Shown: piece by piece, positions 1-64,000 of the stretch | How the letters are laid out: every line of letters starts with the position of its first letter | How positions within the stretch are numbered: position 1 is the first letter of the stretch | Made by a program: the position numbers and the translations under genes | Assembly: GCA_043805415.1 (NCBI GenBank) | Contig: JAZDHZ010000009.1 | Location: forward strand, 13,973-77,972 | From: Candidatus Omnitrophota bacterium | GTDB taxonomy: Bacteria; Omnitrophota; Gorgyraeia; B26-G9 | Length of the DNA: 64,000 nt | Direction: 5' to 3' | The notes under the pieces: generated by a model | What the model saw: only the letters and a program-made list of their open reading frames with translations | Told to the model about the DNA's origin: nothing | Databases searched by the model: none

Positions 1-301
1 GATTAATCTAGAGGATAATACAATTATCGTCGGTACGGAGGCAGAGCTTTATAATAAAGGCTGTGTGCTTAAACATACATATTTTGCTCATTCTGATTTT
101 AAAAAACCGAAATTTAATGCTTTGGTAAAAATCCGCTATCATCATAAACCAGCAGCAGCAAAAATAATTCATTTAGCGGATAATAGTTATCAGATTGAAT
201 TTCTAAAACCGCAAAAGTCAATTACCTTAGGCCAAGGTGCGGTTTTTTATGATCAGGACAAAGTAATGGGCGGGGGAATAATAGAGCAAATTTTATACTA
301 G
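1..301 (+). CDS. mnmA: tRNA-specific 2-thiouridylase MnmA, C-terminal fragment (5' end lies outside the window)
   Basis: Open frame from position 2 with no stop; C-terminal ...GQGAVFYDQDKVMGGGII matches the MnmA C-terminal beta-barrel domain. Confidence 0.6.
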   Translation, partial: INLEDNTIIVGTEAELYNKGCVLKHTYFAHSDFKKPKFNALVKIRYHHKPAAAKIIHLADNSYQIEFLKPQKSITLGQGAVFYDQDKVMGGGIIEQILY

Positions 302-573
302 AAATGCGATTTTTCTTTTACAACTGGTTTTTCGCCTTGAATAACAATACTATCTTTGGGTAAGGGCTTTACATTTTTCTTTGGCTGCCAGTATAATAAA
401 TCAAATTTCTTTTCATCTTTAATCCATTTGACTCTGTAGTATCCGCCTTTGAGCAGAGGGCATTCAAACTCAAAATTACTATTCATAAACCCGAAGATTA
501 GAATCCCCAGCAGTAAACTTCCGATAAATAATTTAAAAAACCCATTTATATCCATAGCTTTTCCTTGAGTCAA
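298..573 (-). CDS. hypothetical small membrane protein
   Basis: 91-aa ORF with one hydrophobic helix; no recognisable family. Confidence 0.3.
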   Translation of the reverse strand: MTQGKAMDINGFFKLFIGSLLLGILIFGFMNSNFEFECPLLKGGYYRVKWIKDEKKFDLLYWQPKKNVKPLPKDSIVIQGEKPVVKEKSHF

Positions 574-627
574 TTCGCACTATAACTTATGCCACCCTGA
601 GGATAGCATAAGTTAAGTGCTTATTTA

Positions 628-713
628 TGGTACCGAAGGTGGGATTCGAACCCACAAGGCCTTACGACCATCGGTTTTTGAGACCGACGTGTATGCCATT
701 CCACCACTTCGGC
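628..713 (-). tRNA. tRNA-Leu(CAA), type II with long variable arm
   Basis: Reverse complement GCCGAAGTGGTGGAATGGCA...GGTCTCAAAAACC...GGGTTCGAATCCCACCTTCGGTACCA. Anticodon loop CTCAAAA gives anticodon CAA; T-loop GGTTCGAATCC; CCA encoded. Confidence 0.85.
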
Positions 714-752
714 ATTATATTATCGAGACAAACCGCGAATATTTGGGTATTA

Positions 753-1268
753 TTATCGGTTCAAAGGAATCTGCAACCGATTAAAAATTTGCTTAGAACG
801 TGGAGCGCCCAAAACAATAGACCATATTATACCTTCTTTTAAACTGCTTTTCAAGTGTAAGGTTTGTTTTTGTCTAAGATTTGAGACAACCGCTGGGATC
901 GAGGGTAATCCTTGTTCTGGTTCTGGGACTTCTTCTAAACCATCAGGCCCCAAAGTTATTTTAATTGAATCAGCAATAAGCTGTTTTTTCTTATTATTTT
1001 GCAAGCGCTTTTTTTTCATATCCAGTTTTTCATCATAATATGATTTTTTAAATTCCCCAAACAAAGCCGGGCTTGGCTGATCAGAAAAAGCGTCTTGTCT
1101 TTCGGGTTGCTGTTCTAGCCTGAGTATAGGCCGCAGTTTATTAGACCGCAGCGGCGTTTTTGGCAAGTTGGGTTTTTGTTCTTGCCTTTGTTCTTGCTTT
1201 TTAGCACTAGAAAGCACCCATACTATCCCGATTATAATATAGAAAATTAATTTAAATAATCCATCCAT
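753..1268 (-). CDS. hypothetical protein, N-terminal TM helix then low-complexity K/Q/E-rich region
   Basis: 171-aa ORF downstream of floA on the same strand; no family recognised. Confidence 0.35.
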   Translation of the reverse strand: MDGLFKLIFYIIIGIVWVLSSAKKQEQRQEQKPNLPKTPLRSNKLRPILRLEQQPERQDAFSDQPSPALFGEFKKSYYDEKLDMKKKRLQNNKKKQLIADSIKITLGPDGLEEVPEPEQGLPSIPAVVSNLRQKQTLHLKSSLKEGIIWSIVLGAPRSKQIFNRLQIPLNR

Positions 1269-1285
1269 AGTTATTTACCAGTGTA

Positions 1286-2272
1286 TTATTCGTTATTTTT
1301 AGCGTCTTTTTTATCATCCATGCCGCCGATTTTCTCGCGCATTGAGGTATCAGCTTGAATATTCTTAATATTATAGTAATCCATAACCCCTAATTTTCCA
1401 TCACGAAATGCCTGGGCGATTGCTTTTGGAATCTCGGATTCAGCTTCCACGACTTTAGCCCGCATTTCCTGAGTGCGCGCGCTCATTTCCTGTTCTTGAG
1501 CAACAGCCATTGCTCTGCGGGTTTCGGCTTTTGCCTGGGCAACTTTTAAATCCGCTTCAGCCTGGTCAGTCTGCAGTTTTGCCCCGACGTTTCTTCCGAC
1601 ATCAACATCAGCAATATCAATAGAGAGAATTTCAAAAGCTGTGCCGGCATCAAGCCCGCGTTCAAGCACGTTTTTCGAGATTTTATCCGGATTTTCCAGA
1701 ACCGCTTTATATGTAAGAGCTGAACCAATGGTGGTTACAATTCCTTCGCCAACTCGGGCAACTATTGTCTCTTCAGTGGCACCACCGACCAAACGCTCAA
1801 TATTTGCCCGAACAGTAACTCTGGCTCTGGCTCTGACTTCAATTCCGTCTTTAGCAACAGCCGAGAGCAGTCCGGTTTTAGGGCAATCAATAACTTTAGG
1901 ATTAACTGATGTTCTTACAGCATCTAATACATCTCTGCCGGCTAAGTCAATGGCGCAGGCTTTTTCAAATTTAAGTCCCAGGTTTGCTTTATCCGCGGAG
2001 ATCAAGGCTTTTACTACTTTCAGCACATCGCCGCCAGCAAGATAATGCGCTTCCAAGGCATCAGAATTAACTGAAAGCCCGGCTTTGTGCACCATGATAA
2101 TCGAAGGGACGATAACAAAAGGATCGACTTTTCTTAAGCGCATGCCAATCAGGCTAAACAAGGATGTTTTAACCCCGGAAGCAATGGCTGATACCCATAG
2201 ACGGAATGGGATAAAATAAGCGAATAATCCAAAAAAACCGGCAAATAAAATAATCATAATGAACAGCGGCAT
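1286..2272 (-). CDS. floA: flotillin-like protein FloA (SPFH/band-7, UPF0365/YqfA family)
   Basis: N-terminal TM hairpin, SPFH domain, Ala/Glu-rich coiled coil; near full-length similarity to B. subtilis FloA (YqfA). Confidence 0.9.
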
Positions 2273-2297
2273 AATAACCCCCTTTATTAGTTATGGT

Positions 2298-2786
2298 TTA
2301 AGTTTTTTGTTTTATTTCTTGGACAACGATTTTATTGTCATCAACATTAAGCACAATAATATTTTTATTTTTTTCGATAAATTCACAATCGCTTATAGCA
2401 TCATAATGTTTATCATCAATTATAATAGTTCCGCTGGGCCGGAGCATGGTTAAAGTAATGCCGGTTTTATTTTTCAGTTGCGCTGTATCATCAGAGCCGA
2501 CATGATAACCTTGACTTTTGCCTTCACTGTGCGAAAGCATGGTTTTTTTCCAAAAACCCGATTTAGGCAGAAGCTTGAACAAAGTAATAAACAGCACAAT
2601 GCTAATCAGGCATACCACGACTCCGATTAGCGGGCTTAAGCTGGTAAAAGCCGTATAACCCGCCGCGATTAAAGCCATAATTCCCAGTATGCCCGGCAAG
2701 CCAAAACCAGGAATAATGGCTACTTCAATAAAAAGCAAAATAAATCCAATAACAAATAACGTGATAATATTAAGCCAAATCGGCAT
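2298..2786 (-). CDS. NfeD-like short protein (membrane anchor plus C-terminal OB-fold)
   Basis: 162 aa, three N-terminal TM helices, C-terminal NfeD beta-barrel; overlaps the upstream nfeD stop by 17 nt, typical of nfeD-floA operons. Confidence 0.7.
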   Translation of the reverse strand: MPIWLNIITLFVIGFILLFIEVAIIPGFGLPGILGIMALIAAGYTAFTSLSPLIGVVVCLISIVLFITLFKLLPKSGFWKKTMLSHSEGKSQGYHVGSDDTAQLKNKTGITLTMLRPSGTIIIDDKHYDAISDCEFIEKNKNIIVLNVDDNKIVVQEIKQKT

Positions 2787-4308
2787 TTATCGTCTCCTTT
2801 TTTTGCTCCACAAAAACCTTGTTGCCTTGGATTCTAACCACAATGATTGGTTTATCTTTAGGAATAAACTCGCCTTGAGTGGTAACGTCAATGCTGTCCT
2901 GATCAAATAAAGCCCTACCGCTAGGCCGGAGCATTGTTTTGGATATGCCTATTGTACCAATACTAATTTTTTCTGGCAAGGATTTTGTCTGAAATCCCAA
3001 CTCATTTGTTTCTCTTGCCAGTAATTGAATTTTTTTAAAGATACTTGTTTTAGGCAAATACCTGATTCCAATTATTGCTACGAAAAAGGTGATGATAAAA
3101 GCTTTAGCCAAAGTATAAAACGCGTTAGAAAATTCAAGTGAAGGGAAGACAAAGGGATGTTTTACCAGCATAAGCACAAGGCCGATAAATATAAACAATA
3201 TCCCGAGAATCCCTGTGAGTCCAAAACCCGGAATATAAAAAACTTCAATAAATAGTAAAACTATTCCCAGGCTGAAAATTCCCATATCAACAAAATCAGC
3301 TAGTCCGACAAGATAGTGACCCCAAAAAAACAAGACAATAAAAATTGCTCCCAGCGTACCGCTGACGCCCCAGCCCGGCATTTTCAGCTCAAATAAAAGG
3401 CCTAAAAACCCTAAGCTTAAAAGCAATGGACTGATGATCGGATGAGTTAAAAACCGGACGAGATTTTCCGACCAAGTCGGATTAACGGTAAATATCTCAA
3501 GCTGAATATTTTTATTATCAGAGAGTTTTGTTTTTAAATATTTAAAAAAATCCTCCTGGGAAGCTAATGTTTGACTGCTTAGTTTTAGTTCAAGCGCTTC
3601 ATTGGCCGTAAGGTTTAAAAGTTCTTTTTTAGCGCAGATGATTTTTTCATTTAAAATCTGGGTTTTGGGATTTTTTGCTTTTAATTCATCAAGTTCAGCG
3701 CGGGTAAGGATAAGCGTCTGATTATTAAACTCAACCCGCACCAGTTCAATATTCATATCAACCATTGCTTGGGCAAGATTAGGTGAATGTCCATTTGCTT
3801 CGGCAGTTGACTTGAATCCGGCACGCAGAGCAGATATAAGTTTTTCATCAGTAGCTTCCGGACTGGTCGGAATTCCCATAATTCTTGGTTCAGCTGAACC
3901 AATCGATGCCCCGGATTGCATGGTGATATCTTTACAGGCTAAAGCAATCAAGGCTCCCGCGCTCCAGGCCGAATGACTGATATAAGCAAATGTAGGAATA
4001 GGCGCAAAATTAGCAATAGTAGTAACCATTTCATCAGCAGCATCAACTCGGCCGCCGTAAGTGTTAATATCTAAAACAACCGCATCAACTTCTTTTTCTT
4101 TAGCTTGTACAGCCGCGCGTTTTACAAAAGCAGAAAGCCCTAGATCAATTGTTCCGGAAATGGGAATAAGATAAATCCTTTTTTGCTGGATTGATATTTT
4201 TTCCTGTTCAGGCGGATTAGAAGCAGCTTGGGTTAATGAATATGCTAGGCAGCTAAAGCCGAGGATTACGCTTATTAAAAGACAAAGGATTAAGATGTTT
4301 TTTTTCAT
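2770..4308 (-). CDS. membrane-bound ClpP-class serine protease NfeD (long form)
   Basis: Signal peptide, ClpP/SppA-like domain (GTIDLGLSAF...HSAWSAGALIAL), multi-TM region, C-terminal NfeD OB domain. Start set at internal ATG (MKKNILIL) because the longer ORF overlaps tRNA-Ala; AGGAG-like RBS precedes it. Confidence 0.8.
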   Translation of the reverse strand: MKKNILILCLLISVILGFSCLAYSLTQAASNPPEQEKISIQQKRIYLIPISGTIDLGLSAFVKRAAVQAKEKEVDAVVLDINTYGGRVDAADEMVTTIANFAPIPTFAYISHSAWSAGALIALACKDITMQSGASIGSAEPRIMGIPTSPEATDEKLISALRAGFKSTAEANGHSPNLAQAMVDMNIELVRVEFNNQTLILTRAELDELKAKNPKTQILNEKIICAKKELLNLTANEALELKLSSQTLASQEDFFKYLKTKLSDNKNIQLEIFTVNPTWSENLVRFLTHPIISPLLLSLGFLGLLFELKMPGWGVSGTLGAIFIVLFFWGHYLVGLADFVDMGIFSLGIVLLFIEVFYIPGFGLTGILGILFIFIGLVLMLVKHPFVFPSLEFSNAFYTLAKAFIITFFVAIIGIRYLPKTSIFKKIQLLARETNELGFQTKSLPEKISIGTIGISKTMLRPSGRALFDQDSIDVTTQGEFIPKDKPIIVVRIQGNKVFVEQKKETINADLA

Positions 4309-4349
4309 GCTCGCTCCTTTATATGTATATGCATATTTAAGAGTAAATT

Positions 4350-4425
4350 TGGTGGAGCTGGAGGGATTCGAACCCTCGACCAACAGACTGCCAGTCTGCT
4401 ACGCTCCCAGCTGCGCTACAGCCCC
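4350..4425 (-). tRNA. tRNA-Ala(GGC)
   Basis: Reverse complement GGGGCTGTAGCGCAGCTGGGAGCGTAGCAGACTGGCAGTCTG...GGTTCGAATCCCTCCAGCTCCACCA. Anticodon GGC; G3:U70 Ala identity pair present. Confidence 0.85.
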
Positions 4426-4649
4426 ACAAAATCTTTATAACTATAAAACGCGAATAATTATTTCTTTAAAACTGTTCAAAGTTTAACAAAAATAAGCTTT
4501 GCTGTCAATTGTCTTATATAATTGGATAATTTGCTTTTGGTTTATTGTCCAAAAATCACCTTGCTCAAAAACCCCAGCCTATGTTAAAATAAATAACACT
4601 ATTATTTTGATTAATAAACTAATATTCGATTAGAAGGGATATTTTGCTA

Positions 4650-7121
4650 ATGAGTAATTATGATTTTACGAAAATAGAAGATAAATGGCAGACTTATTGG
4701 CAGGAAAACAATGTTTTTTCCTCTTTAGTTGATGAACATAAACCAAAATACTATGTTCTGGAAATGTTTCCTTATCCATCCGGACGGATTCATATGGGCC
4801 ATGTGCGCAATTATACAATTGGCGATGTGATTGCCCGCTATCGCATGCAGGCCGGGTATAATGTGCTGCATCCGATTGGGTTTGATGCTTTTGGTCAGCC
4901 CGCGGAAAACGCGGCGATAAAACATAATACTGATCCTAAAGAGTGGACGGAAAAATGCATTAGCTGGATGGTCAAAGAATTAAAGCGCATGGGTTTTTCT
5001 TATGATTGGCAGCGGGAACTTTCTACTCACCGCGAAGAGTATTATCGCTGGAACCAGTGGATTTTTCTTAAGATGCTGGAAAAAGGTTTGGCCTATAAAA
5101 AAGCTTCCAGTGTTAACTGGTGTTCATCCTGTGAAACAACTTTGGCTAATGAAGAAGTGGTTAATGGCGGGTGCTGGCGCTGTAAAACCGAGATTATTCA
5201 AAAAGATTTGAATCAGTGGTATTTAAAAATCACTGATTTTCAGAATGATTTGCTGGAAGATCTGCAAAAGCTGGAAAACTGGCCGGAACGGGTAATTACC
5301 ATGCAGAAAAACTGGATTGGTAAAAGCTTTGGCGTGGAAATTTTATTCAAAGAATTTGAGACAAAAAAAGAAATACCGGTTTTTACCACGCGGCAGGATA
5401 CAATCTTCGGCGCTACCTATGTGGTGGTTGCTCCAGAACATCCGATATTAAAGCAAATCATTAAAGGCAAGCAGCAGGAACAGCAAGTCTTGGATTTTAT
5501 TGAAACTACAAGCAAAAAAAGTAAAGTTATTCGCGTTTCCACTGATTTAAAAAAAGAAGGCGTGTTTACCGGAGCTTACGCGATCAATCCGGTTAATAAT
5601 GAAAAAATTCCGATCTGGACGGCTGACTATGTATTAATGGAATACGGCACTGGCGCGATAATGGCTGTGCCCACGCATGATCAGCGCGATTTTTTATTTG
5701 CCAAAGATCATGATCTTCCAATGCGGATAGTTATCAGTAATCCGGAAAACCCGGAGCTTACTGCGCCTGATTTAAATCAGGCTTATGAAGATCCGGGGAT
5801 ATTGGTTAATTCCGCGCAGTTTAATGGCTTGGACAATGAAGCGGCCAAAGCGAAAATCTCCGATTGGATGGAGCAAGAGAAAATCGGCAAAAGAACAATA
5901 TTTTTTCGTTTGCGCGATTGGCTGATATCTCGGCAGCGCTATTGGGGAACTCCGATCCCTGTGATTTATTGCGATAAATGCGGTGTGGTGTCAGTGCCGG
6001 AAAAAGATCTGCCAGTTGCTTTGCCGGAGAAAATCGCGATTACCGGAGAAGGCGGCAGTCCTTTATTAAAAGTTAAAGAATTTGTTAATGTGAATTGTCC
6101 GAAATGCAATGCCCCGGCTCAGCGGGAAACCGATACCATGGCCACGTTTATTGATTCTTCCTGGTATTTTTTGCGTTTCTGTTCGCCGCGCAATGATCAG
6201 GCTGCTTTTGATAAAACCCAAGCTAATTACTGGATGCGGGTTGATCAGTATATTGGCGGTATTGAGCACGCGGTATTGCATTTGCTTTATTCCCGATTTT
6301 TCACCAAGTTTTTACACAGTATCGGCATGGTTGATTTTAAAGAGCCGTTTGATAAATTACTTACCCAGGGCATGGTGTTAAAAGACGGGGAAGTAATGTC
6401 TAAATCCAAAGGCAATGTTGTTGATCCGGATGAGATAATCAAACAATTTGGGGCAGATTCTTTGCGCGTGTGTATTTTGTTTGCCGCGCCGCCGGAAGCG
6501 GAATTTGACTGGAATGAACGCGGTATGGACGGAGCCTGGAGATTTTTAAACCGAGTTTGGAATTTAGCCCAAGACTTGATCGCTTTAAAGCAATCAGCGA
6601 CAAAACAACAAAGTTTATTTTTTGAAAAAGAAGTGGAATTTAAAACCCATAGCGCGATTAAAAAAATCAGTCATGAAATGCGGGGCGGGTTTAAATTTAA
6701 TACCGCGATTAGCGCGATGATGGAATTAACCAATACGCTTGTTCCGGCAATGAAACAAGCGCAGGAGGCAAATGTTCTAAGCCCTGTGCTGGAAGACGCG
6801 ATTACAAAACTAATTATTACGATCTCTCCGATTACTCCTCATATGTGCGAAGAAATCTGGCAAGCGCTGGGTAATGATACTTCAATTGTAAAAGCTGCTT
6901 GGCCAAAATTTGATCCCAAGAAATTAGAATTGGATCAGATTGAGATTGTGCTGCAAATCAATAGCAAAGTCCGCTCCCGACTGACTGTAGACGCAGCAAT
7001 TACTGAACAAGAGCTTAAGCTGAAAGCTGAACAGGATCCGGTAATTCAGAAATGGATTGAAGGAAAGCCGATTAAGAAAATTATTATAATTAAAGGAAAA
7101 CTAGTAAACATTATTATATAA
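4650..7121 (+). CDS. leuS: leucine--tRNA ligase
   Basis: HMGH motif ([19 protein letters not shown]), editing domain, KMSKS-type region (VMSKSKGN); ~820 aa. ATG at 4650 preferred over the upstream TTG. Confidence 0.95.
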
Positions 7122-7318
7122 GGGGACACAATACTTAATTTATTTTTTTATGCAAGAAAATTATGACCAGCAAATAAGAAAGCATGTTAGGAAAGGCCGT
7201 GGCTGTCAGGTGGGGAACGGTTTGTGAAATAACTGAAAAATTCTTAATATTTACATGGTTAAATAAAAGCCAGGAAGAAAAAATATATTTAACAAATAAT
7301 TAAGTATTGTGTCCCCTT
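7120..7318. repeat. MITE-like element bounded by perfect 21-bp terminal inverted repeats (AAGGGGACACAATACTTAATT)
   Basis: Left arm 7120-7140, right arm 7298-7318 is the exact reverse complement; AT-rich 157-bp interior with no ORF; TA(T) on both flanks. Confidence 0.5.
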
Positions 7319-7348
7319 TATCCCGATATTTTTAAAAAGCTGGAAAAA

Positions 7349-7696
7349 ATGCATGATTCTGCTCTAGAAGAAAAAAAAGTAATTCTAGTTATCTTGGCTT
7401 TGCTGATTTTAGCAGTTTTGCTTGGCGGAATAAAACATTATTATCCGCAGACTGCTAATCCGCTTATTTATATCCAACCCAATGAGCTTTTATCAAAACA
7501 AGAATTGATCAGAATCAATATTGCTTCAAGCGCGGAGCTTGTAGAATTATCGGGAATTGGTCAAGTAATTGCCGAACGGATTATTGATTACCGCGAGCAT
7601 AATGGTCCTTTTAAATCTAAAAATGAATTACTGAAAGTTAAAGGAATCGGAATCAATAAGCTCGAAAAAATAAAAAATCAGATAAGTTTGGAATAG
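7349..7696 (+). CDS. comEA: ComEA-family DNA-binding protein (helix-hairpin-helix)
   Basis: N-terminal TM helix plus C-terminal HhH pair (INIASSAELVELSGIGQVIAERIIDYREHNGPFKSKNELLKVKGIG); start moved to ATG outside the inverted repeat. Confidence 0.75.
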   Translation: MHDSALEEKKVILVILALLILAVLLGGIKHYYPQTANPLIYIQPNELLSKQELIRINIASSAELVELSGIGQVIAERIIDYREHNGPFKSKNELLKVKGIGINKLEKIKNQISLE

Positions 7697-8008
7697 AAAA
7701 CCAATTTATAGCGTATAGCGGTTAGGAAAACAAAAACAGGGACACAAAAAGTCACCAGGACACAATGTCACAATCTAGTAGTGATTAGTTATGAGAGAGG
7801 AGCTTGTTACAGGCAAAAACACATCTTTTCGCTAAGCCTGAGCCTGCATCGTGCAGGCCCAGCCGCGCGTTCTCACTATTTTGACATCCCTGTCAAAATT
7901 ACGTTCGAAAGCGCCGCTCAAAGAGAATTTTTGCCAACACATTGACTATTGTGACGTTTTGCATTTGTACGCGATACGCACGACGCAATACTAAAAATAA
8001 GAAAAATC

Positions 8009-9517
8009 ATGCTTAAACGACCACTTATTTTAATTTGCCTAGCATTTATTTTCGGTATTTTCGCAAGCTCTATCGTTCAGCTTAATTTTTTATGCAGTTA
8101 TGGATGCTTGGTTTTTTTCTATTTGGCCGCAGTTTTGGCTGCGCGCAAGAAAGTTTTGTTTTTTGTTTTCCTTAGCTTAAGCTGTTTTTATCTTGGTTAC
8201 TCGCATTATCCTGATCAGCATACTCTTCCCCAAAATCACGTCAGCAATTTTACTCCTTATAAAGGTGAATTTGTTCAGGTGAGTGGCGCGGTCTTTTCGG
8301 AAGTGGCGCGGAAAAAAAAGTATCAGTGTTTTAATATTAAGATTTCTAAATTGATTAAAGATAACCAAATATATTTGGTCCAGGGGAATGTTCAGGTTAA
8401 ACTTTTTCGTGAGGTTGTAGTCGAATACGGACAAGAGCTAGTTTTAAGCGGCAAATTATATAAGCCTTATAAGTCTCTAAATAGTAAATTTGACTCTAAG
8501 CAGTATTTGGCTCATAAAGGAATATATTCTATTTTAAGTGTCGGTAAAAACGGAAAAGTTAAATACACTGGCCGAAATTTAGGTAATCCGCTTAAGCGCA
8601 TGATGTTGAGCTTGCGCCAGAAACAAGCGCAGCTGATTGATAGGCATCTTTCCCCTAATGCCGCGGGGATTATGAAAGCCATGCTTTTAGGCGAGCGCTC
8701 TAACGCGCCGCAGTTTTTTAATCAGGCACTTCAAAGAACCGGTACAGTGCATATTCTCGCGGTTTCCGGTCTGCATACCGGAATTATTATTTTTATTGTT
8801 TTAATCCTGCTTAAGATTATTAAAGTGCCGTATCGTCTCCGCTATTGCTTAGCGATATTATTCATATTTTTTTACTGTATTTTAACCGGAGGGAGGATAT
8901 CAGTAATTAGATCAACTATAATGGCTGTTGTTTTTTTAGCTAGTTTTATAATTGATCGCGATTATGATGCTTATAGTGCTTTAGCGCTTTCGGCACTGAT
9001 TATTTTATGGTTTATTCCTGGCCAAGCTTTTGAAATAGGCTTTCAGTTGTCATTTGCCAGTGTTTTGGCAATCATTTTGTTCTATAATCAAGCAGCATCT
9101 TGGTTCCCCAACCTGAACATTAAACCCTGGCAAAAAAATTTACTTTCCGGTTTAGGAGTTTCTTTGTGCGCCTGGACAGGAACTTTAGGATTAGTGGCTT
9201 ATTATTTTTCGATCATCAGCCCAATTTCCGTATTGGCAAATTTGTTTATCGTGCCTTTATTATCCTTGGTGATTGCCAGCGGACTGCTGTTTATTAGTCT
9301 CGGAGCTTTGATTCCCGGGCTTAGTCCTGTTCTGGCTTTAAATTGTGAGTTTTTTATTTCCTTGATTTATCGTATTGCTAATTTCCTGGCAAGCTTGCCA
9401 GGAGCATATTTTGAGTTTTCCCCGATCCAGCTAATTTATGTATTTTTATATTATCTGGTTTTAATCGCAGTGTTCTCGGCTAAGGAGATAAACGGTTTGG
9501 TTAAAAAGTTGTTTTAA
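8009..9517 (+). CDS. comEC: ComEC/Rec2 DNA internalisation channel (DUF4131 + competence domain, no metallo-beta-lactamase domain)
   Basis: Polytopic membrane protein with conserved competence-domain motif HILAVSGLHTG; 502 aa and ends before any MBL domain. Confidence 0.8.
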   Translation: MLKRPLILICLAFIFGIFASSIVQLNFLCSYGCLVFFYLAAVLAARKKVLFFVFLSLSCFYLGYSHYPDQHTLPQNHVSNFTPYKGEFVQVSGAVFSEVARKKKYQCFNIKISKLIKDNQIYLVQGNVQVKLFREVVVEYGQELVLSGKLYKPYKSLNSKFDSKQYLAHKGIYSILSVGKNGKVKYTGRNLGNPLKRMMLSLRQKQAQLIDRHLSPNAAGIMKAMLLGERSNAPQFFNQALQRTGTVHILAVSGLHTGIIIFIVLILLKIIKVPYRLRYCLAILFIFFYCILTGGRISVIRSTIMAVVFLASFIIDRDYDAYSALALSALIILWFIPGQAFEIGFQLSFASVLAIILFYNQAASWFPNLNIKPWQKNLLSGLGVSLCAWTGTLGLVAYYFSIISPISVLANLFIVPLLSLVIASGLLFISLGALIPGLSPVLALNCEFFISLIYRIANFLASLPGAYFEFSPIQLIYVFLYYLVLIAVFSAKEINGLVKKLF

Positions 9518-9619
9518 GCGGGTTTTTCCCGGATAAGCAGGTTTTACGGGCTGGGATATAACTGGTTTGACAACCATAGTTTGTTGATATATAATATCAA
9601 GTTCAAGTATGGGGTGGAA

Positions 9620-10177
9620 ATGATTATGGAAAAAATTATATTTATCGACAGAGACGGGGTTATTAACCGTGGGAAAGATAATGGTTATATTACCTGTTGG
9701 GAAGAATTTGAGTTTCTGCCCGGAGTTTTTGGAGCACTTAAAAAACTTACTCAAGCTGATTTTAAAATAATCATTATTTCTAATCAGCAAGGCGTTGGCA
9801 AAAGGTTGTTTTCTACGCAAAGTTTAGCTGATTTGACTGAGCGGATGCTGGAGCGGATTAAGCGCAATGAAGGAAAGATTTGGTCAATTCACTATTGTAC
9901 GCACCTTGCTGAAGATAATTGTGCTTGCCGCAAACCAAAACAGGGTTTGTTTAGACAGGCAGTAGTGAGAATGATGGTGGATTTTAGCCAGACATATATG
10001 ATTGGTGATACGGAAAAAGATGTGCAAGCAGCTAAGAATATGGGGCTAAAGACGATTCTTGTGCTTAGCGGTAATACTAAGAAAAAAGAAGCAGTAGGCA
10101 ATTTTGTATATCGGCCGGATTTTATCGCGGAAGATTTAGCCGCGGCGGTTGATGATATAGTATTAAAAACGGAGTGA
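9620..10177 (+). CDS. gmhB: D-glycero-D-manno-heptose-1,7-bisphosphate 7-phosphatase-like HAD hydrolase
   Basis: DRDGVIN HAD motif I and CxCRKP zinc motif; GGGGTGG RBS before ATG 9620. Confidence 0.7.
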   Translation: MIMEKIIFIDRDGVINRGKDNGYITCWEEFEFLPGVFGALKKLTQADFKIIIISNQQGVGKRLFSTQSLADLTERMLERIKRNEGKIWSIHYCTHLAEDNCACRKPKQGLFRQAVVRMMVDFSQTYMIGDTEKDVQAAKNMGLKTILVLSGNTKKKEAVGNFVYRPDFIAEDLAAAVDDIVLKTE

Positions 10178-10184
10178 TAATATT

Positions 10185-10790
10185 ATGGGGATAATTAGCG
10201 GGATATTAGTTAGTTTTTGTGCTTTATTTACTGTCCTTGATCCTATTGGATTATTACCGGCGTTTAAAGTGTTAAACCAGGAAATGCCGGCAAAAGAAAG
10301 TAAAAAGACGCTGATAAGCTCTCTGTATATGGCAATGGGGCTTGTGCTAGTTTTACTGATTGCCTGTCGGATTATTGCCTGGTTACTCGGGCTGGCTACC
10401 GCGGATTTTCAGATTGGCGGGGGGATTGGATTATTTGTCCTGTCAATTTATTATTTGCTCAAGCCGGAGCGGGAAAAAAAATTAAGTCCAGAAACAGTTA
10501 ATATCTTTCCTCTGGCTGCGCCGCTCATAATCGGGCCAAGTGTTTTAATCATGATTCTTGTTTTAATGAGCAGTTATGGTTTGATTATTACTAGTCTTAG
10601 TTTTGCGGCAAATATGGTTTTGATTTATGTAATTTTTAGAAATGCAAACAAAATTCAAGCTAGTTTGGGTGATAATGGGGTGGGTTTATTTTCCAAAACC
10701 GTTGGTATTTTATTGAGTGTGTTTGCGATTATGCTGATTCGAAAAGGACTGATTGCTTTATTTATGCTGACTTGCGCAAATAATCTGTAA
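10185..10790 (+). CDS. MarC-family (UPF0056) integral membrane protein
   Basis: ~200 aa, 6 TM helices, N-terminal LDPIGLLPAF resembles the MarC NPIGNIPIF motif. Confidence 0.6.
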   Translation: MGIISGILVSFCALFTVLDPIGLLPAFKVLNQEMPAKESKKTLISSLYMAMGLVLVLLIACRIIAWLLGLATADFQIGGGIGLFVLSIYYLLKPEREKKLSPETVNIFPLAAPLIIGPSVLIMILVLMSSYGLIITSLSFAANMVLIYVIFRNANKIQASLGDNGVGLFSKTVGILLSVFAIMLIRKGLIALFMLTCANNL

Positions 10791-10805
10791 TCGGATTATC
10801 CGACC

Positions 10806-11222
10806 ATGGAAAATATAGAAAAAAGAAGAGTGGTTCTAACCTTTCCCCAGCAGCTGTTGGATAAACCAATTACCTATCAACTGATTAAGGATTTTGATTT
10901 AATTGTAAATCTGCTTAAGGTAAAGATTACTCCTAAAGAAGAAGGGGTAATGGTTTTAGACCTAGAAGGCGAGCATATAAAATTAGAAAAAGGTCTGAAA
11001 TACTTAAAGAAAATCGGGATTCAAATTGAATCTTTGATTGAAGATATAAAGTGGGATGAGCATAAATGTACCCATTGTACGGAATGTGTTACGATTTGTC
11101 CGACTCAAGCTTTTGGCTTAAATCGGAAAATTATGAAAATTGAGTTTGATAAGAATAAATGTATTGCCTGCGGTTTATGCGTAAGTGTTTGTCCTTATGG
11201 GGCAATCGAAATAGTACTCTAG
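10806..11222 (+). CDS. NIL-domain protein fused to 2x[4Fe-4S] ferredoxin
   Basis: N-terminal NIL-like domain; two CxxCxxxCP motifs (CTHCTECVTICP, CIACGLCVSVCP). Confidence 0.7.
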   Translation: MENIEKRRVVLTFPQQLLDKPITYQLIKDFDLIVNLLKVKITPKEEGVMVLDLEGEHIKLEKGLKYLKKIGIQIESLIEDIKWDEHKCTHCTECVTICPTQAFGLNRKIMKIEFDKNKCIACGLCVSVCPYGAIEIVL

Positions 11223-11240
11223 GCTTAACGGAGGAGTAGG

Positions 11241-11693
11241 ATGATCAGAAAAATTAATGTAAATGATGCTGCGTTTGTCCAAGCATTAATAAATAAGTAT
11301 TCTAAGACTAATGCGGTGCTGCCGCGTTCTTTAAATGATATTTATGAAAATCTGCGCGACTTTTTTATTTATCAAGAGGATGATAAAATTATCGGCTGCT
11401 GTGCTTTGCATGTGACTTGGGATAATCTGGCTGAGATCCGCTCTTTGATTGTTGAAGAATCAATGCGGACAAAAGGTATCGGCAGTCTGCTGGTTGATGC
11501 TTGCTGCGCGGAAGCAAAACAATTAAAAGTAAAGAAGATATTCCTCTTAACTGCCAAACCAGAGTTTTTTAGTAAATTGGGTTTTAAAAAAATTGATAAA
11601 GCTGAGCTGCCGCATAAAATTTGGAGTGATTGTTTGAAGTGTATTCAGTTTCCGAATTGTAATGAAGATGCAATGGCTAAACAAATCGAATAA
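11241..11693 (+). CDS. GNAT-family N-acetyltransferase
   Basis: 150 aa; acetyl-CoA-binding motif region RTKGIGSLLV. Confidence 0.7.
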   Translation: MIRKINVNDAAFVQALINKYSKTNAVLPRSLNDIYENLRDFFIYQEDDKIIGCCALHVTWDNLAEIRSLIVEESMRTKGIGSLLVDACCAEAKQLKVKKIFLLTAKPEFFSKLGFKKIDKAELPHKIWSDCLKCIQFPNCNEDAMAKQIE

Positions 11694-11722
11694 ATAAAGC
11701 TAAATGCGAATGAGGAGGATTA

Positions 11723-13030
11723 ATGGGTTATACAATTTCAGAGAAGATTTTTAATCAGCATATAACCGGGCCAAAAGTTAAGGCTGGGGAATTTGTTTAT
11801 GCTAAAGTTGACTTGGCTTTAGGAAATGATGTAACCGCGCCGATCGCGATTGATCAGTTTAAAAAGCTGGGAGCGAAAAAAGTATATGATCGGAATAAAG
11901 TCGTGCTGGTTCCGGATCATTTTACTCCGGCTAAAGATATAAAAAGCGCTACTCAGGCAAAAATTCTGCGTGATTTTGCCGCGGAGCAGAACATAACCAA
12001 TTATTTTGAAGTCGGCAGAATGGGCATAGAACACGCGCTTTTGCCGGAAGTTGGTCTAATTAAACCCGGCAAATTAATCATTGGCGCGGATTCGCATACC
12101 TGTACCTATGGCGCTTTGGGTGCCTTTGCTACTGGCATGGGCTCGACTGATCTGGCAGCATGCTGGGCAACCGGTTATTCCTGGTTTAAAGTACCGCAAA
12201 CAATAAAATTTGTGTACAAAGGCAAGTTTAAAAAATGGGTTTGCGGAAAAGATTTAATTTTACATACCATTGGTCTTATCGGAGTTGACGGCGCTTTATA
12301 CAAAGCCATGGAATTTACTGGTCCGGTGATTGATAAAATGCCGATTGATGAGCGTTTGACCATGTCGAATATGGCAATTGAAGCCGGCGGTAAAGCCGGG
12401 ATGATTGCTCCGGATAAAATCACTTTTGATTATCTGGAAAAAGTTTGCGCCGCGGATTATAAAGGGGCTCAAGGTAAAAAGAAATGGGCCGCGGATATAA
12501 AAAAATGGACAGAATTAAAAAGTGATCCGGATGCGGTATATGAACAGGTTTTTGAAATAGATGTTTCCAAACTTGAACCTCAGGTTGCCTTGCCGCATTT
12601 GCCGAGTAATACAAAACCAGCTGGCCAAGTAAAGAACATGAAGATTGACCAGGTGGTTATTGGTTCATGTACAAATGGCCGAATCTCTGATTTAAGAGTA
12701 GCCGCAAAAATCTTAAAAGGAAAGAAAATCCATCCGAAAGTGCGCTGTATTATTTTTCCCGCGACTCAGGCAATTTATTTACAGGCAATGAAAGAAGGTT
12801 TGATTGAGATTTTTGTAAAAGCCGACGCGGTTGTCTCAACTCCTACTTGCGGTCCGTGTTTGGGCGGGCATATGGGAATCCTGGCCAAAGGCGAAAGAGC
12901 AATTGCCACAACTAATCGCAATTTTGTTGGACGCATGGGGCATCCGGGCAGTGAAGTAGTGCTGAGCAGTCCGGCGGTTGCCGCGGCAAGCGCGCTAACT
13001 GGTAAAATCACAGACCCGCAAACACTGTAA
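11723..13030 (+). CDS. leuC: 3-isopropylmalate dehydratase large subunit (aconitase-family; homoaconitase/HACN type possible)
   Basis: Aconitase catalytic-domain motifs ([11 protein letters not shown], three Cys ligands); paired with small subunit and leuB. Confidence 0.85.
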
Positions 13031-13061
13031 AATAATTAAAAAAAATAAAGAGGGAAAACTC

Positions 13062-13562
13062 ATGAAACTTAAAGGATCAGTTTGGAAGTTTGGCGAGAAT
13101 ATAAATACTGATGAAATAATCGCGGCTCGATTTTTAACAACTTTTGATTCCCAAGAACTGGGTGAGCATTGCATGGAAGATATTGATCAGGATTTTCCGA
13201 AAAAAGTTTCAGCCGGCGATATTATGGTTGCCGGCAAGAATTTCGGCTGCGGCTCTTCAAGAGAGCATGCTCCAATCGCAATAAAAGGCTGCGGAATTTC
13301 CTGCGTTATTGCGGAAAGTTTTGCCCGGATTTTTTATCGTAACGCGATTAATATTGGTTTGCCGATACTTGTCTGTGAAAATATTTCCGCGGAAATTAAT
13401 CAAAAAGATGTGATTGAAGTTGATGTAAACCAGGGAATTATTTACAACACAACTCAAGATAAATCATATAAAACTGACAAATTCGCGGATTTTATGCAGG
13501 AAATTGTCAATTCCGGCGGTTTGATGGAGTGGACTAAAAAGAAAGGATTGGCAAAGAAATGA
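13062..13562 (+). CDS. leuD: 3-isopropylmalate dehydratase small subunit
   Basis: Aconitase swivel domain, 166 aa ([10 protein letters not shown] motif). Confidence 0.85.
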
Positions 13563-13810
13563 AAGTTGAACAAACGGTGATTGAAGTGACTATTTTTATG
13601 CAAAATAGCCGGGTTGAGGGAAAATTACATTTACCCTCTGGCGGCAGATTAACGGATTACATGGCTTTAGCGGAAAGGCAATTTGTTCCAGTTACTGACG
13701 CGAAAATTTATGTTGTGCCGACAAATGAATTATTATATACAGTATCTTTTTTGAGTTTAAATAAAGATTTTATTATTTTTATTTTTCCGAAAGAATATCG
13801 AACAAATTAA
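13559..13810 (+). CDS. hypothetical 83-aa protein between leuD and leuB
   Basis: ORF overlaps leuD stop (ATGA); no recognisable family; may be real or spurious. Confidence 0.3.
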   Translation: MKVEQTVIEVTIFMQNSRVEGKLHLPSGGRLTDYMALAERQFVPVTDAKIYVVPTNELLYTVSFLSLNKDFIIFIFPKEYRTN

Positions 13811-13858
13811 ACTAGTGGATAATATTCCGAATAATAAATCACAAACAGGAGAGTGAAT

Positions 13859-14911
13859 ATGTATAAGATCGCGGTTATGCCCGGAGATGGAACTGGACCA
13901 GAAGTGGTAAACGAAGGGTTGAAAGTTTTAGCCCATGTTAGTAAAAAATACGGATTTGAATATGAGACTAAACATTTTGATTGCGGCGGAGATCGTTATT
14001 TAAAAACCGGGCTGACAATTACTGATGAAGAGATTGAAGATTTAAAGACATTTGACGCTATATTTCTCGGCGCAATCGGTCATCCGGATGTAAAACCCGG
14101 TATCCTTGAACAGGGCATACTTTTAAAAACCAGATTCGCGCTTGATCAATACATTAATTTAAGACCAATAAAACTTTACAATGACGCTTTTTGTCCGATT
14201 AAAGATAAAAAGCCGGAAGATGTTGATTTTGTTGTGGTGCGGGAAAACTCCGAAGGTCTGTATAAAGGAATGGGAGAGTTTAAAAATAAAGGCACAGCTG
14301 ATGAAGTGGCTATCCAGATTTCGTATAATACCCGCAAAGGGGTTGAGCGTTGCATTCGCTATGCTTTTGAATATACGCGAAAGCGGAATAAAAGGAAAAA
14401 CCTTACGCTTTGCGGAAAGACTAATGTGTTAACTTTTGCCTGGGATCTTTGGCAAAGGGTTTTTAATGAAGTGGCAAAGGAATATCCGGATATTACCACT
14501 GACTACGCGCATGTTGACGCGACTACAATGTGGTTTGTGAAAAACCCGGAATGGTTTGATGTTATTGTAACCGATAATATGTTTGGGGATATTATCACTG
14601 ACCTGGGAGCAATGGTTCAGGGCGGGATGGGGATTGCTGCCGGCGGTAATATTAATCCCGAAGGAGTTTCGATGTTTGAGCCGATTGGCGGATCAGCGCC
14701 GAAATATACCGGCAAGAATGTAATTAATCCTTTGGCAGCTATCTGCTCCGTAAGCATGCTTTTAGAAACATTGGGCGAAAATAAAGCAGCCAGGGCTATT
14801 GAAGCGGCAGTAATGAAAATCGTTAAAAATGATTTAAAAAGTCTCGGTGCTGGAAAAATGGGTTACTCAACTACTGAAATTGGTGCTTTGGTAGTAAGTA
14901 ATATAAAATAA
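13859..14911 (+). CDS. leuB: 3-isopropylmalate dehydrogenase (IDH/IMDH family)
   Basis: Family motifs ([21 protein letters not shown]); ATG 13859 with AGGAGAG RBS preferred over GTG 13853. Confidence 0.85.
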
Positions 14912-14944
14912 TATTGATTTTAATAAAAAGGGTTTAAATAAAAA

Positions 14945-16000
14945 ATGAAAACACTCAAAAATAAGAAAAAATTTAATGTCGCGGTTGTTGGGGTGGGAGC
15001 GGTTGGCGCGGAAATGTTAAGAGTTTTAAGACAGCATAACTTTCCGATTGGAACACTTAAAGTGCTTGCCCGCAGTGCCCGAAAAATAAATGTTGATGGA
15101 CAAGAGTATAATGTTGAAAAAATAACAAATAATTCTTTTGAGGGCATTGACTTTGCTTTGTTTGCCGGAACCGAAGGCGCGAAAGGCGCGGCCGTAACTT
15201 ATGCTCCGGCCGCGGTAAAAAGCGGAGCAATTGTTATTGATAATGGCTCTGATTTTCGACTAAATAAAGATGTTCCGCTAATTGTGCCGGAAGTCAACGC
15301 TGCTGATGCTAAAAAACATAAGGGAATTATTGCCAATCCTAATTGTTCAACTATTCAAATGGTAGCAGCCATAGCTCCGATTTATAAAAAAGTTGGGATA
15401 AAAAGAATAATTGTTTCTACTTATCAGGCAGCTAGCGGAGCCGGGAAAAGCGCTTTAAAGCAGCTGTGGGATGAAACCGCTAAAATGCATTCATCGAAAA
15501 AACTGGATAACGCGGTGATTTGCCCGATGTTAAGTGAAAAAGATTTTAAACCAGAGGCATTTCCTCATCAGTTAGCATTTAATCTGCTGGCGCAGATCGG
15601 CGGGTTTGGCGAAGATGATTATACTTCTGAAGAATGGAAAATGGTGCATGAAACCCATAAGATTTTTAAAACCAAAAAAATCAAAATTTCCGCAACCTGT
15701 ATCCGGGTTCCGGTACTTAATTCACACTCGGAATCGATTTATCTGGAAACAGCTAAGCCGATAACTCCCCAAGCAGTAAAAAAACTATTGCAAACAGCAA
15801 AAGGAGTTGTCGTGGTTGATGATCCCAAAAAAGGGTTGTATCCAATGCCCGGCAAAGCTTCGGGAACTGATCAGGTTTATGTTGGACGTATCCGCAGAGA
15901 TCCGTTTGTAAAAAATGGCTTATGGCTTTGGGTTGTAAGCGATAATTTAAGAAAAGGCGCGGCGGCTAATGCTGTACAAATCGCTGAATGTCTAATCTAA
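14945..16000 (+). CDS. asd: aspartate-semialdehyde dehydrogenase
   Basis: N-terminal Rossmann fold VAVVGVGAVG; active-site NPNCSTIQMV. Confidence 0.9.
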   Translation: MKTLKNKKKFNVAVVGVGAVGAEMLRVLRQHNFPIGTLKVLARSARKINVDGQEYNVEKITNNSFEGIDFALFAGTEGAKGAAVTYAPAAVKSGAIVIDNGSDFRLNKDVPLIVPEVNAADAKKHKGIIANPNCSTIQMVAAIAPIYKKVGIKRIIVSTYQAASGAGKSALKQLWDETAKMHSSKKLDNAVICPMLSEKDFKPEAFPHQLAFNLLAQIGGFGEDDYTSEEWKMVHETHKIFKTKKIKISATCIRVPVLNSHSESIYLETAKPITPQAVKKLLQTAKGVVVVDDPKKGLYPMPGKASGTDQVYVGRIRRDPFVKNGLWLWVVSDNLRKGAAANAVQIAECLI

Positions 16001-16059
16001 TAGTTTTTTAATTTAAAATTTCATCTTATGAAATCCTGAAAATTAGGAAAATCTACGAT

Positions 16060-16821
16060 TTGAAAAATATTCTTCTGAAAATTGAATATGATGGCACTGG
16101 TTATAAAGGGTGGCAGACGCAGAGATTTAAATCTGGGGCAAGCTTGCCGGCTAAAGTGGCAACTATTCAGCAGTCAATCGAAGGGGCCTTGTCGATAATT
16201 CTGCAGAAAAAGATCTCAATTGCCGGCTCAGGCCGAACCGATTCCGGGGTTCACGCTAAAGAGCAAGTTGCCAATTTTAAAATAAATACTGATATTCCGA
16301 TCAGTAAAATAAAAAAATCACTTAATTCTCTTTTGCCTCGCGATATAATAATTAAACAAATAAAGTATGTTGATTTGGAATTTCATGCCCGGTTTAGTGC
16401 CAAATCCAAACTTTATCGTTATACTATTCTTAACCGTTCTTATGGATCGGCTTTTTTAAAAAATTATGTTTTTCACTGTGTGCCGCCTTTAAACGCGGCA
16501 CTTATGGCTAAAGAAGCCGGACAACTAAAAGGGACTCATGATTTTCGTTCTTTTCAGGCAAGTGATAAAAAGCCAAGAAGCTCGATTCGCACAATTAAAA
16601 AAATTTCCGTTAAAACCCAAGATGATTTAATTTTTATTGATATTCAAGCTGACGGCTTTCTTTATAATATGGTAAGAAATATTGCCGGCACCTTGGTTGA
16701 GATCGGCAGAGGGAAGATGCCTAAGGGAACAATGAAAAAGCTATTGGATGTAAAAGATCGGACTTTTGCCGGCCCAACTGCTCCGGCTTCAGGTTTGTGT
16801 TTGATAAAGGTGATGTATTAA
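16060..16821 (+). CDS. truA: tRNA pseudouridine(38-40) synthase TruA
   Basis: KIEYDGTGYKGWQ and catalytic RTDSGVHA motifs; TTG start. Confidence 0.85.
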   Translation: MKNILLKIEYDGTGYKGWQTQRFKSGASLPAKVATIQQSIEGALSIILQKKISIAGSGRTDSGVHAKEQVANFKINTDIPISKIKKSLNSLLPRDIIIKQIKYVDLEFHARFSAKSKLYRYTILNRSYGSAFLKNYVFHCVPPLNAALMAKEAGQLKGTHDFRSFQASDKKPRSSIRTIKKISVKTQDDLIFIDIQADGFLYNMVRNIAGTLVEIGRGKMPKGTMKKLLDVKDRTFAGPTAPASGLCLIKVMY

Positions 16822-18623
16822 TGAAAAAAATATTTTCAATAGTTTTATGCTGTTTAATTATCGGTCTTATTCTGCCTAATTCAGGTAAAGCGATTACAGC
16901 TGCCATTGAAAATAATTCGGATATGGCTAAAATGCATCAGCAGTATTTTAACGCGGATAACCAGCAAATAAAGATGATCATGTTTTCTTTATGGAAAGAC
17001 GCGGTAATCCAATTATACGTCAACAAGGAATATGAACAAGCGGAAAAAGAGCTTGAGCTTTTATTAACTGAAAACCCGGATGATTTCAGTGTGTTTAAGC
17101 TTTTAATTGAAGTGCTGCTTATTGAGCAAAAAATCAATAAAGCGATAAGTGGTTGCGAAAACTTTCTTAGCCAGAATCCGAATAATCTCGATGTCCTTTT
17201 AATGTTAAGTCAGATATATCTTGATAATAGTGATCCTTTGCGGGCCAAAAAATATATTAACCGTGTTTTTGAAGTTGAGCCAGATAACTATGATGCCAGC
17301 ATTTATATGGGGCAAGCTTTAATTTTAGACAATAAACAATTGCAGGCGGTGTATTATTTTGCTAAAGCTCAATATGTTAAACCTGAAGAGATATCAACTT
17401 ACCTTAATCTCGGACAAATATATTTTGAAAATAATGAATATGACGCGGCAATTGAACAGCTGGAAGAAGGTTTAAAAAATAATCAAAATAATTTAGAATT
17501 ACTGGAATTGCTAGCCTTCTCGTACGCGGCAGTTAATAAAAATAATAAAGCAATAAAAACTTCCGAGAATATTTTGGCCTTAGATCCAAATAATGATCGG
17601 GTGCGTATTGAATTAGCTCGAATATATCTTTCTAAAGAAAAATATCACAAAGCAAGTAAAGTGCTGGAACAAGTCAGCGAATCGCAGGATTATGTATATC
17701 AAAAAAATATTATGCTTGCTTTTGCCTACGGGGCTTTGGCCAAGATAAGTAAAATAAGCTTTATCATGTCTACGCATCCCGGTGTTTTTGCGATTATTAT
17801 CGGGTCAGTTGTTTTATTGTTTTTGTTTTCTTTGGGGCTTATTGGGGCATTGTTTGTCGCTGCTTTTTTGATTGGTAAGAAAACAAGGCATAAGCCAATA
17901 AAATTTAAAAATATACACTGGTCTTTGCCACAGGCATTCTTTGTCTGTATTGTGCTGTTTACTTTACCGCTAGTCTTTGAGGTTTTGCTGGGCGGGATTG
18001 TTTACAATAACTGGTTATTATTTTTATCTCCGACTAAAAACATGCAATCAAGTTCCGGTCAGAATTCTTTATTAGCCCAATTTATTACTGTGGTTTTAAC
18101 TAGCGGCATTGTTTTTTGGTTTGCCATTAAACGAAATGGCCAGAGCCTGCGGGATCTTGGTTTTCGCTGGGTTAGAATTAAAAAATTTGCTTTTCTGGCA
18201 ATACTGTCAATACTAATGATTTTCCTGTTTAACGCTTTATATATGGGGTTATTTTCAGTGCTCTCAGGGGCTTATCCGGAACAGCAGTTTATCGTACAAT
18301 TAATTGCCAAGGCAGGTAATTCTGGGCACATGGTGGGATTGTTTTTATTCGCGGTGATTGTAAGTCCTTTTGCTGAGGAAATAATTTTTCGCGGATTTAT
18401 ATACTCGGGATTACGCAGACATTGTGGATTTGTCGCGGCCGGGATAATAAGTTCGTTTATCTTCGGCATTTTTCATTTGCAAGGCAGTCTGTTTCTTCCC
18501 ATAGCTTTTATGGGCTTTGTTTTGGCTTGGCTGTTTGAGCGAACACGGAGTATTTTGCCCGCGGTGATTGTACATATGCTTTGGAATCTAATTACTTTTC
18601 TAAATTTAATTTTTTTATCATAA
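16821..18623 (+). CDS. TPR-repeat protein fused to a CPBP-family (CAAX/Abi) intramembrane metalloprotease
   Basis: Signal peptide, ~300 aa of TPR repeats, multi-TM region with EExxxR (AEEIIFRGF), FxxxH (FGIFHL) and HxxxN (HMLWN) motifs; AAAGGTGA RBS before ATG 16821. Confidence 0.7.
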   Translation: MKKIFSIVLCCLIIGLILPNSGKAITAAIENNSDMAKMHQQYFNADNQQIKMIMFSLWKDAVIQLYVNKEYEQAEKELELLLTENPDDFSVFKLLIEVLLIEQKINKAISGCENFLSQNPNNLDVLLMLSQIYLDNSDPLRAKKYINRVFEVEPDNYDASIYMGQALILDNKQLQAVYYFAKAQYVKPEEISTYLNLGQIYFENNEYDAAIEQLEEGLKNNQNNLELLELLAFSYAAVNKNNKAIKTSENILALDPNNDRVRIELARIYLSKEKYHKASKVLEQVSESQDYVYQKNIMLAFAYGALAKISKISFIMSTHPGVFAIIIGSVVLLFLFSLGLIGALFVAAFLIGKKTRHKPIKFKNIHWSLPQAFFVCIVLFTLPLVFEVLLGGIVYNNWLLFLSPTKNMQSSSGQNSLLAQFITVVLTSGIVFWFAIKRNGQSLRDLGFRWVRIKKFAFLAILSILMIFLFNALYMGLFSVLSGAYPEQQFIVQLIAKAGNSGHMVGLFLFAVIVSPFAEEIIFRGFIYSGLRRHCGFVAAGIISSFIFGIFHLQGSLFLPIAFMGFVLAWLFERTRSILPAVIVHMLWNLITFLNLIFLS

Positions 18624-18738
18624 CTTAAAGTTATCGCAGATATAAAAGTATTGACACGTATTTGAATTTTTGTTATTCTGAAATCTGTAAGTAGCGTGTA
18701 ATTCCTTCAAATCAGGGGTGAAAAACTAAGGGGGAGCA

Positions 18739-19701
18739 ATGGACAAAGATTTAAAAGTAGGTCAAGGGATTCCATTTGATCCGATTGAGCCGGATATTGA
18801 CCGAGTATCAGAACCAGCACCGCGGTCAATTGAACCACAAGACTATAAGCCAACTGCTGGTAAGACCAAACCCGCAAAGAAAAAAGGCGGCTCTCCAATT
18901 GTAGTTATTTTCTTAGTAATTCTTGCGGTTTTTGCTATTTCAGCAGCTGGATTTTTATACATGGAAAAAGCAAAAGAGACAGCTTTTAGAAAAAATATTG
19001 AAGTGCAGCTTGAAAAAAATATTCTGGAAAAACTTGAAGTTGAAGGAAATCTCAAGGATACTTTATTGAAAAAAAATCAACTAGAGATAGACTTGGAGCA
19101 GGGTAGAGTAAATTATAGTATTCTTATGACTCAGTATCAGCAGGCACAAGCTGACAATGAAAAGATGATGGTAAAGTTTAACGGAAAAATGGAATTGATT
19201 TCTTCGCTTAAGTCAAAATTAGCAAAAGAAGAAAAAGATAATTCTCGGATAAGTGAAAAATTAGCCAAGGTTAATAGTGAATTTGATGATGTGAAAACAC
19301 AGTTAGGCCAGATTCGTATGGCTAAAGAAGCGCTGGAAAACAGAATTATAGAGATGAAACGCAAGAAAGAGTTAAGTGCTTCTGTTGAACTTGAGACTAT
19401 TGTTGTTGATCCAAATAGTAACAATGCTATACCGGCTACACAGGGTTTTAGTCCTTTACCGCCTCCGGCAAAATTAGAAGGCCAGGTATTGGTTGTGAAT
19501 AAAGAATTTGCTTTTATTGTTGTTAACATTGGCGAGAAAGATGGAATTAAAAACTCTGATGTTTTGACAGTTTTTAAAGGCACGCAAGTGATTGGCAAGG
19601 TTCAGGTTGAACGGATTTATGATACTATGTCTTCCGCAGTGATTTTGCCGGAACAGACAACTAAGGATATTCAGGAAGGCGATATAGTTAAGCTGCTGTG
19701 A
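18739..19701 (+). CDS. hypothetical coiled-coil membrane-anchored protein with small C-terminal beta-domain
   Basis: Pro-rich N-terminus, one TM helix, ~170-aa coiled coil, C-terminal ~70-aa globular domain. Confidence 0.5.
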   Translation: MDKDLKVGQGIPFDPIEPDIDRVSEPAPRSIEPQDYKPTAGKTKPAKKKGGSPIVVIFLVILAVFAISAAGFLYMEKAKETAFRKNIEVQLEKNILEKLEVEGNLKDTLLKKNQLEIDLEQGRVNYSILMTQYQQAQADNEKMMVKFNGKMELISSLKSKLAKEEKDNSRISEKLAKVNSEFDDVKTQLGQIRMAKEALENRIIEMKRKKELSASVELETIVVDPNSNNAIPATQGFSPLPPPAKLEGQVLVVNKEFAFIVVNIGEKDGIKNSDVLTVFKGTQVIGKVQVERIYDTMSSAVILPEQTTKDIQEGDIVKLL

Positions 19702-19764
19702 GGTAATTAATATAATGGCGATTTTAAGGGGGGAGTTATTTAGCTTCCCCCTTTTAGTTATGGA

Positions 19765-21093
19765 TTGTTTATGGTCAAGCAAATTAAAATCAAAAGAATT
19801 AAAAAGTTAAAAGGATGGATGATTGCTCCCGCGGATAAATCTATATCTCAGAGAGCCGTTATGCTTAGTGCTTTGGCTCAAGGCAAAACCAGAATTGATA
19901 ATTTTCTCGACTGTGCTGATTGCCGAAACGCAATTACTGCTTTTAAAGCTATGGGCATAAAATTCAAGAAATTAAAAGAACATAATCAAACCGTGCTTTA
20001 TGTGCAAGGCAAGGGATTACATGGCTTAAAACCGCCTAAGCAGCCGCTTTATATGGGTAACTCCGGCACAACAATTAGACTGATTGCCGGGATTTTAGCT
20101 GGCATGGGGTTCAGCAGTGAGCTTTCCGCTGATCCATCATTGTCCCAGCGTCCGATGAAGCGGATTATTGATCCGTTGCGCAAGATGGGCGCAAACATAT
20201 CCGGGTTAGCTAAAAATCAACAAGAATATCCTCCGCTTAAGATCAAACCAAGTAAACTCCAGTCAATTGATTATAAAATGCGATTAAAAAGCGCTCAAGT
20301 AAAATCATGTATTTTGCTGGCAGGTTTATTTGCCAAGGGAAAAACAAAAGTTAAAGAAATTTTAAAAACACGCGATCACACCGAACGCATGCTTCAATTG
20401 TTTAATGCTGATATCCATGTCCAAGGATTAAATATTAGCATTAAAGGTGATCAGGAATTAATAACTCCCGGACAATTATTTATTCCCGGAGATATCTCTT
20501 CAGCGGCTTTTTTTATCGTAGCAGCCACATTAATCAGCGGATCGAAAATTGTAATCAAACAAGTTGGCTTAAATCCAACCCGAACCGGTTTTTTTCAAAT
20601 TATGCGCCGGATGCAAGCGGATATTAAGATATTAAAAAAAAACGCGAAGTTAAACTTGCCTGAACCATACGCGGATATTCAAGTCAGCGCTAGCAAACTT
20701 AAAGCAGTGGTAATTAGAGCTAAGGAAGTAAGTTATTGTATAGATGAGTTACCGATTATTTGTGTCGCGGCTTGTTTTGCCAAAGGGACAACCAAGATAA
20801 TTGGAGCAAGCGAATTAAGAGTAAAAGAGACAGATAGAATCAATTCTATGGTTAGTAATTTAAAAAAAATGGGAGCAGATATCAAAAATATTAAAGATGA
20901 TCTGATTATTAAAGGTACTGGGAAATTAAAAGGCGCGGTACTGGATAGTTATGGTGATCATCGCACTGTTATGTGCATGGCAATAGCGGGTTTAATGTCC
21001 GATGGCGTTACAATCATCAGAGATAGTGAATGTATTAATAAATCGTTTCCGGATTTTATGAAAATTCTTAAAAGTATTACGGAATTGACATAA
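19765..21093 (+). CDS. aroA: 3-phosphoshikimate 1-carboxyvinyltransferase (EPSP synthase)
   Basis: KSISQRA..., LYMGNSGTTIRL and RPM motifs; ~440 aa. Confidence 0.9.
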   Translation: MFMVKQIKIKRIKKLKGWMIAPADKSISQRAVMLSALAQGKTRIDNFLDCADCRNAITAFKAMGIKFKKLKEHNQTVLYVQGKGLHGLKPPKQPLYMGNSGTTIRLIAGILAGMGFSSELSADPSLSQRPMKRIIDPLRKMGANISGLAKNQQEYPPLKIKPSKLQSIDYKMRLKSAQVKSCILLAGLFAKGKTKVKEILKTRDHTERMLQLFNADIHVQGLNISIKGDQELITPGQLFIPGDISSAAFFIVAATLISGSKIVIKQVGLNPTRTGFFQIMRRMQADIKILKKNAKLNLPEPYADIQVSASKLKAVVIRAKEVSYCIDELPIICVAACFAKGTTKIIGASELRVKETDRINSMVSNLKKMGADIKNIKDDLIIKGTGKLKGAVLDSYGDHRTVMCMAIAGLMSDGVTIIRDSECINKSFPDFMKILKSITELT

Positions 21094-21158
21094 AGCTGTG
21101 GTTATGTTATAACAAAAGTGCTTTATATTAATAAATATATAACTGAAAGAGGGCTGCA

Positions 21159-22223
21159 ATGAAGAAACTGTTCGATCGCGTGAATGCTTTTTTCGAATCA
21201 ATTAAAACTTTTCTCGCATTTGATATTGGGATTGATTTGGGAACAGCGAATACCCTTGTATATGTAAAAGGCGAAGGTATTGTGCTTTGCGAACCTTCGG
21301 TTGTAGCAATTCAAAAAGGGACTTCTCAGGTTCTCGCGGTGGGAGAAGAAGCTAAAAAAATGTTGGGAAGAACTCCCGGCAATATTGTGGCAATCCGTCC
21401 GATGAAAGATGGAGTTATCGCTGATTTTGAAATAAGCGAAAAAATGCTGCGTTATTTTATCAGCCGGGTGCATAAACGTAAACGGTTTATTAAACCGCTT
21501 ATTGTAATTGCTGTTCCTTCCGGGATAACCGAGGTAGAAAAAAGAGCGGTTGTGGATTCGGCGGAAAGAGCTGGAGCCAGGGAAGTTTTTCTGATTGAGG
21601 AACCTAAAGCAGCGGCGATTGGCGTCGGCCTGCCGGTGCATGAGCCAATAGGAAATATGATTGTTGATATCGGCGGCGGGACAACAGAAATAGCAATTAT
21701 TTCTTTAGGCGGTATTGTCTGTGCCAAAAGTTTAAGGATTGGCGGAGATGAAATGGATGACGCGATTATTCAGCATCTTAAGCGCTCATATAATCTTATG
21801 GTGGGAGAAAGAACTGCTGAAGAAATTAAAATAAAAATTGGTTCAGCTTATCCTTTAGATGAAGAAATGACTCAAGATATAAAAGGCCGAGACTTGATCG
21901 CGGGTTTGCCGAAAACAATAAAAATCACCTCCCAGGAAATCCGGGAAGCTTTAGCCGAACCAATTAGTTCGATTGTCGAATCAGTTCGGGTAATCCTGGA
22001 AAAAGCTCCGGCAGAACTTTCCGCGGATCTGGTAGATCGGGGAATTGTTTTAGTCGGCGGCGGAAGTCTTTTGCGGGGCATAGAAAAACTCTTGGCTGAA
22101 GAAACTGGTTTGCCAGTTCGTGTAGCTGAAGACGCGCTGACGGCAGTGGCTTTGGGAACCGGTAAATTTTTGAGCGAAATTCATAATTTTAGACGATTAA
22201 GTTTAAAAAGAAATCGTTATTGA
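21159..22223 (+). CDS. mreB: rod shape-determining protein MreB
   Basis: Actin-fold motifs [24 protein letters not shown]. Confidence 0.95.
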
Positions 22224-22239
22224 TTAGAAAATTTACATT

Positions 22240-23028
22240 GTGTCTGGAAAAAAAAAACCACTTCTATTTATCCCATTAATTATATTGCTGTTTGCTATTC
22301 TTGTGATTCCGCCACAAAAAACAGTCCATTTAAAAAGTAGTTTATTACTTATATTTAGAACCCCCTTATCACTGATCTACCGTTTCCAGTTAAGCACTAT
22401 AAACGCGAAAAAAATATTTACTTTTTATTCCGAATATGAAGCAATGCAAACTCGAATAAAGGAGCTTAGTTTTCAAGCTAATCGGTTGACTGAGCTAGAC
22501 CTTGAAAACCAGCGTCTGCGCAAAATTCTTGAGCTTGACAATAGCTCTAATAAGTTCATCGTTAGCCGGGTTATTGGTAAAGAACCGACTAATTGGCTTA
22601 ATAGTTTGATTATTGATAAAGGTTCATTGGCCGGAATATATATTAATCAACCGGTAATGAATTTTTCCGGCTTAATTGGTAAGGTTATTGAAGTAAATCC
22701 CCGAACAGCAAAAGTCTTATTAATCAGCGATGTGAATTCAAGAGTTGTGGTTTTGCTCCAAAACACTCGTATTGAAGGTATGCTCGAAGGCATTGGCAAA
22801 GGCTTATGCCGAATTAAATACTTAGCAGTTGATTCAGAGGTTAAATTAGGGGATATTGTTGTTAGTGCCGGTTTGGGCGGAGTATATCCTAAAGGGCTTG
22901 TTGTCGGGAAGATTGAAAGCATAAAAATTGAACGCGGCGGAATATACAAAAGCTGTATCGTAAAACCCTTATCAACATTATCAGGATTAGAAGAAGTCTT
23001 ATGTATAGAATCCGATTTAGATCAATAA
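22240..23028 (+). CDS. mreC: rod shape-determining protein MreC
   Basis: TM helix, coiled coil, twin beta-barrel region; position after mreB. Confidence 0.85.
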   Translation: MSGKKKPLLFIPLIILLFAILVIPPQKTVHLKSSLLLIFRTPLSLIYRFQLSTINAKKIFTFYSEYEAMQTRIKELSFQANRLTELDLENQRLRKILELDNSSNKFIVSRVIGKEPTNWLNSLIIDKGSLAGIYINQPVMNFSGLIGKVIEVNPRTAKVLLISDVNSRVVVLLQNTRIEGMLEGIGKGLCRIKYLAVDSEVKLGDIVVSAGLGGVYPKGLVVGKIESIKIERGGIYKSCIVKPLSTLSGLEEVLCIESDLDQ

Positions 23029-23507
23029 GATTTGGATTAATTTCTTTTTTTGTTTTAGTTTTTCAAAGTACTCTTGTTTATAGTCTAGCTCTCGGAGCAG
23101 TTAAGCCGGATTTTGTCATCCTCCTGGTTATTTTTTTTGCTTTATATAAAGGGGCAAAGCCGGGGATGTTTTACGGGCTAGTTCTCGGGCTGTTTGTTGA
23201 TGCTTTAAGCGGCGGGATCATCGGAGTTAATAGTTTTGTATTTGGCTGTATTGGGTTTATTTGCGGTTTATTAAAAGAACGAGTATATATAAACCATTTT
23301 CTTACAAAATTTTTAGTAGGATTTTCAGCGTGCTTATTCTATTCGATTGTGTACTATATTCTGGCTGTGCAGTTTTTTCAGCTGCCGAGTTTTTTTGCAA
23401 ACCTGGATATTGTTCTGGGAACGATTGTTTATACTAGTATCTGCAATATTTTTTTTGCGGATGTTCTTGACCGCTTTGTTATCGTCCGGTCTAATTCCTT
23501 ATTATGA
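23001..23507 (+). CDS. mreD: rod shape-determining protein MreD
   Basis: ~165-aa polytopic membrane protein after mreC. Confidence 0.7.
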   Translation: MYRIRFRSIRFGLISFFVLVFQSTLVYSLALGAVKPDFVILLVIFFALYKGAKPGMFYGLVLGLFVDALSGGIIGVNSFVFGCIGFICGLLKERVYINHFLTKFLVGFSACLFYSIVYYILAVQFFQLPSFFANLDIVLGTIVYTSICNIFFADVLDRFVIVRSNSLL

Positions 23508-25219
23508 GATTGCAAATTTTAAAATACATATTAGTGTTTTTATTCATGATCCTGTTTAGCGCGTTGTTTTGGATGCAGATAGTTAAAGGTCCTGAATATT
23601 TTCAGCAAAGTGAAAATAATCGGATCAGACTGGTTCCGGAGGATGCCTCTCGCGGTATTATTTATGATCGAAATAATATTCCCTTGGTTGAAAACAGGCT
23701 CGCTTTTGATGTGGTTGCTGTTCCTCAGGAAATAAAATCAGAGAATAAGACAATTCTTTTTTCTAAGCTAAGTCAGTTCCTGGAAATAAAGCCGGCTATT
23801 TTAGAAGAAGCATTTGAGCGTAATTTTGTATCTAGTTTTTCTCCGGTTATGCTGGCTGAAAATATTCCCCGACATACTGCTTTTTTGGTTGAGCAAGATA
23901 TGTCGCAATTATCTGGAGTTTTTGTTAAAACAAGCAGTATCCGTAATTATTCGCAGGGCAATGCTTGCGCGCATTTGATTGGCTATGTTGGTAAAATGCG
24001 TGAGTCCGAATATCCAGAGTTTAAAAAATATGGATATCAGATGAGTGATGTAATTGGCAGAAGCGGATTGGAAAAAACATATGACCAGAGATTAAGAGGC
24101 AAGCCTGGGGGTATGCAGCTGGAAGTGGACAGCGAAGGCAGCATTATAAAAGTAATGAGTTATCGGCCTCCGGTTAGAGGTAGTGATTTGTATACAACAA
24201 TTGATCTGGATTTGCAAAAACTTATTTGTGAACTTTTGGCTGATATCCGAGGCGCGGTGTGTGTTATGGATCCAGAAACCGGTGAAGTGCTGGCATTATA
24301 CAGCGGCCCATCCTTTGATCCAAATATATTTATAAATAAAAATAAATATGAGGATATTGGTAAAATTTTTAAAAATCCCGACGCGCCGCTTTTAAACAGA
24401 GCGTTAAATACTTATGCTCCTGGATCAATTTTTAAGATAGTTACAGCTTACGCGGGATTGTTTGAGAAAATTATAAATGAAAATACTTGTTTTGAATGCA
24501 ATGGAAGTTTTCAATTAGGGAATTCCAGCCGCAGCTGCTGGCTGAAAAGCGGACATGGAAGTGTTAATCTGCAAAAAGCACTAGAGGTATCCTGTAATGT
24601 GTTTTTTTGGGAAGTTGGTTTAAAAGTCGGGCAACGCTTACTTTTTAGTTACGCGCGTGAATTTGGATTAGGCAAACTAACCGGCATAGATCTTCCTAGC
24701 GAGCCATCAGGGGTTGTGCCGAATGAGCATTGGAAGAACGCGAATATCCATGAGAAATGGTACGCGGGAGATACAGCGAATTTCGCGATAGGCCAAGGCT
24801 TCTTGCTGATCAGTCCAATACAGGCATTGCGGATGGTGTCTATGGTCGCGAATGGAGGATATGAAGTTTTTCCGCATATTGTAAAAAAAGATAGTAAATT
24901 AATAAATACTAAAAAGAGAATTTTATCCGCGGAGATTTTAGGTATAATAAGAAAAGGCTTAAAGGATGTGGTAAGTTCTTCCTCTGGAACAGGCCAGCTT
25001 GCTTCTGTGCCGGGAGTAAAAATTTTTGCTAAAACCGGGACAGCTCAGTCTGGTAAAGGATTAGATCCGCATGCCTGGTTTGTCGGATATGCTGAATTTG
25101 AAAACCAAAATATTAGTTTTTGTATTTTTCAGGAATTCGGCGGGCATGGAGGGGAAGGTCCGGCGAATATAGCGAAAGAAATAATATTATATTTTAAGGC
25201 AAAAGAAGGTGAAAAATAA
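23504..25219 (+). CDS. mrdA: penicillin-binding protein 2 (elongasome transpeptidase)
   Basis: PBP dimerisation plus transpeptidase domains; STFK-like SIFK, SCN and KTGT motifs. Confidence 0.9.
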   Translation: MRLQILKYILVFLFMILFSALFWMQIVKGPEYFQQSENNRIRLVPEDASRGIIYDRNNIPLVENRLAFDVVAVPQEIKSENKTILFSKLSQFLEIKPAILEEAFERNFVSSFSPVMLAENIPRHTAFLVEQDMSQLSGVFVKTSSIRNYSQGNACAHLIGYVGKMRESEYPEFKKYGYQMSDVIGRSGLEKTYDQRLRGKPGGMQLEVDSEGSIIKVMSYRPPVRGSDLYTTIDLDLQKLICELLADIRGAVCVMDPETGEVLALYSGPSFDPNIFINKNKYEDIGKIFKNPDAPLLNRALNTYAPGSIFKIVTAYAGLFEKIINENTCFECNGSFQLGNSSRSCWLKSGHGSVNLQKALEVSCNVFFWEVGLKVGQRLLFSYAREFGLGKLTGIDLPSEPSGVVPNEHWKNANIHEKWYAGDTANFAIGQGFLLISPIQALRMVSMVANGGYEVFPHIVKKDSKLINTKKRILSAEILGIIRKGLKDVVSSSSGTGQLASVPGVKIFAKTGTAQSGKGLDPHAWFVGYAEFENQNISFCIFQEFGGHGGEGPANIAKEIILYFKAKEGEK

Positions 25220-26316
25220 TGTTCGGATTGTCAGTTTTTCGAGATTTTGATAAGCCTCTGGCAATAATATTATTGGCATTGCTTATTTTTGGTTTAGTGG
25301 CTTTGTTTAGTGCTTCTTATCAAAGGCACATAGATACAGGCAAAGACTTTGTTTTAACCCAAGGTCTTTGGATATTGCTCGGGTTGGGGATAGTCTATTT
25401 AATCGCGAAAACAAATTACCATTCTTTTTTAAGTGTGGCCTATATTATTTATGGGATTCATATTTTTACTCTTGTCCTAGTCCTGGTGATGGGGAAAACA
25501 GCGCTGGGCGCGCAAAGATGGATCAGTATCGGCGGTATTGGGATTCAGCCTTCAGAGTTTTCTAAAATATTTACGATTCTGGCCTTAGCAAGAATGATTG
25601 GAGATAATCCTAATTGCTTAAACTCAAAACGAGGATTAATCGCTCCTTTTTTAATTTCTTTTGTTCCAATGCTGTTGATTTTTAAGCAGCCTGATTTGGG
25701 AACAGCGATTGTTATTCTCCCTATATTTCTGGCTATGGTCTGGGTAGGAGGAGTGCGTTTAAAGTATTTTTTGGTTGCTATTTTTAGCGGGCTTATTGCC
25801 ATGCCTTTTTTCTGGCATTTTCTAAAAGATTATCAACGCGATCGGTTGCTGGTGTTTATAAATCCGAATGTTGATCCTTTGGGCGCGGGCTATACAATTA
25901 ATCAATCTAAAATAGCTATTGGCTCAGGAATGCTCATTGGTAAAGGCTGGCTTTCCGGCACTCAAAATCAGCTTAACTTTCTGCCAGAGCGGCATACAGA
26001 CTTTATTTTTTCCATTGTCGGAGAAGAATGGGGTTTTATTGGGGCTGTTATTGTGATTGGATTTTTTTTACTCTTGATAATCCGGGGAATTAAAATCGCG
26101 GAAATGACTAATAATTTAAGCGGAAAATTAATTATTGTTGGGATAACGACAATGCTTGCATTGCATGTTATAATAAACATCGGAATGACTTTAGGTCTCA
26201 TGCCGGTGGTGGGCATGCCTTTGCCGTTTATCAGCTATGGCCGTTCGGCTTTGACTGCTAATTTAATTGCTATCGGTTTTTTATTTAATGTAAGAATTCA
26301 TCGGACAGTTTTTTAA
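25219..26316 (+). CDS. rodA: peptidoglycan polymerase RodA (SEDS family)
   Basis: FtsW/RodA/SpoVE family 10-TM protein directly after mrdA. Confidence 0.85.
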   Translation: MFGLSVFRDFDKPLAIILLALLIFGLVALFSASYQRHIDTGKDFVLTQGLWILLGLGIVYLIAKTNYHSFLSVAYIIYGIHIFTLVLVLVMGKTALGAQRWISIGGIGIQPSEFSKIFTILALARMIGDNPNCLNSKRGLIAPFLISFVPMLLIFKQPDLGTAIVILPIFLAMVWVGGVRLKYFLVAIFSGLIAMPFFWHFLKDYQRDRLLVFINPNVDPLGAGYTINQSKIAIGSGMLIGKGWLSGTQNQLNFLPERHTDFIFSIVGEEWGFIGAVIVIGFFLLLIIRGIKIAEMTNNLSGKLIIVGITTMLALHVIINIGMTLGLMPVVGMPLPFISYGRSALTANLIAIGFLFNVRIHRTVF

Positions 26317-26345
26317 ATAGTAGATTTTAAAAGGAGATTTTAATT

Positions 26346-28466
26346 ATGGAACTTAAAAAATGGGAGACTCCGGTTAAAGGTTCTCAAGAGGAAAAAGAAG
26401 TTATTGATTTACTTAAAGCATTTTCTTCAACCCTTAAAAAAATCCCGCTTTATCCGGCAACGCATCCAATGGTAAAAGACTCGATTTTACAGCTATACTT
26501 GAGCTTGGATGGGTTCTCAAAGAGATTCGGTGATTTTGTTTTAGATATTACTGACAAGAGCATCATGATCTGTGAGCAGCCATTTGAAGCCGCTGGGACG
26601 GGAAAAGATTTAACCGCGGAGTTTAAGAAAATATCAATAGAAGGAATGACTTTTAAGCAGGGAGTTCCTGATTATGAGCTGGAATCTTTTTTAAAGCTGT
26701 TTTTACTAAAGCCGGATATGATCAAAGAAAAAGGCGGAATTAAGGAGATAATGGCGCAGCAGGGAATAACTAAAATTGTGCTTAATGAAGTGCACTATGC
26801 CCGGATTAAGACTGAAGAAGAAATTAGAAAAAAGACAGACGAAGAAGCTGGATCAGGTGAAGGATCAGGCGAAGGTGCTGATGCTGGTGAAGGTGCTGAT
26901 GCTGGTGAAGGTGCTGATGCTGGTGAAGGTGAAGGTTCTGGTGCTGGCGTACATTCTAAACAAGAAGATAAAGATATTGTGGGAATGGTTAGTGATTTCT
27001 TTAGTGGAAAATCCGATGTGGTGCCGGATAAAGAAGTTATTTCCTATGAATTTAAAAAGAATGCCCGCAGAGTGGTCAAACAGTTGCTTGAACTTGTCGG
27101 ACCGGAAAAAGCAGTAGATGAGGTGCTGGCAATAATTGAAGATCGTTTTGATAAAGCTGGATTTACAACAGAAGAAAAAGATGTTTATGTTGAAAAAGTT
27201 AAAACCCAGATTATTAAATTAAAAACTCCTAAAATTTCAAAAAAAGATATGGAGAAACAATTAAAAGCTTTAAAATTAGAAAATAAAAAACTTCACGCTT
27301 TAGCGCAGGAAAATGAAAAACTGAAAAAAATGCTGAAAAACGCGGATCAAAGTATTGATCAGGCTGTTTTGAATGCTACCGCGGCGCTGGCAGATGAAAA
27401 CAAACAAATAAAGAGAGAAAAACATCGAATTAATTCTGTGCTTAAACACGTTGCTGAAGGTTTGATAATTATTGATAATGAGGGCAAGGTGCTTGTGCTT
27501 AATCCCGCTGCTGAGCAGCTTTTGGGGGCAAGTAAGGAAAGTAAAGTTGGACAGCATATTTTAGAAGACTTAAAAGAAGAGCAAATGGTTAGTTTGGCAA
27601 AAGATGGACAAAGAGAAATAGAAATAGAATTAGCCGGGCCTAGTGATGGAACAAAGAAAACTCTTCGCGCTAGTTCCGCGGTAATTGAAAATGAAGAAGG
27701 CCAGACCGTGGGAATGGTTTCTGTGTTGAGCGATATTACCCGGCAAAAGGAACTTGAGAAGATGAAGGATACTTTTGTTTCTAATGTAACTCATGATTTG
27801 AGAGCCCCGTTGATTTCGATTCAAAAAAGTTTATCTTTAGTCCTCGATATTGCTAAAGATACTATGCCGCAGGAACAGAAGCAATTTCTGGAAATAGCGA
27901 GTAATAATGCTTCGCGCTTAACTAGTTTGGTTAATGATCTTCTTGATGTGGCAAAACTTGAATCCGGGCGAGCTCGTTTGGAATATAGTAAAACGAGTAT
28001 GGAGGAAGTGGTAAATACAGTTTTTGACATGTTGGGAGCTTGGGCTAATAGCCGGGGAGTAAAACTGGAAAAAGAAGGAATCGCGGATATTGTTTTTGAC
28101 TCAGACGCAAAACTGCTGGGACAGTTGTTTACAAACCTTGTGGGCAACGCGATAAAATTTACTCCTTATGGCGGCAGTATTAAAATTACCGCGGAGAGAA
28201 TTGATAAAGATATTAAGATTGCGGTTATTGATACTGGCTGTGGTATTCCAGCTGATAGCCTGGAGAAAATTTTCGGTAAATTTGAGCAGGCGAAAACCAT
28301 ACCAACCAGCGGTTCGCCCAAAGGCACGGGTCTGGGACTGACAATTGTAAAAGAAATTGTTTTGCTCCATGGCGGCAAGATTTGGGTTGAAAGTGAAATT
28401 GGCAAAGGCAGTAAATTTATTTTTGTACTCCCGGCTGAGAAAGAGGTTTTGGATATTCGTGATTAA
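26346..28466 (+). CDS. cytoplasmic sensor histidine kinase (N-terminal domain of unknown type, Gly/acidic repeat, coiled coil, PAS, HisKA, HATPase)
   Basis: No TM helix; PAS (VLVLNPAAEQLLG); H-box THDLRAPL; N, G1, G2 ATP-lid motifs; internal GEGADA repeat. Confidence 0.85.
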   Translation: MELKKWETPVKGSQEEKEVIDLLKAFSSTLKKIPLYPATHPMVKDSILQLYLSLDGFSKRFGDFVLDITDKSIMICEQPFEAAGTGKDLTAEFKKISIEGMTFKQGVPDYELESFLKLFLLKPDMIKEKGGIKEIMAQQGITKIVLNEVHYARIKTEEEIRKKTDEEAGSGEGSGEGADAGEGADAGEGADAGEGEGSGAGVHSKQEDKDIVGMVSDFFSGKSDVVPDKEVISYEFKKNARRVVKQLLELVGPEKAVDEVLAIIEDRFDKAGFTTEEKDVYVEKVKTQIIKLKTPKISKKDMEKQLKALKLENKKLHALAQENEKLKKMLKNADQSIDQAVLNATAALADENKQIKREKHRINSVLKHVAEGLIIIDNEGKVLVLNPAAEQLLGASKESKVGQHILEDLKEEQMVSLAKDGQREIEIELAGPSDGTKKTLRASSAVIENEEGQTVGMVSVLSDITRQKELEKMKDTFVSNVTHDLRAPLISIQKSLSLVLDIAKDTMPQEQKQFLEIASNNASRLTSLVNDLLDVAKLESGRARLEYSKTSMEEVVNTVFDMLGAWANSRGVKLEKEGIADIVFDSDAKLLGQLFTNLVGNAIKFTPYGGSIKITAERIDKDIKIAVIDTGCGIPADSLEKIFGKFEQAKTIPTSGSPKGTGLGLTIVKEIVLLHGGKIWVESEIGKGSKFIFVLPAEKEVLDIRD
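26847..26948 (+). repeat. In-frame tandem repeat, 18-bp unit GAAGGTGCTGATGCTGGT x3 plus degenerate flanking copies (encodes SGEGSGEGADAGEGADAGEGADAGEGEGSGAG)
   Basis: Direct inspection of sequence 26847-26948. Confidence 0.9.
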
Positions 28467-30258
28467 TCGAAGCGTTGGACAAACCCCGGTAAATCTAGAA
28501 CAGTTCTTGCTTGAAGTCAGAAAGCCGGCGCGGTATATCGGCAATGAGTATAATAGTATTGAAAAAGAACAAACTCAAGATATGATCAACTTTGCTCTCT
28601 GCTTTGCTGATGCCTATGAACTGGGCATGAGTCACCTGGGAGTTAAAATTCTTTATTCGATTTTAAATCAATTGGATGATGTTTATTGTGAACGCTGTTT
28701 TTCTCCTTGGCTAGATATGGAGAAAAAAATGCGCGAGCATAAGATCCCGCTTTTTGCCATTGAAACAGCCCGTCCGATTACTAATTATGACATTATCGGT
28801 TTTTCTTTGCAGTATGAACTGGGATATACTAATCTGCTGAATATGCTGGATCTCAGCAATATCCCTTTATACAGCAAGGATAGAGATATGAGCCATCCGC
28901 TGATAATTGCCGGAGGTCCCTGCAGTACCAATCCCGAGCCCATGGCTGATTTTATTGATGTTTTTTTTGTCGGTGAAGCCGAAGAGCTGATAATTGAATT
29001 TATTAAAGTTTTTCGCGAGTTTAAAAATAAGCAGTGTCTGGGAATGGAGCTTAATGATAAAAAAGAGCTTAAGAATAAAAGAGATGAGCTTTTAAAGAAA
29101 CTGGCGCAAATTCCCGGGCTGTATATTCCTAAGTTTTATGCTTATGATCAAAATAATGTTCTTAGACCAGAAAATAAGGATATTGCCGAAACCATAACCA
29201 GGAGATTTGTGGCGGATTTAGATGCAACGCCTTATTTTACTAAGCCGCCAGTGTCTTATATTGAGATAGTGCATGACAGGATAAGCATCGAGATTATGCG
29301 GGGTTGTCCAAATAAATGTTTTTTTTGCCAAGCGGGTTTTACGATAAATCCTGTTCGAATTCGAAAAATAGATACGATTTTGGCTTTAGCTAAAGAAACA
29401 TATGCTAATACTGGATATGATAATATATCTTTTTGTGCTTTATCTAGCGCGAATTATCCATATCTTATTGAGCTAATTAAAGTAATGCATTCTTTTTGCC
29501 ATCCCCGAGGCATGGGGATTTCTTTGCCTTCCTTAAGGGTGGATACCCAGTTTTTGGGCCTTATTTCCATGCTTGAGGGCCTTAAAAAAAGCGGACTTAC
29601 TTTTGCTCCGGAAGCAGGAAGCAGCAGATTGAGAAAGATTATAAACAAAGACATTGATATTGAAGCTTTAAAACTTGCCGTGCTGGAAGCTTATCGCAAA
29701 GGCTGGAAAAGACTTAAACTTTATTTTATGATTGGTTTGCCGACTGAAACGGAAGAAGATTTAGTGGCAATCGTAAAAATGATCGAAGATTTTTCTGCTT
29801 TGCGCAAATCAATTGATGGGAGATGGGGGCAAGTTAGCGTCGGGATATCTAATTTTATCCCTAAATGCCATACTCCTTTTCAGTGGCTGGGAATGGAGTC
29901 AATCGAAGCTTTGCGGCAAAAGCAGGACTTTTTACGCCAAAGGCTAAACCGGAAAAGTTTTGAAGTGGATTTTCATGATCCGGCAATGAGCTTTGTTGAA
30001 GCCTGCATGTCGCGGGCAGATAGAAGGCTAGGGACTGTGATTAAACAGGCCTTTGACAATGGGGCAAGGTTTGATGCCTGGACTGGTGTTTTTAATTTTG
30101 AACTTTGGGAAAAAGCTTTTGAAGTTACCGGGGTTGATCCAAAGGACTATGTATATAAGGGAAAAAACTTTGATGCCCCATTACCCTGGGATCATATAGA
30201 CTGTGGTTTTGCCAAAGATGGATTAATCAAAAATGCTAAAATAGCGGCTAATGCATAA
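28457..30258 (+). CDS. B12-binding-domain radical SAM protein (uncharacterised TIGR03960-like family)
   Basis: N-terminal cobalamin-binding-like domain; CxxxCxxC (CPNKCFFCQAG) radical SAM core. Proposed GTG start overlapping the HK stop with GAGG RBS; start uncertain. Confidence 0.65.
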
Positions 30259-30527
30259 GCACTGATTTAAAATTAAAAATTAACTGATTCCGGGCATTTC
30301 TATGTGATTTAACTAATTGACATTATATCGCTTGTATGCTATAGTCGATTTTAAATCAGGGTAGTGTGATTGGGGGATTAAAATACTTAGATATGATCAA
30401 AAATAGGGGGTAATTTTTAGATCTTTATCAACCCGCCTATTTATAATCGCAAATCAAAAAAAATTTGTGCTAATATCTGAATTGAGGATATATTAAATTG
30501 TAAAGGTTAAAAAAGCTTGAGGATATT

Positions 30528-30938
30528 ATGGAAGAAAAAATAAAAGTATTGCTTGTCGATGATGAAGTTGACTTTATTAATATGATGCAGTATTGGCTTA
30601 AAAGCAAAAATTTTGACGCGGATGTTCTTTACAGCGGTGAAAATGTTGTGGAGCAGGTTAAAGCTAAAAATTATGATTTAATGTTTCTTGACCTTAGATT
30701 GCCAGGTATTGATGGTTTGGATATTTTACGGCAAGTAAGACAATATTCCAAGAAACTCCCAGTAATAATTTTTAGTGCCTTTGGTACAGCTGAAAGTTTG
30801 AAAGAAGCAACCAAGCTGGGGATCTCTGGTTTTTTCGCAAAAGAAAAAGGGTTTGAAGAAGCCGCGCGTTTGATTTATACAGCATTGCGGATACACAAAG
30901 GTTTAGCGCATTCTGATGCTGAGGAAGGAGAAAAGTAA
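30528..30938 (+). CDS. single-domain response regulator (CheY-like receiver)
   Basis: DDE acidic pocket, phospho-acceptor Asp (FLDLRLPGIDG), conserved Ser (FSA) and Lys (AK) receiver residues; 136 aa, no output domain. Confidence 0.85.
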   Translation: MEEKIKVLLVDDEVDFINMMQYWLKSKNFDADVLYSGENVVEQVKAKNYDLMFLDLRLPGIDGLDILRQVRQYSKKLPVIIFSAFGTAESLKEATKLGISGFFAKEKGFEEAARLIYTALRIHKGLAHSDAEEGEK

Positions 30939-30939
30939 T

Positions 30940-32004
30940 ATGGCAGTTGAAATGGGAAAATTACTCCGAATCCTTATTGAACGCAATGGGTCTGATTTGC
31001 ACTTAGGAGCAAATACTCCACCGCATATCAGGGTGGATGAAAAGATGTTGAATATTAGTGATGATATATTAACTCCGATTGATTGCCAGGAGCTTATATA
31101 TAGTATACTTAGTCCTGAAGAAGTGGAAAAATTTGAAAGAGAAAAAGAACTGGATCGCTCTTTTGAAATTGAAGGGATGAGTCGTTTTCGAATGAATGTT
31201 TTCTTTCAAAGAGGTCAGGTTGGCTGCGCGATTAGAGTTATTCCTTTTGATATTCTTTCATTTAGTCAATGCGGTTTACCAATAAAAATTGTTACAAGCT
31301 TAGCCAGAAAACCCAAGGGTTTGGTTTTAGTAACCGGCGCTACCGGATCGGGAAAATCAACAACCTTGGCATCAATTATCAATTTAATTAACGAGGAAAG
31401 ATCCTGCCATATTATTACGGTAGAAGATCCGATTGAATTTGTACACAAAAACAAAATGGCAGTTATTGATCAGCGAGAAGTGGGACAGGATACAAAATCT
31501 TTCGCGAAAGCATTAAAGCATGTTTTGCGCCAAGATCCGGATGTTATTCTTGTTGGTGAAATGCGGGATCTGGAAACAATTGAAGCGGCTTTAACTATTG
31601 CTGAAACCGGGCATCTTGTTTTTGCCACTTTGCATACTTCAGACGCTGTGCAAACTGTAAACCGGATTATTGACGTATTCCCTTCGCATCAACAGCAACA
31701 GGTACGCACCCAATTATCATTTGTTTTGGTAGGAATAGTTTCCCAACAATTGATTCCGAAAGTCGGCGGTACTGGCAGAGTTTTAGCTGCTGAGGTGATG
31801 CTGGCAACTGCGGCTGTAAAAAGCATGATCAGAGAACAAAAAGTGCATCAAATCTACTCAATTGTCCAAACCGGACAAAAAGATGGGATGAAGACAATGA
31901 ATCAGTCTTTGTACGAACTTTATACTGAGAAACATATTACTTACGAAGACGCGGTATCGCGTTCAACCGATCCCGACGATTTAATCCGACTATTTAAGAG
32001 ATAA
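30940..32004 (+). CDS. pilT: type IV pilus retraction ATPase PilT
   Basis: Walker A GATGSGKST, Asp box, His box, PilT-type AIRNLIRE-like motif (AVKSMIREQK); GGAGGAG RBS before ATG 30940. Confidence 0.9.
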   Translation: MAVEMGKLLRILIERNGSDLHLGANTPPHIRVDEKMLNISDDILTPIDCQELIYSILSPEEVEKFEREKELDRSFEIEGMSRFRMNVFFQRGQVGCAIRVIPFDILSFSQCGLPIKIVTSLARKPKGLVLVTGATGSGKSTTLASIINLINEERSCHIITVEDPIEFVHKNKMAVIDQREVGQDTKSFAKALKHVLRQDPDVILVGEMRDLETIEAALTIAETGHLVFATLHTSDAVQTVNRIIDVFPSHQQQQVRTQLSFVLVGIVSQQLIPKVGGTGRVLAAEVMLATAAVKSMIREQKVHQIYSIVQTGQKDGMKTMNQSLYELYTEKHITYEDAVSRSTDPDDLIRLFKR

Positions 32005-32006
32005 AC

Positions 32007-32621
32007 ATGGCTATTAAAAAATCAAAAACAAAACAGCTTGGGCAGTTATTGATGGAAAAAGAGATCATCACTCATGGCCAGCTGGATCAGGCGCTTGAAA
32101 TTCAGCTCAAAGATGGCGGTTTGCTGGGGCAGATACTTATTAAACTGGGATTTGTTACCGAACAGCAGATTGAAGACAGTGTTTTTGAGCAAACAACTAA
32201 TTCCCAAAAGCTTGAAAATGTGCTTATGGAAATGGGGATAATCACTCAAGAGCAGATAAATCTAGCTAATGATTTGGAGAAAAAAGAGGGTAGTTTTTTC
32301 GCGCAAAACATTATTAAGCTGGGGTTTCTTGGAGCCGAAGATTTAGTAAGCATTATGGTGACTCAATTCGGATTTCCTTATTTACAGCTAGAAAATTACG
32401 AAATAGATCCTGAAATAGTAAAGCTTGTTCCCCAAAATATTGCCCAGAAATTCAGTTTAATCGCTATTGATAAAATAGGAAATATTTTAACAATAGCCAT
32501 GGCTGACCCTCTAAACGCGAAAGCCCAAGATGAAATAAGAAAAGCTACAGGCTTAAACGTGGAAACTTTTATTTCTACTTATTCTGAAATAGAAGCTGCC
32601 TTGACAAAGAATTACAAATAA
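32007..32621 (+). CDS. stand-alone MshEN-like (putative c-di-GMP-binding) repeats plus T2SSE_N domain, no ATPase domain
   Basis: Two pairs of MshEN-type ~24-aa motifs (LGQLLMEKEIITHGQLDQALEIQ / LLGQILIKLGFVTEQQIEDS; VLMEMGIITQEQINLA / FAQNIIKLGFLGAEDLVSIM), then GspE_N fold (…IAIDKIGNILTIAMADPLN…). Confidence 0.7.
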   Translation: MAIKKSKTKQLGQLLMEKEIITHGQLDQALEIQLKDGGLLGQILIKLGFVTEQQIEDSVFEQTTNSQKLENVLMEMGIITQEQINLANDLEKKEGSFFAQNIIKLGFLGAEDLVSIMVTQFGFPYLQLENYEIDPEIVKLVPQNIAQKFSLIAIDKIGNILTIAMADPLNAKAQDEIRKATGLNVETFISTYSEIEAALTKNYK

Positions 32622-32649
32622 TAGTATAAGCCTTATCGAGGTTTTTGAA

Positions 32650-34362
32650 ATGACTCAGAGTTTAAAAGAAAAAATGATGGATGTTTTGACCCGGTCTAAT
32701 TTCTTAACGAAAGAACAATTAGACGAAGCGATAGAGGCTCAGAAGAAAACTGGCCGGCGTTTAAGTGATGTTTTGACAATGATGGGGTATATAACCCAAA
32801 AAGATTTAGTTATTGTCTTAAGTCAAAGCTTAAATATTCCTCCGATAAACCTGGCGAAAGTTAAGATCAATCCGGAAATAGTAAAAATCATTCCTCGAGA
32901 ATCTGCTGAAAAGTACCAAGCGCTGGTAGTTTCCAAAATTGGTAAAGTTCTTACGGTTGCGATGGTAGACCCGCTTAATGTTTTGGCAATTGATGAACTA
33001 AAAGTATTGACCAACTATGAATTAAAAATTGTTGTTGCCGAGGAAAAAGAACTTAAAGTCGCGATTAATACTTATTATAGTGACTCGACTAATGAGCAAA
33101 TTAGAAATATTATTGATGACGCCAAGGACATGAATCTGGAAATTATTGAGGATGCTGACAGTCAGGAAAAAATATTTAATACTGCTCAGATGCTTAAGGA
33201 TGTTGAAGGCGCGCCGATTGTTAAAATCACCAACATGCTTTTAGCCCAGGGAATAAAAAATCAAGCCAGTGATATTCTGATCGAACCACAGGAAAAAGTT
33301 TTACGTATCCGCTACCGTTTAGATGGGATTTTAAAAGAATTTCCCGCGCCGCCAAAACATATGGAAGAAGCAATTGTTTCACGGATAAAAGTTTTGTCAG
33401 TTCTCAATATCGCTGAACATCGATTGCCTCAGGACGGCCGGTTTAAAATTAAAGTGGCGGATCGGGAAGTGGATTTCCGTGTTTCGATTATGCCGACAAG
33501 TCATGGGGAAAAAGTCGCTTTGCGTGTTTTGGATAAAACCGCGGTGGTTTTGGATCTGGATAAGATGGGCTTTGAACCGGATGGGCTTAAAATTATAAAA
33601 GAACTGGCCATGGAGCCGCATGGGATGATGCTTATATGCGGACCAACCGGAAGCGGTAAATCAACAACGCTTTATTCAATTCTGAAGTATGTTGATGATC
33701 CGGAAAAAAATATTTGCAGCGCGGAAGATCCGGTTGAATACCAGCTTGAAGGAATAAATCAGGTAAATGTTAATCCTGAAGTTGGATTGACCTTCTGCGG
33801 CGCGCTGCGTTCTTTTTTACGTCAAGATCCTGATGTTATCATGGTTGGGGAAATCCGCGATACCGAAACTCTGGATATTTCGATTAAAGCCGCGCTTACC
33901 GGACATCTTGTTTTAAGCACTTTGCACACCACTGAGGCGGCTGGAGCAGTAACCAGAATGGTTAATATGGGGATTGAACCTTTTTTAATTACTTCTTCCT
34001 GTATTATGGTCTGCGCTCAAAGATTAATCCGCAAAATTTGTCCTGATTGCAAAGAAGGCTATCCGATACCTGCTGAAATAAGAAAAAAATTTAAGATCGG
34101 GGAGCAATATAAAACATTATTCAAAGGCAAGGGGTGCAAAACCTGTCAAGGCACTGGATACAAGGGAAGAATCGGTATGTGCGAAGTTCTGGCCTTAACC
34201 CCTGAAATACGTGATTTAATTATGGTTAGAGCGCAGGAAAATTTAATTAAGGCTAAAGCCCGCGAACAGGGAATGGTTACTTTAAGAGAGCATGGAGTAA
34301 TTAAATGTTTAAAAGGGATTACGACATTGGAAGAAGTTACAAGGCTAACTGCTGACGATTAA
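32650..34362 (+). CDS. pilB: type IV pilus assembly (extension) ATPase PilB/GspE family, paralog 1
   Basis: N-terminal MshEN-like motif, T2SSE_N, Walker A GPTGSGKST, tetracysteine CPDC…CKTCQGTG. Confidence 0.9.
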   Translation: MTQSLKEKMMDVLTRSNFLTKEQLDEAIEAQKKTGRRLSDVLTMMGYITQKDLVIVLSQSLNIPPINLAKVKINPEIVKIIPRESAEKYQALVVSKIGKVLTVAMVDPLNVLAIDELKVLTNYELKIVVAEEKELKVAINTYYSDSTNEQIRNIIDDAKDMNLEIIEDADSQEKIFNTAQMLKDVEGAPIVKITNMLLAQGIKNQASDILIEPQEKVLRIRYRLDGILKEFPAPPKHMEEAIVSRIKVLSVLNIAEHRLPQDGRFKIKVADREVDFRVSIMPTSHGEKVALRVLDKTAVVLDLDKMGFEPDGLKIIKELAMEPHGMMLICGPTGSGKSTTLYSILKYVDDPEKNICSAEDPVEYQLEGINQVNVNPEVGLTFCGALRSFLRQDPDVIMVGEIRDTETLDISIKAALTGHLVLSTLHTTEAAGAVTRMVNMGIEPFLITSSCIMVCAQRLIRKICPDCKEGYPIPAEIRKKFKIGEQYKTLFKGKGCKTCQGTGYKGRIGMCEVLALTPEIRDLIMVRAQENLIKAKAREQGMVTLREHGVIKCLKGITTLEEVTRLTADD

Positions 34363-34383
34363 AAATAGTAGAGAGTAGGGATT

Positions 34384-36102
34384 ATGCGTAGGACAAAAAA
34401 ACGTCTTAATGAGCTTTTGCTGGATTACAATTTAATAAGCGAAAAAGATGTTATTAGCGCTTTAGAAATTCAGCGCAAAAGAGGCGGACAATTAGCGACA
34501 ATATTAATCGAGGAAAATTTTGTTAAAGAAGAAGATATTGTAACTTGTTTTTGCCGTTATTTAAATGTTCCTCCGATAAACCTTTCCAAATTCCATGGCG
34601 ATGAAAAAAAGATAAAACTTATTCCCGAACACGTTGCAAGACATTATCGTTTGATCTGCATATCGCAAGTTGGTAATATGCTGACAGTAGCGATGTGCGA
34701 TCCTTTGAACGTGCTGGCGATTGATGATATTAAGGCTTTAACGGGTTATGATATTATTCCAGTGGTATCAGCATTGAGCGGGATTACATTAGCGGTTGAT
34801 CGTTTCTATCATCATAAAGAAGAGGTTAAGACTGAAGAAAGTTTTGATGATTTAGTCAAAGAAATCAATGAGGATGATATTCAGCTGGTTAAAGAAATTG
34901 AACAGATTGATATCGGGGATGTTATCAGATCAAGCAGCGAAGCGCCGATAGTCAAGATGCTTGATGCTTTAATCGCTGAAGCATTGATGAAAAGGGCTTC
35001 GGATATTCATATCGAACCATATGAGACAAAAATAAGAGTACGCTATCGAGTTGACGGAGCATTGCAGGAAGCAGCGATTTTACCGAAAAAGATTCAAAAC
35101 GCGATAGCCGCGAGAATAAAGATTATGTCTAACCTGGATATTACGCAAAGGCTTGTTCCTCAGGATGGAAGATTTAAAGTAAGGCTTGGCGATAAAGAAG
35201 TTGATTTTCGTGTTTCTATTTTACCAATCAGTTTTGGGGAAAAAGTGGTAATGCGTGCTTTGGATAAAGCTAATCTTAGTATCGGTCTTGAGGCTTTAGG
35301 TTTTTTGCCGCAAGCAATGGATGCTTTTGCCTACGCGGTTGCTCAGCCTTATGGAATGATTCTGGTAACTGGTCCGACTGGAAGCGGTAAATCAACCACG
35401 CTGTATTCGGTTTTAAATAAACTTAATGTTCCGGAGCGCAATTTGATTACAATCGAAGATCCGGTTGAATATCAGGTAGATGGAATAACCCAGGTCCAAG
35501 TAAAAGCTGATGTCGGGCTTACTTTCGGTCAGGGACTGCGGGCAATTTTACGGCAAAATCCCGATATTCTTATGGTTGGAGAAATTCGTGATTTTGAAAC
35601 CGGAGATATCGCGGTAAAAGCAGCTTTGACTGGAGCCTTGCTGTTAAGCACATTGCATACTAATGATGCTCCGGGAGCGGTAACCCGGCTTATTGATATG
35701 GGCATAGAGCCGTTTCTTATTGCCAGCAGTGTTATTGCTGTCGCGGCGCAGCGGTTAGCACGTTCAATTTGTCCTAATTGCAAGGAGGCTTATAAAATTC
35801 CCCAATCAGTTTTAGATAGAATGGACCTTGTCCTTGACGCGGAAAAAATTACTGTATACAGAGGTAAGGGTTGTGATAAATGCGGAGGAACCGGGTATAA
35901 AGGACGTTTTGCGATTCTCGAAGTAATGGTGGTAAATGATGCAATCAGAGAAATGATAATGAATCGCAATTCCAGTGATGAAATAAAGCGTTATGCCAGG
36001 AAAAAAAACGGGATGTTGACTTTACGCGATTCCGGCATTCAGAATTTTCTTAAAGGTCAGACAACTCTTGAGGAGGTATTAAGAGTAACCTCCAAAGAAT
36101 AA
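34384..36102 (+). CDS. PilB/GspE-family ATPase, paralog 2
   Basis: Same architecture (MshEN-like N-terminus, GPTGSGKST, CPNC…CDKCGGTG); ~40-45% identical to paralog 1. Confidence 0.9.
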   Translation: MRRTKKRLNELLLDYNLISEKDVISALEIQRKRGGQLATILIEENFVKEEDIVTCFCRYLNVPPINLSKFHGDEKKIKLIPEHVARHYRLICISQVGNMLTVAMCDPLNVLAIDDIKALTGYDIIPVVSALSGITLAVDRFYHHKEEVKTEESFDDLVKEINEDDIQLVKEIEQIDIGDVIRSSSEAPIVKMLDALIAEALMKRASDIHIEPYETKIRVRYRVDGALQEAAILPKKIQNAIAARIKIMSNLDITQRLVPQDGRFKVRLGDKEVDFRVSILPISFGEKVVMRALDKANLSIGLEALGFLPQAMDAFAYAVAQPYGMILVTGPTGSGKSTTLYSVLNKLNVPERNLITIEDPVEYQVDGITQVQVKADVGLTFGQGLRAILRQNPDILMVGEIRDFETGDIAVKAALTGALLLSTLHTNDAPGAVTRLIDMGIEPFLIASSVIAVAAQRLARSICPNCKEAYKIPQSVLDRMDLVLDAEKITVYRGKGCDKCGGTGYKGRFAILEVMVVNDAIREMIMNRNSSDEIKRYARKKNGMLTLRDSGIQNFLKGQTTLEEVLRVTSKE

Positions 36103-36216
36103 TTCTGACTAACAGATTAAATTTTAGTTAAAAAAAATGCTTTTTGTTGTATAATGTTTAGAAGTAAAAATTATAAGTAATATTTAATGGCTGCTTTGAT
36201 TTTATAGGAGGGGAAA

Positions 36217-37422
36217 ATGCCTTTATTTAAATACGTTGCAAAAGATGAAGACGGCAATGCTGTTGATGATCTGATCGAAGCAAAAGATGAAATGGTTGCT
36301 CTTGATATGCTCAGAGTTAAAAATCTGATTATTATCTCAATTACTGAGCAAAAGCAAGCGAAAGCCAAGGCCAAAACTGGGGGTAAGAAAATAAAAGCGG
36401 AAGAGCTGGTAATTTTTTCCCGACAGCTGGCAACAATGGTTAATGCTGGAATCCCGCTTGTGCAAAGTCTTGATATCTTAAGTGAGCAAATGGAGAGCAT
36501 AACATTCAGGCATGTAGTAACAACGATCAGGAGTGATGTAGAATCCGGATCTAGTTTGTCAGCTGCTTTGGAAAAACATCCAAAAGTTTTTACCATGCTG
36601 TATACAAATATGGTGCGAGCCGGAGAAACCAGCGGTATGCTGGATGAAATTCTTGAGAGACTTGCTGGTTATTTAGAAAAGAGCGGTTCATTGGCGCGTA
36701 AAGTAAAATCTGCCATGGTTTATCCGGCAGTTGTTTCGATGATGGCTATTGGAATAACCTTAGTTCTATTATTGAAAGTTATTCCGACTTTTAAGGAGAT
36801 ATTTGCTTCTTTGGGCGGCACGCTTCCTTTGCCTACTCAAATATTGATTAATATTTCAGACACTTTACAGGTATATTTTATCTATGTAGTTGCTGCTTTA
36901 GTGGCAATTGGGTTTGCCGTTGCTAAAGTTATACAAACTCCGCAGGGTAAACTGCGTTTTGATCAGCTAAAGCTTGGTTTGCCGGTATTTGGTCCTTTAC
37001 TTAGAAAAGTTGCTGTTGCTCGATTTTCCCGAACACTTTCAACCTTGATCAGAAGCGGCGTGCCGATTTTAGGCGCCTTAGAAATTGTGGGAAAAACATC
37101 AGGCAATGTTGTGATTGAAGCAGCAGTAGAAAGTTCGCGGGTAGGAATTCGCGAAGGAGAAAGTATTGCCTCTCCACTTGCCAAAAGTAAAGCTTTTCCT
37201 CCAATGGTAACCAGAATGATATCAGTTGGCGAGGAATCTGGAGAGCTTGAAAAAATGCTTACAAAAATTGCTGATTTTTATGAGGATCAGGTAGATGCGG
37301 CAGTAAGCGGCTTAACCAGTTTAATTGAGCCATTGATTATTGCTTTTTTAGGTCTTGTTGTTGGATCTATAGTAATTGCCATGTTTTTGCCGATATTCAA
37401 GATCAGTGAACTTATTGGTTAG
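36217..37422 (+). CDS. pilC: type IV pilus inner-membrane platform protein PilC (GspF family)
   Basis: Two T2SSF repeats, 3 TM helices, 401 aa. Confidence 0.9.
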   Translation: MPLFKYVAKDEDGNAVDDLIEAKDEMVALDMLRVKNLIIISITEQKQAKAKAKTGGKKIKAEELVIFSRQLATMVNAGIPLVQSLDILSEQMESITFRHVVTTIRSDVESGSSLSAALEKHPKVFTMLYTNMVRAGETSGMLDEILERLAGYLEKSGSLARKVKSAMVYPAVVSMMAIGITLVLLLKVIPTFKEIFASLGGTLPLPTQILINISDTLQVYFIYVVAALVAIGFAVAKVIQTPQGKLRFDQLKLGLPVFGPLLRKVAVARFSRTLSTLIRSGVPILGALEIVGKTSGNVVIEAAVESSRVGIREGESIASPLAKSKAFPPMVTRMISVGEESGELEKMLTKIADFYEDQVDAAVSGLTSLIEPLIIAFLGLVVGSIVIAMFLPIFKISELIG

Positions 37423-37465
37423 AGCTATAAATATCTGCAATTATTAAACTTAATCCTAGTAAGCT

Positions 37466-37779
37466 GTTTGCAAAAGCATTGACAAAACTTGGTTGCTCAG
37501 GTATACTTATATAAAAGGTATAAGAAAAGTAAAAGTTTTATTTATTTTAGCCTTTTATCGAAATAGCAAACCCACTGAAAAGTGGGGACGTTTCTCTGAG
37601 ATTACTTACTGGTAAACACAGCAATGAAACACCGAATGATTCTACTTCCTTAAATCACATCAATCGGGGCAAAGCCACGGGTCTAATGGTATTCCTTAAT
37701 AGACGGCCGGGTTACCGAAATAAAAAGGAAAAGCCAATGATAGCCGAGCTACCGAAATAAAAGGTAGGTCGGTTTTTTG
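37466..37779 (+). promoter_or_regulatory. Conserved ~300-nt leader, copy A: sigma-70 promoter (TTGACA-17-TATACT), GEMM/c-di-GMP-I riboswitch-like blocks, terminal intrinsic terminator
   Basis: ~95% identical to 41169-41472. Contains GCAAACC-CACUGAAAAGUG-GGGACG (GNRA-capped hairpin as in GEMM P2) and GCAAAGCCACGGGUC; ends in stem-loop CCGAGCTACC…GGTAGGTCGG plus T6. Confidence 0.5.
37744..37778 (+). terminator. intrinsic terminator (expression platform of leader A)
   Basis: 10-bp stem with 1 mismatch, 9-nt loop, TTTTTT; 5' half repeats the aptamer 3' sequence TACCGAAATAAAAGG, suggesting alternative pairing. Confidence 0.5.
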
Positions 37780-37828
37780 CGTTTTATGTTTAACAATTGT
37801 TCGGTAATTTAGGGAAATTAAAAGTGTT

Positions 37829-38236
37829 ATGAAAAAAAATAAAGCATTTACCTTGATTGAACTAATGATTAGTTCTGTTATTCTTGTAGTATGTTTATTT
37901 TCCCTGATCACAAGTTTTATTATGTGTTATGGATTAAGTGAAACAGCAAGAAACACAACTATCGCTACAGAAGACGGGCGGAGGGTTATTGAGGAAATGC
38001 GCAGTACTAGCGCTGAATCTTTGGTTTTAGTTGTAAATGAAGATTGGAGCGCTTGGGCAGCAGCGCATGGTTGTGTTAATTTAGAGCAAGAGCAAATTCT
38101 GGTTACGTATACAGACCGTAATGGCACTGGTGACCCGCTTGATGATGATCCCTTAGAAGTAAGCGTAAACGTGACTTGGCAAGAGCGGGGCCGTTGGCGG
38201 ATTTTAAATTTCAATGTTCTGCTTACGCCTAGATAG
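37829..38236 (+). CDS. type IV minor pilin/pseudopilin-like protein (module A, gene 1)
   Basis: Class III signal MKKNKA|FTLIELM with Glu+5 and hydrophobic helix; Ala at -1. Confidence 0.75.
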   Translation: MKKNKAFTLIELMISSVILVVCLFSLITSFIMCYGLSETARNTTIATEDGRRVIEEMRSTSAESLVLVVNEDWSAWAAAHGCVNLEQEQILVTYTDRNGTGDPLDDDPLEVSVNVTWQERGRWRILNFNVLLTPR

Positions 38237-38280
38237 AGAACGATTATTTTAATATTTTTTTTAAAACAAGAGCTGAGCCG

Positions 38281-38865
38281 ATGAATAAAAAGAAAATTAA
38301 TAAAATAGCTATTTTCACCCGCGCGCCTGAAAGCCGTGGGTATCAACTTGTCAAAATATGGTTTAATGCGCAAGGTTTTACGCTTATAGAGTTAATGGTT
38401 AGTTGTAGTATTTTAGTTATTCTGGTTTCAAGTGTTTTCGCTATATTAACTTCAGGCAGCCGGTTATGGGCAGTTAGTGTGGCTCAGATCGATATTAGCG
38501 CTTCAGCACGTAATGCTATGGCTAGGGTGTTTGATGATCTGTCTCAGGCAGGCCAGGATACAGTAATTGTAAGTCCTGGACATGACGCGATTACTTTTCA
38601 AACGCCTGATTCTTATTCTGGGGGAATTATATCTTGGGGAAATCAAATCCAATATTCCTTAGGCGGTTTAAATGGACAACAACTTTTACGTACTGATTTG
38701 GTGTCGGGAGATGTCCAGGTATGGGGAAATAATATTACCCTATTGCAGCTTGATCAAACTAAAGATGATACGATAGATATCCAAATCACATTAAGTAAAC
38801 AATCGGCTAAGGGTGATATTTTAACTGTACAGCTTGGATCTCAGGTCCGGCTGCGAAATAAATAG
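38281..38865 (+). CDS. type IV minor pilin-like protein (module A, gene 2; PilW-like)
   Basis: …NAQG|FTLIELMV prepilin motif preceded by an unusually long 35-aa leader (no in-frame alternative start). Confidence 0.7.
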   Translation: MNKKKINKIAIFTRAPESRGYQLVKIWFNAQGFTLIELMVSCSILVILVSSVFAILTSGSRLWAVSVAQIDISASARNAMARVFDDLSQAGQDTVIVSPGHDAITFQTPDSYSGGIISWGNQIQYSLGGLNGQQLLRTDLVSGDVQVWGNNITLLQLDQTKDDTIDIQITLSKQSAKGDILTVQLGSQVRLRNK

Positions 38866-38878
38866 GCGGTGAAAAATA

Positions 38879-40582
38879 ATGAAAAAAAAGGATATTTTTG
38901 CGAAAGAGAAAAAAATGGTCTACAGTAATAAGGGAGTGGCTTTAATTGCCGCGTATTTTACTCTCTTAGTTCTGACGATACTTTTTGTTTCTTTTATGGG
39001 CCGAATTTTTACTGAAAGCCGAGCTGCGGGAAGAAATAAGGAGGTCGTAGAAACATCCTATTTAGCTGAAGCAGGAATTGATCAGGTAACAGTTGATTTG
39101 CATAAATTATTCAAAGCTTATTTTATTGCCCAAGGACGCAGAGAAAGCGCTTTTGTCTGGTTTGACGATTTGCCTAATTCGGCTAAATATGTTTTGCCGG
39201 TTAATGCGGCTTTAGGTCCTGGTACGTATACGGTTCAGATAACTGATGTTAATTCTTCTATCTCTTCTCAGCGGGAGATTACATTTGTTTCCACAGCTCA
39301 AATAGATAATATAATAAAGAAAGTGACAGCAGTGATTCGTTATGAATTAGTTTCTTCAGAAGTATTTAAAAATAGCTACTTTGTTAATAATTTTGGCTGG
39401 TTGTGGGGGAATACCATAACCAGTCAAGGCGATATTCGGGCGAACGGCAATTTTAGCTTTGGGACCTATACTCCAACAATTAACGGAGACATTTATGCCG
39501 CGGTAAATCCTGATATCGGTGCGACCGGGGCAATTATTGGTAATAATGATTATGATAATATTACTGATTACCGCGATGATTCCTCAACCGCGGCGCGGCC
39601 AAGTAATCCAAGTGCTGATCCTCAGGATATTAATTTAGACGGAATTATTGAGCAATTTGCTTACGCGGATGGTTATGATGGTGCTAGTGATAAGATATCT
39701 AACCTTGAAGGCGTGGAAATGCCTTATCTCGGAGATCTGCAGGAATATAAAGATATAGCAATCGCGCAAAATGGAACAATATCACAAGGCGGGGCTGTGA
39801 TTGTGACTAATGTGCTGGATACTACAGGAGCCGACACCATTGTATTAATCGGAACAGCGGCAAATCCAATTCAGCTTAACGGTCCGGTAGTAATTGCCGG
39901 TGATGTTCTGATAAAAGGGGTCGTTACCGGACAAGGTACTATTTATTCCGGAAGAAATATTCATATCGGGGGTAATGTAACTTATAAGAATGCGCCTTCT
40001 TGGGTGAAACCTGATACTGACTCCGCGACAACTGATACCCAGGCTGATGCCTGCGATTTTTTAGGCTTGGCGGCAAAGGGAAATATTGTTGTCGGTGATT
40101 ATACCAGCGGTACTTTTAACCTGATAGAAAATTACTTAAAACCGCCTTTTACTCAGCCCTATAAGGTTGACCCCACAGATGCGGGCATTGGCTATGTTTC
40201 CTATACATCAGGGGGGGACTCTTATTTTAATGGTGACTATACCGCTAATGACGGAGGCAGGAAATTTGATTCAGCGGGTAATGACGCGGGGGCACGGAAA
40301 TTTTATGAATCTTCATTAAAAGACAATGAGTTTCGGTCATTTTGTGATAGCGGATTGTTTACGAGAATTGACGCGATATGCTATACAAACCATGCTTTAA
40401 CCGGAAGAATAGGGCAAATGGTTATAAATGGAATAATTGTTTCTCGCGATGAGGCAACTTCGTATTCTGGACATCTGACTTTGAATTATGATATTCGGGC
40501 AAAATCAGACAGATTGGGGAAAAAGATGTATTTGCCGAGAAGTTTGGCTTTGCCGCATACGGTGTATCTGAAAAGAGATTGA
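38879..40582 (+). CDS. large PilX_N-domain minor pilin / putative tip-associated protein (module A, gene 3)
   Basis: N-terminal GVALIAAYFTLLVLTILFVSFMG resembles the PilX N-terminal domain; 567 aa Gly/Asp/Thr-rich; alternative start ATG 38915. Confidence 0.65.
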   Translation: MKKKDIFAKEKKMVYSNKGVALIAAYFTLLVLTILFVSFMGRIFTESRAAGRNKEVVETSYLAEAGIDQVTVDLHKLFKAYFIAQGRRESAFVWFDDLPNSAKYVLPVNAALGPGTYTVQITDVNSSISSQREITFVSTAQIDNIIKKVTAVIRYELVSSEVFKNSYFVNNFGWLWGNTITSQGDIRANGNFSFGTYTPTINGDIYAAVNPDIGATGAIIGNNDYDNITDYRDDSSTAARPSNPSADPQDINLDGIIEQFAYADGYDGASDKISNLEGVEMPYLGDLQEYKDIAIAQNGTISQGGAVIVTNVLDTTGADTIVLIGTAANPIQLNGPVVIAGDVLIKGVVTGQGTIYSGRNIHIGGNVTYKNAPSWVKPDTDSATTDTQADACDFLGLAAKGNIVVGDYTSGTFNLIENYLKPPFTQPYKVDPTDAGIGYVSYTSGGDSYFNGDYTANDGGRKFDSAGNDAGARKFYESSLKDNEFRSFCDSGLFTRIDAICYTNHALTGRIGQMVINGIIVSRDEATSYSGHLTLNYDIRAKSDRLGKKMYLPRSLALPHTVYLKRD

Positions 40583-40598
40583 AATTACTAAGAGAAAG

Positions 40599-41021
40599 GT
40601 GTTGAAAATGAAGGGTGTAAAGTTGTGTATGACAATTATTATACTGCTTTCCCAGACGAATGGAGTGTATGGTTTTTTTCAGGATGATGGAACTGATCCT
40701 CAGCCAGTAATACAAGAAATGGTTGCGCAGCGCCAAGCTATAGAAAAAAGATATATAGCTTATGAAAAACAAAAAGCATTGGAAAAAGAAAAAACAAAAG
40801 AACGCTTATCCTGGACAAAAATCAGGCTTGAGCAAATGCGGGATGCTCAAGGCAGAAAAAATATAAACACCCGATCCAATATGAATATAGAGTCGAAGAA
40901 TGGAAGCCGGAAAAACACAGCAGCAGTTCAATCATTTAAAATTGCTCAAATTATCCTATTAATCGCGGGTTTATTTGGCTGCGTGTTTTGGATATATAAA
41001 ATCAACAAAAAAAAATTGTGA
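40599..41021 (+). CDS. hypothetical signal-peptide protein with C-terminal TM anchor (module A, gene 4)
   Basis: 140 aa; signal peptide, charged coiled region, C-terminal hydrophobic helix. Confidence 0.4.
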   Translation: MLKMKGVKLCMTIIILLSQTNGVYGFFQDDGTDPQPVIQEMVAQRQAIEKRYIAYEKQKALEKEKTKERLSWTKIRLEQMRDAQGRKNINTRSNMNIESKNGSRKNTAAVQSFKIAQIILLIAGLFGCVFWIYKINKKKL

Positions 41022-41168
41022 TCAGATATATAATACTGAATAAAGTTGTTTGAATATTCTTGATTTGCGCGTAATAACTTCGGGAATAGCCTGAGTAATT
41101 TTAAAGAGATGCTGAAAAATATGGAGCATATAAGTATATATAATAATTAAAGTTAATAATAATAAAAT

Positions 41169-41472
41169 GTTTGCAAAAGTATTGACAAGGTTTGGTAGCT
41201 AATGTATACTTATATTATAGGTAAAAGTTTTATTTATTTTACCCTTTTATCGATAATGGCAAACCCACTGAAAAGTGGGGGCGTTTCTCTGAGATTACTT
41301 ACTGGTAAACACAGCAATGAAACACCGAATGATTTTACTTCCTTGAATCGCATCAATCGGGGCAAAGCCACGGGTCTAATGGTGTTCCTTAATAGACGGC
41401 CGGGTTACCGAAATAAAAAGGAAAAGCCAATGATAGCCGAGCTACCGAAATAAAAGGTAGGTCGGTTTTTTG
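41169..41472 (+). promoter_or_regulatory. Conserved ~300-nt leader, copy B (promoter TTGACA-17-TATACT, GEMM-like blocks, terminator)
   Basis: Near-identical to copy A; substitutions cluster in a few short stretches; the 83-aa ORF called across it is probably spurious. Confidence 0.5.
41437..41471 (+). terminator. intrinsic terminator (expression platform of leader B)
   Basis: Same stem-loop plus T6 as copy A. Confidence 0.5.
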
Positions 41473-41499
41473 TCTAAAAAGGGGGAATGGGGAAAGCTT

Positions 41500-41955
41500 A
41501 TGCAAAGAAGAAAAGGTTTTACTCTGGTTGAAATACTGGTTTCAACTGCTATTATGGCGATTGCAATTACATCTACTTTGCAGATTTTAATGTATCTGTT
41601 ACAGATGAATGAAGCAAATCAGGTATCAGTTGCTTGCATGAATAGAGCTCAGGGGATCATGGATGAGATTAAAAGAGTTAATTATGATGATGTGATTACG
41701 CTTTATAATGGAAATCAATTTACTGTTGCTGAGCTGACAAGCAGGAATGTCCGCCATAGCGGAGTAATTTACGCGAATGAAATAGAAGCGGACTTTCTTA
41801 TAGATATAAAAGTAGTTATCAGCTGGGGAAATAGAAATAGAATAATCGGTGAGGATACTAATTTAAATGGGGTTTTAGACATTGGGGAAGATTTAAATGG
41901 AAATGGGCAGATTGATTCACCGGTTATGATTGAGGGCACAATCTTAAATCGGTAG
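41500..41955 (+). CDS. type IV minor pilin-like protein (module B, gene 1)
   Basis: MQRRKG|FTLVEIL prepilin motif. Homologous to 37829 (shared V.V..W.R..RI C-terminal pattern). Start moved to ATG 41500 because 41470 lies inside the terminator T-tract; GGGGGAATGGGGAAAG RBS. Confidence 0.75.
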   Translation: MQRRKGFTLVEILVSTAIMAIAITSTLQILMYLLQMNEANQVSVACMNRAQGIMDEIKRVNYDDVITLYNGNQFTVAELTSRNVRHSGVIYANEIEADFLIDIKVVISWGNRNRIIGEDTNLNGVLDIGEDLNGNGQIDSPVMIEGTILNR

Positions 41956-41974
41956 TCTTAGGGGAGACGCGAAT

Positions 41975-42625
41975 ATGATGAATAGTAAAAAAGCTTATAC
42001 TTTAGCAGAGCTTTTGGTTTCACTTGCAATTTTTACTGTAGTAATCGGTTCTTTGATGAGTATTTTAATTTCGCAAAATGCTTTTTTTAGCCGCGCCTCA
42101 GCCGCGGTAGATGTGGGGGGTAAAGCGCGCAGAGTAATGACGCTTATGGTTAAAGAACTTCGTTTGGCTAAGCAAGAGGTTGTTAATGTTTATGACCGGC
42201 CTTTAGACCAACCGGGAGTGAGTCTTGATCATACTAACGGCAAGAGCATTGTGTTTCAATTCCCTGTGGATTGGGATGGCGATGGAGATAAATTCGATGA
42301 GTGGGGGAGAATAGAATGGGGTTGTGAAGGCGGACTTGACTGGTCAATTGAATATTATTATGATAGTGTCAATCAAAGAGTAATGCGGCGTGTATGGGAT
42401 GCCGCAAATACCGCGCAGTCTGAAACTGTGGTTGCTGAAGATATCAGTAATTTTTTAATCCAAGGGTTCCAGTATGATTCATCTTTGCAGACATATATAT
42501 TGCACTCAGCTTGTGAAATTATTGAAATAAATATTACCGCGCAAAGAGATAGTATTTCAGGCAGAACATTAGATTCACCCTTGACTTATAGTTTAATTAA
42601 TCGGGTTACCTGGCGGAATAATTAA
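41975..42625 (+). CDS. type IV minor pilin-like protein (module B, gene 2; PilW-like)
   Basis: MMNSKKA|YTLAELLV motif (Ala -1, Tyr +1, Glu +5); homologous to 38281. Confidence 0.7.
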   Translation: MMNSKKAYTLAELLVSLAIFTVVIGSLMSILISQNAFFSRASAAVDVGGKARRVMTLMVKELRLAKQEVVNVYDRPLDQPGVSLDHTNGKSIVFQFPVDWDGDGDKFDEWGRIEWGCEGGLDWSIEYYYDSVNQRVMRRVWDAANTAQSETVVAEDISNFLIQGFQYDSSLQTYILHSACEIIEINITAQRDSISGRTLDSPLTYSLINRVTWRNN

Positions 42626-42650
42626 TTTTTTTTAAATAAGGAGAAACGCA

Positions 42651-45425
42651 ATGAGAATGATTACTAATAGAAAAGGAACGATTCTTGTAGCAACCTATAT
42701 GGTATTATGCGTGATCATTGTTGTTGCCAGTTCATTTTTCTCCATGGTGCTGACTGACAATAAAACAGTGGCAAGAGACAATGATGGAGCGCGAGCTTTA
42801 TCCAATGCCGAACGGGGAATTGCCTATGCTTATTTTGAAGCGAATAAAATGGGCTGGGATTGGTACACTCATGAATGGAATGGATCTAAAAAAAAATTAA
42901 TCCCTATTCCTCCAGCTCAAAGGGTGCTCACTAGGGCTGATTTGAGTTTTAACAGTGATAAATTTGTTGAACATAATTCAGGCAGTTTTATGCTCAAGGC
43001 TTATCCTGATGCTACACGTGAAAATGATACGGTTGTTGTTTCCATGGGGATTTGCGGAAAAGAGCGAAGAGTGCTGATGTATTATTTAACTCGCCGGGGA
43101 ATCTATGATTTTTTTATATACACTCCGTATGATTTAGATCTTTACGATGCCGTAGGCCATCATCCGCTGTTAAATGGCGGAGGCATACATTCAAATGGAG
43201 ATATTCATATTGATAGTTATATGCGGCTGGAAGATATTTCAGAATTAAGTGCTGGAGCAAGCGGAAATATTTACTATGAAGGAAGTCAATATATACCACC
43301 TTATTATGCTGATCGTCTGGATAGTGTGATGGATGGGAAGTCGCCCATCACAAGGCTGGATAAAATGGCTGATGTATTTCGTGATGATACGATAAATCAA
43401 GCCGGGCCATTTGGATATTATAATGCTTATGGTCAATGGCAATGGGATAGCGGAGCAACTTATTTTGTCTATACAGATAATGGCTTGAGAAATTCTTTTC
43501 AAAGTACAGAAGGGCATTTCGCGGGTTCTGTATTAGATATTTATAATGTGAATCCTGGGCAGACCAGCGGGGGTGCTAAGAATGATAGTGGCGGTATTTT
43601 AAATTCTCAAAATGCCTGGATAAAACCTTATATGCTGGATTCTGAGGGCAATCAGATTGATAAGACTTGGGTAGAGATTCCCGCGGAAATGGACACTGAA
43701 TGGGGTTGGGATAAATATGGCTGGAACAACTATGGGACTGTTGCGGGTGAGCAGCCAGTTAGTTTTTATACATATAAAGATGATGGAACTCAGGTTGATG
43801 TAGCCAATACTTATTGGGAAATAAATGCCAGCAATAAAGTGGAAATGCTTGATCCGCCAATCGGCGGGACTCCGGAAGAGTGGGCGGTTTTTAACGCGGC
43901 GCACCCAGAGGCTAAACAGTATTGGGATATGTACGCTACTCCTGAGTTTTGGAAAGCAAATTATAATAATGCTTATTATGAATATTTAGCAGATATGATT
44001 AACCCCGAAATGCTAGACGGAACTTATGGAGATGAGCGTTTAAATAGTGATATTTTGATGGTTAAGCATACAAATTCGGAAAAACAACCAGATGATTGGA
44101 AGGCTTTTCTTTCGTCTTCGGGTTTGGATGGGATAGTGCGTGATGGAAATACTGGAGGAGAGTATTTAGAACCGCCTGATTTTGATACCACATATTCACG
44201 CTTAGCGGAAAGAGATGGGCTATATATAGATTTAGATTCAAGTTTTGATGGAAATTTTGATGATTATGATGAATGGCAGGAAGTGCTGGAAAAAAGCATT
44301 GATAACGCGGTAAACTCGCTTAATCAGGGAACCGCTACGCATGATGTAGCTAAAAAAGTTAAATTTATCAACACCTTTACAGGCGAGTGGAATGTTGTTT
44401 TAGAAATAGATTTTAAGAACATGCAAACACAAAGCAGATATCCCTCCAATGGTATTTTATACACAAAAGTTCCGATTAGAATTACTAATGCCGCTGAGCT
44501 TGCCCGGGCAAAACCAAAATACGGGTTTACTATTTTAGGAGAAGAAAATATTTATCTGCAAGGAGATTATAATACTGATCAATGGGTAACCAGCGCGGTT
44601 ATTTCCAAAAAACGCATATTTACTTTGTCAGATGATTTTAATGATCCGCAGGTTAAACCAGCTTTAGAACATTATCCGGATTACCCCTATCTTTATGTTA
44701 AAGATGATGGATCTGGAAATTATGCTGAGGTGCCGAAAACAACTTCCGGCGGACAGTGGGTAATTATTGATTACTTGGACGATGATGGATTTGTTGATAA
44801 ACTAGATTATTATGCTGGAATTAATGATACAAACGAAGCTAGTTTGCGGTCAATAATCTTAGCAAAGGAAAATGACTATCGCAGTGTTTTTAATAAGCCT
44901 GATCCCAGCGGCAGTGTTGAGGATACCTGGACATGGTCTGGTACTGGAGAAAGCTATACTTCAGGGATGATGCCCAATACGGTAAGTCAGGATCATACTT
45001 ATAACGCGCTTATGTCAACTAATCGCTGGTTAGACACTTATCAGAGTAATAAAGGCGATATTCTAGAGAACTGGTCTTATCTGGTAGGGGCTAGTACTGT
45101 GAATAAACGTCGTAATTTAAACGGAGCATTTTTTGTTCTGGAAAACTCAAATGTCGGTGGATTTACTGCTGCTAATAATGAGTTTGTTGATTATCGAAAT
45201 GAGTCAGGTTTAGGTTATGATCAGCGTGGCCGTTCTGCTGGCACAGGAGATAATTTTTCATATAACAGAGGTTCTTTTTTGCGGACTTATGACGCGCAAG
45301 AAGCCATGTCCTATGATGAGCAGTTTAAAACAGCAACCAGGGCTCCTTCGGATGTGTTTTTTGGCGGAGCTGAATCTTTATGGTCTGAGACAACGGAGGC
45401 TTTCTTTTATCAGTTGAATTTCTAG
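42651..45425 (+). CDS. giant PilX_N-domain protein (924 aa), putative pilus-tip adhesin (module B, gene 3)
   Basis: N-terminal KGTILVATYMVLCVIIVVASSFFSMVL PilX_N-like helix; remainder Asp/Gly/Tyr/Trp-rich with no recognisable domain. Confidence 0.65.
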   Translation: MRMITNRKGTILVATYMVLCVIIVVASSFFSMVLTDNKTVARDNDGARALSNAERGIAYAYFEANKMGWDWYTHEWNGSKKKLIPIPPAQRVLTRADLSFNSDKFVEHNSGSFMLKAYPDATRENDTVVVSMGICGKERRVLMYYLTRRGIYDFFIYTPYDLDLYDAVGHHPLLNGGGIHSNGDIHIDSYMRLEDISELSAGASGNIYYEGSQYIPPYYADRLDSVMDGKSPITRLDKMADVFRDDTINQAGPFGYYNAYGQWQWDSGATYFVYTDNGLRNSFQSTEGHFAGSVLDIYNVNPGQTSGGAKNDSGGILNSQNAWIKPYMLDSEGNQIDKTWVEIPAEMDTEWGWDKYGWNNYGTVAGEQPVSFYTYKDDGTQVDVANTYWEINASNKVEMLDPPIGGTPEEWAVFNAAHPEAKQYWDMYATPEFWKANYNNAYYEYLADMINPEMLDGTYGDERLNSDILMVKHTNSEKQPDDWKAFLSSSGLDGIVRDGNTGGEYLEPPDFDTTYSRLAERDGLYIDLDSSFDGNFDDYDEWQEVLEKSIDNAVNSLNQGTATHDVAKKVKFINTFTGEWNVVLEIDFKNMQTQSRYPSNGILYTKVPIRITNAAELARAKPKYGFTILGEENIYLQGDYNTDQWVTSAVISKKRIFTLSDDFNDPQVKPALEHYPDYPYLYVKDDGSGNYAEVPKTTSGGQWVIIDYLDDDGFVDKLDYYAGINDTNEASLRSIILAKENDYRSVFNKPDPSGSVEDTWTWSGTGESYTSGMMPNTVSQDHTYNALMSTNRWLDTYQSNKGDILENWSYLVGASTVNKRRNLNGAFFVLENSNVGGFTAANNEFVDYRNESGLGYDQRGRSAGTGDNFSYNRGSFLRTYDAQEAMSYDEQFKTATRAPSDVFFGGAESLWSETTEAFFYQLNF

Positions 45426-45462
45426 TTTTAAAATAAATCGATATTAAATCATTGGGGGAAAT

Positions 45463-45876
45463 ATGGACCATAAAGTAAAAATAACATTAGCCACAACCGG
45501 GGTCTTGTTGTTATTGATTATTGCTACCGGACTATACTCGACGTTTAATCCTAAATCAGTCAAAACAGAGCTGCTTAATGAAATAAGCAAGACAGCGCCG
45601 GTTTATAAACAAGGATCTAAAGTAGGGTTAGGCTCAAAAGCGAAAACTAATGTTAAAGAAAACTCTTATTATTTTCTTGATAAAAAAGTTGAAAGAGCGC
45701 AAGTTGATCCCCATGACAACTTAAACGCTAACAATGATGAACTTGATGATTTTTTTGTATCGGATATTTCTGAGCCGATTGATATGGTGGCAAATTTTGA
45801 TGATGATTATGTTCAAGCGCCTGAAATTGATATATCGATGAATGAGGCTGAACTTGATCATCCGATGGAAAATTAA
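45463..45876 (+). CDS. hypothetical membrane-anchored acidic protein (module B, gene 4)
   Basis: 137 aa, N-terminal TM helix, strongly acidic C-terminal half. Confidence 0.4.
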   Translation: MDHKVKITLATTGVLLLLIIATGLYSTFNPKSVKTELLNEISKTAPVYKQGSKVGLGSKAKTNVKENSYYFLDKKVERAQVDPHDNLNANNDELDDFFVSDISEPIDMVANFDDDYVQAPEIDISMNEAELDHPMEN

Positions 45877-45941
45877 GATAAAGAAATTTAGATTTTTAGG
45901 GCTAATATGAGTTTTAGCTGATTTAAGAGGAAGAACTGAAG

Positions 45942-47234
45942 TTGACTTTTTGTTCTTCCTCTTTTATAATGGGGTCAATGCAAGTAGACAGAAATTCAAT
46001 CTATTCAGTAATTTTTTTCCGATTTGCCATTGTTACAGTGATTTTCATTGTCAATACTACGCTTTTTGGCTTGGGGCGTATCCCGGTTTATTTTATAATT
46101 ACAGCGGTTTATGGTTTGACTCTAGTTTATTCCTTGCTGAATTTAGCAAATATATTTAATCCTAAATTTTTGTATGTACAGATTTTTCTGGATTTAGTTT
46201 TAGAAACATTGCTTGTGCATTATACCGGGGGGATTAATTCAGTACTTAGTATTTTGTTTCCGCTTTCCAGTATAGCCGCGAGTATTATAATTTCACCGGC
46301 AGCGGCAATAGTTATTGCTCTTTTAGGCAGTATTATGTATGCTGGAGTAGTGACTATGGAGCAATTGAATGTTTTTGCTTTGCCGTCGATCGGGATAAAT
46401 GAGCTGGCAATGCCTGACGCGTATGTTTTCTCCTTATTGTATTTTCGGGTCACGGTGTTTATTGTGATTGGTTTTTTGAGTTCATATATTGCCGATCAGC
46501 TGAGAAAGCAAAATAAAGTTGTTTTGTCCTTACAGGAAAAATTGCGGCGAGAAGACAGGTTATCGGCGATTGGTAAGCTGGCGGCAAGTACTGCTCACGA
46601 GATACGCAATCCCTTGGCATCGATATCCGGCTGTGTGGAAGCATTAAAAGATTCAGTTGCTTTGCAAGATAAAGATAAAAAATTATTCAATCTTATTTTA
46701 AAGGAAACCGCGCGTTTAAATGATATTATTAATGGTTTGCTTGAATATGTTAAACCCAGGCAGCTAAAGCTGGAAAAAATATCAATTGATGAGCTGGTTG
46801 ATGAAGTTGTTTTTTTGCTGAAAAGCAGCAATAAATTTAAAGATGACATAGTAATTAAAAAAGAAAATTCTCTTCCGGAGATAAAAATCAGTTGCGATCC
46901 GCAGCAGATCAAACAGGTGTTATTCAATTTACTGATAAACGCGGTGGAGGCAATTGAAAAACAAGGGAAAATTATTATCCGGCAAAAAGCTAGTGAAGAT
47001 ATTGAAGGGATTGAGCTGGAGATATCGGATAATGGGATTGGAATGTCTAAAGAGCAATTAGGCACTCTTTTTGAACCATTCTCAAGTCATAAAGATAAAG
47101 GGGTCGGCTTGGGGCTGCCGATAGTAAGTACAATTATAAAAGAACACGGCGGCAGTATTAATATCCAAAGCAAGTTAGGTAAGGGCAGCACATTCCGGAT
47201 CTTCTTACCAGCTAAAATAAAAATAAAGGAATAG
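45942..47234 (+). CDS. pilS: PilS-like polytopic sensor histidine kinase
   Basis: ~6 N-terminal TM helices, HisKA (STAHEIRNPLASI), HATPase N/G1/G2 boxes; directly upstream of a sigma-54 activator. Confidence 0.75.
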   Translation: MTFCSSSFIMGSMQVDRNSIYSVIFFRFAIVTVIFIVNTTLFGLGRIPVYFIITAVYGLTLVYSLLNLANIFNPKFLYVQIFLDLVLETLLVHYTGGINSVLSILFPLSSIAASIIISPAAAIVIALLGSIMYAGVVTMEQLNVFALPSIGINELAMPDAYVFSLLYFRVTVFIVIGFLSSYIADQLRKQNKVVLSLQEKLRREDRLSAIGKLAASTAHEIRNPLASISGCVEALKDSVALQDKDKKLFNLILKETARLNDIINGLLEYVKPRQLKLEKISIDELVDEVVFLLKSSNKFKDDIVIKKENSLPEIKISCDPQQIKQVLFNLLINAVEAIEKQGKIIIRQKASEDIEGIELEISDNGIGMSKEQLGTLFEPFSSHKDKGVGLGLPIVSTIIKEHGGSINIQSKLGKGSTFRIFLPAKIKIKE

Positions 47235-47235
47235 T

Positions 47236-48588
47236 ATGCAGGCTAGAATACTTTTGGTTGATGATGAAAAAGATCTTCTTGAATGGCTGAGTATTGTTTT
47301 AGAAAAAGAAGGTTATTTGATTAAATGCGCTACTTCCGGTGAAGAAGCGCTTAAATTGTTTGGCCAAGAACAGTTTGATATGGTTATTACTGATATTCGC
47401 ATGACGCCGATTAATGGATTAGAGCTGTTAAAAAAGCTCAAAGCAATAAACCCGGAAATTATTGTTCTGATGGTTACGGCATATGCTTCTGTGGATACAG
47501 CAGTGAAAGCGCTTAGATACGGAGCCTATGATTATTTGTTTAAACCTTTTAAGCTTGATGATATAAAGCTGATTATAAGGAAGGCTTTTAGTCAAAGAAG
47601 AATATTTGCCGCGGATAAAGGTACTGAAAAGAAGTTAAAAGAGCGATATCGCTTTGCTAATATCATTGGGAAAAGCGTTCCCATGCAAAAAATATTCAAT
47701 ATGATTGATAAAATTGCCAAGACAAATACAACGGTTTTAATTAATGGCGAAAGCGGTACTGGAAAAGAACTTATTGCTAAGGCAATTCACTATAATAGTT
47801 TAAAATCAAATAAACCGTTTGTCTCGATTGATTGCGGAGCGCTGCCTGAAGAGTTGCTGGAGAGTGAGCTTTTTGGCCATGTTAAAGGTTCGTTTACCGG
47901 AGCGATTTCCAGCAAGCAGGGCTTATTTGAGGTTGCCAGCGGGGGAACTTTGTTTTTAGATGAGATTGGAGAGACTTCTCAGGCAATGCAGGCCAAAATG
48001 CTGCGGGCTCTTCAGGAGCGGGAAATTCGGCCGGTGGGAGCAACCAAAATCATAAAAGTCGATGTCAGAGTTATTGCCGCGACAAATAGAAATTTAGAAG
48101 ATGAAGTAAAGCGGGAGAATTTTCGTAAAGATCTTTTTTATCGAATCAGCGTGATTAGTCTTGGCTTGCCGAAATTAGCGCAGCGCCGGGAAGATATCGA
48201 ATTACTGGTTAATCATTTTCTTAAAAAATATCAATTGCCGGGAAAGCCGGTTAAAACCATCTCTCAAGAGTGTATGGATTTATTCATGCAATACTCCTGG
48301 CCAGGCAATGTCCGCGAGCTGGAAAACGCGATTGAAAGCGCGGTCGCGCTTTCTGAGTCTGATGAAATTAAAGTTAATGATCTTCCTGAGCGCATTTATC
48401 ATCAAGCATCTTCCGAAGAATCAGAAGCTGTGACCAGTGATTCTTTAAAAGGTAAGGTGGAGCAATTTGAAAAAGAGCTTATTATCAAGACTCTACAGGA
48501 AGTTGGCGGCAATAAAAACCTGGTGGCTAAAATTCTTAAAATGACGCGGCGTAATCTTGATTATAAGATTAAGCGTTATGAAATATGA
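47236..48588 (+). CDS. pilR: PilR-like sigma-54-dependent response regulator (NtrC family)
   Basis: Receiver domain, AAA+ sigma-54 activation domain (GESGTGKE Walker A, GSFTGA = GAFTGA-type), C-terminal Fis-type HTH. Confidence 0.85.
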   Translation: MQARILLVDDEKDLLEWLSIVLEKEGYLIKCATSGEEALKLFGQEQFDMVITDIRMTPINGLELLKKLKAINPEIIVLMVTAYASVDTAVKALRYGAYDYLFKPFKLDDIKLIIRKAFSQRRIFAADKGTEKKLKERYRFANIIGKSVPMQKIFNMIDKIAKTNTTVLINGESGTGKELIAKAIHYNSLKSNKPFVSIDCGALPEELLESELFGHVKGSFTGAISSKQGLFEVASGGTLFLDEIGETSQAMQAKMLRALQEREIRPVGATKIIKVDVRVIAATNRNLEDEVKRENFRKDLFYRISVISLGLPKLAQRREDIELLVNHFLKKYQLPGKPVKTISQECMDLFMQYSWPGNVRELENAIESAVALSESDEIKVNDLPERIYHQASSEESEAVTSDSLKGKVEQFEKELIIKTLQEVGGNKNLVAKILKMTRRNLDYKIKRYEI

Positions 48589-48883
48589 CACAAGACACCG
48601 GGACGCCAGGTCGCAAGGTAAAAGCGTAGGGCTAATGGCTGATGGTCGATGGCTAATAGTAAAAAGTAAAAACTAAAAATTCGTAATTAATAACTATAAA
48701 GGGCTAGAATAATTATTTTGGCGGGTTTAGAGCCTGATTTTGATAGGACTGGCAAAATCAGAGATCTATCCTCGGAGCTTTACAGGATGTAAAGCGAGAA
48801 TGAGCAGAAATAATTGATTCTAGACCGCCATGGATAAGCAAGACACAAGGTTTTTTAAAAACCTCAAAACCCTATCCTCTAAA

Positions 48884-48916
48884 CGCTAATCGCTAATCGC
48901 TAACCGCTATTCGCTG
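48884..48916. repeat. 7-bp tandem direct repeat CGCTAAT x ~4.7, candidate enhancer/UAS
   Basis: cgctaatcgctaatcgctaaccgctattcgctg, ~160 bp upstream of the sigma-54 promoter. Confidence 0.6.
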
Positions 48917-49075
48917 CTTTTTTGGGAAAAAGTTTTCATTGTTATAGAAAAATTTTTCCATATTTTTTTAACCTCAAAAACTATACACAAATCAACACGT
49001 GAAACTAATTACCGCAAATTACTTAATTTCAATACGTTAACGCTAAAATATTTTAAATAATAAAATAAATTAATC

Positions 49076-49092
49076 TTGGCACGCCTAGTGCT
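49076..49092 (+). promoter_or_regulatory. sigma-54 (-24/-12) promoter for the pilA cluster
   Basis: TTGGCACGcctaGTGCT: GG-N10-GC spacing with TGGCAC -24 box and TGC -12 box, ~65 bp upstream of the pilA1 ATG. Confidence 0.65.
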
Positions 49093-49156
49093 CTAATAAC
49101 ATTGGTCTTAACTATTTGATAATTTGTAATTGGTAAACAATGAAAGGGGTGTTAGT

Positions 49157-49660
49157 ATGAATCGTAAGGGCTTTACATTGGTAGAAATCATGATCGTTGT
49201 AGCTATTATTGCTTTGTTGGCAGCAATTGCTATCCCTAACCTTATGCGTGCAAGACTTAACGCAAATGAATCAGCAGCTCAGTCTACATTAAAAACTGTA
49301 GCAACAGCGGTTGAAAGTTTTAGGGCAGCGCAAACTAATCCAACTTATCCGCCTTCTTCAACTGTAGCTGGAGTTGTGGGATTAACTGATGGAACCGCGG
49401 CTTCTCCTTCTTATTGTGATGCTGGAATTTTTGCTGCAGCCGGAAGACAAGGTTATATTTTTACTTATACACAATTGGGAACAGTTCTTGGACAGCAGTA
49501 TGTTGCTTCTTGTCAGCCTGTAACTTTTGGAGTAACTGGAATAAGAACATTTTCAATTAATGAAACTGGAGTGCTTAGAGCTTCAGCAGCTAATGCAGCC
49601 GCTATAACAGCTAGTCCAATCACTACACTTGCATATGCAGCTTTGACACCTGTTCAATAA
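49157..49660 (+). CDS. pilA: type IVa major pilin PilA (paralog 1)
   Basis: MNRKG|FTLVEIMIVVAIIALLAAIAIPNL, textbook T4a prepilin N-terminus; C-terminal Cys pair; AAAGGGG RBS. Confidence 0.9.
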   Translation: MNRKGFTLVEIMIVVAIIALLAAIAIPNLMRARLNANESAAQSTLKTVATAVESFRAAQTNPTYPPSSTVAGVVGLTDGTAASPSYCDAGIFAAAGRQGYIFTYTQLGTVLGQQYVASCQPVTFGVTGIRTFSINETGVLRASAANAAAITASPITTLAYAALTPVQ

Positions 49661-49681
49661 TTGATTAAACTGAAAACTAAA

Positions 49682-49718
49682 AGAGGGATTGTATAGAAAT
49701 ATATGATCCCTCTTTTTT
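49682..49718 (+). terminator. intrinsic terminator after pilA1
   Basis: AGAGGGAT…ATCCCTCT 8-bp stem followed by TTTTTT. Confidence 0.75.
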
Positions 49719-49816
49719 ATTTCAGGTTATTGTTGAGCTGAAATATGTTTTTTGTTATAATAAATCATGGGATTTAGTTTGGGGTAATTAAGTTTTAATT
49801 AGCGAAAGGTAATAAT

Positions 49817-50320
49817 ATGGATTTAAGTAAGATTTTTTTAAATTATAGACAAAAACTGAACAAAGGATTTAGTTTGGTGGAGATTATGGTTGTGATCGCG
49901 ATCATTGCTTTAATGGCTGCGATTTCTATTCCAAATATGCTTAGGACAAAACTAAGTGCCAATGAAAAAGCAGCGCAAACTATTTTAAAAGAAGTTTCTA
50001 AAGCATGTGAAAGTTATCGGGTTACTCAGCCAGTTGTTTCTTATCCAGCGACTGTGGCTGATTTAACAACAGCTGATCCATCATATTGCGATGCTTCTAT
50101 TTTTCTGGCAAATGGATTTCGGGGATATGTTTTTAGTTTCACTGCTGGTCCCGCGGCTGCAGTTGAGGGAATTATTCAGACATTTGATTGCGGAGCGCGG
50201 CCAGCTACTGCTAATGTTACTGGTGTTCGCTGGTTTGTAATTGATGAAACCGGGGTATTAAGAGAAGACCTTAATGCTGACGGTATGGCAGATGCTTCAG
50301 ATCCCGCGATTGAAGAATAG
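49817..50320 (+). CDS. type IVa pilin paralog 2
   Basis: …KLNKG|FSLVEIMVVIAIIALMAAISIPN with 17-aa leader; Cys pair. Confidence 0.85.
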   Translation: MDLSKIFLNYRQKLNKGFSLVEIMVVIAIIALMAAISIPNMLRTKLSANEKAAQTILKEVSKACESYRVTQPVVSYPATVADLTTADPSYCDASIFLANGFRGYVFSFTAGPAAAVEGIIQTFDCGARPATANVTGVRWFVIDETGVLREDLNADGMADASDPAIEE

Positions 50321-50372
50321 GGCGGATTGTGCTAAATGTATATAATAAAATCGTAAAAGAAAGAATTATGGG

Positions 50373-50849
50373 ATGTGTCTAAGACTAAATTATGGTTTTA
50401 CGCTTGTGGAAATACTAATTGTTGTAGCCATAATTGCCATGCTTGCGGCTTTAGCAAGTCCAAATCTTTTATACGCGCGTTTAAATGCCAATGAAGCAAA
50501 TGCTCAGGGAAGTTTAAAAGTTATAGGAAGCGCTTGTGAGAGTTTTCGGCTTGTTCAGGTTATTCCGCAATTCCCGGCTGATTTAGCCGCTTTAACGGAT
50601 GATGATCCGCCTTATCTAGCGAGTATTATAGATACCGCGACAATCGGGGCTCCTAAAAACGGTTATAATTATACTTATACCAGAATTGGTTTTCAGCAAT
50701 TTGTTTGCTGCGCGACTCCTGCTATTTATAAGGCAACTGGGAGCAGGACTTTTGCTTTAAATGAATCCGGAGTGATTAGAGCAATTGATAATAATGGAGT
50801 TATTATTAATACTGAAGCTGGATATCTTGCAATGACTCCGACAAATTGA
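50373..50849 (+). CDS. type IVa pilin paralog 3
   Basis: …LNYG|FTLVEILIVVAIIAMLAALASPNL; Cys pair. Confidence 0.8.
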   Translation: MCLRLNYGFTLVEILIVVAIIAMLAALASPNLLYARLNANEANAQGSLKVIGSACESFRLVQVIPQFPADLAALTDDDPPYLASIIDTATIGAPKNGYNYTYTRIGFQQFVCCATPAIYKATGSRTFALNESGVIRAIDNNGVIINTEAGYLAMTPTN

Positions 50850-51203
50850 TAAGTAGCTAATTAAGTATAGAATTATTTTTTTACGTAAGTCATTTAAAAT
50901 AATGATTTTCATTGACAAAAATAAAAAAAAATGGTAAATTAAAAAAGTAATATATTGATGAAATATGTTTACTCATAAAAATGGAGTTTGAGAAATGACA
51001 GGGAAATGTCTTTCTATAAGAAGAAGCAAAATACCCGCTGATTCTTTATCTATCTGCAATGATGGTTTTTTTAAATTTTTTTCAAATTCTCTATCTTTAT
51101 TCTCCAACAAAGCTTATAATTTTCAGGTGCATGCAAAAAAAGATGCCAGCATTATGGTTTGCTGGGTGTGTCGCGGTAGTCTAAAAAAAGGATCTAGGCG
51201 GCA

Positions 51204-52475
51204 ATGGATAGATTGATAACCTTATTACCCTTTATCAGTGTTTTATTCTTAGTTGTTTTTTGGATTTTTAGTCCGAATATGGGCTCGGCGCTATTAACGA
51301 TTACGATTCCTTTTGTAATTTTTGCTTTTTACACTAATCTTAAGCGAAAACAGTTAATGCTGGAGCTGAAGGAAACAGTTAGATCCTTTCAAGCCGAAAA
51401 AGAAGAAATTATAAAAGAAATTCAAAAAAAAGAAAAAAAACAAAGAGAGCAATCAGAAGAATTAAGAGAATTTGGTAAAAGCCTTTCTACGGCAATTAAT
51501 AAAGACCAGCTTTTACGGTTGATTGTAAAAAATTTCAGCAAAGTAACTGAAACTGTTGAAGGGGAAAGTCAGTGTTTTCTTTTAACCCGGCAACAAGGCA
51601 CAGAAGAGTTTATTTACGAAGCCGGGCATAATTTTGACAGTAATACCTTGAAATCAACCCGGTTTAGTGAAAATGATGAAATTATTCAGTCAGTGGTAAA
51701 AACTAAAAAAATTCACACTTTTATTAGTGATATTTTTGGGGGCGATTCAAATATAAGGTACTTTCTTAAGGAAGAGAGAACTACTTATCTTTCTCAATTG
51801 GGGTCTTTAGCGCTTATCCCGCTTATAATGGAAGAGGAAGTTTGGGGAATTATAGTAGTTTTTTGTCGAGAAGGTTCTGCTGCGCATATAAAAAATGATG
51901 AGTCGTTTTTTAGGCTTTTAGTCACACAAGCTTCTATTGCTTTAGGCAGTGCTATTCATCGTGATCTGGCTTCGGTAGATAAATTAACTCAATTATATAA
52001 TCGGACTTTTTTGCAAAAACGGATGAAAGAGGAAATTGAGTTTTGCAATCGACAACTTCTGCCTTTGAGTCTTATGATGCTTGATATTGACCATTTTAAA
52101 GTGATTAATGATACCTATGGCCATCAAGAAGGCGATATGGTTTTGAAAAAAATAGCGCAAATTATCAGTAAAAGTGTTAGATTAACTGATATCTGCGCGC
52201 GTTATGGCGGTGAAGAGTTTGTTATTGTCTTGCCTGGAATTGAAGAAATCGCGAATGATAAGTTTTCCATTGCCGAAAAATTACGTCAAGGGGTGGAAAA
52301 TTCTGATTTTGTTGTTCTCGGGGATAAACATATAAAAGTTACGATTAGTGTGGGAGTTACAGTTCGCAGATATCCTAGTGATAAAGATTTAGGAATGAAT
52401 GAACTTATCCAAAGAGCTGATCAACTGCTTTATAAAGCGAAAAAAGAAGGCAGAAATAGAGTTTGTTATGCTTAG
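51204..52475 (+). CDS. membrane-anchored GAF-GGDEF diguanylate cyclase with intact I-site
   Basis: Two N-terminal TM helices, coiled coil, GAF-like domain, GGDEF domain with active RYGGEEF and RxxD (RLTD) five residues upstream. Confidence 0.85.
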   Translation: MDRLITLLPFISVLFLVVFWIFSPNMGSALLTITIPFVIFAFYTNLKRKQLMLELKETVRSFQAEKEEIIKEIQKKEKKQREQSEELREFGKSLSTAINKDQLLRLIVKNFSKVTETVEGESQCFLLTRQQGTEEFIYEAGHNFDSNTLKSTRFSENDEIIQSVVKTKKIHTFISDIFGGDSNIRYFLKEERTTYLSQLGSLALIPLIMEEEVWGIIVVFCREGSAAHIKNDESFFRLLVTQASIALGSAIHRDLASVDKLTQLYNRTFLQKRMKEEIEFCNRQLLPLSLMMLDIDHFKVINDTYGHQEGDMVLKKIAQIISKSVRLTDICARYGGEEFVIVLPGIEEIANDKFSIAEKLRQGVENSDFVVLGDKHIKVTISVGVTVRRYPSDKDLGMNELIQRADQLLYKAKKEGRNRVCYA

Positions 52476-52512
52476 TTTAAAGTAAAACCATTTTGCTAAA
52501 AATAGGAGCACA

Positions 52513-54189
52513 ATGTTTCAAAAAAGTATTGATTCAATAGGACTGGAAATTGGCGATGGTTTAGTTAAGGCAATGCATATGCGTTCCTCGGCTAAAGAAA
52601 ACAAACTTCTGGGATATGAAGTTGTTGCCGTGAATTTTAGAGAAGGCCGCCAAGGTATTGTAAACGCGATGAATGATGTCTTGAGCCGTCTTTCGCTGAA
52701 CAAGAAAAAACATAAAGTTAATATCTCGGTTTCTGGTGAATCAGTCATGGTCAGGGATATTCATTGGCCGCAAATGGCTGATGAAGAGATCCGTAAAGCT
52801 TTAAAGTTTGAAGTAGAAAGACAGGTACATTATAAAACAGATGAAATTGTATTTGATTATTATTCTGTTTTAGACAAAACTATCGCGGAGACAAAAACAA
52901 GAGTAATTCTTGTCGCGGCTAAAAAAGATCTTATTGAAAACTATGTTAGTCTTATTGATTCAACTGGGTATCAATGCGGGTTTATCGAAGTAGATACATT
53001 TAGCTTGCTAAATTGTTTTTACGTGAATGGGCCTAAAGTTCCCGCGGAAAAAACAATAGCAATAATTAATATCGGAATGGAAGTTACGAATATTGATATA
53101 ATCCGCGGTAAGATTGTGGGCTTAACAAAAGATGCTTTTGTTGCTTGGAGTAATCTTATTGACGCGTTGCCCGCGGAGGTTGAGTTAGATTTTTCCGATG
53201 TAACTTCGCTTAAAGGTGTGATGGGCACAGATGATGTTTATGAGTTAAGCCTGTTTATTATGAATGCTCTTTCAAATCAGATAAGGCGGACGATTGAGTT
53301 CTATGAAAGCCAAGGCCGTGATACTGTTGAAGAAATCTACTTAAGCGGAAAAGTATCGATGTATAAGAATTTAGATAAATATTTAAAAAACATTTTGGGA
53401 TTACAGGTTAGTATCTGGGATCCGCTGGCTAATGTCCAATATGATCCCAAACAGTTCGCGGATAAGAAACTTAAAGACCAGGGTTTAATGCTTGCCGTTT
53501 GTACTGGGCTTGCCTGTCATCGATCGTTTAATATTAATCTGGCGTCTAGTAAAAAAGAAATTAAAAAGAACAAGGTGATGAAATTTGTTAACCAAAATAA
53601 AATCTTGTTTTATATCGCGGCAATTGTTATTTTAACCTTGATAGGAGTTTGGGTTATTTTAGTCAGTCAAGTAAAAATGAAAGAAGCAAATAAGCATAGG
53701 CTGATTGAACAGAACCAAAAGCTGGAAGGGATTTTGCGGGACATTGATTATTTGAAGCAAGGCAGAGTCACTTTGCAACAGCATATGTTGATCGCCAAGA
53801 CTTTGCTTTCCCGGAGAATTATCTGGGGTAAGAAGTTTTATCAAATAAGTGAAAATTTGCCGGAAGAAATGTGGCTGACAGAATTATATATAAAGGAAGA
53901 ATTAGCGACTAAGATAAAATCCCAGTTTGATTCAATAACTGATATTGGAAGTTTTAATGCCATGGGTAGTCAGGAAAAAGAGAATATCCAGATATTGATT
54001 ATAAAAGGAACCGCGTTTTCCAAAGCAAATGATAAAATGCTTAAAATGATAAATGATTTTATTAATGCCCTGAAGTATAATCAGGATTTCGCGAAGGACT
54101 TTTTATCCATAGAATTAAAACGCTCACAACGTGTTGATATCGGTGATCGAGCGATTATGAAATTTAGCATGGAATGTGTTTTAAAATAA
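52513..54189 (+). CDS. pilM: PilM-PilN fusion protein (actin-like PilM + TM helix + PilN periplasmic domain)
   Basis: N-terminal ~350 aa PilM actin/FtsA-like fold, internal TM helix (ILFYIAAIVILTLIGVWVILV), coiled coil and PilN-like C-terminal ~200 aa. Confidence 0.75.
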   Translation: MFQKSIDSIGLEIGDGLVKAMHMRSSAKENKLLGYEVVAVNFREGRQGIVNAMNDVLSRLSLNKKKHKVNISVSGESVMVRDIHWPQMADEEIRKALKFEVERQVHYKTDEIVFDYYSVLDKTIAETKTRVILVAAKKDLIENYVSLIDSTGYQCGFIEVDTFSLLNCFYVNGPKVPAEKTIAIINIGMEVTNIDIIRGKIVGLTKDAFVAWSNLIDALPAEVELDFSDVTSLKGVMGTDDVYELSLFIMNALSNQIRRTIEFYESQGRDTVEEIYLSGKVSMYKNLDKYLKNILGLQVSIWDPLANVQYDPKQFADKKLKDQGLMLAVCTGLACHRSFNINLASSKKEIKKNKVMKFVNQNKILFYIAAIVILTLIGVWVILVSQVKMKEANKHRLIEQNQKLEGILRDIDYLKQGRVTLQQHMLIAKTLLSRRIIWGKKFYQISENLPEEMWLTELYIKEELATKIKSQFDSITDIGSFNAMGSQEKENIQILIIKGTAFSKANDKMLKMINDFINALKYNQDFAKDFLSIELKRSQRVDIGDRAIMKFSMECVLK

Positions 54190-54198
54190 GGGAAAATA

Positions 54199-54792
54199 AT
54201 GAAAAAACAACTCGCTAAAAAAGATCAAATACTAATATCTGGAATTATTGGAATTTTCATAGTGGTTGTTCTGGTATTTGTCACAGTATTTCAGCCTTTA
54301 ATCGCGAAGATATTAGATTATAATAAGCAGGAAAAGCTGATTAATGAACAGCTTGCAAAAGTTGAAAGTATGTCTGCGGATAAAGAAAAACTATCGGTCG
54401 AGATAGAAAATATCGGCAAAAAAATTGAATATTTTGAAAAAAAATTGCCGCAACAGACCGATATTCCGGAAATACTTGAGGAGTTGATTAAAATCGGCGA
54501 AAAAAGCAATGTTACCTTTGTAATGATTGAGCCCCAGAATACCAAGCAAATAGCCGTGGGCGATTCTCAAGATAAAACTTATCTGGAAATTCCAATTGAA
54601 GTTAAGCTAAAAGCAGGGTTTCATCAGTTCGCGGAATTTGTTAATGGAGTAGAAAATTTTCAAAGATTCATGAAAGTAGATAATATAAAAATTACTTCAA
54701 AAGATGACAGTTCTGAGAAATTGCATGAGGCAAGTTTAACGGTCAGTGCTTTTGCGATAGAAAGAAATAAGGCTGATGAAAAAACTAATTAG
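54199..54792 (+). CDS. pilO: type IV pilus assembly protein PilO
   Basis: N-terminal TM helix, coiled coil, ferredoxin-like periplasmic domain; position after pilMN. Confidence 0.7.
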   Translation: MKKQLAKKDQILISGIIGIFIVVVLVFVTVFQPLIAKILDYNKQEKLINEQLAKVESMSADKEKLSVEIENIGKKIEYFEKKLPQQTDIPEILEELIKIGEKSNVTFVMIEPQNTKQIAVGDSQDKTYLEIPIEVKLKAGFHQFAEFVNGVENFQRFMKVDNIKITSKDDSSEKLHEASLTVSAFAIERNKADEKTN

Positions 54793-55219
54793 ATATAATT
54801 CAACATTTTTATTTTGGGCAATAATTATTTTAATAAATTCAATGCCGTGGAGCATTAATTATTTTGTTTTAACCGCACGTTGCGAGCAGTTAAATAAAGG
54901 GGAAGAAGAAACCGAAGTATTTGTTTACACCCGCGATGAACGACGGGATCCATTTGTTTCATTGATTGATAAAAGTGGAGATTATAGGGATAATGTGCCT
55001 AGTACAAAAGAAGAAATGATGGACTTGATTAAACTTATCAAGATTGGCGGAATTCTCTGGGATGAAGAAATGCCTTTGGCAATGATAAATAATGAGATTC
55101 ACAAAATTGGCGATATTATCAATAATCTAACAATTAAGCAAATTACCCCTGAATCAGTTACTTTTAGTTATTCTGATTTAACTCATACTATCACTATTAT
55201 TGAAAAGAAAAATTTTTGA
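54776..55219 (+). CDS. pilP: PilP-like small periplasmic protein
   Basis: 147 aa, signal/TM N-terminus, C-terminal beta-domain; position between pilO and pilQ. Confidence 0.5.
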   Translation: MKKLIRYNSTFLFWAIIILINSMPWSINYFVLTARCEQLNKGEEETEVFVYTRDERRDPFVSLIDKSGDYRDNVPSTKEEMMDLIKLIKIGGILWDEEMPLAMINNEIHKIGDIINNLTIKQITPESVTFSYSDLTHTITIIEKKNF

Positions 55220-56895
55220 ATGCCAAGGAGGAATTAATGGAATCTGAAAAACTAATCTCAAGGAAGAGAATTGCTAGAATATTATTTTTATCTGCCGCGA
55301 TTTGGATTTTGGCAAGTATTGATTTGGGGCAATTATCTTATGCTGAGCAAAGCGCTCAGCCTGAGTCGCGCAACCAAGGGACTATAGAAGAAGCGGAAAA
55401 TGATGGAAAGTTAATTTCTATAACCCTTAAAGAAACTGATATTAGAGAGGTTTTAAACATTCTCGCGTTTAAGGGCGGCGTTAATATCGTTGCCGGAGAT
55501 GATGTTGATTCAAAAATTTCCGTGCAGCTGAAAGATGTTCCTTGGGAACAGGCGCTTGATGTGATCCTTAAAACTTATAATTATACTTATAAACGTGAAG
55601 GAAATCTTATTCGGGTTATGAGTTTGGCTCGAGCGCTTGAAGAAGAAGGCAAGACCCCGCTTAAAACTAAAATAATACCGCTTAATTTTGCTGATGTTAG
55701 CGGGTTAAAAGACTCTCTGAATAAGATGCTGAGCAAAAGAGGAACAATGGAAATTGATAAGCGGACTAATTCCTTGATTATTACAGATATTCCTGAAATG
55801 GTTGATGCCATCGAAGAATCATCTATTCAGCTTGACACGCTGACTCCGCAGGTATTGATTGAGGCAATGATGGTTGATATTAAAATAACCGATGCTAATC
55901 AATGGGGATCATTGATGAATATAATTGATTTGAAATCTCCGAACAATACTAATAATTTAAGTAATGATTTAACCACAGCGTTTACAAATCTTTTCAACTT
56001 TAGCACTGTAACGGAAAACTTTGACATAACTGGTACGATAAATATGCTTGTTGAAGAAGGGATGGCTTCAATTCTTGCTAATCCCAAGGTGCTTACTCTT
56101 GATAATCAAGCAGCCATGATAGAAATAACAACAGAAATTCCTTATTCTGAATCTGTTGATTCCGGCGGCGCGGTTACTACCACTATTAAGTTTAAAGACG
56201 CGGGAATTAAATTATCGGTTACGCCGCATGTTACCAGCGGTAGATTTATTTCGATGAATGTAATGCCTGAGCAAAGTTTTCAATCTGGTTTTGCTGAAGG
56301 AACAACGCAGCCGATTATTGATAAACGCAAAGCGGAAACAAATCTCCTGGTTAAAGATGGACAAACAATTGTTATCGGCGGATTAAGGCAGACAACTGAT
56401 AATTTAACTCAGCAAAAGTTTCCTTTTTTAGGTGATATCCCGTTCATGGGGCTATTTTTTAGAAACAAAATCAGGACTAAAGTCGAGACGGAACTAGTTA
56501 TTTTTGTAACTCCGCATATCATTGAAACATCACTTTTAACTGATAGAGAAATTGGATTGTTTGAAAAGCTGGATAATACAGCACGTTTAGTGGTTGATGA
56601 GCGTTCTGAAATGCAAAGATTTAAAGAGTTTATGAAACTTTCTAAAAAAGCTGAGAAAATTGCTGATCAAGAAACCAAGCGGATGAGAGTTGAAAAAAAT
56701 TCAAAAGCTGAATCAATGATTTCTAGTTCTCAATATGACGCGCAATCAGCGGAGCCATTAATAACTCAGAAAAAAGAGCAGGAAGATACTTATCATCAAA
56801 AAGAGCAGGAAGATGCTTATCATCCGAATGATTCCTTGGACTATGAAGCCAATAAATTCAGAGAATCAATTAATCTGTTAAAAAATGAATATTAG
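55216..56895 (+). CDS. pilQ: type IV pilus secretin PilQ
   Basis: Secretin N-domains; conserved secretin C-domain (LANPKVLTLDNQAAMIEI…, IVIGGLRQ…FPFLGDIPFMGLFF…LVIFVTPHII); extra K/E-rich C-terminal tail with a 27-bp tandem duplication (KEQEDxYH x2). Confidence 0.9.
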   Translation: MNAKEELMESEKLISRKRIARILFLSAAIWILASIDLGQLSYAEQSAQPESRNQGTIEEAENDGKLISITLKETDIREVLNILAFKGGVNIVAGDDVDSKISVQLKDVPWEQALDVILKTYNYTYKREGNLIRVMSLARALEEEGKTPLKTKIIPLNFADVSGLKDSLNKMLSKRGTMEIDKRTNSLIITDIPEMVDAIEESSIQLDTLTPQVLIEAMMVDIKITDANQWGSLMNIIDLKSPNNTNNLSNDLTTAFTNLFNFSTVTENFDITGTINMLVEEGMASILANPKVLTLDNQAAMIEITTEIPYSESVDSGGAVTTTIKFKDAGIKLSVTPHVTSGRFISMNVMPEQSFQSGFAEGTTQPIIDKRKAETNLLVKDGQTIVIGGLRQTTDNLTQQKFPFLGDIPFMGLFFRNKIRTKVETELVIFVTPHIIETSLLTDREIGLFEKLDNTARLVVDERSEMQRFKEFMKLSKKAEKIADQETKRMRVEKNSKAESMISSSQYDAQSAEPLITQKKEQEDTYHQKEQEDAYHPNDSLDYEANKFRESINLLKNEY

Positions 56896-56946
56896 TAAAA
56901 CTAAACGTATATAATTCTGGAAACCTATCCAATTATGTCAGGGGGC

Positions 56947-56974
56947 TTGACAATCAGATATTTAAGAGTATAAT
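56947..56974 (+). promoter_or_regulatory. sigma-70 promoter of the rimP-nusA-infB operon
   Basis: TTGACA-16-TATAAT consensus hexamers. Confidence 0.55.
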
Positions 56975-57046
56975 AAAATAACTGCAATCAAGAGTTTTAG
57001 ACAATAAGTGGGAATTGTTTCCCGCTTTTTTTGTGGAGTAAAACAT

Positions 57047-57505
57047 ATGGAATTGGCTGAGAAACTAAAAAAGGTCGTAGAAGATATACTTAAAGATCAG
57101 CCAGGTGTTGAACTGGTGGATCTGACTAGCAGAGCTCAGGGCGGTAATCAGCTGATAACAGTGCTGGTGGATACGGAAAAAGGCATACTTTTAGACCAGT
57201 GCGTGAAAATTAATAAACTTATTGGGCAGCGGCTTGAAGAAAATGAGGTTTTTAAAACAAAATATAAAATTGAGGTTTGTTCTCCGGGGATGGATCGGGT
57301 GCTTAAGACAACTTCTGATTTTAAAAGGGTTTGCGGTAAAACTATAAGGCTGACAACCTTAGAGCCGATATTAAATGACCGTGTTGTAGTTGGGGTTCTT
57401 AATCAAGTTATTGATAATAAGATTGTAGTGGGAATCAGCCAAGATAATCAAGTAGAAATAAATCTAGATAATATTAAACAAGCGAGATTGGAAATTAGGT
57501 GGTAG
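57047..57505 (+). CDS. rimP: ribosome maturation factor RimP
   Basis: EVCSPGMDRVL matches RimP EVSSPGLDRPL motif; GGAG RBS. Confidence 0.8.
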   Translation: MELAEKLKKVVEDILKDQPGVELVDLTSRAQGGNQLITVLVDTEKGILLDQCVKINKLIGQRLEENEVFKTKYKIEVCSPGMDRVLKTTSDFKRVCGKTIRLTTLEPILNDRVVVGVLNQVIDNKIVVGISQDNQVEINLDNIKQARLEIRW

Positions 57506-57507
57506 CT

Positions 57508-58656
57508 ATGAGTAATGAGCTTTTATCAGTATTGGACTATATCGAAAGGGAAAAAGGTATTGACCGGGAAATTATTGTCAGTGCTATAGAATCGGCTTTG
57601 CTTTCTGCCGCGAAAAAACGCTATGGCGAAGACGCGGATTTAAAGGTTTCCATTGATTCAAAAACAGGCGATATTTCGGTTATGCATGATGGAGCGGATG
57701 TTAAATCCGGAGAATTTGGAAGAATTGCCGCTCAAACCGCTAGACAGATAATCACGCAAAAGATTCGCGAAGCAGAGCGGGAAGTAATTTTTCAAGACTA
57801 TCAGACAAAAGTTGGTGATATTACAAATGGGATTGTCCATAGATTTGAAAAAGGTAATATTATTGTAGACCTGGGTAAATCAGAAGGGGTCTTATCGTTC
57901 AAAGAGATTTTGCCTAAAGAAGAATTTAAGCAAGGCAATAGAGTCCGCGCGCTGATTGTTGATGTTAAAAAAACCAACAAAGGTCCGCAGATTGTCCTGT
58001 CCAGAACTAATGCTGGCTTTGTGAGCCGATTATTTGAATTAGAGGTGCCGGAGATATATGAGGGAATTGTTGAGATCAAAGCAATTGCCCGCCTGGCTGG
58101 AGAACGAACTAAAGTGGCAGTTTCCTCAAAAGATGAAAAAATTGATTGTGTGGGAGCTTGTGTGGGAGTCAGAGGCTCACGGATTAAAAATATAGTCCGG
58201 GAACTTCAGGGCGAAAAAGTAGATATTGTCCGCTGGAGCGAAGACATAAAAGAATATGTTAAAGCAGCGATTAGTCCGGCCAAGGTGGCTAATATTGAGC
58301 TCTATCCTGATGAGAGAAAAATGGATATTGAAGTTGATGATGACCAGCTTTCGCTGGCGATTGGAAAACGCGGCCAAAATGTAAGGCTGGCTTCTAAAAT
58401 AGTTAATTGGTCAATTAATATAAAAAATCAATCGCAAGTAGTAATAAATCAGGAAGAAGAAAAAACAGAAAAGCATGAATCAGTTTTAGATAAGATTTCC
58501 GGAATTGGCAAAAAAACTCTTGATGCGCTTGTGGAAGCTGGTTTTGATGATATTAATGTCTTAAATAAGTCAACCGCGGAAGATCTTACTAAAGTAAAAG
58601 GCGTGGGGAAAAAACGCGCTGAACAAATCATTGAAGAATTAAAAGATCTTACTTAA
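57508..58656 (+). CDS. nusA: transcription termination/antitermination factor NusA
   Basis: N-terminal domain, S1, KH1/KH2 and C-terminal HhH; synteny rimP-nusA-infB. Confidence 0.9.
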   Translation: MSNELLSVLDYIEREKGIDREIIVSAIESALLSAAKKRYGEDADLKVSIDSKTGDISVMHDGADVKSGEFGRIAAQTARQIITQKIREAEREVIFQDYQTKVGDITNGIVHRFEKGNIIVDLGKSEGVLSFKEILPKEEFKQGNRVRALIVDVKKTNKGPQIVLSRTNAGFVSRLFELEVPEIYEGIVEIKAIARLAGERTKVAVSSKDEKIDCVGACVGVRGSRIKNIVRELQGEKVDIVRWSEDIKEYVKAAISPAKVANIELYPDERKMDIEVDDDQLSLAIGKRGQNVRLASKIVNWSINIKNQSQVVINQEEEKTEKHESVLDKISGIGKKTLDALVEAGFDDINVLNKSTAEDLTKVKGVGKKRAEQIIEELKDLT

Positions 58657-58686
58657 TAAAATTCATCAACTTTAGAAAAGGATGTT

Positions 58687-60714
58687 ATGGGCGTAAGAGT
58701 ATACGAATTAGCAAAAGAATTTGGAATTAGCAGTAAGGATATGGTTCTGAAGCTTAAACAACTGCATGTCAGTGTTAAAGGGCATATGAGCGCTATTGAT
58801 GAAGATACTGCGGAGTTGGTTCGTCATGAATTTGCCCAAAACCATACTAAAAAAATAAAAGCCCCAAAAGATGAAATAAAAAAAGCTGTTAAAAAAGAAA
58901 TTGGAAAAGAAGTTAAAAAAGAAGCGGAAAGGGAAGTTAAAAAAGAAGAAAAACCAGTGATAAAAACAGTTACTGGGAAAATCCCGCTGAGTGTTAAAGA
59001 ACTTTCCGCCAAAATACAAATTAATCCAGCGGAGATAATTAAAAAGCTGATGAATTTAAAAATCATGGCAACAGTTAATCAAAGTTTGGATAAAGATGTC
59101 TTAGAGCTGATTTGTTTGGAATTTGGTTTTAATTTTGAAAAAGAGCTTAACGCGGAAGAAAAACTTTTGGTAAAACACACTCAAACTGATGATAAAGCTA
59201 CGCATTCAAGACCGGCAGTTGTAACTTTAATGGGTCATGTTGACCATGGCAAAACATCATTACTTGATGTGATAAGAAAGTCTAATCTTACGAATAAAGA
59301 ATCAGGTGGAATTACTCAGCATATCGGGGCTTATGAAGTTAGTCTTGAAAAAGGGAACATAACTTTTCTTGATACTCCCGGCCATCAGGCTTTTACTGCC
59401 ATGCGTGCTCGGGGGGCAAATATCACTGATATTGTAATTATCGTGGTGGCTGCTGACGATGGAATAATGCCGCAGACTATTGAAGCGATTAATCATGCTA
59501 AAGCCGCAAACGTACCGATAGTTGTGGCGATTAATAAAATGGATGTGCGGGGAGCTGATATTGATAATGTAAAACGTCAATTAGCCGAGATTGGTTTAAC
59601 GCCGGAAGATTGGGGCGGAAAGACTATGGCTATACCTGTTTCAGCAAAGGAAGGTACTGGAGTTGATTATTTGCTTGAAATGATAATTCTTGAGGCTGAG
59701 ATGCTGGAATTAAAAGCCAATAAAGAAGGCTTAGCGCGGGGCGCGATTATCGAAAGTAAGCTTTCAAAAGGCAGCGGTCCGACAGCGACTATTCTTGTGC
59801 AAAATGGAACATTAAGAATTGGCGATATCTTTGTTTGCGGTAATACTTTCGGCAAAGTGCGTTCTATGCTCAATGATCGTGGACAGCGGATTGAGCAAGC
59901 CGGACCTTCTGTGCCAGTGGAAATATCGGGTTTATCGCAGGTTCCTCAGGTAGGCGATGAGTTTTTTGCTGTTGAGGATGAAAAAAAAGCCAAAGAAATA
60001 TGTATGAACAAGCATGAAGCTTCCAGACGGGAAAGACTTATCCCGGCGCAAAGAGCGACATTGGAGCAGATTTTTGAGCAAGCGCAAACTGGTAAAATAA
60101 AAGAGCTGTTTTTAATAATAAAAGCTGATGTGCAGGGCTCATTAGAAGCATTGAGTACTTCTTTACAGGAATTATCCACTGATGATATCCGGGTTAGGAT
60201 TATTCATTCTCAGGTCGGAAATATAAATGAGTCGGATGTTATGCTGGCAATAGCGAGTAAAGCGATTATTCTTGGTTTTCATGTGGGTGTTGAGCTAAAG
60301 GCTAATGAAACTGCTGAAAAAAAAGGTGTGGATATCAGGTTGTATAGAATTATTTATGAAGCAATCAATGAAGTGCGTCTGAGCATGGAAGGTTTGCTTG
60401 CCCCAACAATAAAAGAAACTTTTCTTGGCAGGGCAAAAGTATTGCAGATTTTTAAGGTTTCAAAGGTGGGCAAGATTGCTGGTTCGATTGTGGTTAAAGG
60501 TAAGTTTATTCGCACCGCTGATCTAGTAAGGCTTTTTCGCGGCGAGCAATGTATTTTTGAAGGCAAATTAGATTCATTAAAACGATACAAAGATGATGTT
60601 AAAGAAGTTGGAGAAGGTCTTGAATGCGGAATAGCGATTGATAAATTCAGCTCAATTGAGCCGGATGATATCATTGAATGCTTCCGGATTGAAAAGATCG
60701 CTCGCAAATTGTAA
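58687..60714 (+). CDS. infB: translation initiation factor IF-2
   Basis: GTPase G-domain GHVDHGKTSLLD, DTPGH, NKMD; 675 aa short form. Confidence 0.95.
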   Translation: MGVRVYELAKEFGISSKDMVLKLKQLHVSVKGHMSAIDEDTAELVRHEFAQNHTKKIKAPKDEIKKAVKKEIGKEVKKEAEREVKKEEKPVIKTVTGKIPLSVKELSAKIQINPAEIIKKLMNLKIMATVNQSLDKDVLELICLEFGFNFEKELNAEEKLLVKHTQTDDKATHSRPAVVTLMGHVDHGKTSLLDVIRKSNLTNKESGGITQHIGAYEVSLEKGNITFLDTPGHQAFTAMRARGANITDIVIIVVAADDGIMPQTIEAINHAKAANVPIVVAINKMDVRGADIDNVKRQLAEIGLTPEDWGGKTMAIPVSAKEGTGVDYLLEMIILEAEMLELKANKEGLARGAIIESKLSKGSGPTATILVQNGTLRIGDIFVCGNTFGKVRSMLNDRGQRIEQAGPSVPVEISGLSQVPQVGDEFFAVEDEKKAKEICMNKHEASRRERLIPAQRATLEQIFEQAQTGKIKELFLIIKADVQGSLEALSTSLQELSTDDIRVRIIHSQVGNINESDVMLAIASKAIILGFHVGVELKANETAEKKGVDIRLYRIIYEAINEVRLSMEGLLAPTIKETFLGRAKVLQIFKVSKVGKIAGSIVVKGKFIRTADLVRLFRGEQCIFEGKLDSLKRYKDDVKEVGEGLECGIAIDKFSSIEPDDIIECFRIEKIARKL

Positions 60715-60722
60715 TTTAGCCA

Positions 60723-61706
60723 ATGAAAAAAAAGATTCTAAGCGGAATGCGTCCCACCGGAAGACTCCATTTAGGGCACTTAGTTGGTGCGCTTAAAAAC
60801 TGGAGTCAATTACAGGATGAGTATGACTGCTTGTTCATGGTTGCTGATTGGCATGCCTTGATGAGTGAATACAAAAATCCTGAAAATCTAAAAGATTATT
60901 CTTTGGATAATGTTATTGATTGGATCAGCTGCGGAATTGATCCTGAGAAATCAACTCTATTTATCCAATCCCATGTTCCAGAGCATCTAGAACTTTATAT
61001 GAGTCTTTCTTGCATAACTCCGCTGGGTTTGCTGGAAAGATGTCCGACTTATAAAGAGCAGCTGCGCGAGCTCAAGACCCGAGAAGTTAATAACTATGCT
61101 TTTTTAGGCTATCCAGTATTGCAAGCAGCGGACATTTTGCTTTATAAAGCAGAGGTAGTTCCAGTGGGAGAAGACCAATTGCCGCATCTGGAACTTACTC
61201 GTGAAATTTCTAATCGGTTTAATCTGATTTTTAAAAATCAGATTTTTCCTGAACCGCAAGCAATGTTAACTAAGTTTCCTCGGCTTTTAGGACTTGATGG
61301 CCGAAAAATGTCTAAAAGTTATGATAATTATATCGGCTTGAGTGATGAGCCTGAGATGATATATACAAAAGTCAGAACCATGATCACTGATCCAAAAAGA
61401 ATTAGAAAAACTGATCCCGGGCATCCGGAAGTATGTAATGTATATAGCTATTATAAGGTTTTTACTGATCAGCAATTGTGTTCCGGAGTAGCAGAACAGT
61501 GTAAAAATGCCCGGATCGGCTGTACTGATTGTAAAAAAAGACTTGGTGATGTATTGGTTAAATTTCTCCAGCCAATCCAGGCAAAACGAAAAGAATTGAT
61601 AAATGATAAAAAAACAATATTAAAAATTCTGGAAACAGGCCGGGAAAAGGCCGCAACTATTGCTCGAGCTACAATGAAAGAAGTTCGTCAGGCGGTGGGC
61701 TTGTGA
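60723..61706 (+). CDS. trpS: tryptophan--tRNA ligase
   Basis: HLGH-type GRLHLGHLVG and KMSKS motifs; 327 aa. Confidence 0.9.
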   Translation: MKKKILSGMRPTGRLHLGHLVGALKNWSQLQDEYDCLFMVADWHALMSEYKNPENLKDYSLDNVIDWISCGIDPEKSTLFIQSHVPEHLELYMSLSCITPLGLLERCPTYKEQLRELKTREVNNYAFLGYPVLQAADILLYKAEVVPVGEDQLPHLELTREISNRFNLIFKNQIFPEPQAMLTKFPRLLGLDGRKMSKSYDNYIGLSDEPEMIYTKVRTMITDPKRIRKTDPGHPEVCNVYSYYKVFTDQQLCSGVAEQCKNARIGCTDCKKRLGDVLVKFLQPIQAKRKELINDKKTILKILETGREKAATIARATMKEVRQAVGL

Positions 61707-62446
61707 GTTATAAAATTAAGTTGGAAATTTTTGAAGGACCTTTAGATCTATTGCTTTATCTGATCAAAAGAAATCATCTGGATATTACCGATATCCCGGT
61801 GGCTAAGGTTACCGAGCAATATATGCAGTATTTGGAGCTGATGCGTCTGCTTGATCTGGGAATTGCCGGTGAGTTTTTAGTTATGGCCGCTACATTGATG
61901 CATATAAAATCCAAGATGCTTTTACCTCCGGATCAAACCGAAGAAGAGGTTTTAGAAGAAGATCCGCGCGCGGAGTTAATTAAAAAGCTTTTGGAATATA
62001 AAAAATTTAAAGAAGCCGCTAGCTTTTTAGAAGATAAAGAGTCTATCCAAAGAAAAGTTTTTAAACGGGTAAACCCAGCGGCTAATATAGAAGGCGAAGA
62101 AGAAGTATTTTTCGAAACAAGATTATTTGATTTAATCGGGGCTTTTTCTAAAGCGCTAAAAGATATTCCGAAAGATCTTTTTCGGGAAATTATAAAAGAT
62201 GAGTTTACCGTAGAGGGGAAAATACATGATTTATTGCATACGCTTGTGGCAAAAAGGAAAATCCTGTTAAATGATCTTTTTCAAGCCTCGAAAAATAAAT
62301 ATGAAATTATTGCTACTTTTCTTGCTGTCTTAGAGCTTATTCGTCAGAAAGAAATTGTTGGGGCGCAAAAAGGAATGTTTGGCGATATTTTTATTTTTCT
62401 AAATGAAGAAAGAATTTTACCGGCAATGCATGTACGTACAATATAG
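61703..62446 (+). CDS. scpA: segregation and condensation protein A
   Basis: LEIFEGPLDLLLYLIKRNHLDITDIPVAKVTEQY N-terminus typical of ScpA. Confidence 0.85.
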   Translation: MSYKIKLEIFEGPLDLLLYLIKRNHLDITDIPVAKVTEQYMQYLELMRLLDLGIAGEFLVMAATLMHIKSKMLLPPDQTEEEVLEEDPRAELIKKLLEYKKFKEAASFLEDKESIQRKVFKRVNPAANIEGEEEVFFETRLFDLIGAFSKALKDIPKDLFREIIKDEFTVEGKIHDLLHTLVAKRKILLNDLFQASKNKYEIIATFLAVLELIRQKEIVGAQKGMFGDIFIFLNEERILPAMHVRTI

Positions 62447-62448
62447 GA

Positions 62449-63297
62449 GTGATGATTATGATTGAAGTTGATTTAAATAAAATAATTGAGGCGCTTTTAT
62501 TTGTTAGCGAAAATCCTCTTACTATAAAACAAATTTCGGAAGTTTGTCCAAATCCTAGCCCCGCGGAAATAAAGAAGGTGCTTAAAGATTTACAAGAGCA
62601 CTATAGTGCCCCGGAAAGAGGAATGCAGATTATTGAAGTTGCCGGCGGGTATCAGTTTTGCTCACATCCTGATTGTGAGCCTTATCTGAGCAAGCTTTAT
62701 AAAACAAGGCGCGTGTTTCGGCTGTCTGCTCCGGCTTTGGAAAGTCTTGCCATAATTGCCTATAAACAGCCGGTGACAAGAGCCGAAATGGAATTTATCC
62801 GCGGAGTAAACGTTGATGGAGTTATAAAAAATCTTGAAGAGCGGGAATTGATAAAAACAAAAGGGCGTAAGGAAGTTGCCGGTCGTCCGATGCTTTATGG
62901 CACAACTGAAAAATTTTTACATTATTTTGGTTTAAAATCATTGCAGGATTTACCCAGTCTCGAGGAATTTGCCGCTACTGCTCTGGAAAAAGAAGCGCAA
63001 ATAAAGCAAGAACAAGACGAAGCGAATGAGCAAAATGTGCCAGAGTCCGGGACTGAACCGCAAACGCGGGAAATGACTGACTCTGACGCGAATAATGATC
63101 CGGCAGTTGAGGATTTAGATGTAAATGAGGATGCTCAGCGGGATAATGAACTTGAGATGGGAATGGAATTAGCTGAAAATAGCGAAAATATTCAGGAAGC
63201 TGCGGATGAACCAGTATCTTCAGACCAAGTGCAAACTCAAAGAGGAGATGCATGCCATGAGCAAGATGAGCATACAGAAACTGCGAAAAGCAATTGA
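62449..63297 (+). CDS. scpB: segregation and condensation protein B with acidic C-terminal extension
   Basis: Two winged-helix domains (ALLFVSENPLTIKQISEV…); ~90-aa D/E-rich tail. Confidence 0.85.
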   Translation: MMIMIEVDLNKIIEALLFVSENPLTIKQISEVCPNPSPAEIKKVLKDLQEHYSAPERGMQIIEVAGGYQFCSHPDCEPYLSKLYKTRRVFRLSAPALESLAIIAYKQPVTRAEMEFIRGVNVDGVIKNLEERELIKTKGRKEVAGRPMLYGTTEKFLHYFGLKSLQDLPSLEEFAATALEKEAQIKQEQDEANEQNVPESGTEPQTREMTDSDANNDPAVEDLDVNEDAQRDNELEMGMELAENSENIQEAADEPVSSDQVQTQRGDACHEQDEHTETAKSN

Positions 63298-64000
63298 CAA
63301 TTTAGATGAAAAACTTATAGAGCTGCTTAATCAGCGGACAAATTTTGCTATAGAAATCGGACAGCTTAAGAAAAAAACCGGTGATTCGGTTTTTATGCCC
63401 GCGCGTGAGCAAAAAGTATATGACAATGTGCGGAAATTTAATAAAGGTCCGCTTAATAGCAAGATGCTTATGGCCATATACAGAGAGATTATGTCATCTA
63501 CCATAATGCTGCAGAATCCAATGAAAGTCGCTTATCTTGGTCCGCGGGCCACTTTTACCAACCTTGCGGCGATTAAAAAATTTGGTTCACAAGTAGAATA
63601 TATTGCCAGTCAAACGATTACGGATGTATTCTCGGAAGTAGAACGGGGACATTGTGATTTTGGCGTGGTGCCTGTGGAAAATTCGATTGAAGGCGCGGTT
63701 AATCATACTTTGGATATGCTGGTTGACTCTGATTTAAATATTTGCTCAGAAATCCGTTTGGATATTGCCCATAATCTTATGGCTAAATGTGCTTTGAAAA
63801 ATGTAAAACGGGTATATAGCAAAGATCAGGTTTTTGGACAATGCCGGATATGGCTGGAAACTCATTTGCCTAATTGTGAGTTAATTGAGGTCACGAGTAC
63901 AACAAAGGCAGCAGAAATCGCCGCAAAAGAAACTAATGCGGCGGCGATTGCCAGTTCTTTGGCAGCTCAGGTATATAAGCTTAATATCCTGGCTGAATCA
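63257..64000 (+). CDS. pheA: bifunctional chorismate mutase/prephenate dehydratase, N-terminal part (runs off window)
   Basis: Open frame MSKMSIQKLRKAIDNLDEKLIELLNQR (CM_2 domain) then PDT domain (VAYLGPRATFT…VPVENSIEGAV); AGAGGAG RBS; no stop before window end. Confidence 0.8.
   Translation, partial: MSKMSIQKLRKAIDNLDEKLIELLNQRTNFAIEIGQLKKKTGDSVFMPAREQKVYDNVRKFNKGPLNSKMLMAIYREIMSSTIMLQNPMKVAYLGPRATFTNLAAIKKFGSQVEYIASQTITDVFSEVERGHCDFGVVPVENSIEGAVNHTLDMLVDSDLNICSEIRLDIAHNLMAKCALKNVKRVYSKDQVFGQCRIWLETHLPNCELIEVTSTTKAAEIAAKETNAAAIASSLAAQVYKLNILAES

Follow-up and report, generated by a model that had tools for sequence, protein, structure and literature searches.

In this study, we have characterized a type IV pilus gene cluster of about 30 kb (positions 26346-56895) in a 64-kb window, the whole stretch of DNA analysed, from a Candidatus Omnitrophota MAG. 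Based on our results, we propose, with a probability of about 0.62, that this is a clade-typical type IVa pilus gene cluster on which c-di-GMP would act at three points: its synthesis, its sensing by RNA, and the pilus motor. Two minor-pilin modules are each led by an enlarged riboswitch, a cyclase with intact motifs lies between the pilins and pilM, and a small stand-alone MshEN protein, rather than the PilB ATPases themselves, is the plausible c-di-GMP receptor on the motor side.

Gene content and conservation of the cluster

All features described here are on the + strand. The gene order is histidine kinase, radical-SAM protein, response regulator (REC), PilT, an MshEN-only protein, two PilB, PilC, two minor-pilin modules, PilS/PilR, three pilins, a GAF-GGDEF protein, PilM(N), PilO, a gene at the PilP position, and PilQ. 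This agrees with what a first, sequence-only reading had listed, since Pfam recovers each gene at the coordinates given in the text, with the exception of the family of PilP and of the PilN part. The block starts with a PAS-HisKA-HATPase histidine kinase bearing a (GEGADA)n linker (26346..28466; Pfam; syntenic in the relatives L093 and L094) and a radical-SAM protein (28357..30258; Pfam Radical_SAM_N2 and Radical_SAM), whose true start is probably near 28465 and whose orthologues in L093 and L094 are 587-597 aa long and equivalently placed. A single-domain REC response regulator (30528..30938; Pfam) and the 362-aa PilT retraction ATPase (30916..32004; Pfam T2SSE) follow, and then the 204-aa stand-alone MshEN protein (32007..32621; Pfam, motif alignment and predicted structure), PilB1 (32650..34362) and PilB2 (34384..36102), both MshEN plus T2SSE by Pfam and motif scoring and 46% identical to each other, and the PilC platform protein (36217..37422; two Pfam T2SSF domains).

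The MshEN-only protein is 100% identical to a protein of an NCBI Candidatus Omnitrophota MAG. The block and its flanks are syntenic in other Omnitrophota (L093, L094, L095 and L096), in the shared order MreCD-PBP2-RodA / HK ... PilQ / RimP-NusA-IF2-TrpS, with identities of about 59-67% for those proteins that were compared. The cluster is conserved across uncultivated Omnitrophota and its component parts are of already known kinds. The earlier claim that having all layers in one cluster is notable is therefore weakened, as the arrangement is standard for the whole clade and each mechanism has precedents. In Myxococcus and Geobacter, the order is pilB-pilT-pilC-pilS-pilR-pilA ... pilMNOPQ, with pilA under PilSR/sigma-54 control. 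The Omnitrophota cluster shares this contiguous T4aP organization and the PilSR/sigma-54 control of pilA, but adds a second pilB, the MshEN-only gene, the riboswitch-led minor-pilin modules and an internal GGDEF gene. The genes rpoN and pilD, proposed as something to look for elsewhere in the genome, are both absent from the 64-kb window, the scope of our search, by Pfam and by further searches.

Riboswitch leaders of the minor-pilin modules

Two GEMM-like leaders had been noticed, and our results go beyond this: judged from sequence, both are genuine c-di-GMP-I (GEMM-I) riboswitches of an unusual, enlarged shape, each aptamer being flanked by its own sigma-70 promoter and intrinsic terminator. 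Leader 1 contains a sigma-70-type promoter (TTGACA-17-TATACT; 37479..37507; recognized by sequence and conserved in relatives), the aptamer (37547..37720), a leader ORF of 7 codons, MIAELPK* (37737..37760), and a terminator (GCCGAGCUACC / loop / GGUAGGUCGG followed by U6; 37743..37778; sequence and folding). Leader 2, 95% identical to leader 1, has its sigma-70-type promoter at 41182..41210 (sequence), its aptamer at 41239..41413, the same 7-codon ORF MIAELPK* at 41430..41453 (sequence and conservation) and its terminator at 41436..41471 (sequence and folding). Rfam RF01051 detects leader 2 with 38.8 bits (gathering score 35) and leaves leader 1 below threshold, because an insertion of about 80 nt in P2 of both aptamers, folded as two hairpins, drives the scores to the gathering limit. 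A model (R1) built from 11 relatives, from which the window and its two closest relatives were left out, gave exactly two matches on the 64 kb: leader 2 with 132 bits (E 7e-28) and leader 1 with 122 bits (E 1e-25).

The core helices are 98.2% paired, with compensatory changes at four P2 pairs. In 30 of the 31 sequences, the insertion folds into two hairpins side by side. These hairpins, unrelated in sequence between lineages, expand the P2 bulge GAC (3 nt) by 42-90 nt or more and are found in Omnitrophota, Planctomycetota and Elusimicrobiota. A riboswitch stands at the syntenic site in every relative examined; RF01051 scores above gathering there in L095, L096, L093 and L058, and the aptamer of L095 is canonical, without insertion (67.7 bits). 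As compared to members of RF01051 such as Vc2, the window leaders have the same P2 GNRA hairpin, GCAAAGCC junction, P3 with CUAA receptor and ACCGAA 3' end, but differ by the two-hairpin insertion at the GAC bulge.

Both riboswitch-led minor-pilin modules of the sequence-only reading are present, and the two riboswitches would front two alternative minor-pilin/tip-protein operons. Each module has two N_methyl pilin-like genes, one large protein and one small protein by Pfam. In module 1 (37829..41021), the two pilin-like proteins have 135 and 194 aa, the large protein, which is PilX-like, 567 aa and the small one 140 aa; in module 2 (41470..45876), the pilin-like proteins have 161 aa (with ATG 41500 as the probable start) and 216 aa, the large protein 924 aa and the small one 137 aa. 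The large proteins (567 and 924 aa) had no Pfam match. Module 1 is absent in the closest relative, L058, and modules orthologous to module 2 occur in L058, L095 and L096; module 2 is the ancestral module, to which this lineage has added module 1 together with its leader copy.

Direction of the switch

The terminator is present in the unconstrained minimum-free-energy fold, folding found no classical antiterminator helix in the leaders, and the direction of the switch is not derivable from thermodynamic folding. From the layout of the leaders, we infer an OFF switch. P1, which would be ligand-dependent, would hold the SD-like AAGGA of the leader ORF MIAELPK; with c-di-GMP bound, P1 would close, the leader ORF would not be translated, the terminator would form and the operon would be off. 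In the ligand-free RNA, read-through by RNA polymerase would come from a ribosome sitting on the leader ORF or, alternatively, from pairing between the freed 3' half of the aptamer and the terminator 3' arm. The leader ORF overlaps the terminator 5' arm, and the AAGGA lies within the P1 3' strand. The pattern M-[I/T/A]-A-E-L-P-(K/T), with AUG and in-frame stop, is found in 15 leaders, among which the Leu, Lys and Ile codons vary synonymously. As a caveat, the leader ORF may be accidental: the 3' half of the aptamer is nearly copied in the 5' arm and loop of the terminator, and paralogous leaders at other pilus genes (L074, L077, L090, L102) keep this copy and have no AUG.

The opposite possibility, that c-di-GMP induces the minor-pilin operons through ON switches as for pilA1 of Clostridioides difficile, seems unlikely to us. 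Priming of the pilus, activation of the motor and expression of the cyclase would in that case share one direction, in coherence with the stimulation of pilus assembly by c-di-GMP described for V. cholerae MSHA (PMC7096442) and for C. difficile (PMC6200980, PMC6366702). In addition, every orthologue allows pairing between the 3' half of the aptamer and the 3' arm of the terminator, and locking this half in the bound aptamer could in principle shift the choice of terminator. However, the spacer of about 20 nt between the aptamer and the terminator 5' arm means that a bound aptamer cannot occlude the terminator, whose hairpin forms alone in unconstrained predicted folds, and P1, the sole ligand-sensitive helix, covers the SD-like element, whose occlusion would favour termination.

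Two known systems resemble the window leaders in part. In the mgtA leader of Salmonella, a Mg2+ riboswitch and the mgtL leader ORF jointly decide transcription elongation; riboswitch and short ORF are likewise united in one 5' leader here, but ligand and fold differ, and a coupling of the two in the window leaders is a hypothesis suggested by sequence conservation. In C. difficile, a c-di-GMP-II riboswitch with a terminator, acting as an ON switch, controls the major pilin pilA1. This is also a c-di-GMP riboswitch on type IV pilus genes, whereas the window aptamers belong to class I, are placed on minor-pilin modules and are probably OFF switches.

Leader 1 carries A at the G20 ligand-contact position (AAUAGCAAACC, versus AAUGGCAAACC with G in leader 2), as do the relatives L062, L048 and L043. 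Wild-type Vc2 has a pM affinity for c-di-GMP and binds cGAMP at 10 uM, and the G20A mutant binds them at 53 nM and 120 nM, which makes it bispecific; natural A20 aptamers include cGAMP-selective ones (PMC6140456). By analogy with Vc2 G20A, leader 1 is expected to have a lower affinity for c-di-GMP and to accept 3',3'-cGAMP as well. If its affinity is lower, the two modules would switch at different thresholds. The A itself, its recurrence in the three relatives and the behaviour of Vc2 G20A and of natural A20 aptamers would also suit a leader 1 that is a 3',3'-cGAMP riboswitch (GEMM-Ib type) or bispecific, the modules answering to two dinucleotides. We find this improbable, as the locus cyclase has the canonical guanine-specifying Asn/Asp (NDTYGH..GD), no CD-NTase is present in the window, and leader 1, which is a few bases from leader 2 in sequence, looks recent; the A may simply lower affinity. 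The locus cyclase is not the Ser variant, which we take to be that of Hypr GGDEF enzymes. The GEMM-Ib cGAMP riboswitches of Geobacter, which are associated with surface and pilus-related genes (PMC8835794, PMC6140456), resemble leader 1 in fold and in the A at position 20, but A20 is found in only one of the two window leaders, there is no Hypr GGDEF in the window, and the selectivity of leader 1 is putative.

MshEN domains of the motor

According to the sequence-only reading, all three ATPase-side N-termini are of MshEN type. Pfam does place MshEN above cut-off in the three proteins, but the motifs of both PilB are degenerate. We took the motif definitions from PMC5013675 and PMC11731258, scoring 11 key positions per motif; in this published work, Gly at position 3 is required even in the relaxed motif, and its backbone NH reads guanine O6/N7. 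This Gly is lost from all four motifs of PilB1 (M and S) and PilB2 (N and A), and likewise in their orthologues; 6+7 and 8+5 of the 11 positions are kept, respectively. The stand-alone MshEN protein scores 8/11 and 9/11, with G3 and Q24 retained in both motifs, and 22 homologues, the most distant at 41% identity, all keep its G12, G41, Q33 and Q62. Its motif I deviates at position 1, where Gln stands in place of Arg, Lys or Leu, and at position 10, which is Glu. This near-consensus motif pair belongs to a four-helix bundle at the N-terminus (residues 10-62), which is additional to the complete MshEN domain that comes after it and whose own motifs are degenerate. The predicted structure (pLDDT 82.5) consists of two four-helix bundles and an alpha/beta subdomain; among PDB structures, it comes closest to MshE with c-di-GMP (5HTL) and to the GSPII domains of PilF, and XcPilB(N)-PilZ structures are also among the fold matches.

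The binding residues are thus missing on alignment from both PilB and present in the stand-alone protein. Because both PilB lack Gly3 in all motifs, this protein, as far as motifs can tell, is the only one to retain a credible c-di-GMP site and is a plausible receptor. The PilB ATPases would have lost the binding residues from their own MshEN domains, and the 204-aa protein, encoded between pilT and pilB, would act as receptor and probably signal to the motors in trans, through a presumed contact with PilB. It is quite unlikely, in our opinion, that PilB1, PilB2 and the MshEN-only protein all bind c-di-GMP directly through their N-termini, as V. cholerae MshE does. Besides the Pfam matches (PF05157), this would be consistent with PilB2 motif I, which keeps R1, L2 and Q24 (8/11), and with the Asn at position 10 in Geobacter metallireducens PilB, from which not every deviation makes a motif degenerate. 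Nevertheless, Pfam matches the C-terminal subdomain (residues 60-147) and misses the binding bundle; the fixed Gly3 is replaced in every PilB motif; and PilF GSPII-A, with a motif pair (10/11 + 6/11) better than that of either PilB, is still left as a non-binder, c-di-GMP binding by PilF being ascribed to GSPII-B and -C only.

The proposed receptor can be compared with three known systems. Like MshE of the V. cholerae MSHA system (5HTL), it has a four-helix bundle with two 24-residue motifs in a system whose extension ATPase would be governed by c-di-GMP, but the credible bundle is here on a separate protein without ATPase, and the PilB motifs are degenerate. The Thermus thermophilus PilF, with three GSPII (MshEN) domains, offers the likeness of tandem bundles of which only some bind. 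Its GSPII-B has K/L at motif position 1 and binds with high affinity without Arg; the first bundle of the stand-alone protein aligns to GSPII-B, and its motif II begins with Leu. PilF, however, is one 889-aa ATPase, whereas the extra bundles of Omnitrophota form a conserved gene of their own. Finally, in the FimX-PilZ-PilB system of Xanthomonas and Pseudomonas, a separate receptor likewise relays c-di-GMP to a PilB with a non-binding N-terminus (PMC8389850). The receptor there is a degenerate EAL protein with a PilZ adaptor, whereas that of the window would have the MshEN fold.

The GGDEF cyclase and pilMNOPQ

The diguanylate cyclase claimed for the locus, with GGEEF and an RxxD I-site, is confirmed by Pfam (GGDEF included) and alignment as a membrane-anchored GAF-GGDEF protein (51204..52475). 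Its RLTD, separated from GGEEF by a 5-aa spacer, aligns together with DIDHF and NDTYGH..GD to DosC and other cyclases, and the active site, the I-site and the guanine-specifying residues are all intact. From these motifs, it would make c-di-GMP and be product-inhibited via RxxD. The description of the locus as a self-contained c-di-GMP circuit was overstated, because no c-di-GMP phosphodiesterase (EAL or HD-GYP) is present in the 64-kb window, and the locus-encoded cyclase need not act locally.

One could go further and suppose that there is no dedicated circuit, the cyclase feeding a cell-wide pool, the histidine kinase, radical-SAM and REC genes being unrelated, and the locus being a conserved neighbourhood beside housekeeping operons. 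The missing phosphodiesterase would be in line with this, as would a radical-SAM gene without known pilus role and the location of the block between mreBCD-pbp2-rodA and rimP-nusA-infB in all relatives, where conserved order may reflect low rearrangement and not function. We consider this rather doubtful, since in L095 and L096, the two relatives inspected at this place, the cyclase lies inside the pilus block, after the pilins and before pilM, several further genomes have its orthologues on the same contigs as those of the MshEN protein, and the riboswitches and the MshEN receptor candidate directly adjoin their presumed targets.

The assignment of pilMN, pilO, pilP and pilQ downstream is confirmed in part. 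The PilM protein (52513..54189; Pfam PilM_2, residues 10-336) is a fusion that also includes a transmembrane segment and a C-terminal part; the latter takes the place of PilN, and Pfam gave no match for it. PilO (54199..54792; Pfam search) and the PilQ secretin (55216..56895; Pfam STN, Secretin_N and Secretin) are clear, while the gene at the PilP position (54776..55219), conserved in position in L095 and L096, is a PilP candidate by its place, its one Pfam hit being T2SSB with 23.9 bits, below the threshold of 28.4.

PilS/PilR and the pilins

The PilS-type sensor kinase (45942..47234) has Pfam HisKA and HATPase_c, with 6TM_PilS at 24.4 bits, below the cut-off of 27, and is followed by PilR, a sigma-54 enhancer-binding response regulator (47236..48588; Pfam REC, Sigma54_activat and HTH_8). 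Pfam identifies three pilins, pilA1 (49130..49660; probable start ATG 49157), the major pilin candidate, pilA2 (49817-50320) and pilA3 (50373-50849), which are 42-52% identical to each other. All three had been described as sigma-54-driven, and this stands for pilA1: a motif search placed a -24/-12 element (TGGCACGCCTAGTGCT; 49077..49092) before it, TGGCAC-N5-GTGC, with 10 of the 11 specified positions. The same search found no element upstream of pilA3 and a single weak GG-N10-GC site (5/11 positions) for pilA2. PilS/PilR and sigma-54 would control the major pilin pilA1. A 17-bp intrinsic terminator follows pilA1 (49679-49716), and a sigma-70-like promoter precedes pilA2.

Organization and conservation of the pilus block

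The present analysis indicates that the sequence-only reading of this locus was largely right in what it observed, and that its interpretation has to be corrected on three points: the number of sigma-54 promoters, the binding of c-di-GMP by PilB and the self-containment of the circuit. Every mechanism considered here has a precedent; what is new is a conserved Omnitrophota architecture, together with an enlarged aptamer, a putative split-off receptor, a duplicated pair of leaders that differ by G or A, and a possible coupling through a leader ORF. The Omnitrophota are uncultivated, type IV pili are most plausibly their attachment tool, and we know of nothing on how these pili are regulated. 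The locus offers a compact set of conserved parts that are workable in vitro without culture, namely one cyclase, one 204-aa candidate receptor and two aptamers of ~175 nt.

An ORF listing and a Pfam scan bore out the genes that had been proposed for positions 26346-56895 (+ strand), each at its coordinates. Pfam places a PAS-HisKA-HATPase kinase (26346-28466) at the start of the block, followed by a radical-SAM protein (28357-30258; Radical_SAM_N2 type, matching a B12-binding domain weakly), a single-domain (REC) response regulator, PilT, a 204-aa protein in which MshEN is the sole domain (32007-32621), two PilB proteins (PilB1, 32650-34362, and PilB2, 34384-36102; 46% identity) and PilC. Two minor-pilin modules come next (37829-41021 and 41470-45876), each made up of two pilin-like genes that encode an N-methylation motif, a large protein (567 or 924 aa, neither with a Pfam match) and a small protein. 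Beyond the modules lie PilS, the sigma-54-dependent PilR, three pilins (49130-50849; pairwise identity 42-52%), a GAF-GGDEF protein (51204-52475), PilM with a C-terminal extension, PilO, a gene in the PilP position and the PilQ secretin, which ends at 56895 by Pfam. The Pfam matches to PilB, PilT, PilC, PilM, PilO and PilQ, with pilins bearing a class III signal peptide, identify a type IVa pilus, and N_methyl motifs occur in seven proteins of the block. PilN and PilP gave no Pfam hit (the gene in the PilP position has a sub-threshold T2SSB hit alone) and are assigned from position and size, the positions being conserved in relatives. The block lies among housekeeping genes, with MreBCD-PBP2-RodA on its upstream side and RimP-NusA-IF2-TrpS on its downstream side. 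A gene for the competence channel ComEC (8009-9517) stands ~17 kb upstream of the block, which is compatible with a role of the pilus in DNA uptake and yet is no evidence for that role.

The MshEN-only protein has a 100% identical match in a Candidatus Omnitrophota MAG, encoded on a 100-kb contig. When homologues of the MshEN-only and GGDEF proteins were located on their contigs, the entire block was found in other Omnitrophota genomes in the same order (RodA/HK/radical-SAM/REC/PilT/MshEN-only/PilB/PilB/PilC/minor-pilin module/PilS/PilR/pilins/GGDEF/PilMN/PilO/'PilP'/PilQ/RimP), with ~59-67% identity for the proteins compared. The gathering of all layers in one cluster, which had been singled out as notable, is therefore the norm of the clade rather than a peculiarity of this genome. 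As compared to the window, the relatives have an additional PilT-like gene, two pilins rather than three, and a single minor-pilin module. The additional PilT-like ATPase lies between radical-SAM and REC in two related contigs (L093, 7387-8457; L094, 7420-8493), where the window has a 270-nt gap (30259-30527). Ahead of the cyclase gene, the related contig L095 carries a small gene (9800-9988) for a 62-aa MerR-type HTH protein; in the window, the ORF 50995-51216 overlaps the cyclase start, encodes 73 aa without similarity to that protein or to any recognisable family, and was left unassigned. The radical-SAM gene, of a type for which we know of no link to pili, is conserved in all relatives at this place in the block, after the kinase and before the response regulator. 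Two in-frame repeats were also seen, a (GEGADA)n low-complexity linker of tandem repeats in the kinase (26850-26947) and a 27-nt duplication (KEQEDxYH) at the C-terminus of PilQ (56771-56824).

Two c-di-GMP-I riboswitches with an enlarged P2

The leaders of both minor-pilin modules had been proposed to be c-di-GMP riboswitches, and this RNA part of the reading proves to be better founded than it could have been from the sequence-only reading. The leader of module 2 (leader 2) matches Rfam RF01051 (c-di-GMP-I) at 41248-41412, with 38.8 bits against a gathering threshold of 35 and an alignment gap of 84 nt. The leader of module 1 (leader 1) is sub-threshold in Rfam: on the related GGC model, for which the gathering score is 59, it reaches 29.4 bits. 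All four relatives scanned have a match to the c-di-GMP-I family above gathering in the syntenic spacer that separates pilC from the minor-pilin operon, and the aptamer at the same site of L095 is canonical, without an insertion, at 67.7 bits. Across 11 aligned leaders, pairing in the core helices reaches 98.2%, with compensatory double changes at four P2 pairs, and the covariation score was reached by none of 500 shuffles. A covariance model (model R1) was built on 11 relatives, with neither the window nor the two relatives closest to it among them. It gave exactly two hits in the 64 kb, one of 132 bits (E 7e-28) at 41239-41413 and one of 122 bits (E 1e-25) at 37547-37720. The GEMM-I architecture is present, with a P2 hairpin carrying a GNRA tetraloop, the GC closing pair, the GCAAAGCC junction and P3 with the receptor. 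Because the syntenic Rfam matches, the covariation and the hits of model R1 agree, we consider both leaders to be genuine c-di-GMP-I riboswitches, with a response to the ligand predicted from their sequence.

The extra sequence in P2 sits exactly between its GAC bulge and the GC pair that closes the helix. A survey with one genome per species and the pattern 'P2 hairpin, 60-90 nt, GCAAAGCC' retrieved 92 loci; within this set, 31 sequences that belong to Omnitrophota, Planctomycetota and Elusimicrobiota have the same design. The inserted stretch, folded alone, forms two adjacent hairpins in 30 of these 31, and its sequences are unrelated between lineages. The insertion elaborates GEMM-I at its periphery. 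Two other origins of the 84-nt gap, a competition between two P2 hairpins and a disrupted tandem aptamer, were rejected in view of the canonical aptamer of L095, by the exact position of the gap between GAC and the closing pair, and by the two-hairpin fold. The insertion brings Rfam scores down to the threshold, and current thresholds miss some c-di-GMP-I riboswitches in the three phyla. Among the retrieved sequences, the Omnitrophota members mainly precede pilus genes (pilins, PilB-like, Flp-like); our literature search found nothing on c-di-GMP riboswitches in Omnitrophota or on this pilus locus. Among other loci (L004, L013, L018, L023, L025, L049, L081, L082 and others; MAGs of Bipolaricaulota, Acetothermia and Thermotogae), a second complete c-di-GMP-I aptamer apparently lies inside P3 of a first, the outer 5' strand GCAAAGCUACGGACCUUCUAGG being followed by the whole second aptamer and then by the closing strand CUAAUGGUGGCCGAGCCGCUAG. 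Read from sequence, such an arrangement would be a nested rather than a serial tandem riboswitch.

Duplication of the leader and its ligand pocket

Leaders 1 and 2 are ~95% identical across ~310 nt, from promoter through terminator, and the proteins of the two modules are just 17-28% identical. In L058, the closest relative fetched (~90% protein identity), PilC is followed by one leader and then by a module orthologous to module 2, so that module 1, with its copy of the leader, was added in the lineage of the window. Composition was uninformative as to a horizontal origin of module 1, with GC uniform at 0.33-0.43 along the locus. Such duplications recur, since another Omnitrophota contig (L140; SDBU01000001.1, 684 kb) likewise has two riboswitch-led minor-pilin modules, with leaders at 9167-9334 and 4101-4313 on the minus strand; their core aptamer and expression platform are identical, and their inserted hairpins differ in sequence and length.

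The position equivalent to G20 of the reference aptamer Vc2 is G in leader 2 and A in leader 1. For wild-type Vc2 the affinity for c-di-GMP is in the pM range and that for cGAMP is 10 uM; the corresponding values of its G20A mutant are 53 nM and 120 nM (PMC6140456). By analogy with this mutant, leader 1 should be a weaker sensor and is possibly bispecific. Leader 1 could even be taken for a cGAMP switch. The cyclase of the locus, however, has the canonical guanine-specifying residues, and for this reason we prefer the view that the two leaders respond to one ligand at different thresholds to the view that leader 1 has changed its ligand.

Expression platform and leader ORF

Each leader has a near-consensus sigma-70 promoter (TTGACA-17-TATACT) ahead of the aptamer and an intrinsic terminator ~20 nt downstream of it (GCCGAGCUACC, a 9-nt loop, GGUAGGUCGG and U6). 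This terminator does not overlap the aptamer and is present in the unconstrained minimum-free-energy fold, so a simple ON design is not supported. Folds of the full and truncated leaders and inspection of complementarity revealed no conventional antiterminator. A long-range helix between the 5' UAUCGAUAAUGGC and GCCAAUGAUA of the spacer has no covariation support, and L026 and L062 alter its 5' side uncompensated. An alternative P1 formed with the terminator loop was also rejected, for lack of support in L075, in which P1 covaries and the loop does not. The 5' arm and loop of the terminator are a near-copy (~30 nt) of the 3' half of the aptamer (GCCGGGUUACCGAAAUAAAAAGG versus GCCGAGCUACCGAAAUAAAAGG; 37700-37762 and 41393-41455), and therefore each of the two, aptamer 3' half and terminator 5' arm, can pair with the terminator 3' arm.

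A short ORF that starts with an AUG and has the form M-[I/T/A]-A-E-L-P-(K/T) occurs in 15 leaders of the minor-pilin type. In the window it has seven codons (MIAELPK; 37737-37760 and 41430-41453), and it or its variants are found also in L009, L026, L058, L062, L071, L075, L094/L095, L096, L110, L114, L134 and L140. The ORF covers the terminator 5' arm and has its stop codon in the loop or the 3' arm, and 7-10 nt ahead of it stands AAGGA or AGGGG, which is part of the P1 3' strand. Its codons vary synonymously for Leu (CUA, UUA, CUG), Lys (AAA, AAG) and Ile (AUA, AUC). There are two counterpoints: the changes of the Leu codon are likewise compensated within the terminator stem, and paralogous leaders before other pilus genes (L074, L077, L090, L102) keep the near-copy without the AUG.

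P1 is the ligand-dependent helix of GEMM-I. With ligand bound, P1 would be shut and the Shine-Dalgarno of the leader ORF hidden; the ORF would then not be translated, the terminator would form and the operon would be OFF. We judge OFF the most economical reading because P1 depends on the ligand and its 3' strand carries the SD-like element, and we lean slightly towards it as the direction of the switch. The leader-peptide step is a tentative proposal, on which we would not ourselves wager. To our knowledge, a design joining riboswitch and leader peptide has not been described for cyclic dinucleotides, and the coupling, if true, would be a new way of action for a riboswitch of this kind.

A stand-alone MshEN protein as candidate receptor

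Pfam PF05157 matches the stand-alone MshEN protein with 69.7 bits, PilB1 with 63.1 and PilB2 with 58.8 (cut-off 23.1). In the PilBs the match spans residues 60-147, which is the C-terminal subdomain alone, and c-di-GMP binding resides in the first ~60 residues. We scored the binding motifs, two stretches of 24 residues, (R/K/L)LGxx(LVI)(LVI)xxG(LVI)(LVI)xxxxLxxxLxxQ, 5 residues apart, at 11 key positions. Position 1 of the motif was later widened to R/K/L (PMC11731258); Gly3, whose backbone NH contacts guanine, is obligatory even in the relaxed search pattern of the authors who defined it (PMC5013675).

The stand-alone protein has motif I at residues 10-33 (8/11) and motif II at 39-62 (9/11), with the spacer of 5 and Gly3 in both; motif I deviates at position 1 (Q) and position 10 (E). 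The protein has Gly3 and Gln24 in both motifs, and so does every one of 22 homologues, the most distant at 41% identity. PilB1 scores 6/11 and 7/11 for motifs I and II, with Gly3 replaced by M and S, and PilB2 8/11 and 5/11, with N and A; the orthologues in Omnitrophota show the same motif states. In PilF of T. thermophilus, GSPII-A scores 10/11 and 6/11, with G and A at position 3, and the binding of c-di-GMP was assigned solely to GSPII-B and -C (PMC11731258), so GSPII-A is a non-binder. In an AF2 model (pLDDT 82.5), the stand-alone protein forms two four-helix bundles followed by an alpha/beta subdomain; Foldseek matches it to 5HTL, MshE with c-di-GMP (E 4.7e-9), and the best matches include GSPII domains of PilF. 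Its second bundle is degenerate, with KLE and FFA instead of (R/K/L)LG.

The claim that MshEN domains binding c-di-GMP stand at three ATPase-side N-termini thus holds, as a predicted site, for the stand-alone protein and falls for PilB1 and PilB2, each of which has lost Gly3 in both motifs. Judged on its motifs, the stand-alone protein is the credible c-di-GMP receptor. With this protein as the receptor, a signal to the two PilB motors, if there is one, would have to pass in trans. Such signalling would have a functional likeness to FimX-PilZ-PilB, from which it differs in fold. In this clade, the motor's c-di-GMP sensing would then have left the PilB N-terminus for a dedicated double-bundle MshEN protein shared by two PilB paralogues. 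That this shift holds together with read-through governed by a c-di-GMP-closed P1 via translation of the leader peptide is our boldest reading, to which, as a joint claim, we give a probability of roughly 0.3. The case of the PilBs also warns against reading c-di-GMP binding into a Pfam 'MshEN' hit. Stand-alone proteins of 131-188 aa with a single MshEN bundle form more than 70 clusters in metagenomes, some of them labelled 'PilB', and MshEN proteins lacking an ATPase look like a widespread family.

The cyclase and the promoters of the pilin genes

At its N-terminus the GGDEF protein carries two hydrophobic segments. Its match to GAF is weak, and its catalytic domain is intact (PF00990, 159.8 bits); in this domain RLTD-ICARY-GGEEF (an RxxD I-site with a 5-residue spacer), DIDHF and NDTYGHQEGD align to DosC. 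The diguanylate cyclase with an RxxD I-site that had been predicted for the locus is thereby confirmed at the level of family and motifs. Prepilin peptidase PilD, rpoN, EAL, HD-GYP and PilZ were all absent from the ORFs scanned in the 64-kb window, and with neither EAL nor HD-GYP among them the circuit is not the self-contained one that had been described.

PilR adjoins the sensor kinase and combines Sigma54_activat (238.8 bits) with REC and HTH_8. Three sigma-54-driven pilA genes had been announced, and we find one such promoter, that of pilA1: a -24/-12 element TGGCACGCCTAGTGCT at 49077-49092 (+ strand), ~65 nt upstream of the probable ATG at 49157. At no more than 2 mismatches the -24/-12 pattern is not enriched across the window (25 matches, 28.7 expected), and the pilA1 site therefore rests on its quality and position. 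The same pattern gave no convincing promoter upstream of pilA2, pilA3, the GGDEF gene, pilM or the leaders, pilA2 having one weak GG-N10-GC site (5/11) and pilA3 none. Downstream of pilA1 there is a strong terminator; a sigma-70-like promoter whose -10 is extended precedes pilA2, and pilA3 begins 52 nt beyond pilA2. The spacer between pilR and pilA1 is unusually long (540 nt, 48589-49130) and contains short repeats, CTAATCG five times at 48879-48915 and GGCTAATGGCTGATGGTCGATGGCTAATAG near 48630, which are possibly PilR sites or part of a small RNA.

Follow-up and report, generated by a model that had tools for sequence, protein, structure and literature searches.

The gene at positions 32007..32621 (+) of the window, the whole 64,000-nt stretch of Candidatus Omnitrophota DNA analyzed here, probably encodes a trans-acting MshEN-type c-di-GMP receptor or adaptor for the Omnitrophota T4P motor, with c-di-GMP as its predicted ligand and the pilus machine as its predicted partner. 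This reading is strengthened by the differential conservation of the ligand motif, by the linkage to GGDEF genes, and by a c-di-GMP riboswitch in the cluster.

The ORF starts with ATG, ends with a TAA TAG double stop, and encodes a protein of 204 aa. This stand-alone MshEN protein, titled X, takes on the architecture (MshEN_N)x2 + MshEN_C without an ATPase domain. PF05157 MshEN (formerly T2SSE_N) covers aa 121-203 (Pfam, E 2e-19, 69.7 bits against a cut-off of 23.1 bits). The 53-residue NCBIfam model NF053729, "c-di-GMP_motif, MshE-related," matches two stretches (76.3 bits against a cut-off of 38 bits), the best of which spans aa 10-62 with E 1e-21. This domain architecture is far beyond chance. 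No T2SSE/ATPase domain (PF00437, Walker A/B) was found in X by Pfam and the chain ends at aa 204; X is thus no PilB, although some sources label it "PilB." EAL, GGDEF, and PilZ domains were likewise not found in X by Pfam, which detected MshEN alone. A weak FumaraseC_C match in Pfam (aa 65-91) lies below the cut-off and was dismissed as helical noise. The ORF and the Pfam and NCBIfam matches bear out the original prediction of a 204-aa product without ATPase between pilT and two full-length pilB genes. Its reading of the protein as two MshEN domains plus T2SSE_N was right in the make-up but not in the N-terminal units, which are 53-residue MshEN_N sub-domains and not complete MshEN domains.

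X begins with the basic tail MAIKKSKTK (32007..32033, +), in which K4 is nearly invariant and K9 invariant in the ortholog alignment. A comparable positive patch, K5/R7/K8/R9, is present in V. cholerae MshEN (PMC5013675). The tail is followed by MshEN_N repeat 1 (aa 10-62; 32034..32192, +), which reads QLGQLLMEKEIITHGQLDQALEIQ / LKDGG / LLGQILIKLGFVTEQQIEDSVFEQ and harbors the predicted c-di-GMP site, and by MshEN_N repeat 2 (aa 68-120; 32208..32366, +), which reads KLENVLMEMGIITQEQINLANDLE / KKEGS / FFAQNIIKLGFLGAEDLVSIMVTQ and carries a degenerate motif. The third part is the MshEN_C or T2SSE_N1-type α/β sub-domain recognized by PF05157 (aa 121-203; 32367..32615, +), which is 36-38% identical to the same region of the neighboring PilB1 and PilB2. 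MshEN_C and repeat 1 are the two most conserved segments of the protein (0.78 vs 0.77). MshEN_C is likely a protein-docking module by analogy with the N1 domains of EpsE/GspE, which are homologous to it and bind EpsL/GspL (PMC8389850).

The predicted structure agrees with this make-up. An AlphaFold2 model of X, built on 28 orthologs, has a mean pLDDT of 84.5 and consists of two four-helix units (aa 11-65 and 69-121, eight helices) that are followed by an α/β domain. Residues 1-8 have a pLDDT below 50, and the orientation of the domains to each other is uncertain in the model (pTM 0.63). In a Foldseek search against the PDB, the top match is MshE from V. cholerae in complex with c-di-GMP (5HTL, E 2e-9, TM-score on target 0.68). 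This upholds the MshEN fold that the original prediction had proposed to check against the same structure. Structure 9G1W matches with a TM-score of 0.75, and the other best Foldseek matches are GSPII-A and GSPII-B of T. thermophilus PilF, the N-domain of X. citri PilB, and XpsE-N. A sequence search of the PDB agrees with the fold and returns PilF as the best match (E 5e-36).

The X gene is part of a same-strand array that contains a response regulator, pilT, X, pilB1, pilB2, and pilC, followed by pilin genes. The response regulator is a single-domain, CheY-like protein (30528..30938, +; Pfam Response_reg, E 3e-25). The PilT-type retraction ATPase (30916..32004, +; Pfam T2SSE) ends with a stop codon 2 nt before the ATG of X. 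Downstream, the gene for the extension ATPase PilB1 (570 aa; 32650..34362, +) starts 28 nt after X in another reading frame and behind a GAGG Shine-Dalgarno-like sequence. It is followed by the gene for a second extension ATPase, PilB2 (572 aa; 34384..36102, +). Both PilBs have a T2SSE ATPase domain and an intact Walker A motif, GEIRD motif, and tetra-Cys motif and are 46% identical to each other. Their N-terminal MshEN_N motifs are degenerate, reading KMM / RLS in PilB1 and RLN / QLA in PilB2. The platform protein PilC (36217..37422, +) has two T2SSF repeats (Pfam, E 1e-64). A strong promoter-like site, TTGACA-17-TATAGT, lies upstream of the response-regulator gene (30317..30345, +), is recognized by its match to 11 of the 12 consensus positions, carries a TG extension, and is a candidate start of an RR-pilT-X-pilB1-pilB2-pilC operon. 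Terminator-like sites are absent from the pilT-X and X-pilB1 gaps. Weak ones on the + strand occur inside pilB1 (three, 33463-33811) and inside pilB2 (one, 35671-35688), and such sites appear at about chance frequency (14 found vs 10.4 in shuffles).

The MshEN motif was described by Wang et al. 2016 as two 24-residue half-motifs, RLGxxLVxxGILxxxxLxxxLxxQ, that are separated by a 5-residue spacer (PMC5013675). The polar contacts to c-di-GMP are made by the backbone amides of the glycines and by the side chains of the glutamines, and the guanines are held by clusters of leucines. Binding is abolished by the substitutions G11L/I and G40I (all PMC5013675). According to earlier work cited in PMC5013675, alteration of Arg9, Asp12, or Gln32 shifts the affinity by about 5-fold at most, and the discussion of the same paper still ranks Arg9 and Gln32 as important for binding. 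The isolated MshEN_N is sufficient for binding (VcMshEN_N 1-62, Kd 0.35 uM), and cGAMP is bound weakly (PMC5013675). In GSPII-B of PilF, Lys and Leu replace the two arginines, and the domain binds c-di-GMP at 6 nM (Neissner et al. 2024, PMC11731258). The K167L variant binds at 2 nM, Leu improves the affinity, and the consensus was widened to (R/K/L)LG… by this work (PMC11731258).

Repeat 1 was compared with a relaxed consensus that consists of (R/K/L)LGxx(LVI)(LVI)xxG(LVIF)(LVI)xxxxLxxxLxxQ twice, with a 5-residue spacer and Gly at position 3 of both halves. It fits at 20 of 22 key positions, and at 17 of 22 when the strict consensus is applied. Both halves have LG at positions 2-3 and Q at position 24 and are separated by the 5-residue spacer (QLG…Q / LLG…Q). 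The residues G12, G41, Q33, Q62, and L39 are invariant in the 28 orthologs. In the alignment of repeat 1 to residues 164-212 of PilF GSPII-B, L39 lies opposite L196. Repeat 1 deviates in half-motif I alone, at position 1 (Q10) and position 10 (E19). Most stand-alone MshEN members have Q, H, or P at the first of these positions, outside the tested R/K/L set, and an invariant Lys precedes it by one residue. In repeat 2 the half-motifs begin with KLE / FFA, and the motif glycines are replaced with E70, which is at least 90% conserved, and A99. Because of this exchange of Gly for Glu and Gly for Ala, repeat 2 is predicted to be unable to bind c-di-GMP, and only repeat 1 looks binding-competent.

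A deposited protein from a Candidatus Omnitrophota MAG is identical to X. Orthologs of 202-206 aa number about 42, with identities of 51% or more, and a more distant one with about 40% identity has 203 aa. A wider scan of one genome per GTDB species gave 472 relatives, of which the best 80 loci were analyzed. Almost all of these 80 are labeled as Omnitrophota or carry uncultured Planctomycetes-type or unclassified bacterium MAG labels. The ORFs of the relatives were annotated with the window's proteins as references, and the 82 loci in all are mostly from Omnitrophota. The conserved cluster reads [radical SAM]-[GGDEF-domain protein]-[PilT]-stand-alone MshEN-PilB1-PilB2-[second stand-alone MshEN]-PilC, and 64 loci encode two full PilBs. 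Among the best 80 of the 472 relatives, the stand-alone MshEN gene is followed by a pilB at a distance of at most 250 nt in 78 of 78 judgeable loci, and pilB is its sole invariant neighbor. The two genes frequently overlap by 1-4 nt (-1, -4). An MshEN domain fused to PilB was not found at the analyzed loci, where the gene is separate in every judgeable case (78/78).

These loci also settle the alternative that X is a pilB fragment left by a frameshift, by misassembly, or by pseudogene decay. Its homology to the PilB N terminus and its position immediately upstream of pilB are compatible with such an origin, which the original prediction had itself named as the outcome that would overturn it. 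However, a double stop closes the ORF of X, and the pilB1 gene, which is preceded by a plausible Shine-Dalgarno sequence, encodes a complete N-terminal domain itself. The length of 202-206 aa is conserved across the orthologs, the gene is separate throughout independent assemblies, and the conservation is strong and patterned. The comparative data refute the artefact, which is left as an extremely improbable reading. The earlier view of X as the regulatory N terminus of an MshE/PilB-type ATPase that is made as its own polypeptide is supported by the domain matches, the fold, and the separate gene.

The Omnitrophota stand-alone MshEN family is defined here as proteins of 145-210 aa without another domain that are encoded directly upstream of pilB1-pilB2-pilC. 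X belongs to this family and to its tandem sub-clade. Most members consist of a single MshEN domain of 145-153 aa, and the tandem form of 202-212 aa is confined to the sub-clade of X (12 of 82 loci), which marks it as a variant of what appears from these sequences to be a phylum-wide single-domain family. Against the profile of the single-domain family, repeat 1 scores 57-77 bits and repeat 2 scores 27-52 bits. In the two most divergent tandem members (L002 and L013), both repeats are intact. Most simply, MshEN_N would have been duplicated first, and the copy that adjoins MshEN_C would then have lost the ligand motif. In one 249-aa tandem relative, pilB is not adjacent. The MshEN superfamily as a whole comprises 16,096 representatives at 50% clustering (E ≤ 0.001) with many architectures. 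Since it includes many short proteins, and since (MshEN_N)2 tandems are known, a stand-alone MshEN as such is no new kind of protein.

What sets the Omnitrophota loci apart is the distribution of the ligand motif between the stand-alone protein and the ATPases. The motif register was set from the hydrophobic, Gly-10, and Gln positions, leaving positions 1 and 3 unused, and a fixed register shows the same picture. Both position-3 glycines are kept in 66 of 68 single-domain stand-alone copies, in all 12 second stand-alone copies, and, by inspection, in repeat 1 of all 12 tandem proteins, vs none of 71 PilB1 and none of 65 PilB2 sequences. In half-motif II, all 68 stand-alone proteins have Gln-24, vs 0/71 PilB1 and 3/65 PilB2, and 61 of the 68 have Leu at position 1. 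Other metagenomic lineages divide in the same way (L083, L086). As the motif is kept and lost in a complementary manner within the same genomes, selection acts on the ligand-contacting residues of the stand-alone protein and no longer on those of the ATPases. The PilBs are predicted to be unable to bind c-di-GMP. Some of their half-motifs have a small residue (Ser/Ala) at the Gly position, and weak binding by PilB might be possible there.

The stand-alone MshEN genes are often linked to GGDEF genes. In 42 of 68 judgeable loci, the 1.4 kb upstream of the MshEN gene contain a GGDEF-domain gene that often overlaps or abuts it. The encoded proteins are typically of the 2TM-HAMP-GAF-GGDEF type, and other lineages have HAMP-GAF-GGDEF, GGDEF-AAA_16, or PDZ-GGDEF proteins at the same position. 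Their active sites are nearly all degenerate (GDHEF, AEHEF, TSDKF, and others), with a canonical site in 1 of 50. This weakens the idea of a local diguanylate cyclase that feeds the sensor, and the upstream proteins look like sensors or scaffolds rather than cyclases, recalling FimX. In the sub-clade of X, a PAS histidine kinase, a radical-SAM gene, and a receiver take the place of the upstream GGDEF gene.

In the window, the gene of an intact cyclase is located 19 kb from X and beside pilM. The encoded GAF-GGDEF protein (51204..52475, +; Pfam GGDEF, E 6e-47) has an intact GGEEF active site and an RxxD I-site (motif RLTDICARYGGEEF) and is predicted to be an active diguanylate cyclase. Directly downstream lies the gene for PilM (558 aa; 52513..54189, +; Pfam PilM_2, E 2e-32), a candidate docking partner for N1-type domains, a contact that is proposed from GspE-GspL structures (PMC11656802). 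A c-di-GMP-I riboswitch aptamer (41248..41412, +; Rfam RF01051, 38.8 bits against a gathering score of 35) is found 58 nt upstream of the pilin gene 41470-41955 in the same pilus cluster and has an 84-nt insertion in one hairpin loop. Together, the predicted cyclase with its intact GGEEF site and the riboswitch support control of the window's pilus system by c-di-GMP independently of X.

In the proposed mechanism, repeat 1 (aa 10-62), the distal four-helix unit, would bind one molecule of c-di-GMP. The ligand would be contacted by the backbone amides after G12 and G41, by the Leu clusters, and by Q33 and Q62, and invariant L39 would take the role of L196 in T. thermophilus PilF GSPII-B by stacking on a guanine. 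The decayed repeat 2 may serve as a spacer or a partner surface. The C-terminal N1-type sub-domain would dock the protein on the pilus machine, through PilB1/PilB2, PilM, or PilC. The c-di-GMP level would in this way control pilus extension by one or both PilBs, and this control is placed in trans because both paralogs lack a binding motif of their own.

Two further readings place the function of X elsewhere. It is unlikely that X acts as a ligand-independent N1-domain competitor or assembly factor, in which the free MshEN_C occupies a site on PilM or PilC (or PilB). X would thereby help the PilBs and PilT to exchange on the platform, or hold the machine off, and the helical repeats would be structural only. 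The high conservation of MshEN_C and its identity to the PilB1 and PilB2 regions fit a competitor, as does the placement of the gene between the retraction and extension ATPases. The N1 domains that are homologous to MshEN_C bind GspL/EpsL, which are paralogs of PilM (PMC8389850), and repeat 2 has been retained despite its clear loss of the motif. Yet repeat 1 is invariant at precisely those residues that contact the ligand (both Gly, both Gln, and the Leu clusters). They are kept phylum-wide and have decayed at the same positions in the neighboring PilBs, and a competitor leaves the recurrent adjacency of GGDEF genes unexplained. A decoy is possibly another alternative to the receptor/adaptor role.

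It is quite unlikely that X binds c-di-GMP or another cyclic dinucleotide on behalf of a target outside the PilB motor, such as the degenerate GGDEF sensor, PilT, or a two-component system, or that it is a local c-di-GMP buffer. The intact motif of repeat 1 would also serve such a binder, and the weak binding of cGAMP by MshEN (PMC5013675) gives room for another ligand. The upstream partner also varies by clade between a degenerate 2TM-HAMP-GAF-GGDEF protein, PilT, and a response regulator, and the 249-aa tandem relative is encoded away from pilB. Against this stand the position of pilB as the only invariant neighbor (78/78 loci) and the type of the C-terminal sub-domain, which is the one by which PilB and GspE dock on their machine. 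A receptor or adaptor for the PilB motor is preferred here.

Omnitrophota are an uncultured phylum. To our knowledge, only two c-di-GMP receptor domains have a broad distribution, and MshEN is one of them. It is conceivable, although still short of probable, that throughout the Omnitrophota the c-di-GMP sensing of the pilus motor has left the ATPase and passed to a dedicated stand-alone MshEN subunit, which would carry a Leu-stacking motif of the high-affinity type, be common to two motif-less PilBs, and often be accompanied by a membrane-bound degenerate GGDEF sensor. If true, the family would be the counterpart of the single-domain PilZ proteins, a class of trans-acting MshEN adaptors new to the literature, and the tandem form would be a derived one whose duplicated ligand site turned by decay into a new interaction surface. 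With a conserved free-standing MshEN next to motif-less PilBs, nature would also have carried out a "split" experiment. Sensing and motor activity of PilB/MshE-type ATPases could then be taken apart biochemically, and the pair would reveal the communication between N-domain and machine, which is poorly understood according to recent reviews (PMC11656802). If confirmed, it would provide a first handle on pilus regulation in Omnitrophota. The analysis further flags a mis-annotation, as stand-alone MshEN proteins are labeled "PilB" in some sources. For specialists, the outcome is a clean, directly testable hypothesis more than a surprise.

In the literature searched, every characterized MshEN example is cis-acting and fused to its output. 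The same literature yielded no dedicated stand-alone MshEN subunit of a pilus-motor operon beside motif-less PilBs and no description of a phylum-wide complementary motif loss from the cognate PilBs, of an association between stand-alone MshEN proteins and degenerate GGDEF sensors, or of pilus regulation in Omnitrophota. The MshEN of MshE (5HTL) and GSPII-B of PilF (8PDK) have the fold of four-helix MshEN_N and α/β MshEN_C in common with X, as well as the pair of 24-residue half-motifs spaced 5 residues apart. The first residue of half-motif II is Leu in X, as in PilF GSPII-B (L196), whereas half-motif I begins with Gln in X and with Arg or Lys in MshE and PilF. X further differs from both in being unfused to an ATPase and in its extra, decayed MshEN_N repeat, and its binding of c-di-GMP is a prediction. 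That MshEN_N is portable is illustrated by E. coli NfrB, Bdellovibrio Bd2402, and the (MshEN_N)2 tandems (Wang et al. 2016, PMC5013675); unlike in X, the module is fused to an output domain in these cases, or the protein is uncharacterized.

Single-domain PilZ adaptors are small stand-alone c-di-GMP-binding modules that act in trans on a partner (PMC11250160), although their fold and binding mode are unrelated to those of X. The closest functional analogue is the PilB-PilZ-FimX module. In Xanthomonas and Pseudomonas, the N-domain of PilB lacks the c-di-GMP motif, and sensing is performed by PilZ and FimX, separate proteins that dock on PilB (PMC8389850; PMC11656802). The resemblance is one of working principle between unrelated parts, as X has no relation to FimX or PilZ in sequence or fold and is accompanied by two PilB paralogs. 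A degenerate GGDEF protein belongs to the PilB-PilZ-FimX module, as it does to the stand-alone MshEN clusters. The FimX/PilZ system uses an EAL or PilZ domain, whereas the sensor proposed here is an MshEN, a paralog of the PilB N-domain itself.

The gene for a GAF-GGDEF protein lies on the forward strand of the window (51204-52475) and is directly followed by pilM (52513-54189), with pilO (54199-54792) and a secretin gene (55216-56895) further 3′. The protein retains an intact GGEEF active site together with an RxxD I-site and, judging by its sequence, is predicted to be an active diguanylate cyclase within the pilus supercluster. Within the pilus cluster, the forward strand also harbors a c-di-GMP-I (GEMM-I) riboswitch aptamer (41248-41412) that scores 38.8 bits, with a gathering score of 35, and takes up an 84-nt insertion within one of its hairpin loops. 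A pilin gene (41470-41955) begins 58 nt downstream of the aptamer.

The head of the cluster is formed by a PAS-HisKA-HATPase kinase (26346-28466, forward strand) that is characterized by a low-complexity, (GEGADA)n-like insert at approximately residues 170 to 200. The earliest candidate start of the radical-SAM ORF that follows (28357-30258), a TTG at 28357, falls about 110 nt inside the kinase gene, and the real start is therefore probably located further downstream. Between two groups of pilin genes, the forward strand (45942-48588) encodes a histidine kinase resembling PilS (6TM_PilS) together with a PilR-like sigma-54 activator. With this pair placed among the pilin genes, the pilus cluster has at least three separate regulatory inputs, namely two two-component systems and c-di-GMP.

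Two large forward-strand ORFs of 567 aa (38879-40582) and 924 aa (42651-45425) are situated amid the pilin genes; neither has a match in Pfam, and both may encode pilus-tip or adhesin components. The window additionally contains a ComEC-type competence channel (Competence and DUF4131 domains; 8009-9517, forward strand), and since it shares the window with the pilus cluster, the pili may serve DNA uptake.

In most of the Omnitrophota compared (loci L013-L082), a 2TM-HAMP-GAF-GGDEF gene is found upstream of the gene for the stand-alone MshEN protein (e.g., L020:3445-4872 and L031:3417-4871). The GGDEF motif of these neighbors is degenerate (GDHEF, AEHEF, TSDKF, RDDKF, and others) and canonical in only one of 50; the degenerate proteins may be FimX-like, noncatalytic sensors. 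At twelve loci, the interval between pilB2 and pilC is occupied by a second gene for a stand-alone MshEN protein, about 150 aa long (e.g., L019:10028-10474, L028:10223-10681, and L082:10045-10500), and its motif is intact, with LLG… in half I and both glycines present in 12/12 copies. A 249-aa tandem (MshEN_N)2-MshEN_C protein (L085:7001-7750), both repeats of which are intact (RLG/LMG and NLG/LVG), is encoded near pilMNO and a secretin gene and not adjacent to pilB. The tandem architecture is thus also found beyond the sub-clade of the window.

Proteins of 287 to 290 aa are encoded at two further loci that have no adjacent pilB (L049:6001-6864 and L081:5980-6852). Pfam, which was run on the former only, identifies an MshEN domain fused to a PilZ domain, and, on the basis of size and query match, the latter is assumed to be the same fusion. 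Two receptor domains for c-di-GMP thereby come together within one protein, and the fusion at L049 recalls the PilB-N/PilZ complex of Xanthomonas.

Follow-up and report, generated by a model that had tools for sequence, protein, structure and literature searches.

A predicted c-di-GMP class I riboswitch variant with a two-hairpin P2 module and a decoy-strand terminator upstream of two minor-pilin operons in Omnitrophota

Introduction

Riboswitch control of pilus genes is already known: the founding list of GEMM-associated genes includes pilM, pilO, pilQ and pulF (PMC1950547), and the studied cases comprise C. difficile pilA1 (PMC6366702) and Geobacter pilM (PMC9262584). The c-di-GMP-I (GEMM-I) family, as represented by the Rfam model RF01051 and V. 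cholerae Vc2, is characterized by a P1/P2/P3 three-helix architecture, a P2 of the form GCAAAC...GAAA...GRC with a 3-nt internal loop, an invariant AAA linker, a P3 core (AGCCNCGGGUC...GCCGGGUU) and an ACCGAA segment with C92, while Vc2 G20 contacts the ligand's G-alpha (PMC6140456). Two designs have been distinguished among the studied GEMM switches, namely an OFF design with coexisting aptamer and terminator and a transient antiterminator (Cd1, the c-di-GMP-I switch of the C. difficile flgB leader), and an ON design in which aptamer and terminator are mutually exclusive (pilM) (PMC9262584). The G. metallireducens pilM leader, along with Geobacter Gs1761, represents GEMM-Ib 3'3'-cGAMP switches, which share the same fold and have A at position 20, and has genes for type IV pilus assembly under its control (PMC9262584, PMC6140456). 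Finally, Cdi-2-4, a c-di-GMP-II aptamer followed by a terminator in front of the C. difficile major pilin gene pilA1, is an ON switch (PMC6366702).

Here, we describe two leaders in a 64,000-nt stretch of an Omnitrophota contig (hereafter, the window; all features are on its + strand). They share with Vc2 all of the above aptamer features (G at position 20 only in copy 2) as well as the location in the 5' leader of pilus genes, and, like Cdi-2-4, they combine a putative cyclic-di-GMP riboswitch with a terminator, unlike it preceding minor-pilin modules. In view of the precedents, the initial annotation overstated the case in calling such control unusual; what is new is a structural variant of c-di-GMP-I, whose odd appearance is due to a 79-nt module within P2 and a decoy-strand terminator platform.

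Results and Discussion

Duplicated Leaders of Two Minor-Pilin Operons

The proposed duplication of ~95% identical leaders with a promoter, each ahead of a minor-pilin operon, was borne out. Pairwise alignment of 37466-37783 with 41169-41483 yields ~95-97% identity, and both copies carry a sigma-70-type promoter, TTGACA-17-TATACT (37479-37507 and 41182-41210; 11/12 matches each). These are the top two promoter matches within 37300-41600, and the hexamers are kept in most orthologous leaders. The sole indel between the copies (11 nt) is located directly 3' of the promoter, and across 37529-37779 only 8 differences from copy 2 are observed (~97% identity), all of them at model-unpaired positions. 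Prepilin genes start at 37829 and 41500. The operon under copy 1 (37829-41021) encodes prepilin-type proteins of 135 and 194 aa followed by 567-aa and 140-aa proteins. The operon under copy 2 (41500-45876), which is the one syntenic with relatives, encodes prepilins of 151 aa (true start ATG 41500, MQRRKGFTLVEIL) and 216 aa, followed by 924-aa and 137-aa proteins. As context for the ligand, three proteins with an MshEN domain are also encoded in the locus, along with a GGDEF cyclase of canonical type (GHQEGD, GGEEF, RxxD).

Family Membership and Aptamer Anatomy

Copy 2 matches RF01051 with 38.8 bits over 41248-41412 (Rfam gathering 35; E-value 4.7e-4 for the whole window and 3.3e-6 locally). 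Copy 1 stays below gathering as one match, being recovered in two pieces (29.4 and 22.2 bits), because the insert described below lowers the model score by ~30 bits. The Rfam model search with RF01786 (c-di-GMP-II) gave no match in either leader. Beyond this window, the leader is conserved in 12 or more Omnitrophota contigs; in related MAGs it lies downstream of pilC, between pilC and the minor pilins, and in every related locus it matches c-di-GMP-I models. Two of these orthologues, L005 and L132, lack the insert and are canonical aptamers (67.7 and 74.6 bits). Thus, the GEMM-like character noted in the initial annotation is not due to chance resemblance, and the combined evidence supports the assignment of each leader as one transcriptional c-di-GMP class I riboswitch with predicted functional ligand binding.

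Both sequence blocks reported earlier, GCAAACC...GGGACG and the junction/P3 signature, were located in copy 1, as GCAAACCCACUGAAAAGUGGGGAC (37566-37589) and GCAAAGCCACGGGUC (starting at 37669), with 79 nt between them. The first is a canonical P2 (basal G21-C22, AAA, CCCACU-GAAA-AGUGGG, GAC; 22.2-bit local match to model positions 12-35). The second, placed with high posterior in the Rfam consensus alignment, comprises G45-C46 (37669-37670), the AAA linker including A47 (37671-37673), the P3 hairpin (37673-37713) and A-C92 (37714-37715), A47 and C92 being the other ligand-contacting nucleotides. The folds close the aptamer by pairing the P1 5' strand CCUUUUAUCG (37551-37560) with the P1 3' strand, or A tail, CGAAAUAAAAAGG (37716-37728). 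In copy 2, the P1 5' strand, also CCUUUUAUCG, is at 41243-41252; the RF01051 alignment places G20 at 41258 and P2 at 41259-41282, and G45-C46, the AAA linker, P3 (41366-41406), C92 (41408) and the P1 3' strand (41409-41421) within 41362-41421. The P2 internal loop is GGC in copy 2, as in most of the lineage, vs. GAC in copy 1. In the Omnitrophota alignment, the 6-bp P2 helix is 100% paired with compensatory changes in 4 pairs, and the GAAA loop, AAA linker, ACCGAA and P3 core are invariant across lineages with wholly different insert sequence.

A Two-Hairpin Module in P2

The separation of the two blocks, earlier given as ~75 nt and tentatively attributed to either a variant GEMM or a degenerate tandem, is real (79 nt) but represents an insert within P2 of a single variant aptamer; with a single P1, P2, AAA linker and P3 per leader, the tandem reading is ruled out. 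Folding and covariation resolve the insert into hairpins A (37590-37630) and B (37632-37667) in copy 1 (37590-37668), and A (41283-41323) and B (41325-41360) in copy 2 (41283-41361). Alignment and motif parsing fix the insertion site on the P2 3' strand, between the GRC internal-loop nucleotides and basal G45-C46, and 11 other Omnitrophota leaders carry an insert of 39-116 nt at the identical point. Across all leaders compared, the lengths are 0, 39, 47, 51, 57, 71, 71, 73, 75, 78, 79, 79, 81 and 116 nt. When folded alone, all inserts (13/13) form exactly two abutting hairpins flush with both ends, a form reached by 1-11 of 200 dinucleotide shuffles. This shuffle test is the independent evidence for the insert structure, as the stem partners were taken from MFE folds, so that the 100% value obtained for pairing in hairpins A and B is partly circular; in the outer insert stems, 8/8 pairs show compensatory changes. 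No such insert is present in a sample of ~114 GEMM-I aptamers of other phyla, where the canonical P2-to-J2/3 spacing (counting 24-25 nt only) is found in 108 of ~114-115.

Unlike RF01051 and Vc2, these leaders thus have P2 turned into a four-way junction beside the binding pocket. The insert is a lineage-specific, fast-evolving module, dispensable for the family fold as judged by the two orthologues without it. Its most likely role is that of a peripheral element for structure or folding. Being one base pair from the ligand pocket (G45-C46/A47), it could in principle change or abolish ligand binding. The drop from 68-75 bits in orthologues without the insert to 36-50 bits with it, along with the subthreshold score of copy 1, is what would be expected if the interrupted aptamers were decaying relics, their binding broken by the insert and the leaders reduced to constitutive attenuators or 5' UTR structure. 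We consider such decay very improbable, given that ligand- and tertiary-contact elements are invariant despite divergent inserts, that P2 and P1 covary, that the 8 differences between the copies spare all stems, and that the insert, far from being random sequence, in all cases forms an orderly two-hairpin module flush with the junction.

Position 20: Ligand and Reading Frame

The question whether the ligand is c-di-GMP or 3'3'-cGAMP, posed earlier for both leaders, comes into sharper focus: by alignment, the equivalent of Vc2 G20 is A in this copy (37565), vs. G in copy 2 and in 15/15 other Omnitrophota copies read there. An A at this position occurs in 8/114 sampled GEMM-I aptamers and is a GEMM-Ib-type or bispecific signature. 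With the G20A change, Vc2 binds both ligands, and A20 aptamers found in nature either prefer cGAMP selectively or are bispecific (PMC6140456). With this substitution among only 8 leader differences, copy 1 might be a 3'3'-cGAMP-sensing or bispecific GEMM-Ib-type switch, so that the paralogous minor-pilin modules would answer different cyclic dinucleotides. This appears doubtful to us: A20 aptamers still bind c-di-GMP, through an adenine that is protonated (PMC6140456), and a single MAG base may be neutral or an assembly variant. Moreover, the sole cyclase seen near the locus in the 64-kb window belongs to the canonical GGDEF type, its specificity position being occupied by Asp (GHQEGD), rather than to the Hypr type, and no Hypr-GGDEF turned up beside the locus in this window. 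The pilM switch also differs from our leaders in its ON direction, in a terminator overlapping the aptamer and in having no P2 insert.

The same nucleotide bears on the 83-aa ATG ORF of copy 2 (41202-41453), which had been named as the possible conserved feature in place of RNA structure and would then encode a leader peptide. Such a reading is hardly credible and is refuted when the two copies and the homologues are compared: the corresponding frame of copy 1 lacks a start and has three stops upstream, the copy 2 ATG arises from G at position 20 (AAUGGC vs. AAUAGC), insert lengths in homologues (0-116 nt) are not multiples of three, and stem substitutions are compensatory.

A Terminator Built on a Decoy Strand

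A stem-loop and T6 terminator before each prepilin gene, as claimed previously, is found in sequence and in the MFE folds of both copies. The copy 1 terminator (37744-37778) consists of CCGAGCUACC, loop GAAAUAAAA, GGUAGGUCGG and U6 (37773-37778), and that of copy 2 (41437-41471) of the same stem-loop sequence (41437-41465) and U6 (41466-41471); a simple terminator scanner missed both, its loop limit being 8 nt vs. an actual loop of 9 nt. Repeat comparison also upheld the claim that the terminator 5' arm repeats the aptamer 3' sequence. The repeat, or decoy B (37734-37764 in copy 1, 41427-41457 in copy 2), reproduces the P3 3' strand, ACCGAA and the P1 3' strand, begins 23 nt downstream, and has 2 mismatches in its 14-nt core (GCCGGGUUACCGAAAUAAAAAGG vs. 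GCCGAGCUACCGAAAUAAAAGG), which is the terminator 5' arm; its tail reads AUAAAAGG. A decoy copy of the aptamer 3' half is present in 20/21 Omnitrophota instances and in 0/114 elsewhere. Among orthologues, the B core is invariant while the terminator 3' arm shows both variation and covariation, a pattern consistent with B having two partners.

Proposed Switch Mechanism and Direction

The copy 1 full-length MFE structure (-62.1 kcal/mol) combines the aptamer fold with the terminator. From this ability to coexist, shared with Cd1, where the terminator state is stable and the antiterminator transient (PMC9262584), we infer that each leader, a single c-di-GMP-I aptamer with a P2 module and a decoy terminator platform, is likely an OFF switch resembling Cd1. 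The Cd1 antiterminator forms between strand A, which closes the aptamer, and the switching strand T, whereas in our leaders T (that is, B) shares the sense of A and is almost identical to it in sequence, so the only possible antiterminator is a strand-mimic one, with aptamer 5' strands on T instead of A. Both folds are energetically feasible. When copy 1 transcripts stop short of the terminator 3' arm, the predicted partner of the P1 5' strand is the B tail (P1*; -55.3 vs. -44.7 kcal/mol with B blocked), likewise in 8 other homologues; the P1* fold is not the MFE in L004 and L130. The P1*:B-tail duplexes (-8 to -13 kcal/mol) persist in every lineage even where the sequence has changed (L134 GUCC/GGAC, L132, L006), and P1* is predicted to be stronger than P1 in 10/13, P1 being stronger in L064, L131 and L005.

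In the proposed mechanism, the P1 5' strand would toggle between the P1 3' strand and the decoy tail. With c-di-GMP bound, the aptamer 5' strands would be held on A, leaving B free for the terminator 3' arm, so that transcription would stop at the U6 tract, ahead of the minor-pilin genes. When no ligand is bound, P1, which is weak and bulged, would open and its 5' strand, probably joined by the P3 5' strand, would seize the better-matching B tail once transcribed, transiently keeping B from the terminator and allowing read-through. OFF regulation would require such a kinetic window, since thermodynamically the terminator state is the ground state whether ligand is present or not.

MshEN-type pilus ATPases, such as those suggested by the MshEN-domain proteins of this locus, are usually activated by c-di-GMP. 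Repression of minor pilins by c-di-GMP is, therefore, not the obvious expectation, pilA1 being activated as well. Indeed, pilus genes of C. difficile are switched ON when c-di-GMP is high (PMC6366702). An opposite arrangement can be envisaged, in which c-di-GMP would bind or stabilize an alternative aptamer built with B, carrying its own ACCGAA/C92 and P1 3' strand, thus sequestering the terminator 5' arm and switching minor pilins on at high c-di-GMP. Every element of the aptamer 3' half, including the C92 context, is replicated in B, and until the terminator 3' arm has been transcribed, the MFE structures are the X:B folds. We regard this ON arrangement as unlikely, as a ligand locking both folds could not tell them apart, and the aptamer built with A coexists with the terminator, like OFF-type Cd1 (PMC9262584). 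In addition, strand A is transcribed earlier, is closer to the family consensus and leaves P3 fully paired, whereas a strictly conserved G-to-A change in B leaves the alternative P3 with a C.A mismatch and gives B a better match to the terminator 3' arm.

Assignment to the c-di-GMP-I Class

When the whole window was searched with the Rfam models, c-di-GMP-I (RF01051) was the sole riboswitch match, located at 41248-41412 in the second of the two minor-pilin leaders (copy 2, 41169-41483) and scoring 38.8 bits (gathering score, 35), in agreement with the GEMM-I assignment proposed in the initial annotation. The RF01051 alignment of copy 2 skips 84 nt within P2. Under permissive filters, the first leader (copy 1, 37466-37783) gave two sub-threshold pieces from the same clan, a P2 hairpin (22.2 bits) and a P3-centred piece (29.4 bits), and its assignment to c-di-GMP-I is based on its 97% identity to copy 2. 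Orthologous leaders reach 36.3-50.3 bits with the best clan model when an insert is present in P2, and 67.7 and 74.6 bits when it is not. The c-di-GMP-II model (RF01786) produced no match at gathering in the window and none at E<=10 in either leader, and no other Rfam family matched either leader or the insert at E<=10.

All elements of the class can be traced in these leaders. P2 follows the motif GCAAA-CCCACU-GAAA-AGUGGG-GAC/GGC, i.e., a 3-nt internal loop (AAA/GRC) and a GNRA tetraloop; the GAAA tetraloop is invariant in 13/13 leaders, and the canonical 6-bp stem is 100% paired with four compensatory pairs, its covariation score in an anchor-defined alignment being 0.956, compared with 0.331 for shuffles and no more than 0.305 for slid registers. 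The AAA linker (GC-AAA-GCC, 37669-37676 and 41362-41369) is invariant across homologues, and the P2-P3 linker of GEMM-I has been described as "virtually always AAA" (PMC1950547). P3 with its receptor-like internal loop, followed by ACCGA (containing C92), is aligned with high posterior probability in the consensus alignment, and its core pattern recurs verbatim in more than 100 aptamers of other phyla among the matches listed. The three-way junction is closed by a P1 helix with one bulge (CCUUUUAU / AUAAAAAGG), whose complementarity is kept with differing sequences at four related Omnitrophota loci (L005, L130, L132 and L134). As judged from these alignments, P1 and P2 covary across lineages; these Omnitrophota lineages show no variation in the GAAA loop, AAA linker, P3 core or ACCGAA, and the comparison indicates an aptamer core under selection. 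Both leaders are accordingly classed here as c-di-GMP-I members with predicted c-di-GMP binding.

Two other identities were considered. For L005 and L132, the c-di-GMP-I-GGC model outscores the rest of its clan, yet all sequences read GCAAAG, corresponding to the canonical A47 and not to the G47 of that variant, which was therefore rejected. Conservation of a small 83-aa ORF in place of RNA structure, envisaged in the initial annotation, is not borne out: the frame exists in copy 2 only, where its ATG is made by G20, and copy 1 carries AUA together with upstream stops. The rejection of a leader-peptide ORF also rests on the insert lengths of homologues, which are not multiples of three.

Helical Insert in P2

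Leaders were collected from DNA downstream of pilC at orthologous loci (via homologous-protein search) and by pattern scans, giving 16 distinct Omnitrophota leaders with both window copies among them; the metagenome pattern scan contributed five stretches, and a P3-only pattern scan of genome contigs contained at least three new Omnitrophota loci among the matches listed. The matches listed in the latter scan also supplied a background set of ~114-115 GEMM-I aptamers from other phyla with the same P3 core. The spacing from GCAAA to GCAAAGC is the canonical 24-25 nt in 108 of these ~114-115 listed aptamers and 28 nt in one more, the rest deviating only through a differently spelled P2 motif, and no comparable P2 insert was found among the ~114 other-phylum aptamers listed.

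A continuous P2, in which GRC runs straight into the basal G45-C46, is absent from both window copies, each of which carries a 79-nt insert. The insertion site is fixed and lies between the GRC of the P2 internal loop and the G45-C46 pair, which is itself followed by the AAA linker. The insert measures 39, 47, 51, 57, 71, 71, 73, 75, 78, 81 and 116 nt in 11 leaders outside the window (the distant leader L136 being set apart), and L005 and L132 (PilC 82% identical) hold uninterrupted textbook aptamers with canonical spacing, which account for the scores of 67.7 and 74.6 bits. Since a continuous P2 is a typical feature of the class and not a ligand-binding one, we treat the element as a structural variant. 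The separation of the two motif blocks by ~75 nt, from which it had earlier been concluded that this is not a canonical single aptamer, is thus explained by the insert in P2, which is specific to this lineage. A double aptamer, tandem or degenerate, was rejected as well, given a single AAA linker, a single P3, a single ACCGAA(C92)-P1 closure and the existence of uninterrupted orthologues. Hairpin B, the second of the insert, does align weakly, in a P2-like manner, to the c-di-GMP-I-GGC model, an alignment that needs the GAAAC stem of hairpin A, found in the window lineage only.

Folded alone, 13/13 inserts form exactly two hairpins that span the insert from first to last nucleotide (+/-1) and lie side by side with 0-1 nt between them, a two-flush-hairpin fold attained by just 1-11 of 200 dinucleotide shuffles per insert; MFE z-scores lie between -0.8 and -7.1. 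The stems are unrelated between lineages, both for hairpin A (GUUUC/GAAAC, GUUCUGA/UCAGAAC, UCCCGCC/GGCGGGA, AUUCCGUC/GACGGGAU, CCCUCGCA/UGCGAGGG) and for hairpin B (CCGA/UCGG, UCCUGC/GCAGGA, UCCGGC/GCCGGA, UCCAAA/UUUGGA, CGGCCG/CGGCCG), and all 8/8 outer pairs of the two hairpins are changed on both sides, with the partner positions taken from the folds. No loop sequence of these hairpins is conserved across lineages. Given the near absence of linker nucleotides, P2 is modelled as a four-way junction in which the basal pairs and the upper P2 meet hairpins A and B. As the module is missing from two orthologues and changes rapidly in sequence, we regard the insert as a presumably peripheral element outside the ligand pocket.

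One related locus, L006, carries two leaders (11318-11560 and 16350-16620) with identical P2, P3 and platform and wholly different inserts, one of 71 nt with two hairpins and the other of 116 nt with a branched second domain, pointing to a faster turnover of the insert than of its flanks. In copy 1, the hairpin B loop (37646-37653) reads UUCCUUAA, identical to the distal-P3 3' strand (37692-37699), and this sequence is complementary at both sites to AAGGAA in the P1-3'/linker region (37725-37730), with UUCCUU kept in copy 2. Long-range pairing of this loop with the AAGGAA linker was discarded, being conserved in this genome only.

Expression Platform and Direction of Control

Both leaders end, as previously described, in a stem-loop followed by a T-tract (CCGAGCUACC-GAAAUAAAA-GGUAGGUCGG then U6, 37744-37778 and 41437-41471). 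These terminators were established by folding; the consensus terminator scan, with its loop limit of 8 nt, left them unreported. Upstream of and overlapping the terminator lies a 31-nt strand (37734-37764, CCAAUGAUAGCCGAGCUACCGAAAUAAAAGG), hereafter strand B or the decoy, which repeats the aptamer 3' half (strand A: P3 3' strand, ACCGAA and P1 3' strand) and ends in a tail, AUAAAAGG, copying the P1 3' strand. The core of strand B is the terminator 5' arm, as expected from the initial annotation, in which this arm was said to repeat the aptamer 3' sequence. A 14-nt core repeat with two mismatches, 21-23 nt downstream, is present in 20/21 Omnitrophota instances and in 0/114 of the other-phylum aptamers listed. 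Among the Omnitrophota leaders, strand B is invariant vs. a variable, mismatch-tolerant terminator 3' arm (GGUAGGUCGG in the window), as would be expected if strand B pairs with two partners.

The MFE structure of full-length copy 1 (-62.1 kcal/mol) contains P1, P2, P3 and the terminator together; the terminator and the aptamer do not overlap, and the folded aptamer can coexist with the terminator ([PA][TH]). When the copy 1 transcript stops before the terminator 3' arm, the 5' strands of P1 and P3 pair with strand B and strand A folds into its own hairpin, at -55.3 kcal/mol vs. -44.7 kcal/mol with strand B blocked. The P1 partner switch was also found in copy 2 and in L001, L127, L005, L006a, L006b, L064 and L107, and was not seen in the L004 or L130 folds. 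In every lineage the duplex between the P1 5' strand and the tail of strand B amounts to -8 to -13 kcal/mol, outdoing the bulged P1 in 10/13, and lineage-specific compensatory changes, such as GUCC/GGAC in L134, keep this pairing.

Two GEMM switches have had their co-transcriptional folding dissected: in the OFF design of the C. difficile switch Cd1, the aptamer is compatible with the terminator and has a transient antiterminator as its competitor, and in the ON design of the Geobacter pilM switch aptamer and terminator are mutually exclusive (PMC9262584). Based on an aptamer-terminator coexistence as in Cd1, the window leaders are somewhat better read as OFF switches for c-di-GMP, in which bound ligand would lock the 5' strands on strand A and free strand B for the terminator. 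The main rival is an ON switch, in which the ligand would stabilise an aptamer built with strand B; the principal tension with the OFF direction comes from the MshEN ATPases and from the C. difficile pilA1 switch, which respond positively to c-di-GMP (PMC6366702). The putative OFF switches also differ from Cd1. Its antiterminator, formed by aptamer strand A with the switching strand T, has no counterpart in the window leaders, where A and T (strand B) are same-sense near-repeats with two mismatches in 14, and the alternative fold joins the aptamer 5' strands with T. Thus, the switching strand in the window mimics the aptamer-closing strand, whereas that of Cd1 complements it.

Distribution and Potential Significance

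Neither the two-hairpin P2 expansion nor the decoy-strand terminator platform was found described in the literature searched or observed among the other-phylum aptamers listed; searches for Omnitrophota riboswitches or c-di-GMP-I four-way junctions returned nothing relevant, which is absence of evidence only. From the leaders compared, both features are conserved within an Omnitrophota clade. A GC-richer member of the phylum (L110:5480-5620, minus strand of the locus) has its two-hairpin insert (51 nt) at the P2 site described above, together with a different terminator platform with no decoy, suggesting that the insert is older or more widely spread than the decoy platform.

Separately, a distant Omnitrophota locus (L136:11195-11470, PilC 65%) has a c-di-GMP-I aptamer of 39.1 bits 5' of a pilin gene and pilMNOPQ; its basal pair is U22-A45, a compensatory change, and its terminator is unrelated. 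This single example appears to hold a different two-hairpin insertion, within the 5' strand of upper P2 (CCA / two hairpins / CUC-GAAA-GAGUGG). We consider it improbable that the two-hairpin module is an accessory domain with a new property (second factor, affinity/specificity or folding delay) that, together with the decoy platform, makes up an undescribed switching logic; if it were, the different P2 position in L136 would reflect convergent selection for a four-way-junction P2.

Overall, these leaders extend c-di-GMP-I riboswitches to an uncultured phylum of ultra-small cells, and suggest that the GEMM-I fold tolerates a large helical module one base pair from the ligand pocket, maintained by the lineage, which makes them a natural experiment in how aptamers fold and can be engineered. 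The decoy-strand platform, in turn, would provide a compact and readily testable alternative to the usual antiterminator design. The insert costs ~30 bits of model score, leaving variants at or under the Rfam gathering score with copy 1 missed, so riboswitches in candidate phyla are probably undercounted.

Leader Pair and Pilus Locus

The near-identity of the two leaders noted earlier holds, with 37466-37783 and 41169-41483 aligning with one 11-nt indel just past the promoter; over 37529-37779 the copies differ at eight positions (~97% identity), all of them unpaired. The proposed sigma-70 promoters (TTGACA-17-TATACT, 37479-37507 and 41182-41210) are the best sigma-70-type matches of the region, and the motifs cited in the initial annotation were found where it had placed them. 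The prepilin genes begin 51 nt (copy 1) and 29 nt (copy 2) past the terminators, with ATG 41500, reading MQRRKGFTLVEIL, a plausible start of the second prepilin in preference to TTG 41470. The indel that sets copy 1 apart (37513-37526, about the transcription start) adds a third AUAAAAGG, which is complementary to the P1 5' strand and sequesters it in the copy 1 MFE structure.

The locus is rich in c-di-GMP components (30528-37422 and 51204-52475, with a GGDEF cyclase at its end). Its gene order comprises a response regulator, a PilT-like ATPase, a stand-alone MshEN-domain protein (32007-32621), two MshEN PilB/GspE-type ATPases and PilC, then leader 1 with module 1, leader 2 with module 2, PilS and PilR (sigma-54 type, 45942-48588), three further prepilin genes (49130-50849) and the GGDEF protein. 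The PilC-like protein (36217-37422), just 5' of leader 1, is 100% identical to a Candidatus Omnitrophota MAG protein and has many orthologues at 63-94% identity. Synteny is the same in relatives, most of which have a single leader and a single module; in L134, one leader precedes two modules in a row. Module 1 (37829-41021) consists of four genes, for prepilins of 135 and 194 aa followed by 567-aa and 140-aa proteins, and module 2 (41500-45876) shares this architecture (151/161, 216, 924 and 137 aa). Their proteins are only 17-30% identical vs. ~97% for the leaders, which implies that the leader was recently copied or homogenised (transplant or gene conversion) onto a diverged module.

Riboswitch control of pilin operons, initially deemed unusual, is an ordinary association, since pilM, pilO, pilQ and pulF have been among the genes of the c-di-GMP-I class since its discovery (PMC1950547; pilM also in PMC9262584). 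In this type IV pilus locus, centred on c-di-GMP, the Omnitrophota leaders are predicted to control the minor-pilin modules. Two tRNA genes on the minus strand (631-713 and 4353-4425; Rfam, 59 and 65 bits) are unrelated to the leaders.

Position 20 and Ligand Specificity

In the V. cholerae aptamer Vc2, used here as the numbering reference, A47 is a ligand-contacting nucleotide. G20 of Vc2 recognises G-alpha and C92 pairs with G-beta (PMC6140456). The equivalents in copy 2 are G41258 (G20), A41364 (A47) and C41408 (C92). Position 20, the unpaired base 5' of the paired GC, is G in copy 2 and in every other Omnitrophota leader read at this position, and G, A and C in 105, 8 and 1 of the other-phylum aptamers listed, respectively. 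Copy 1 has A37565 at this position, a feature of the GEMM-Ib (3'3'-cGAMP) riboswitches seen in copy 1 only among the Omnitrophota leaders read here, and its ligand specificity may be relaxed. In the GGDEF protein (51204-52475), the Asp of GHQEGD is canonical, and GGEEF and an RxxD I-site are present as well; these motifs identify it as of the c-di-GMP synthase type, and not as a 3'3'-cGAMP synthase of the Hypr-GGDEF type, and it is the only nearby cyclase in the 64-kb window. The occurrence of G20 and A20 on two freshly homogenised leaders would provide a natural comparison pair for ligand specificity. The base G41258 also makes the ATG of the spurious 83-aa ORF of copy 2.
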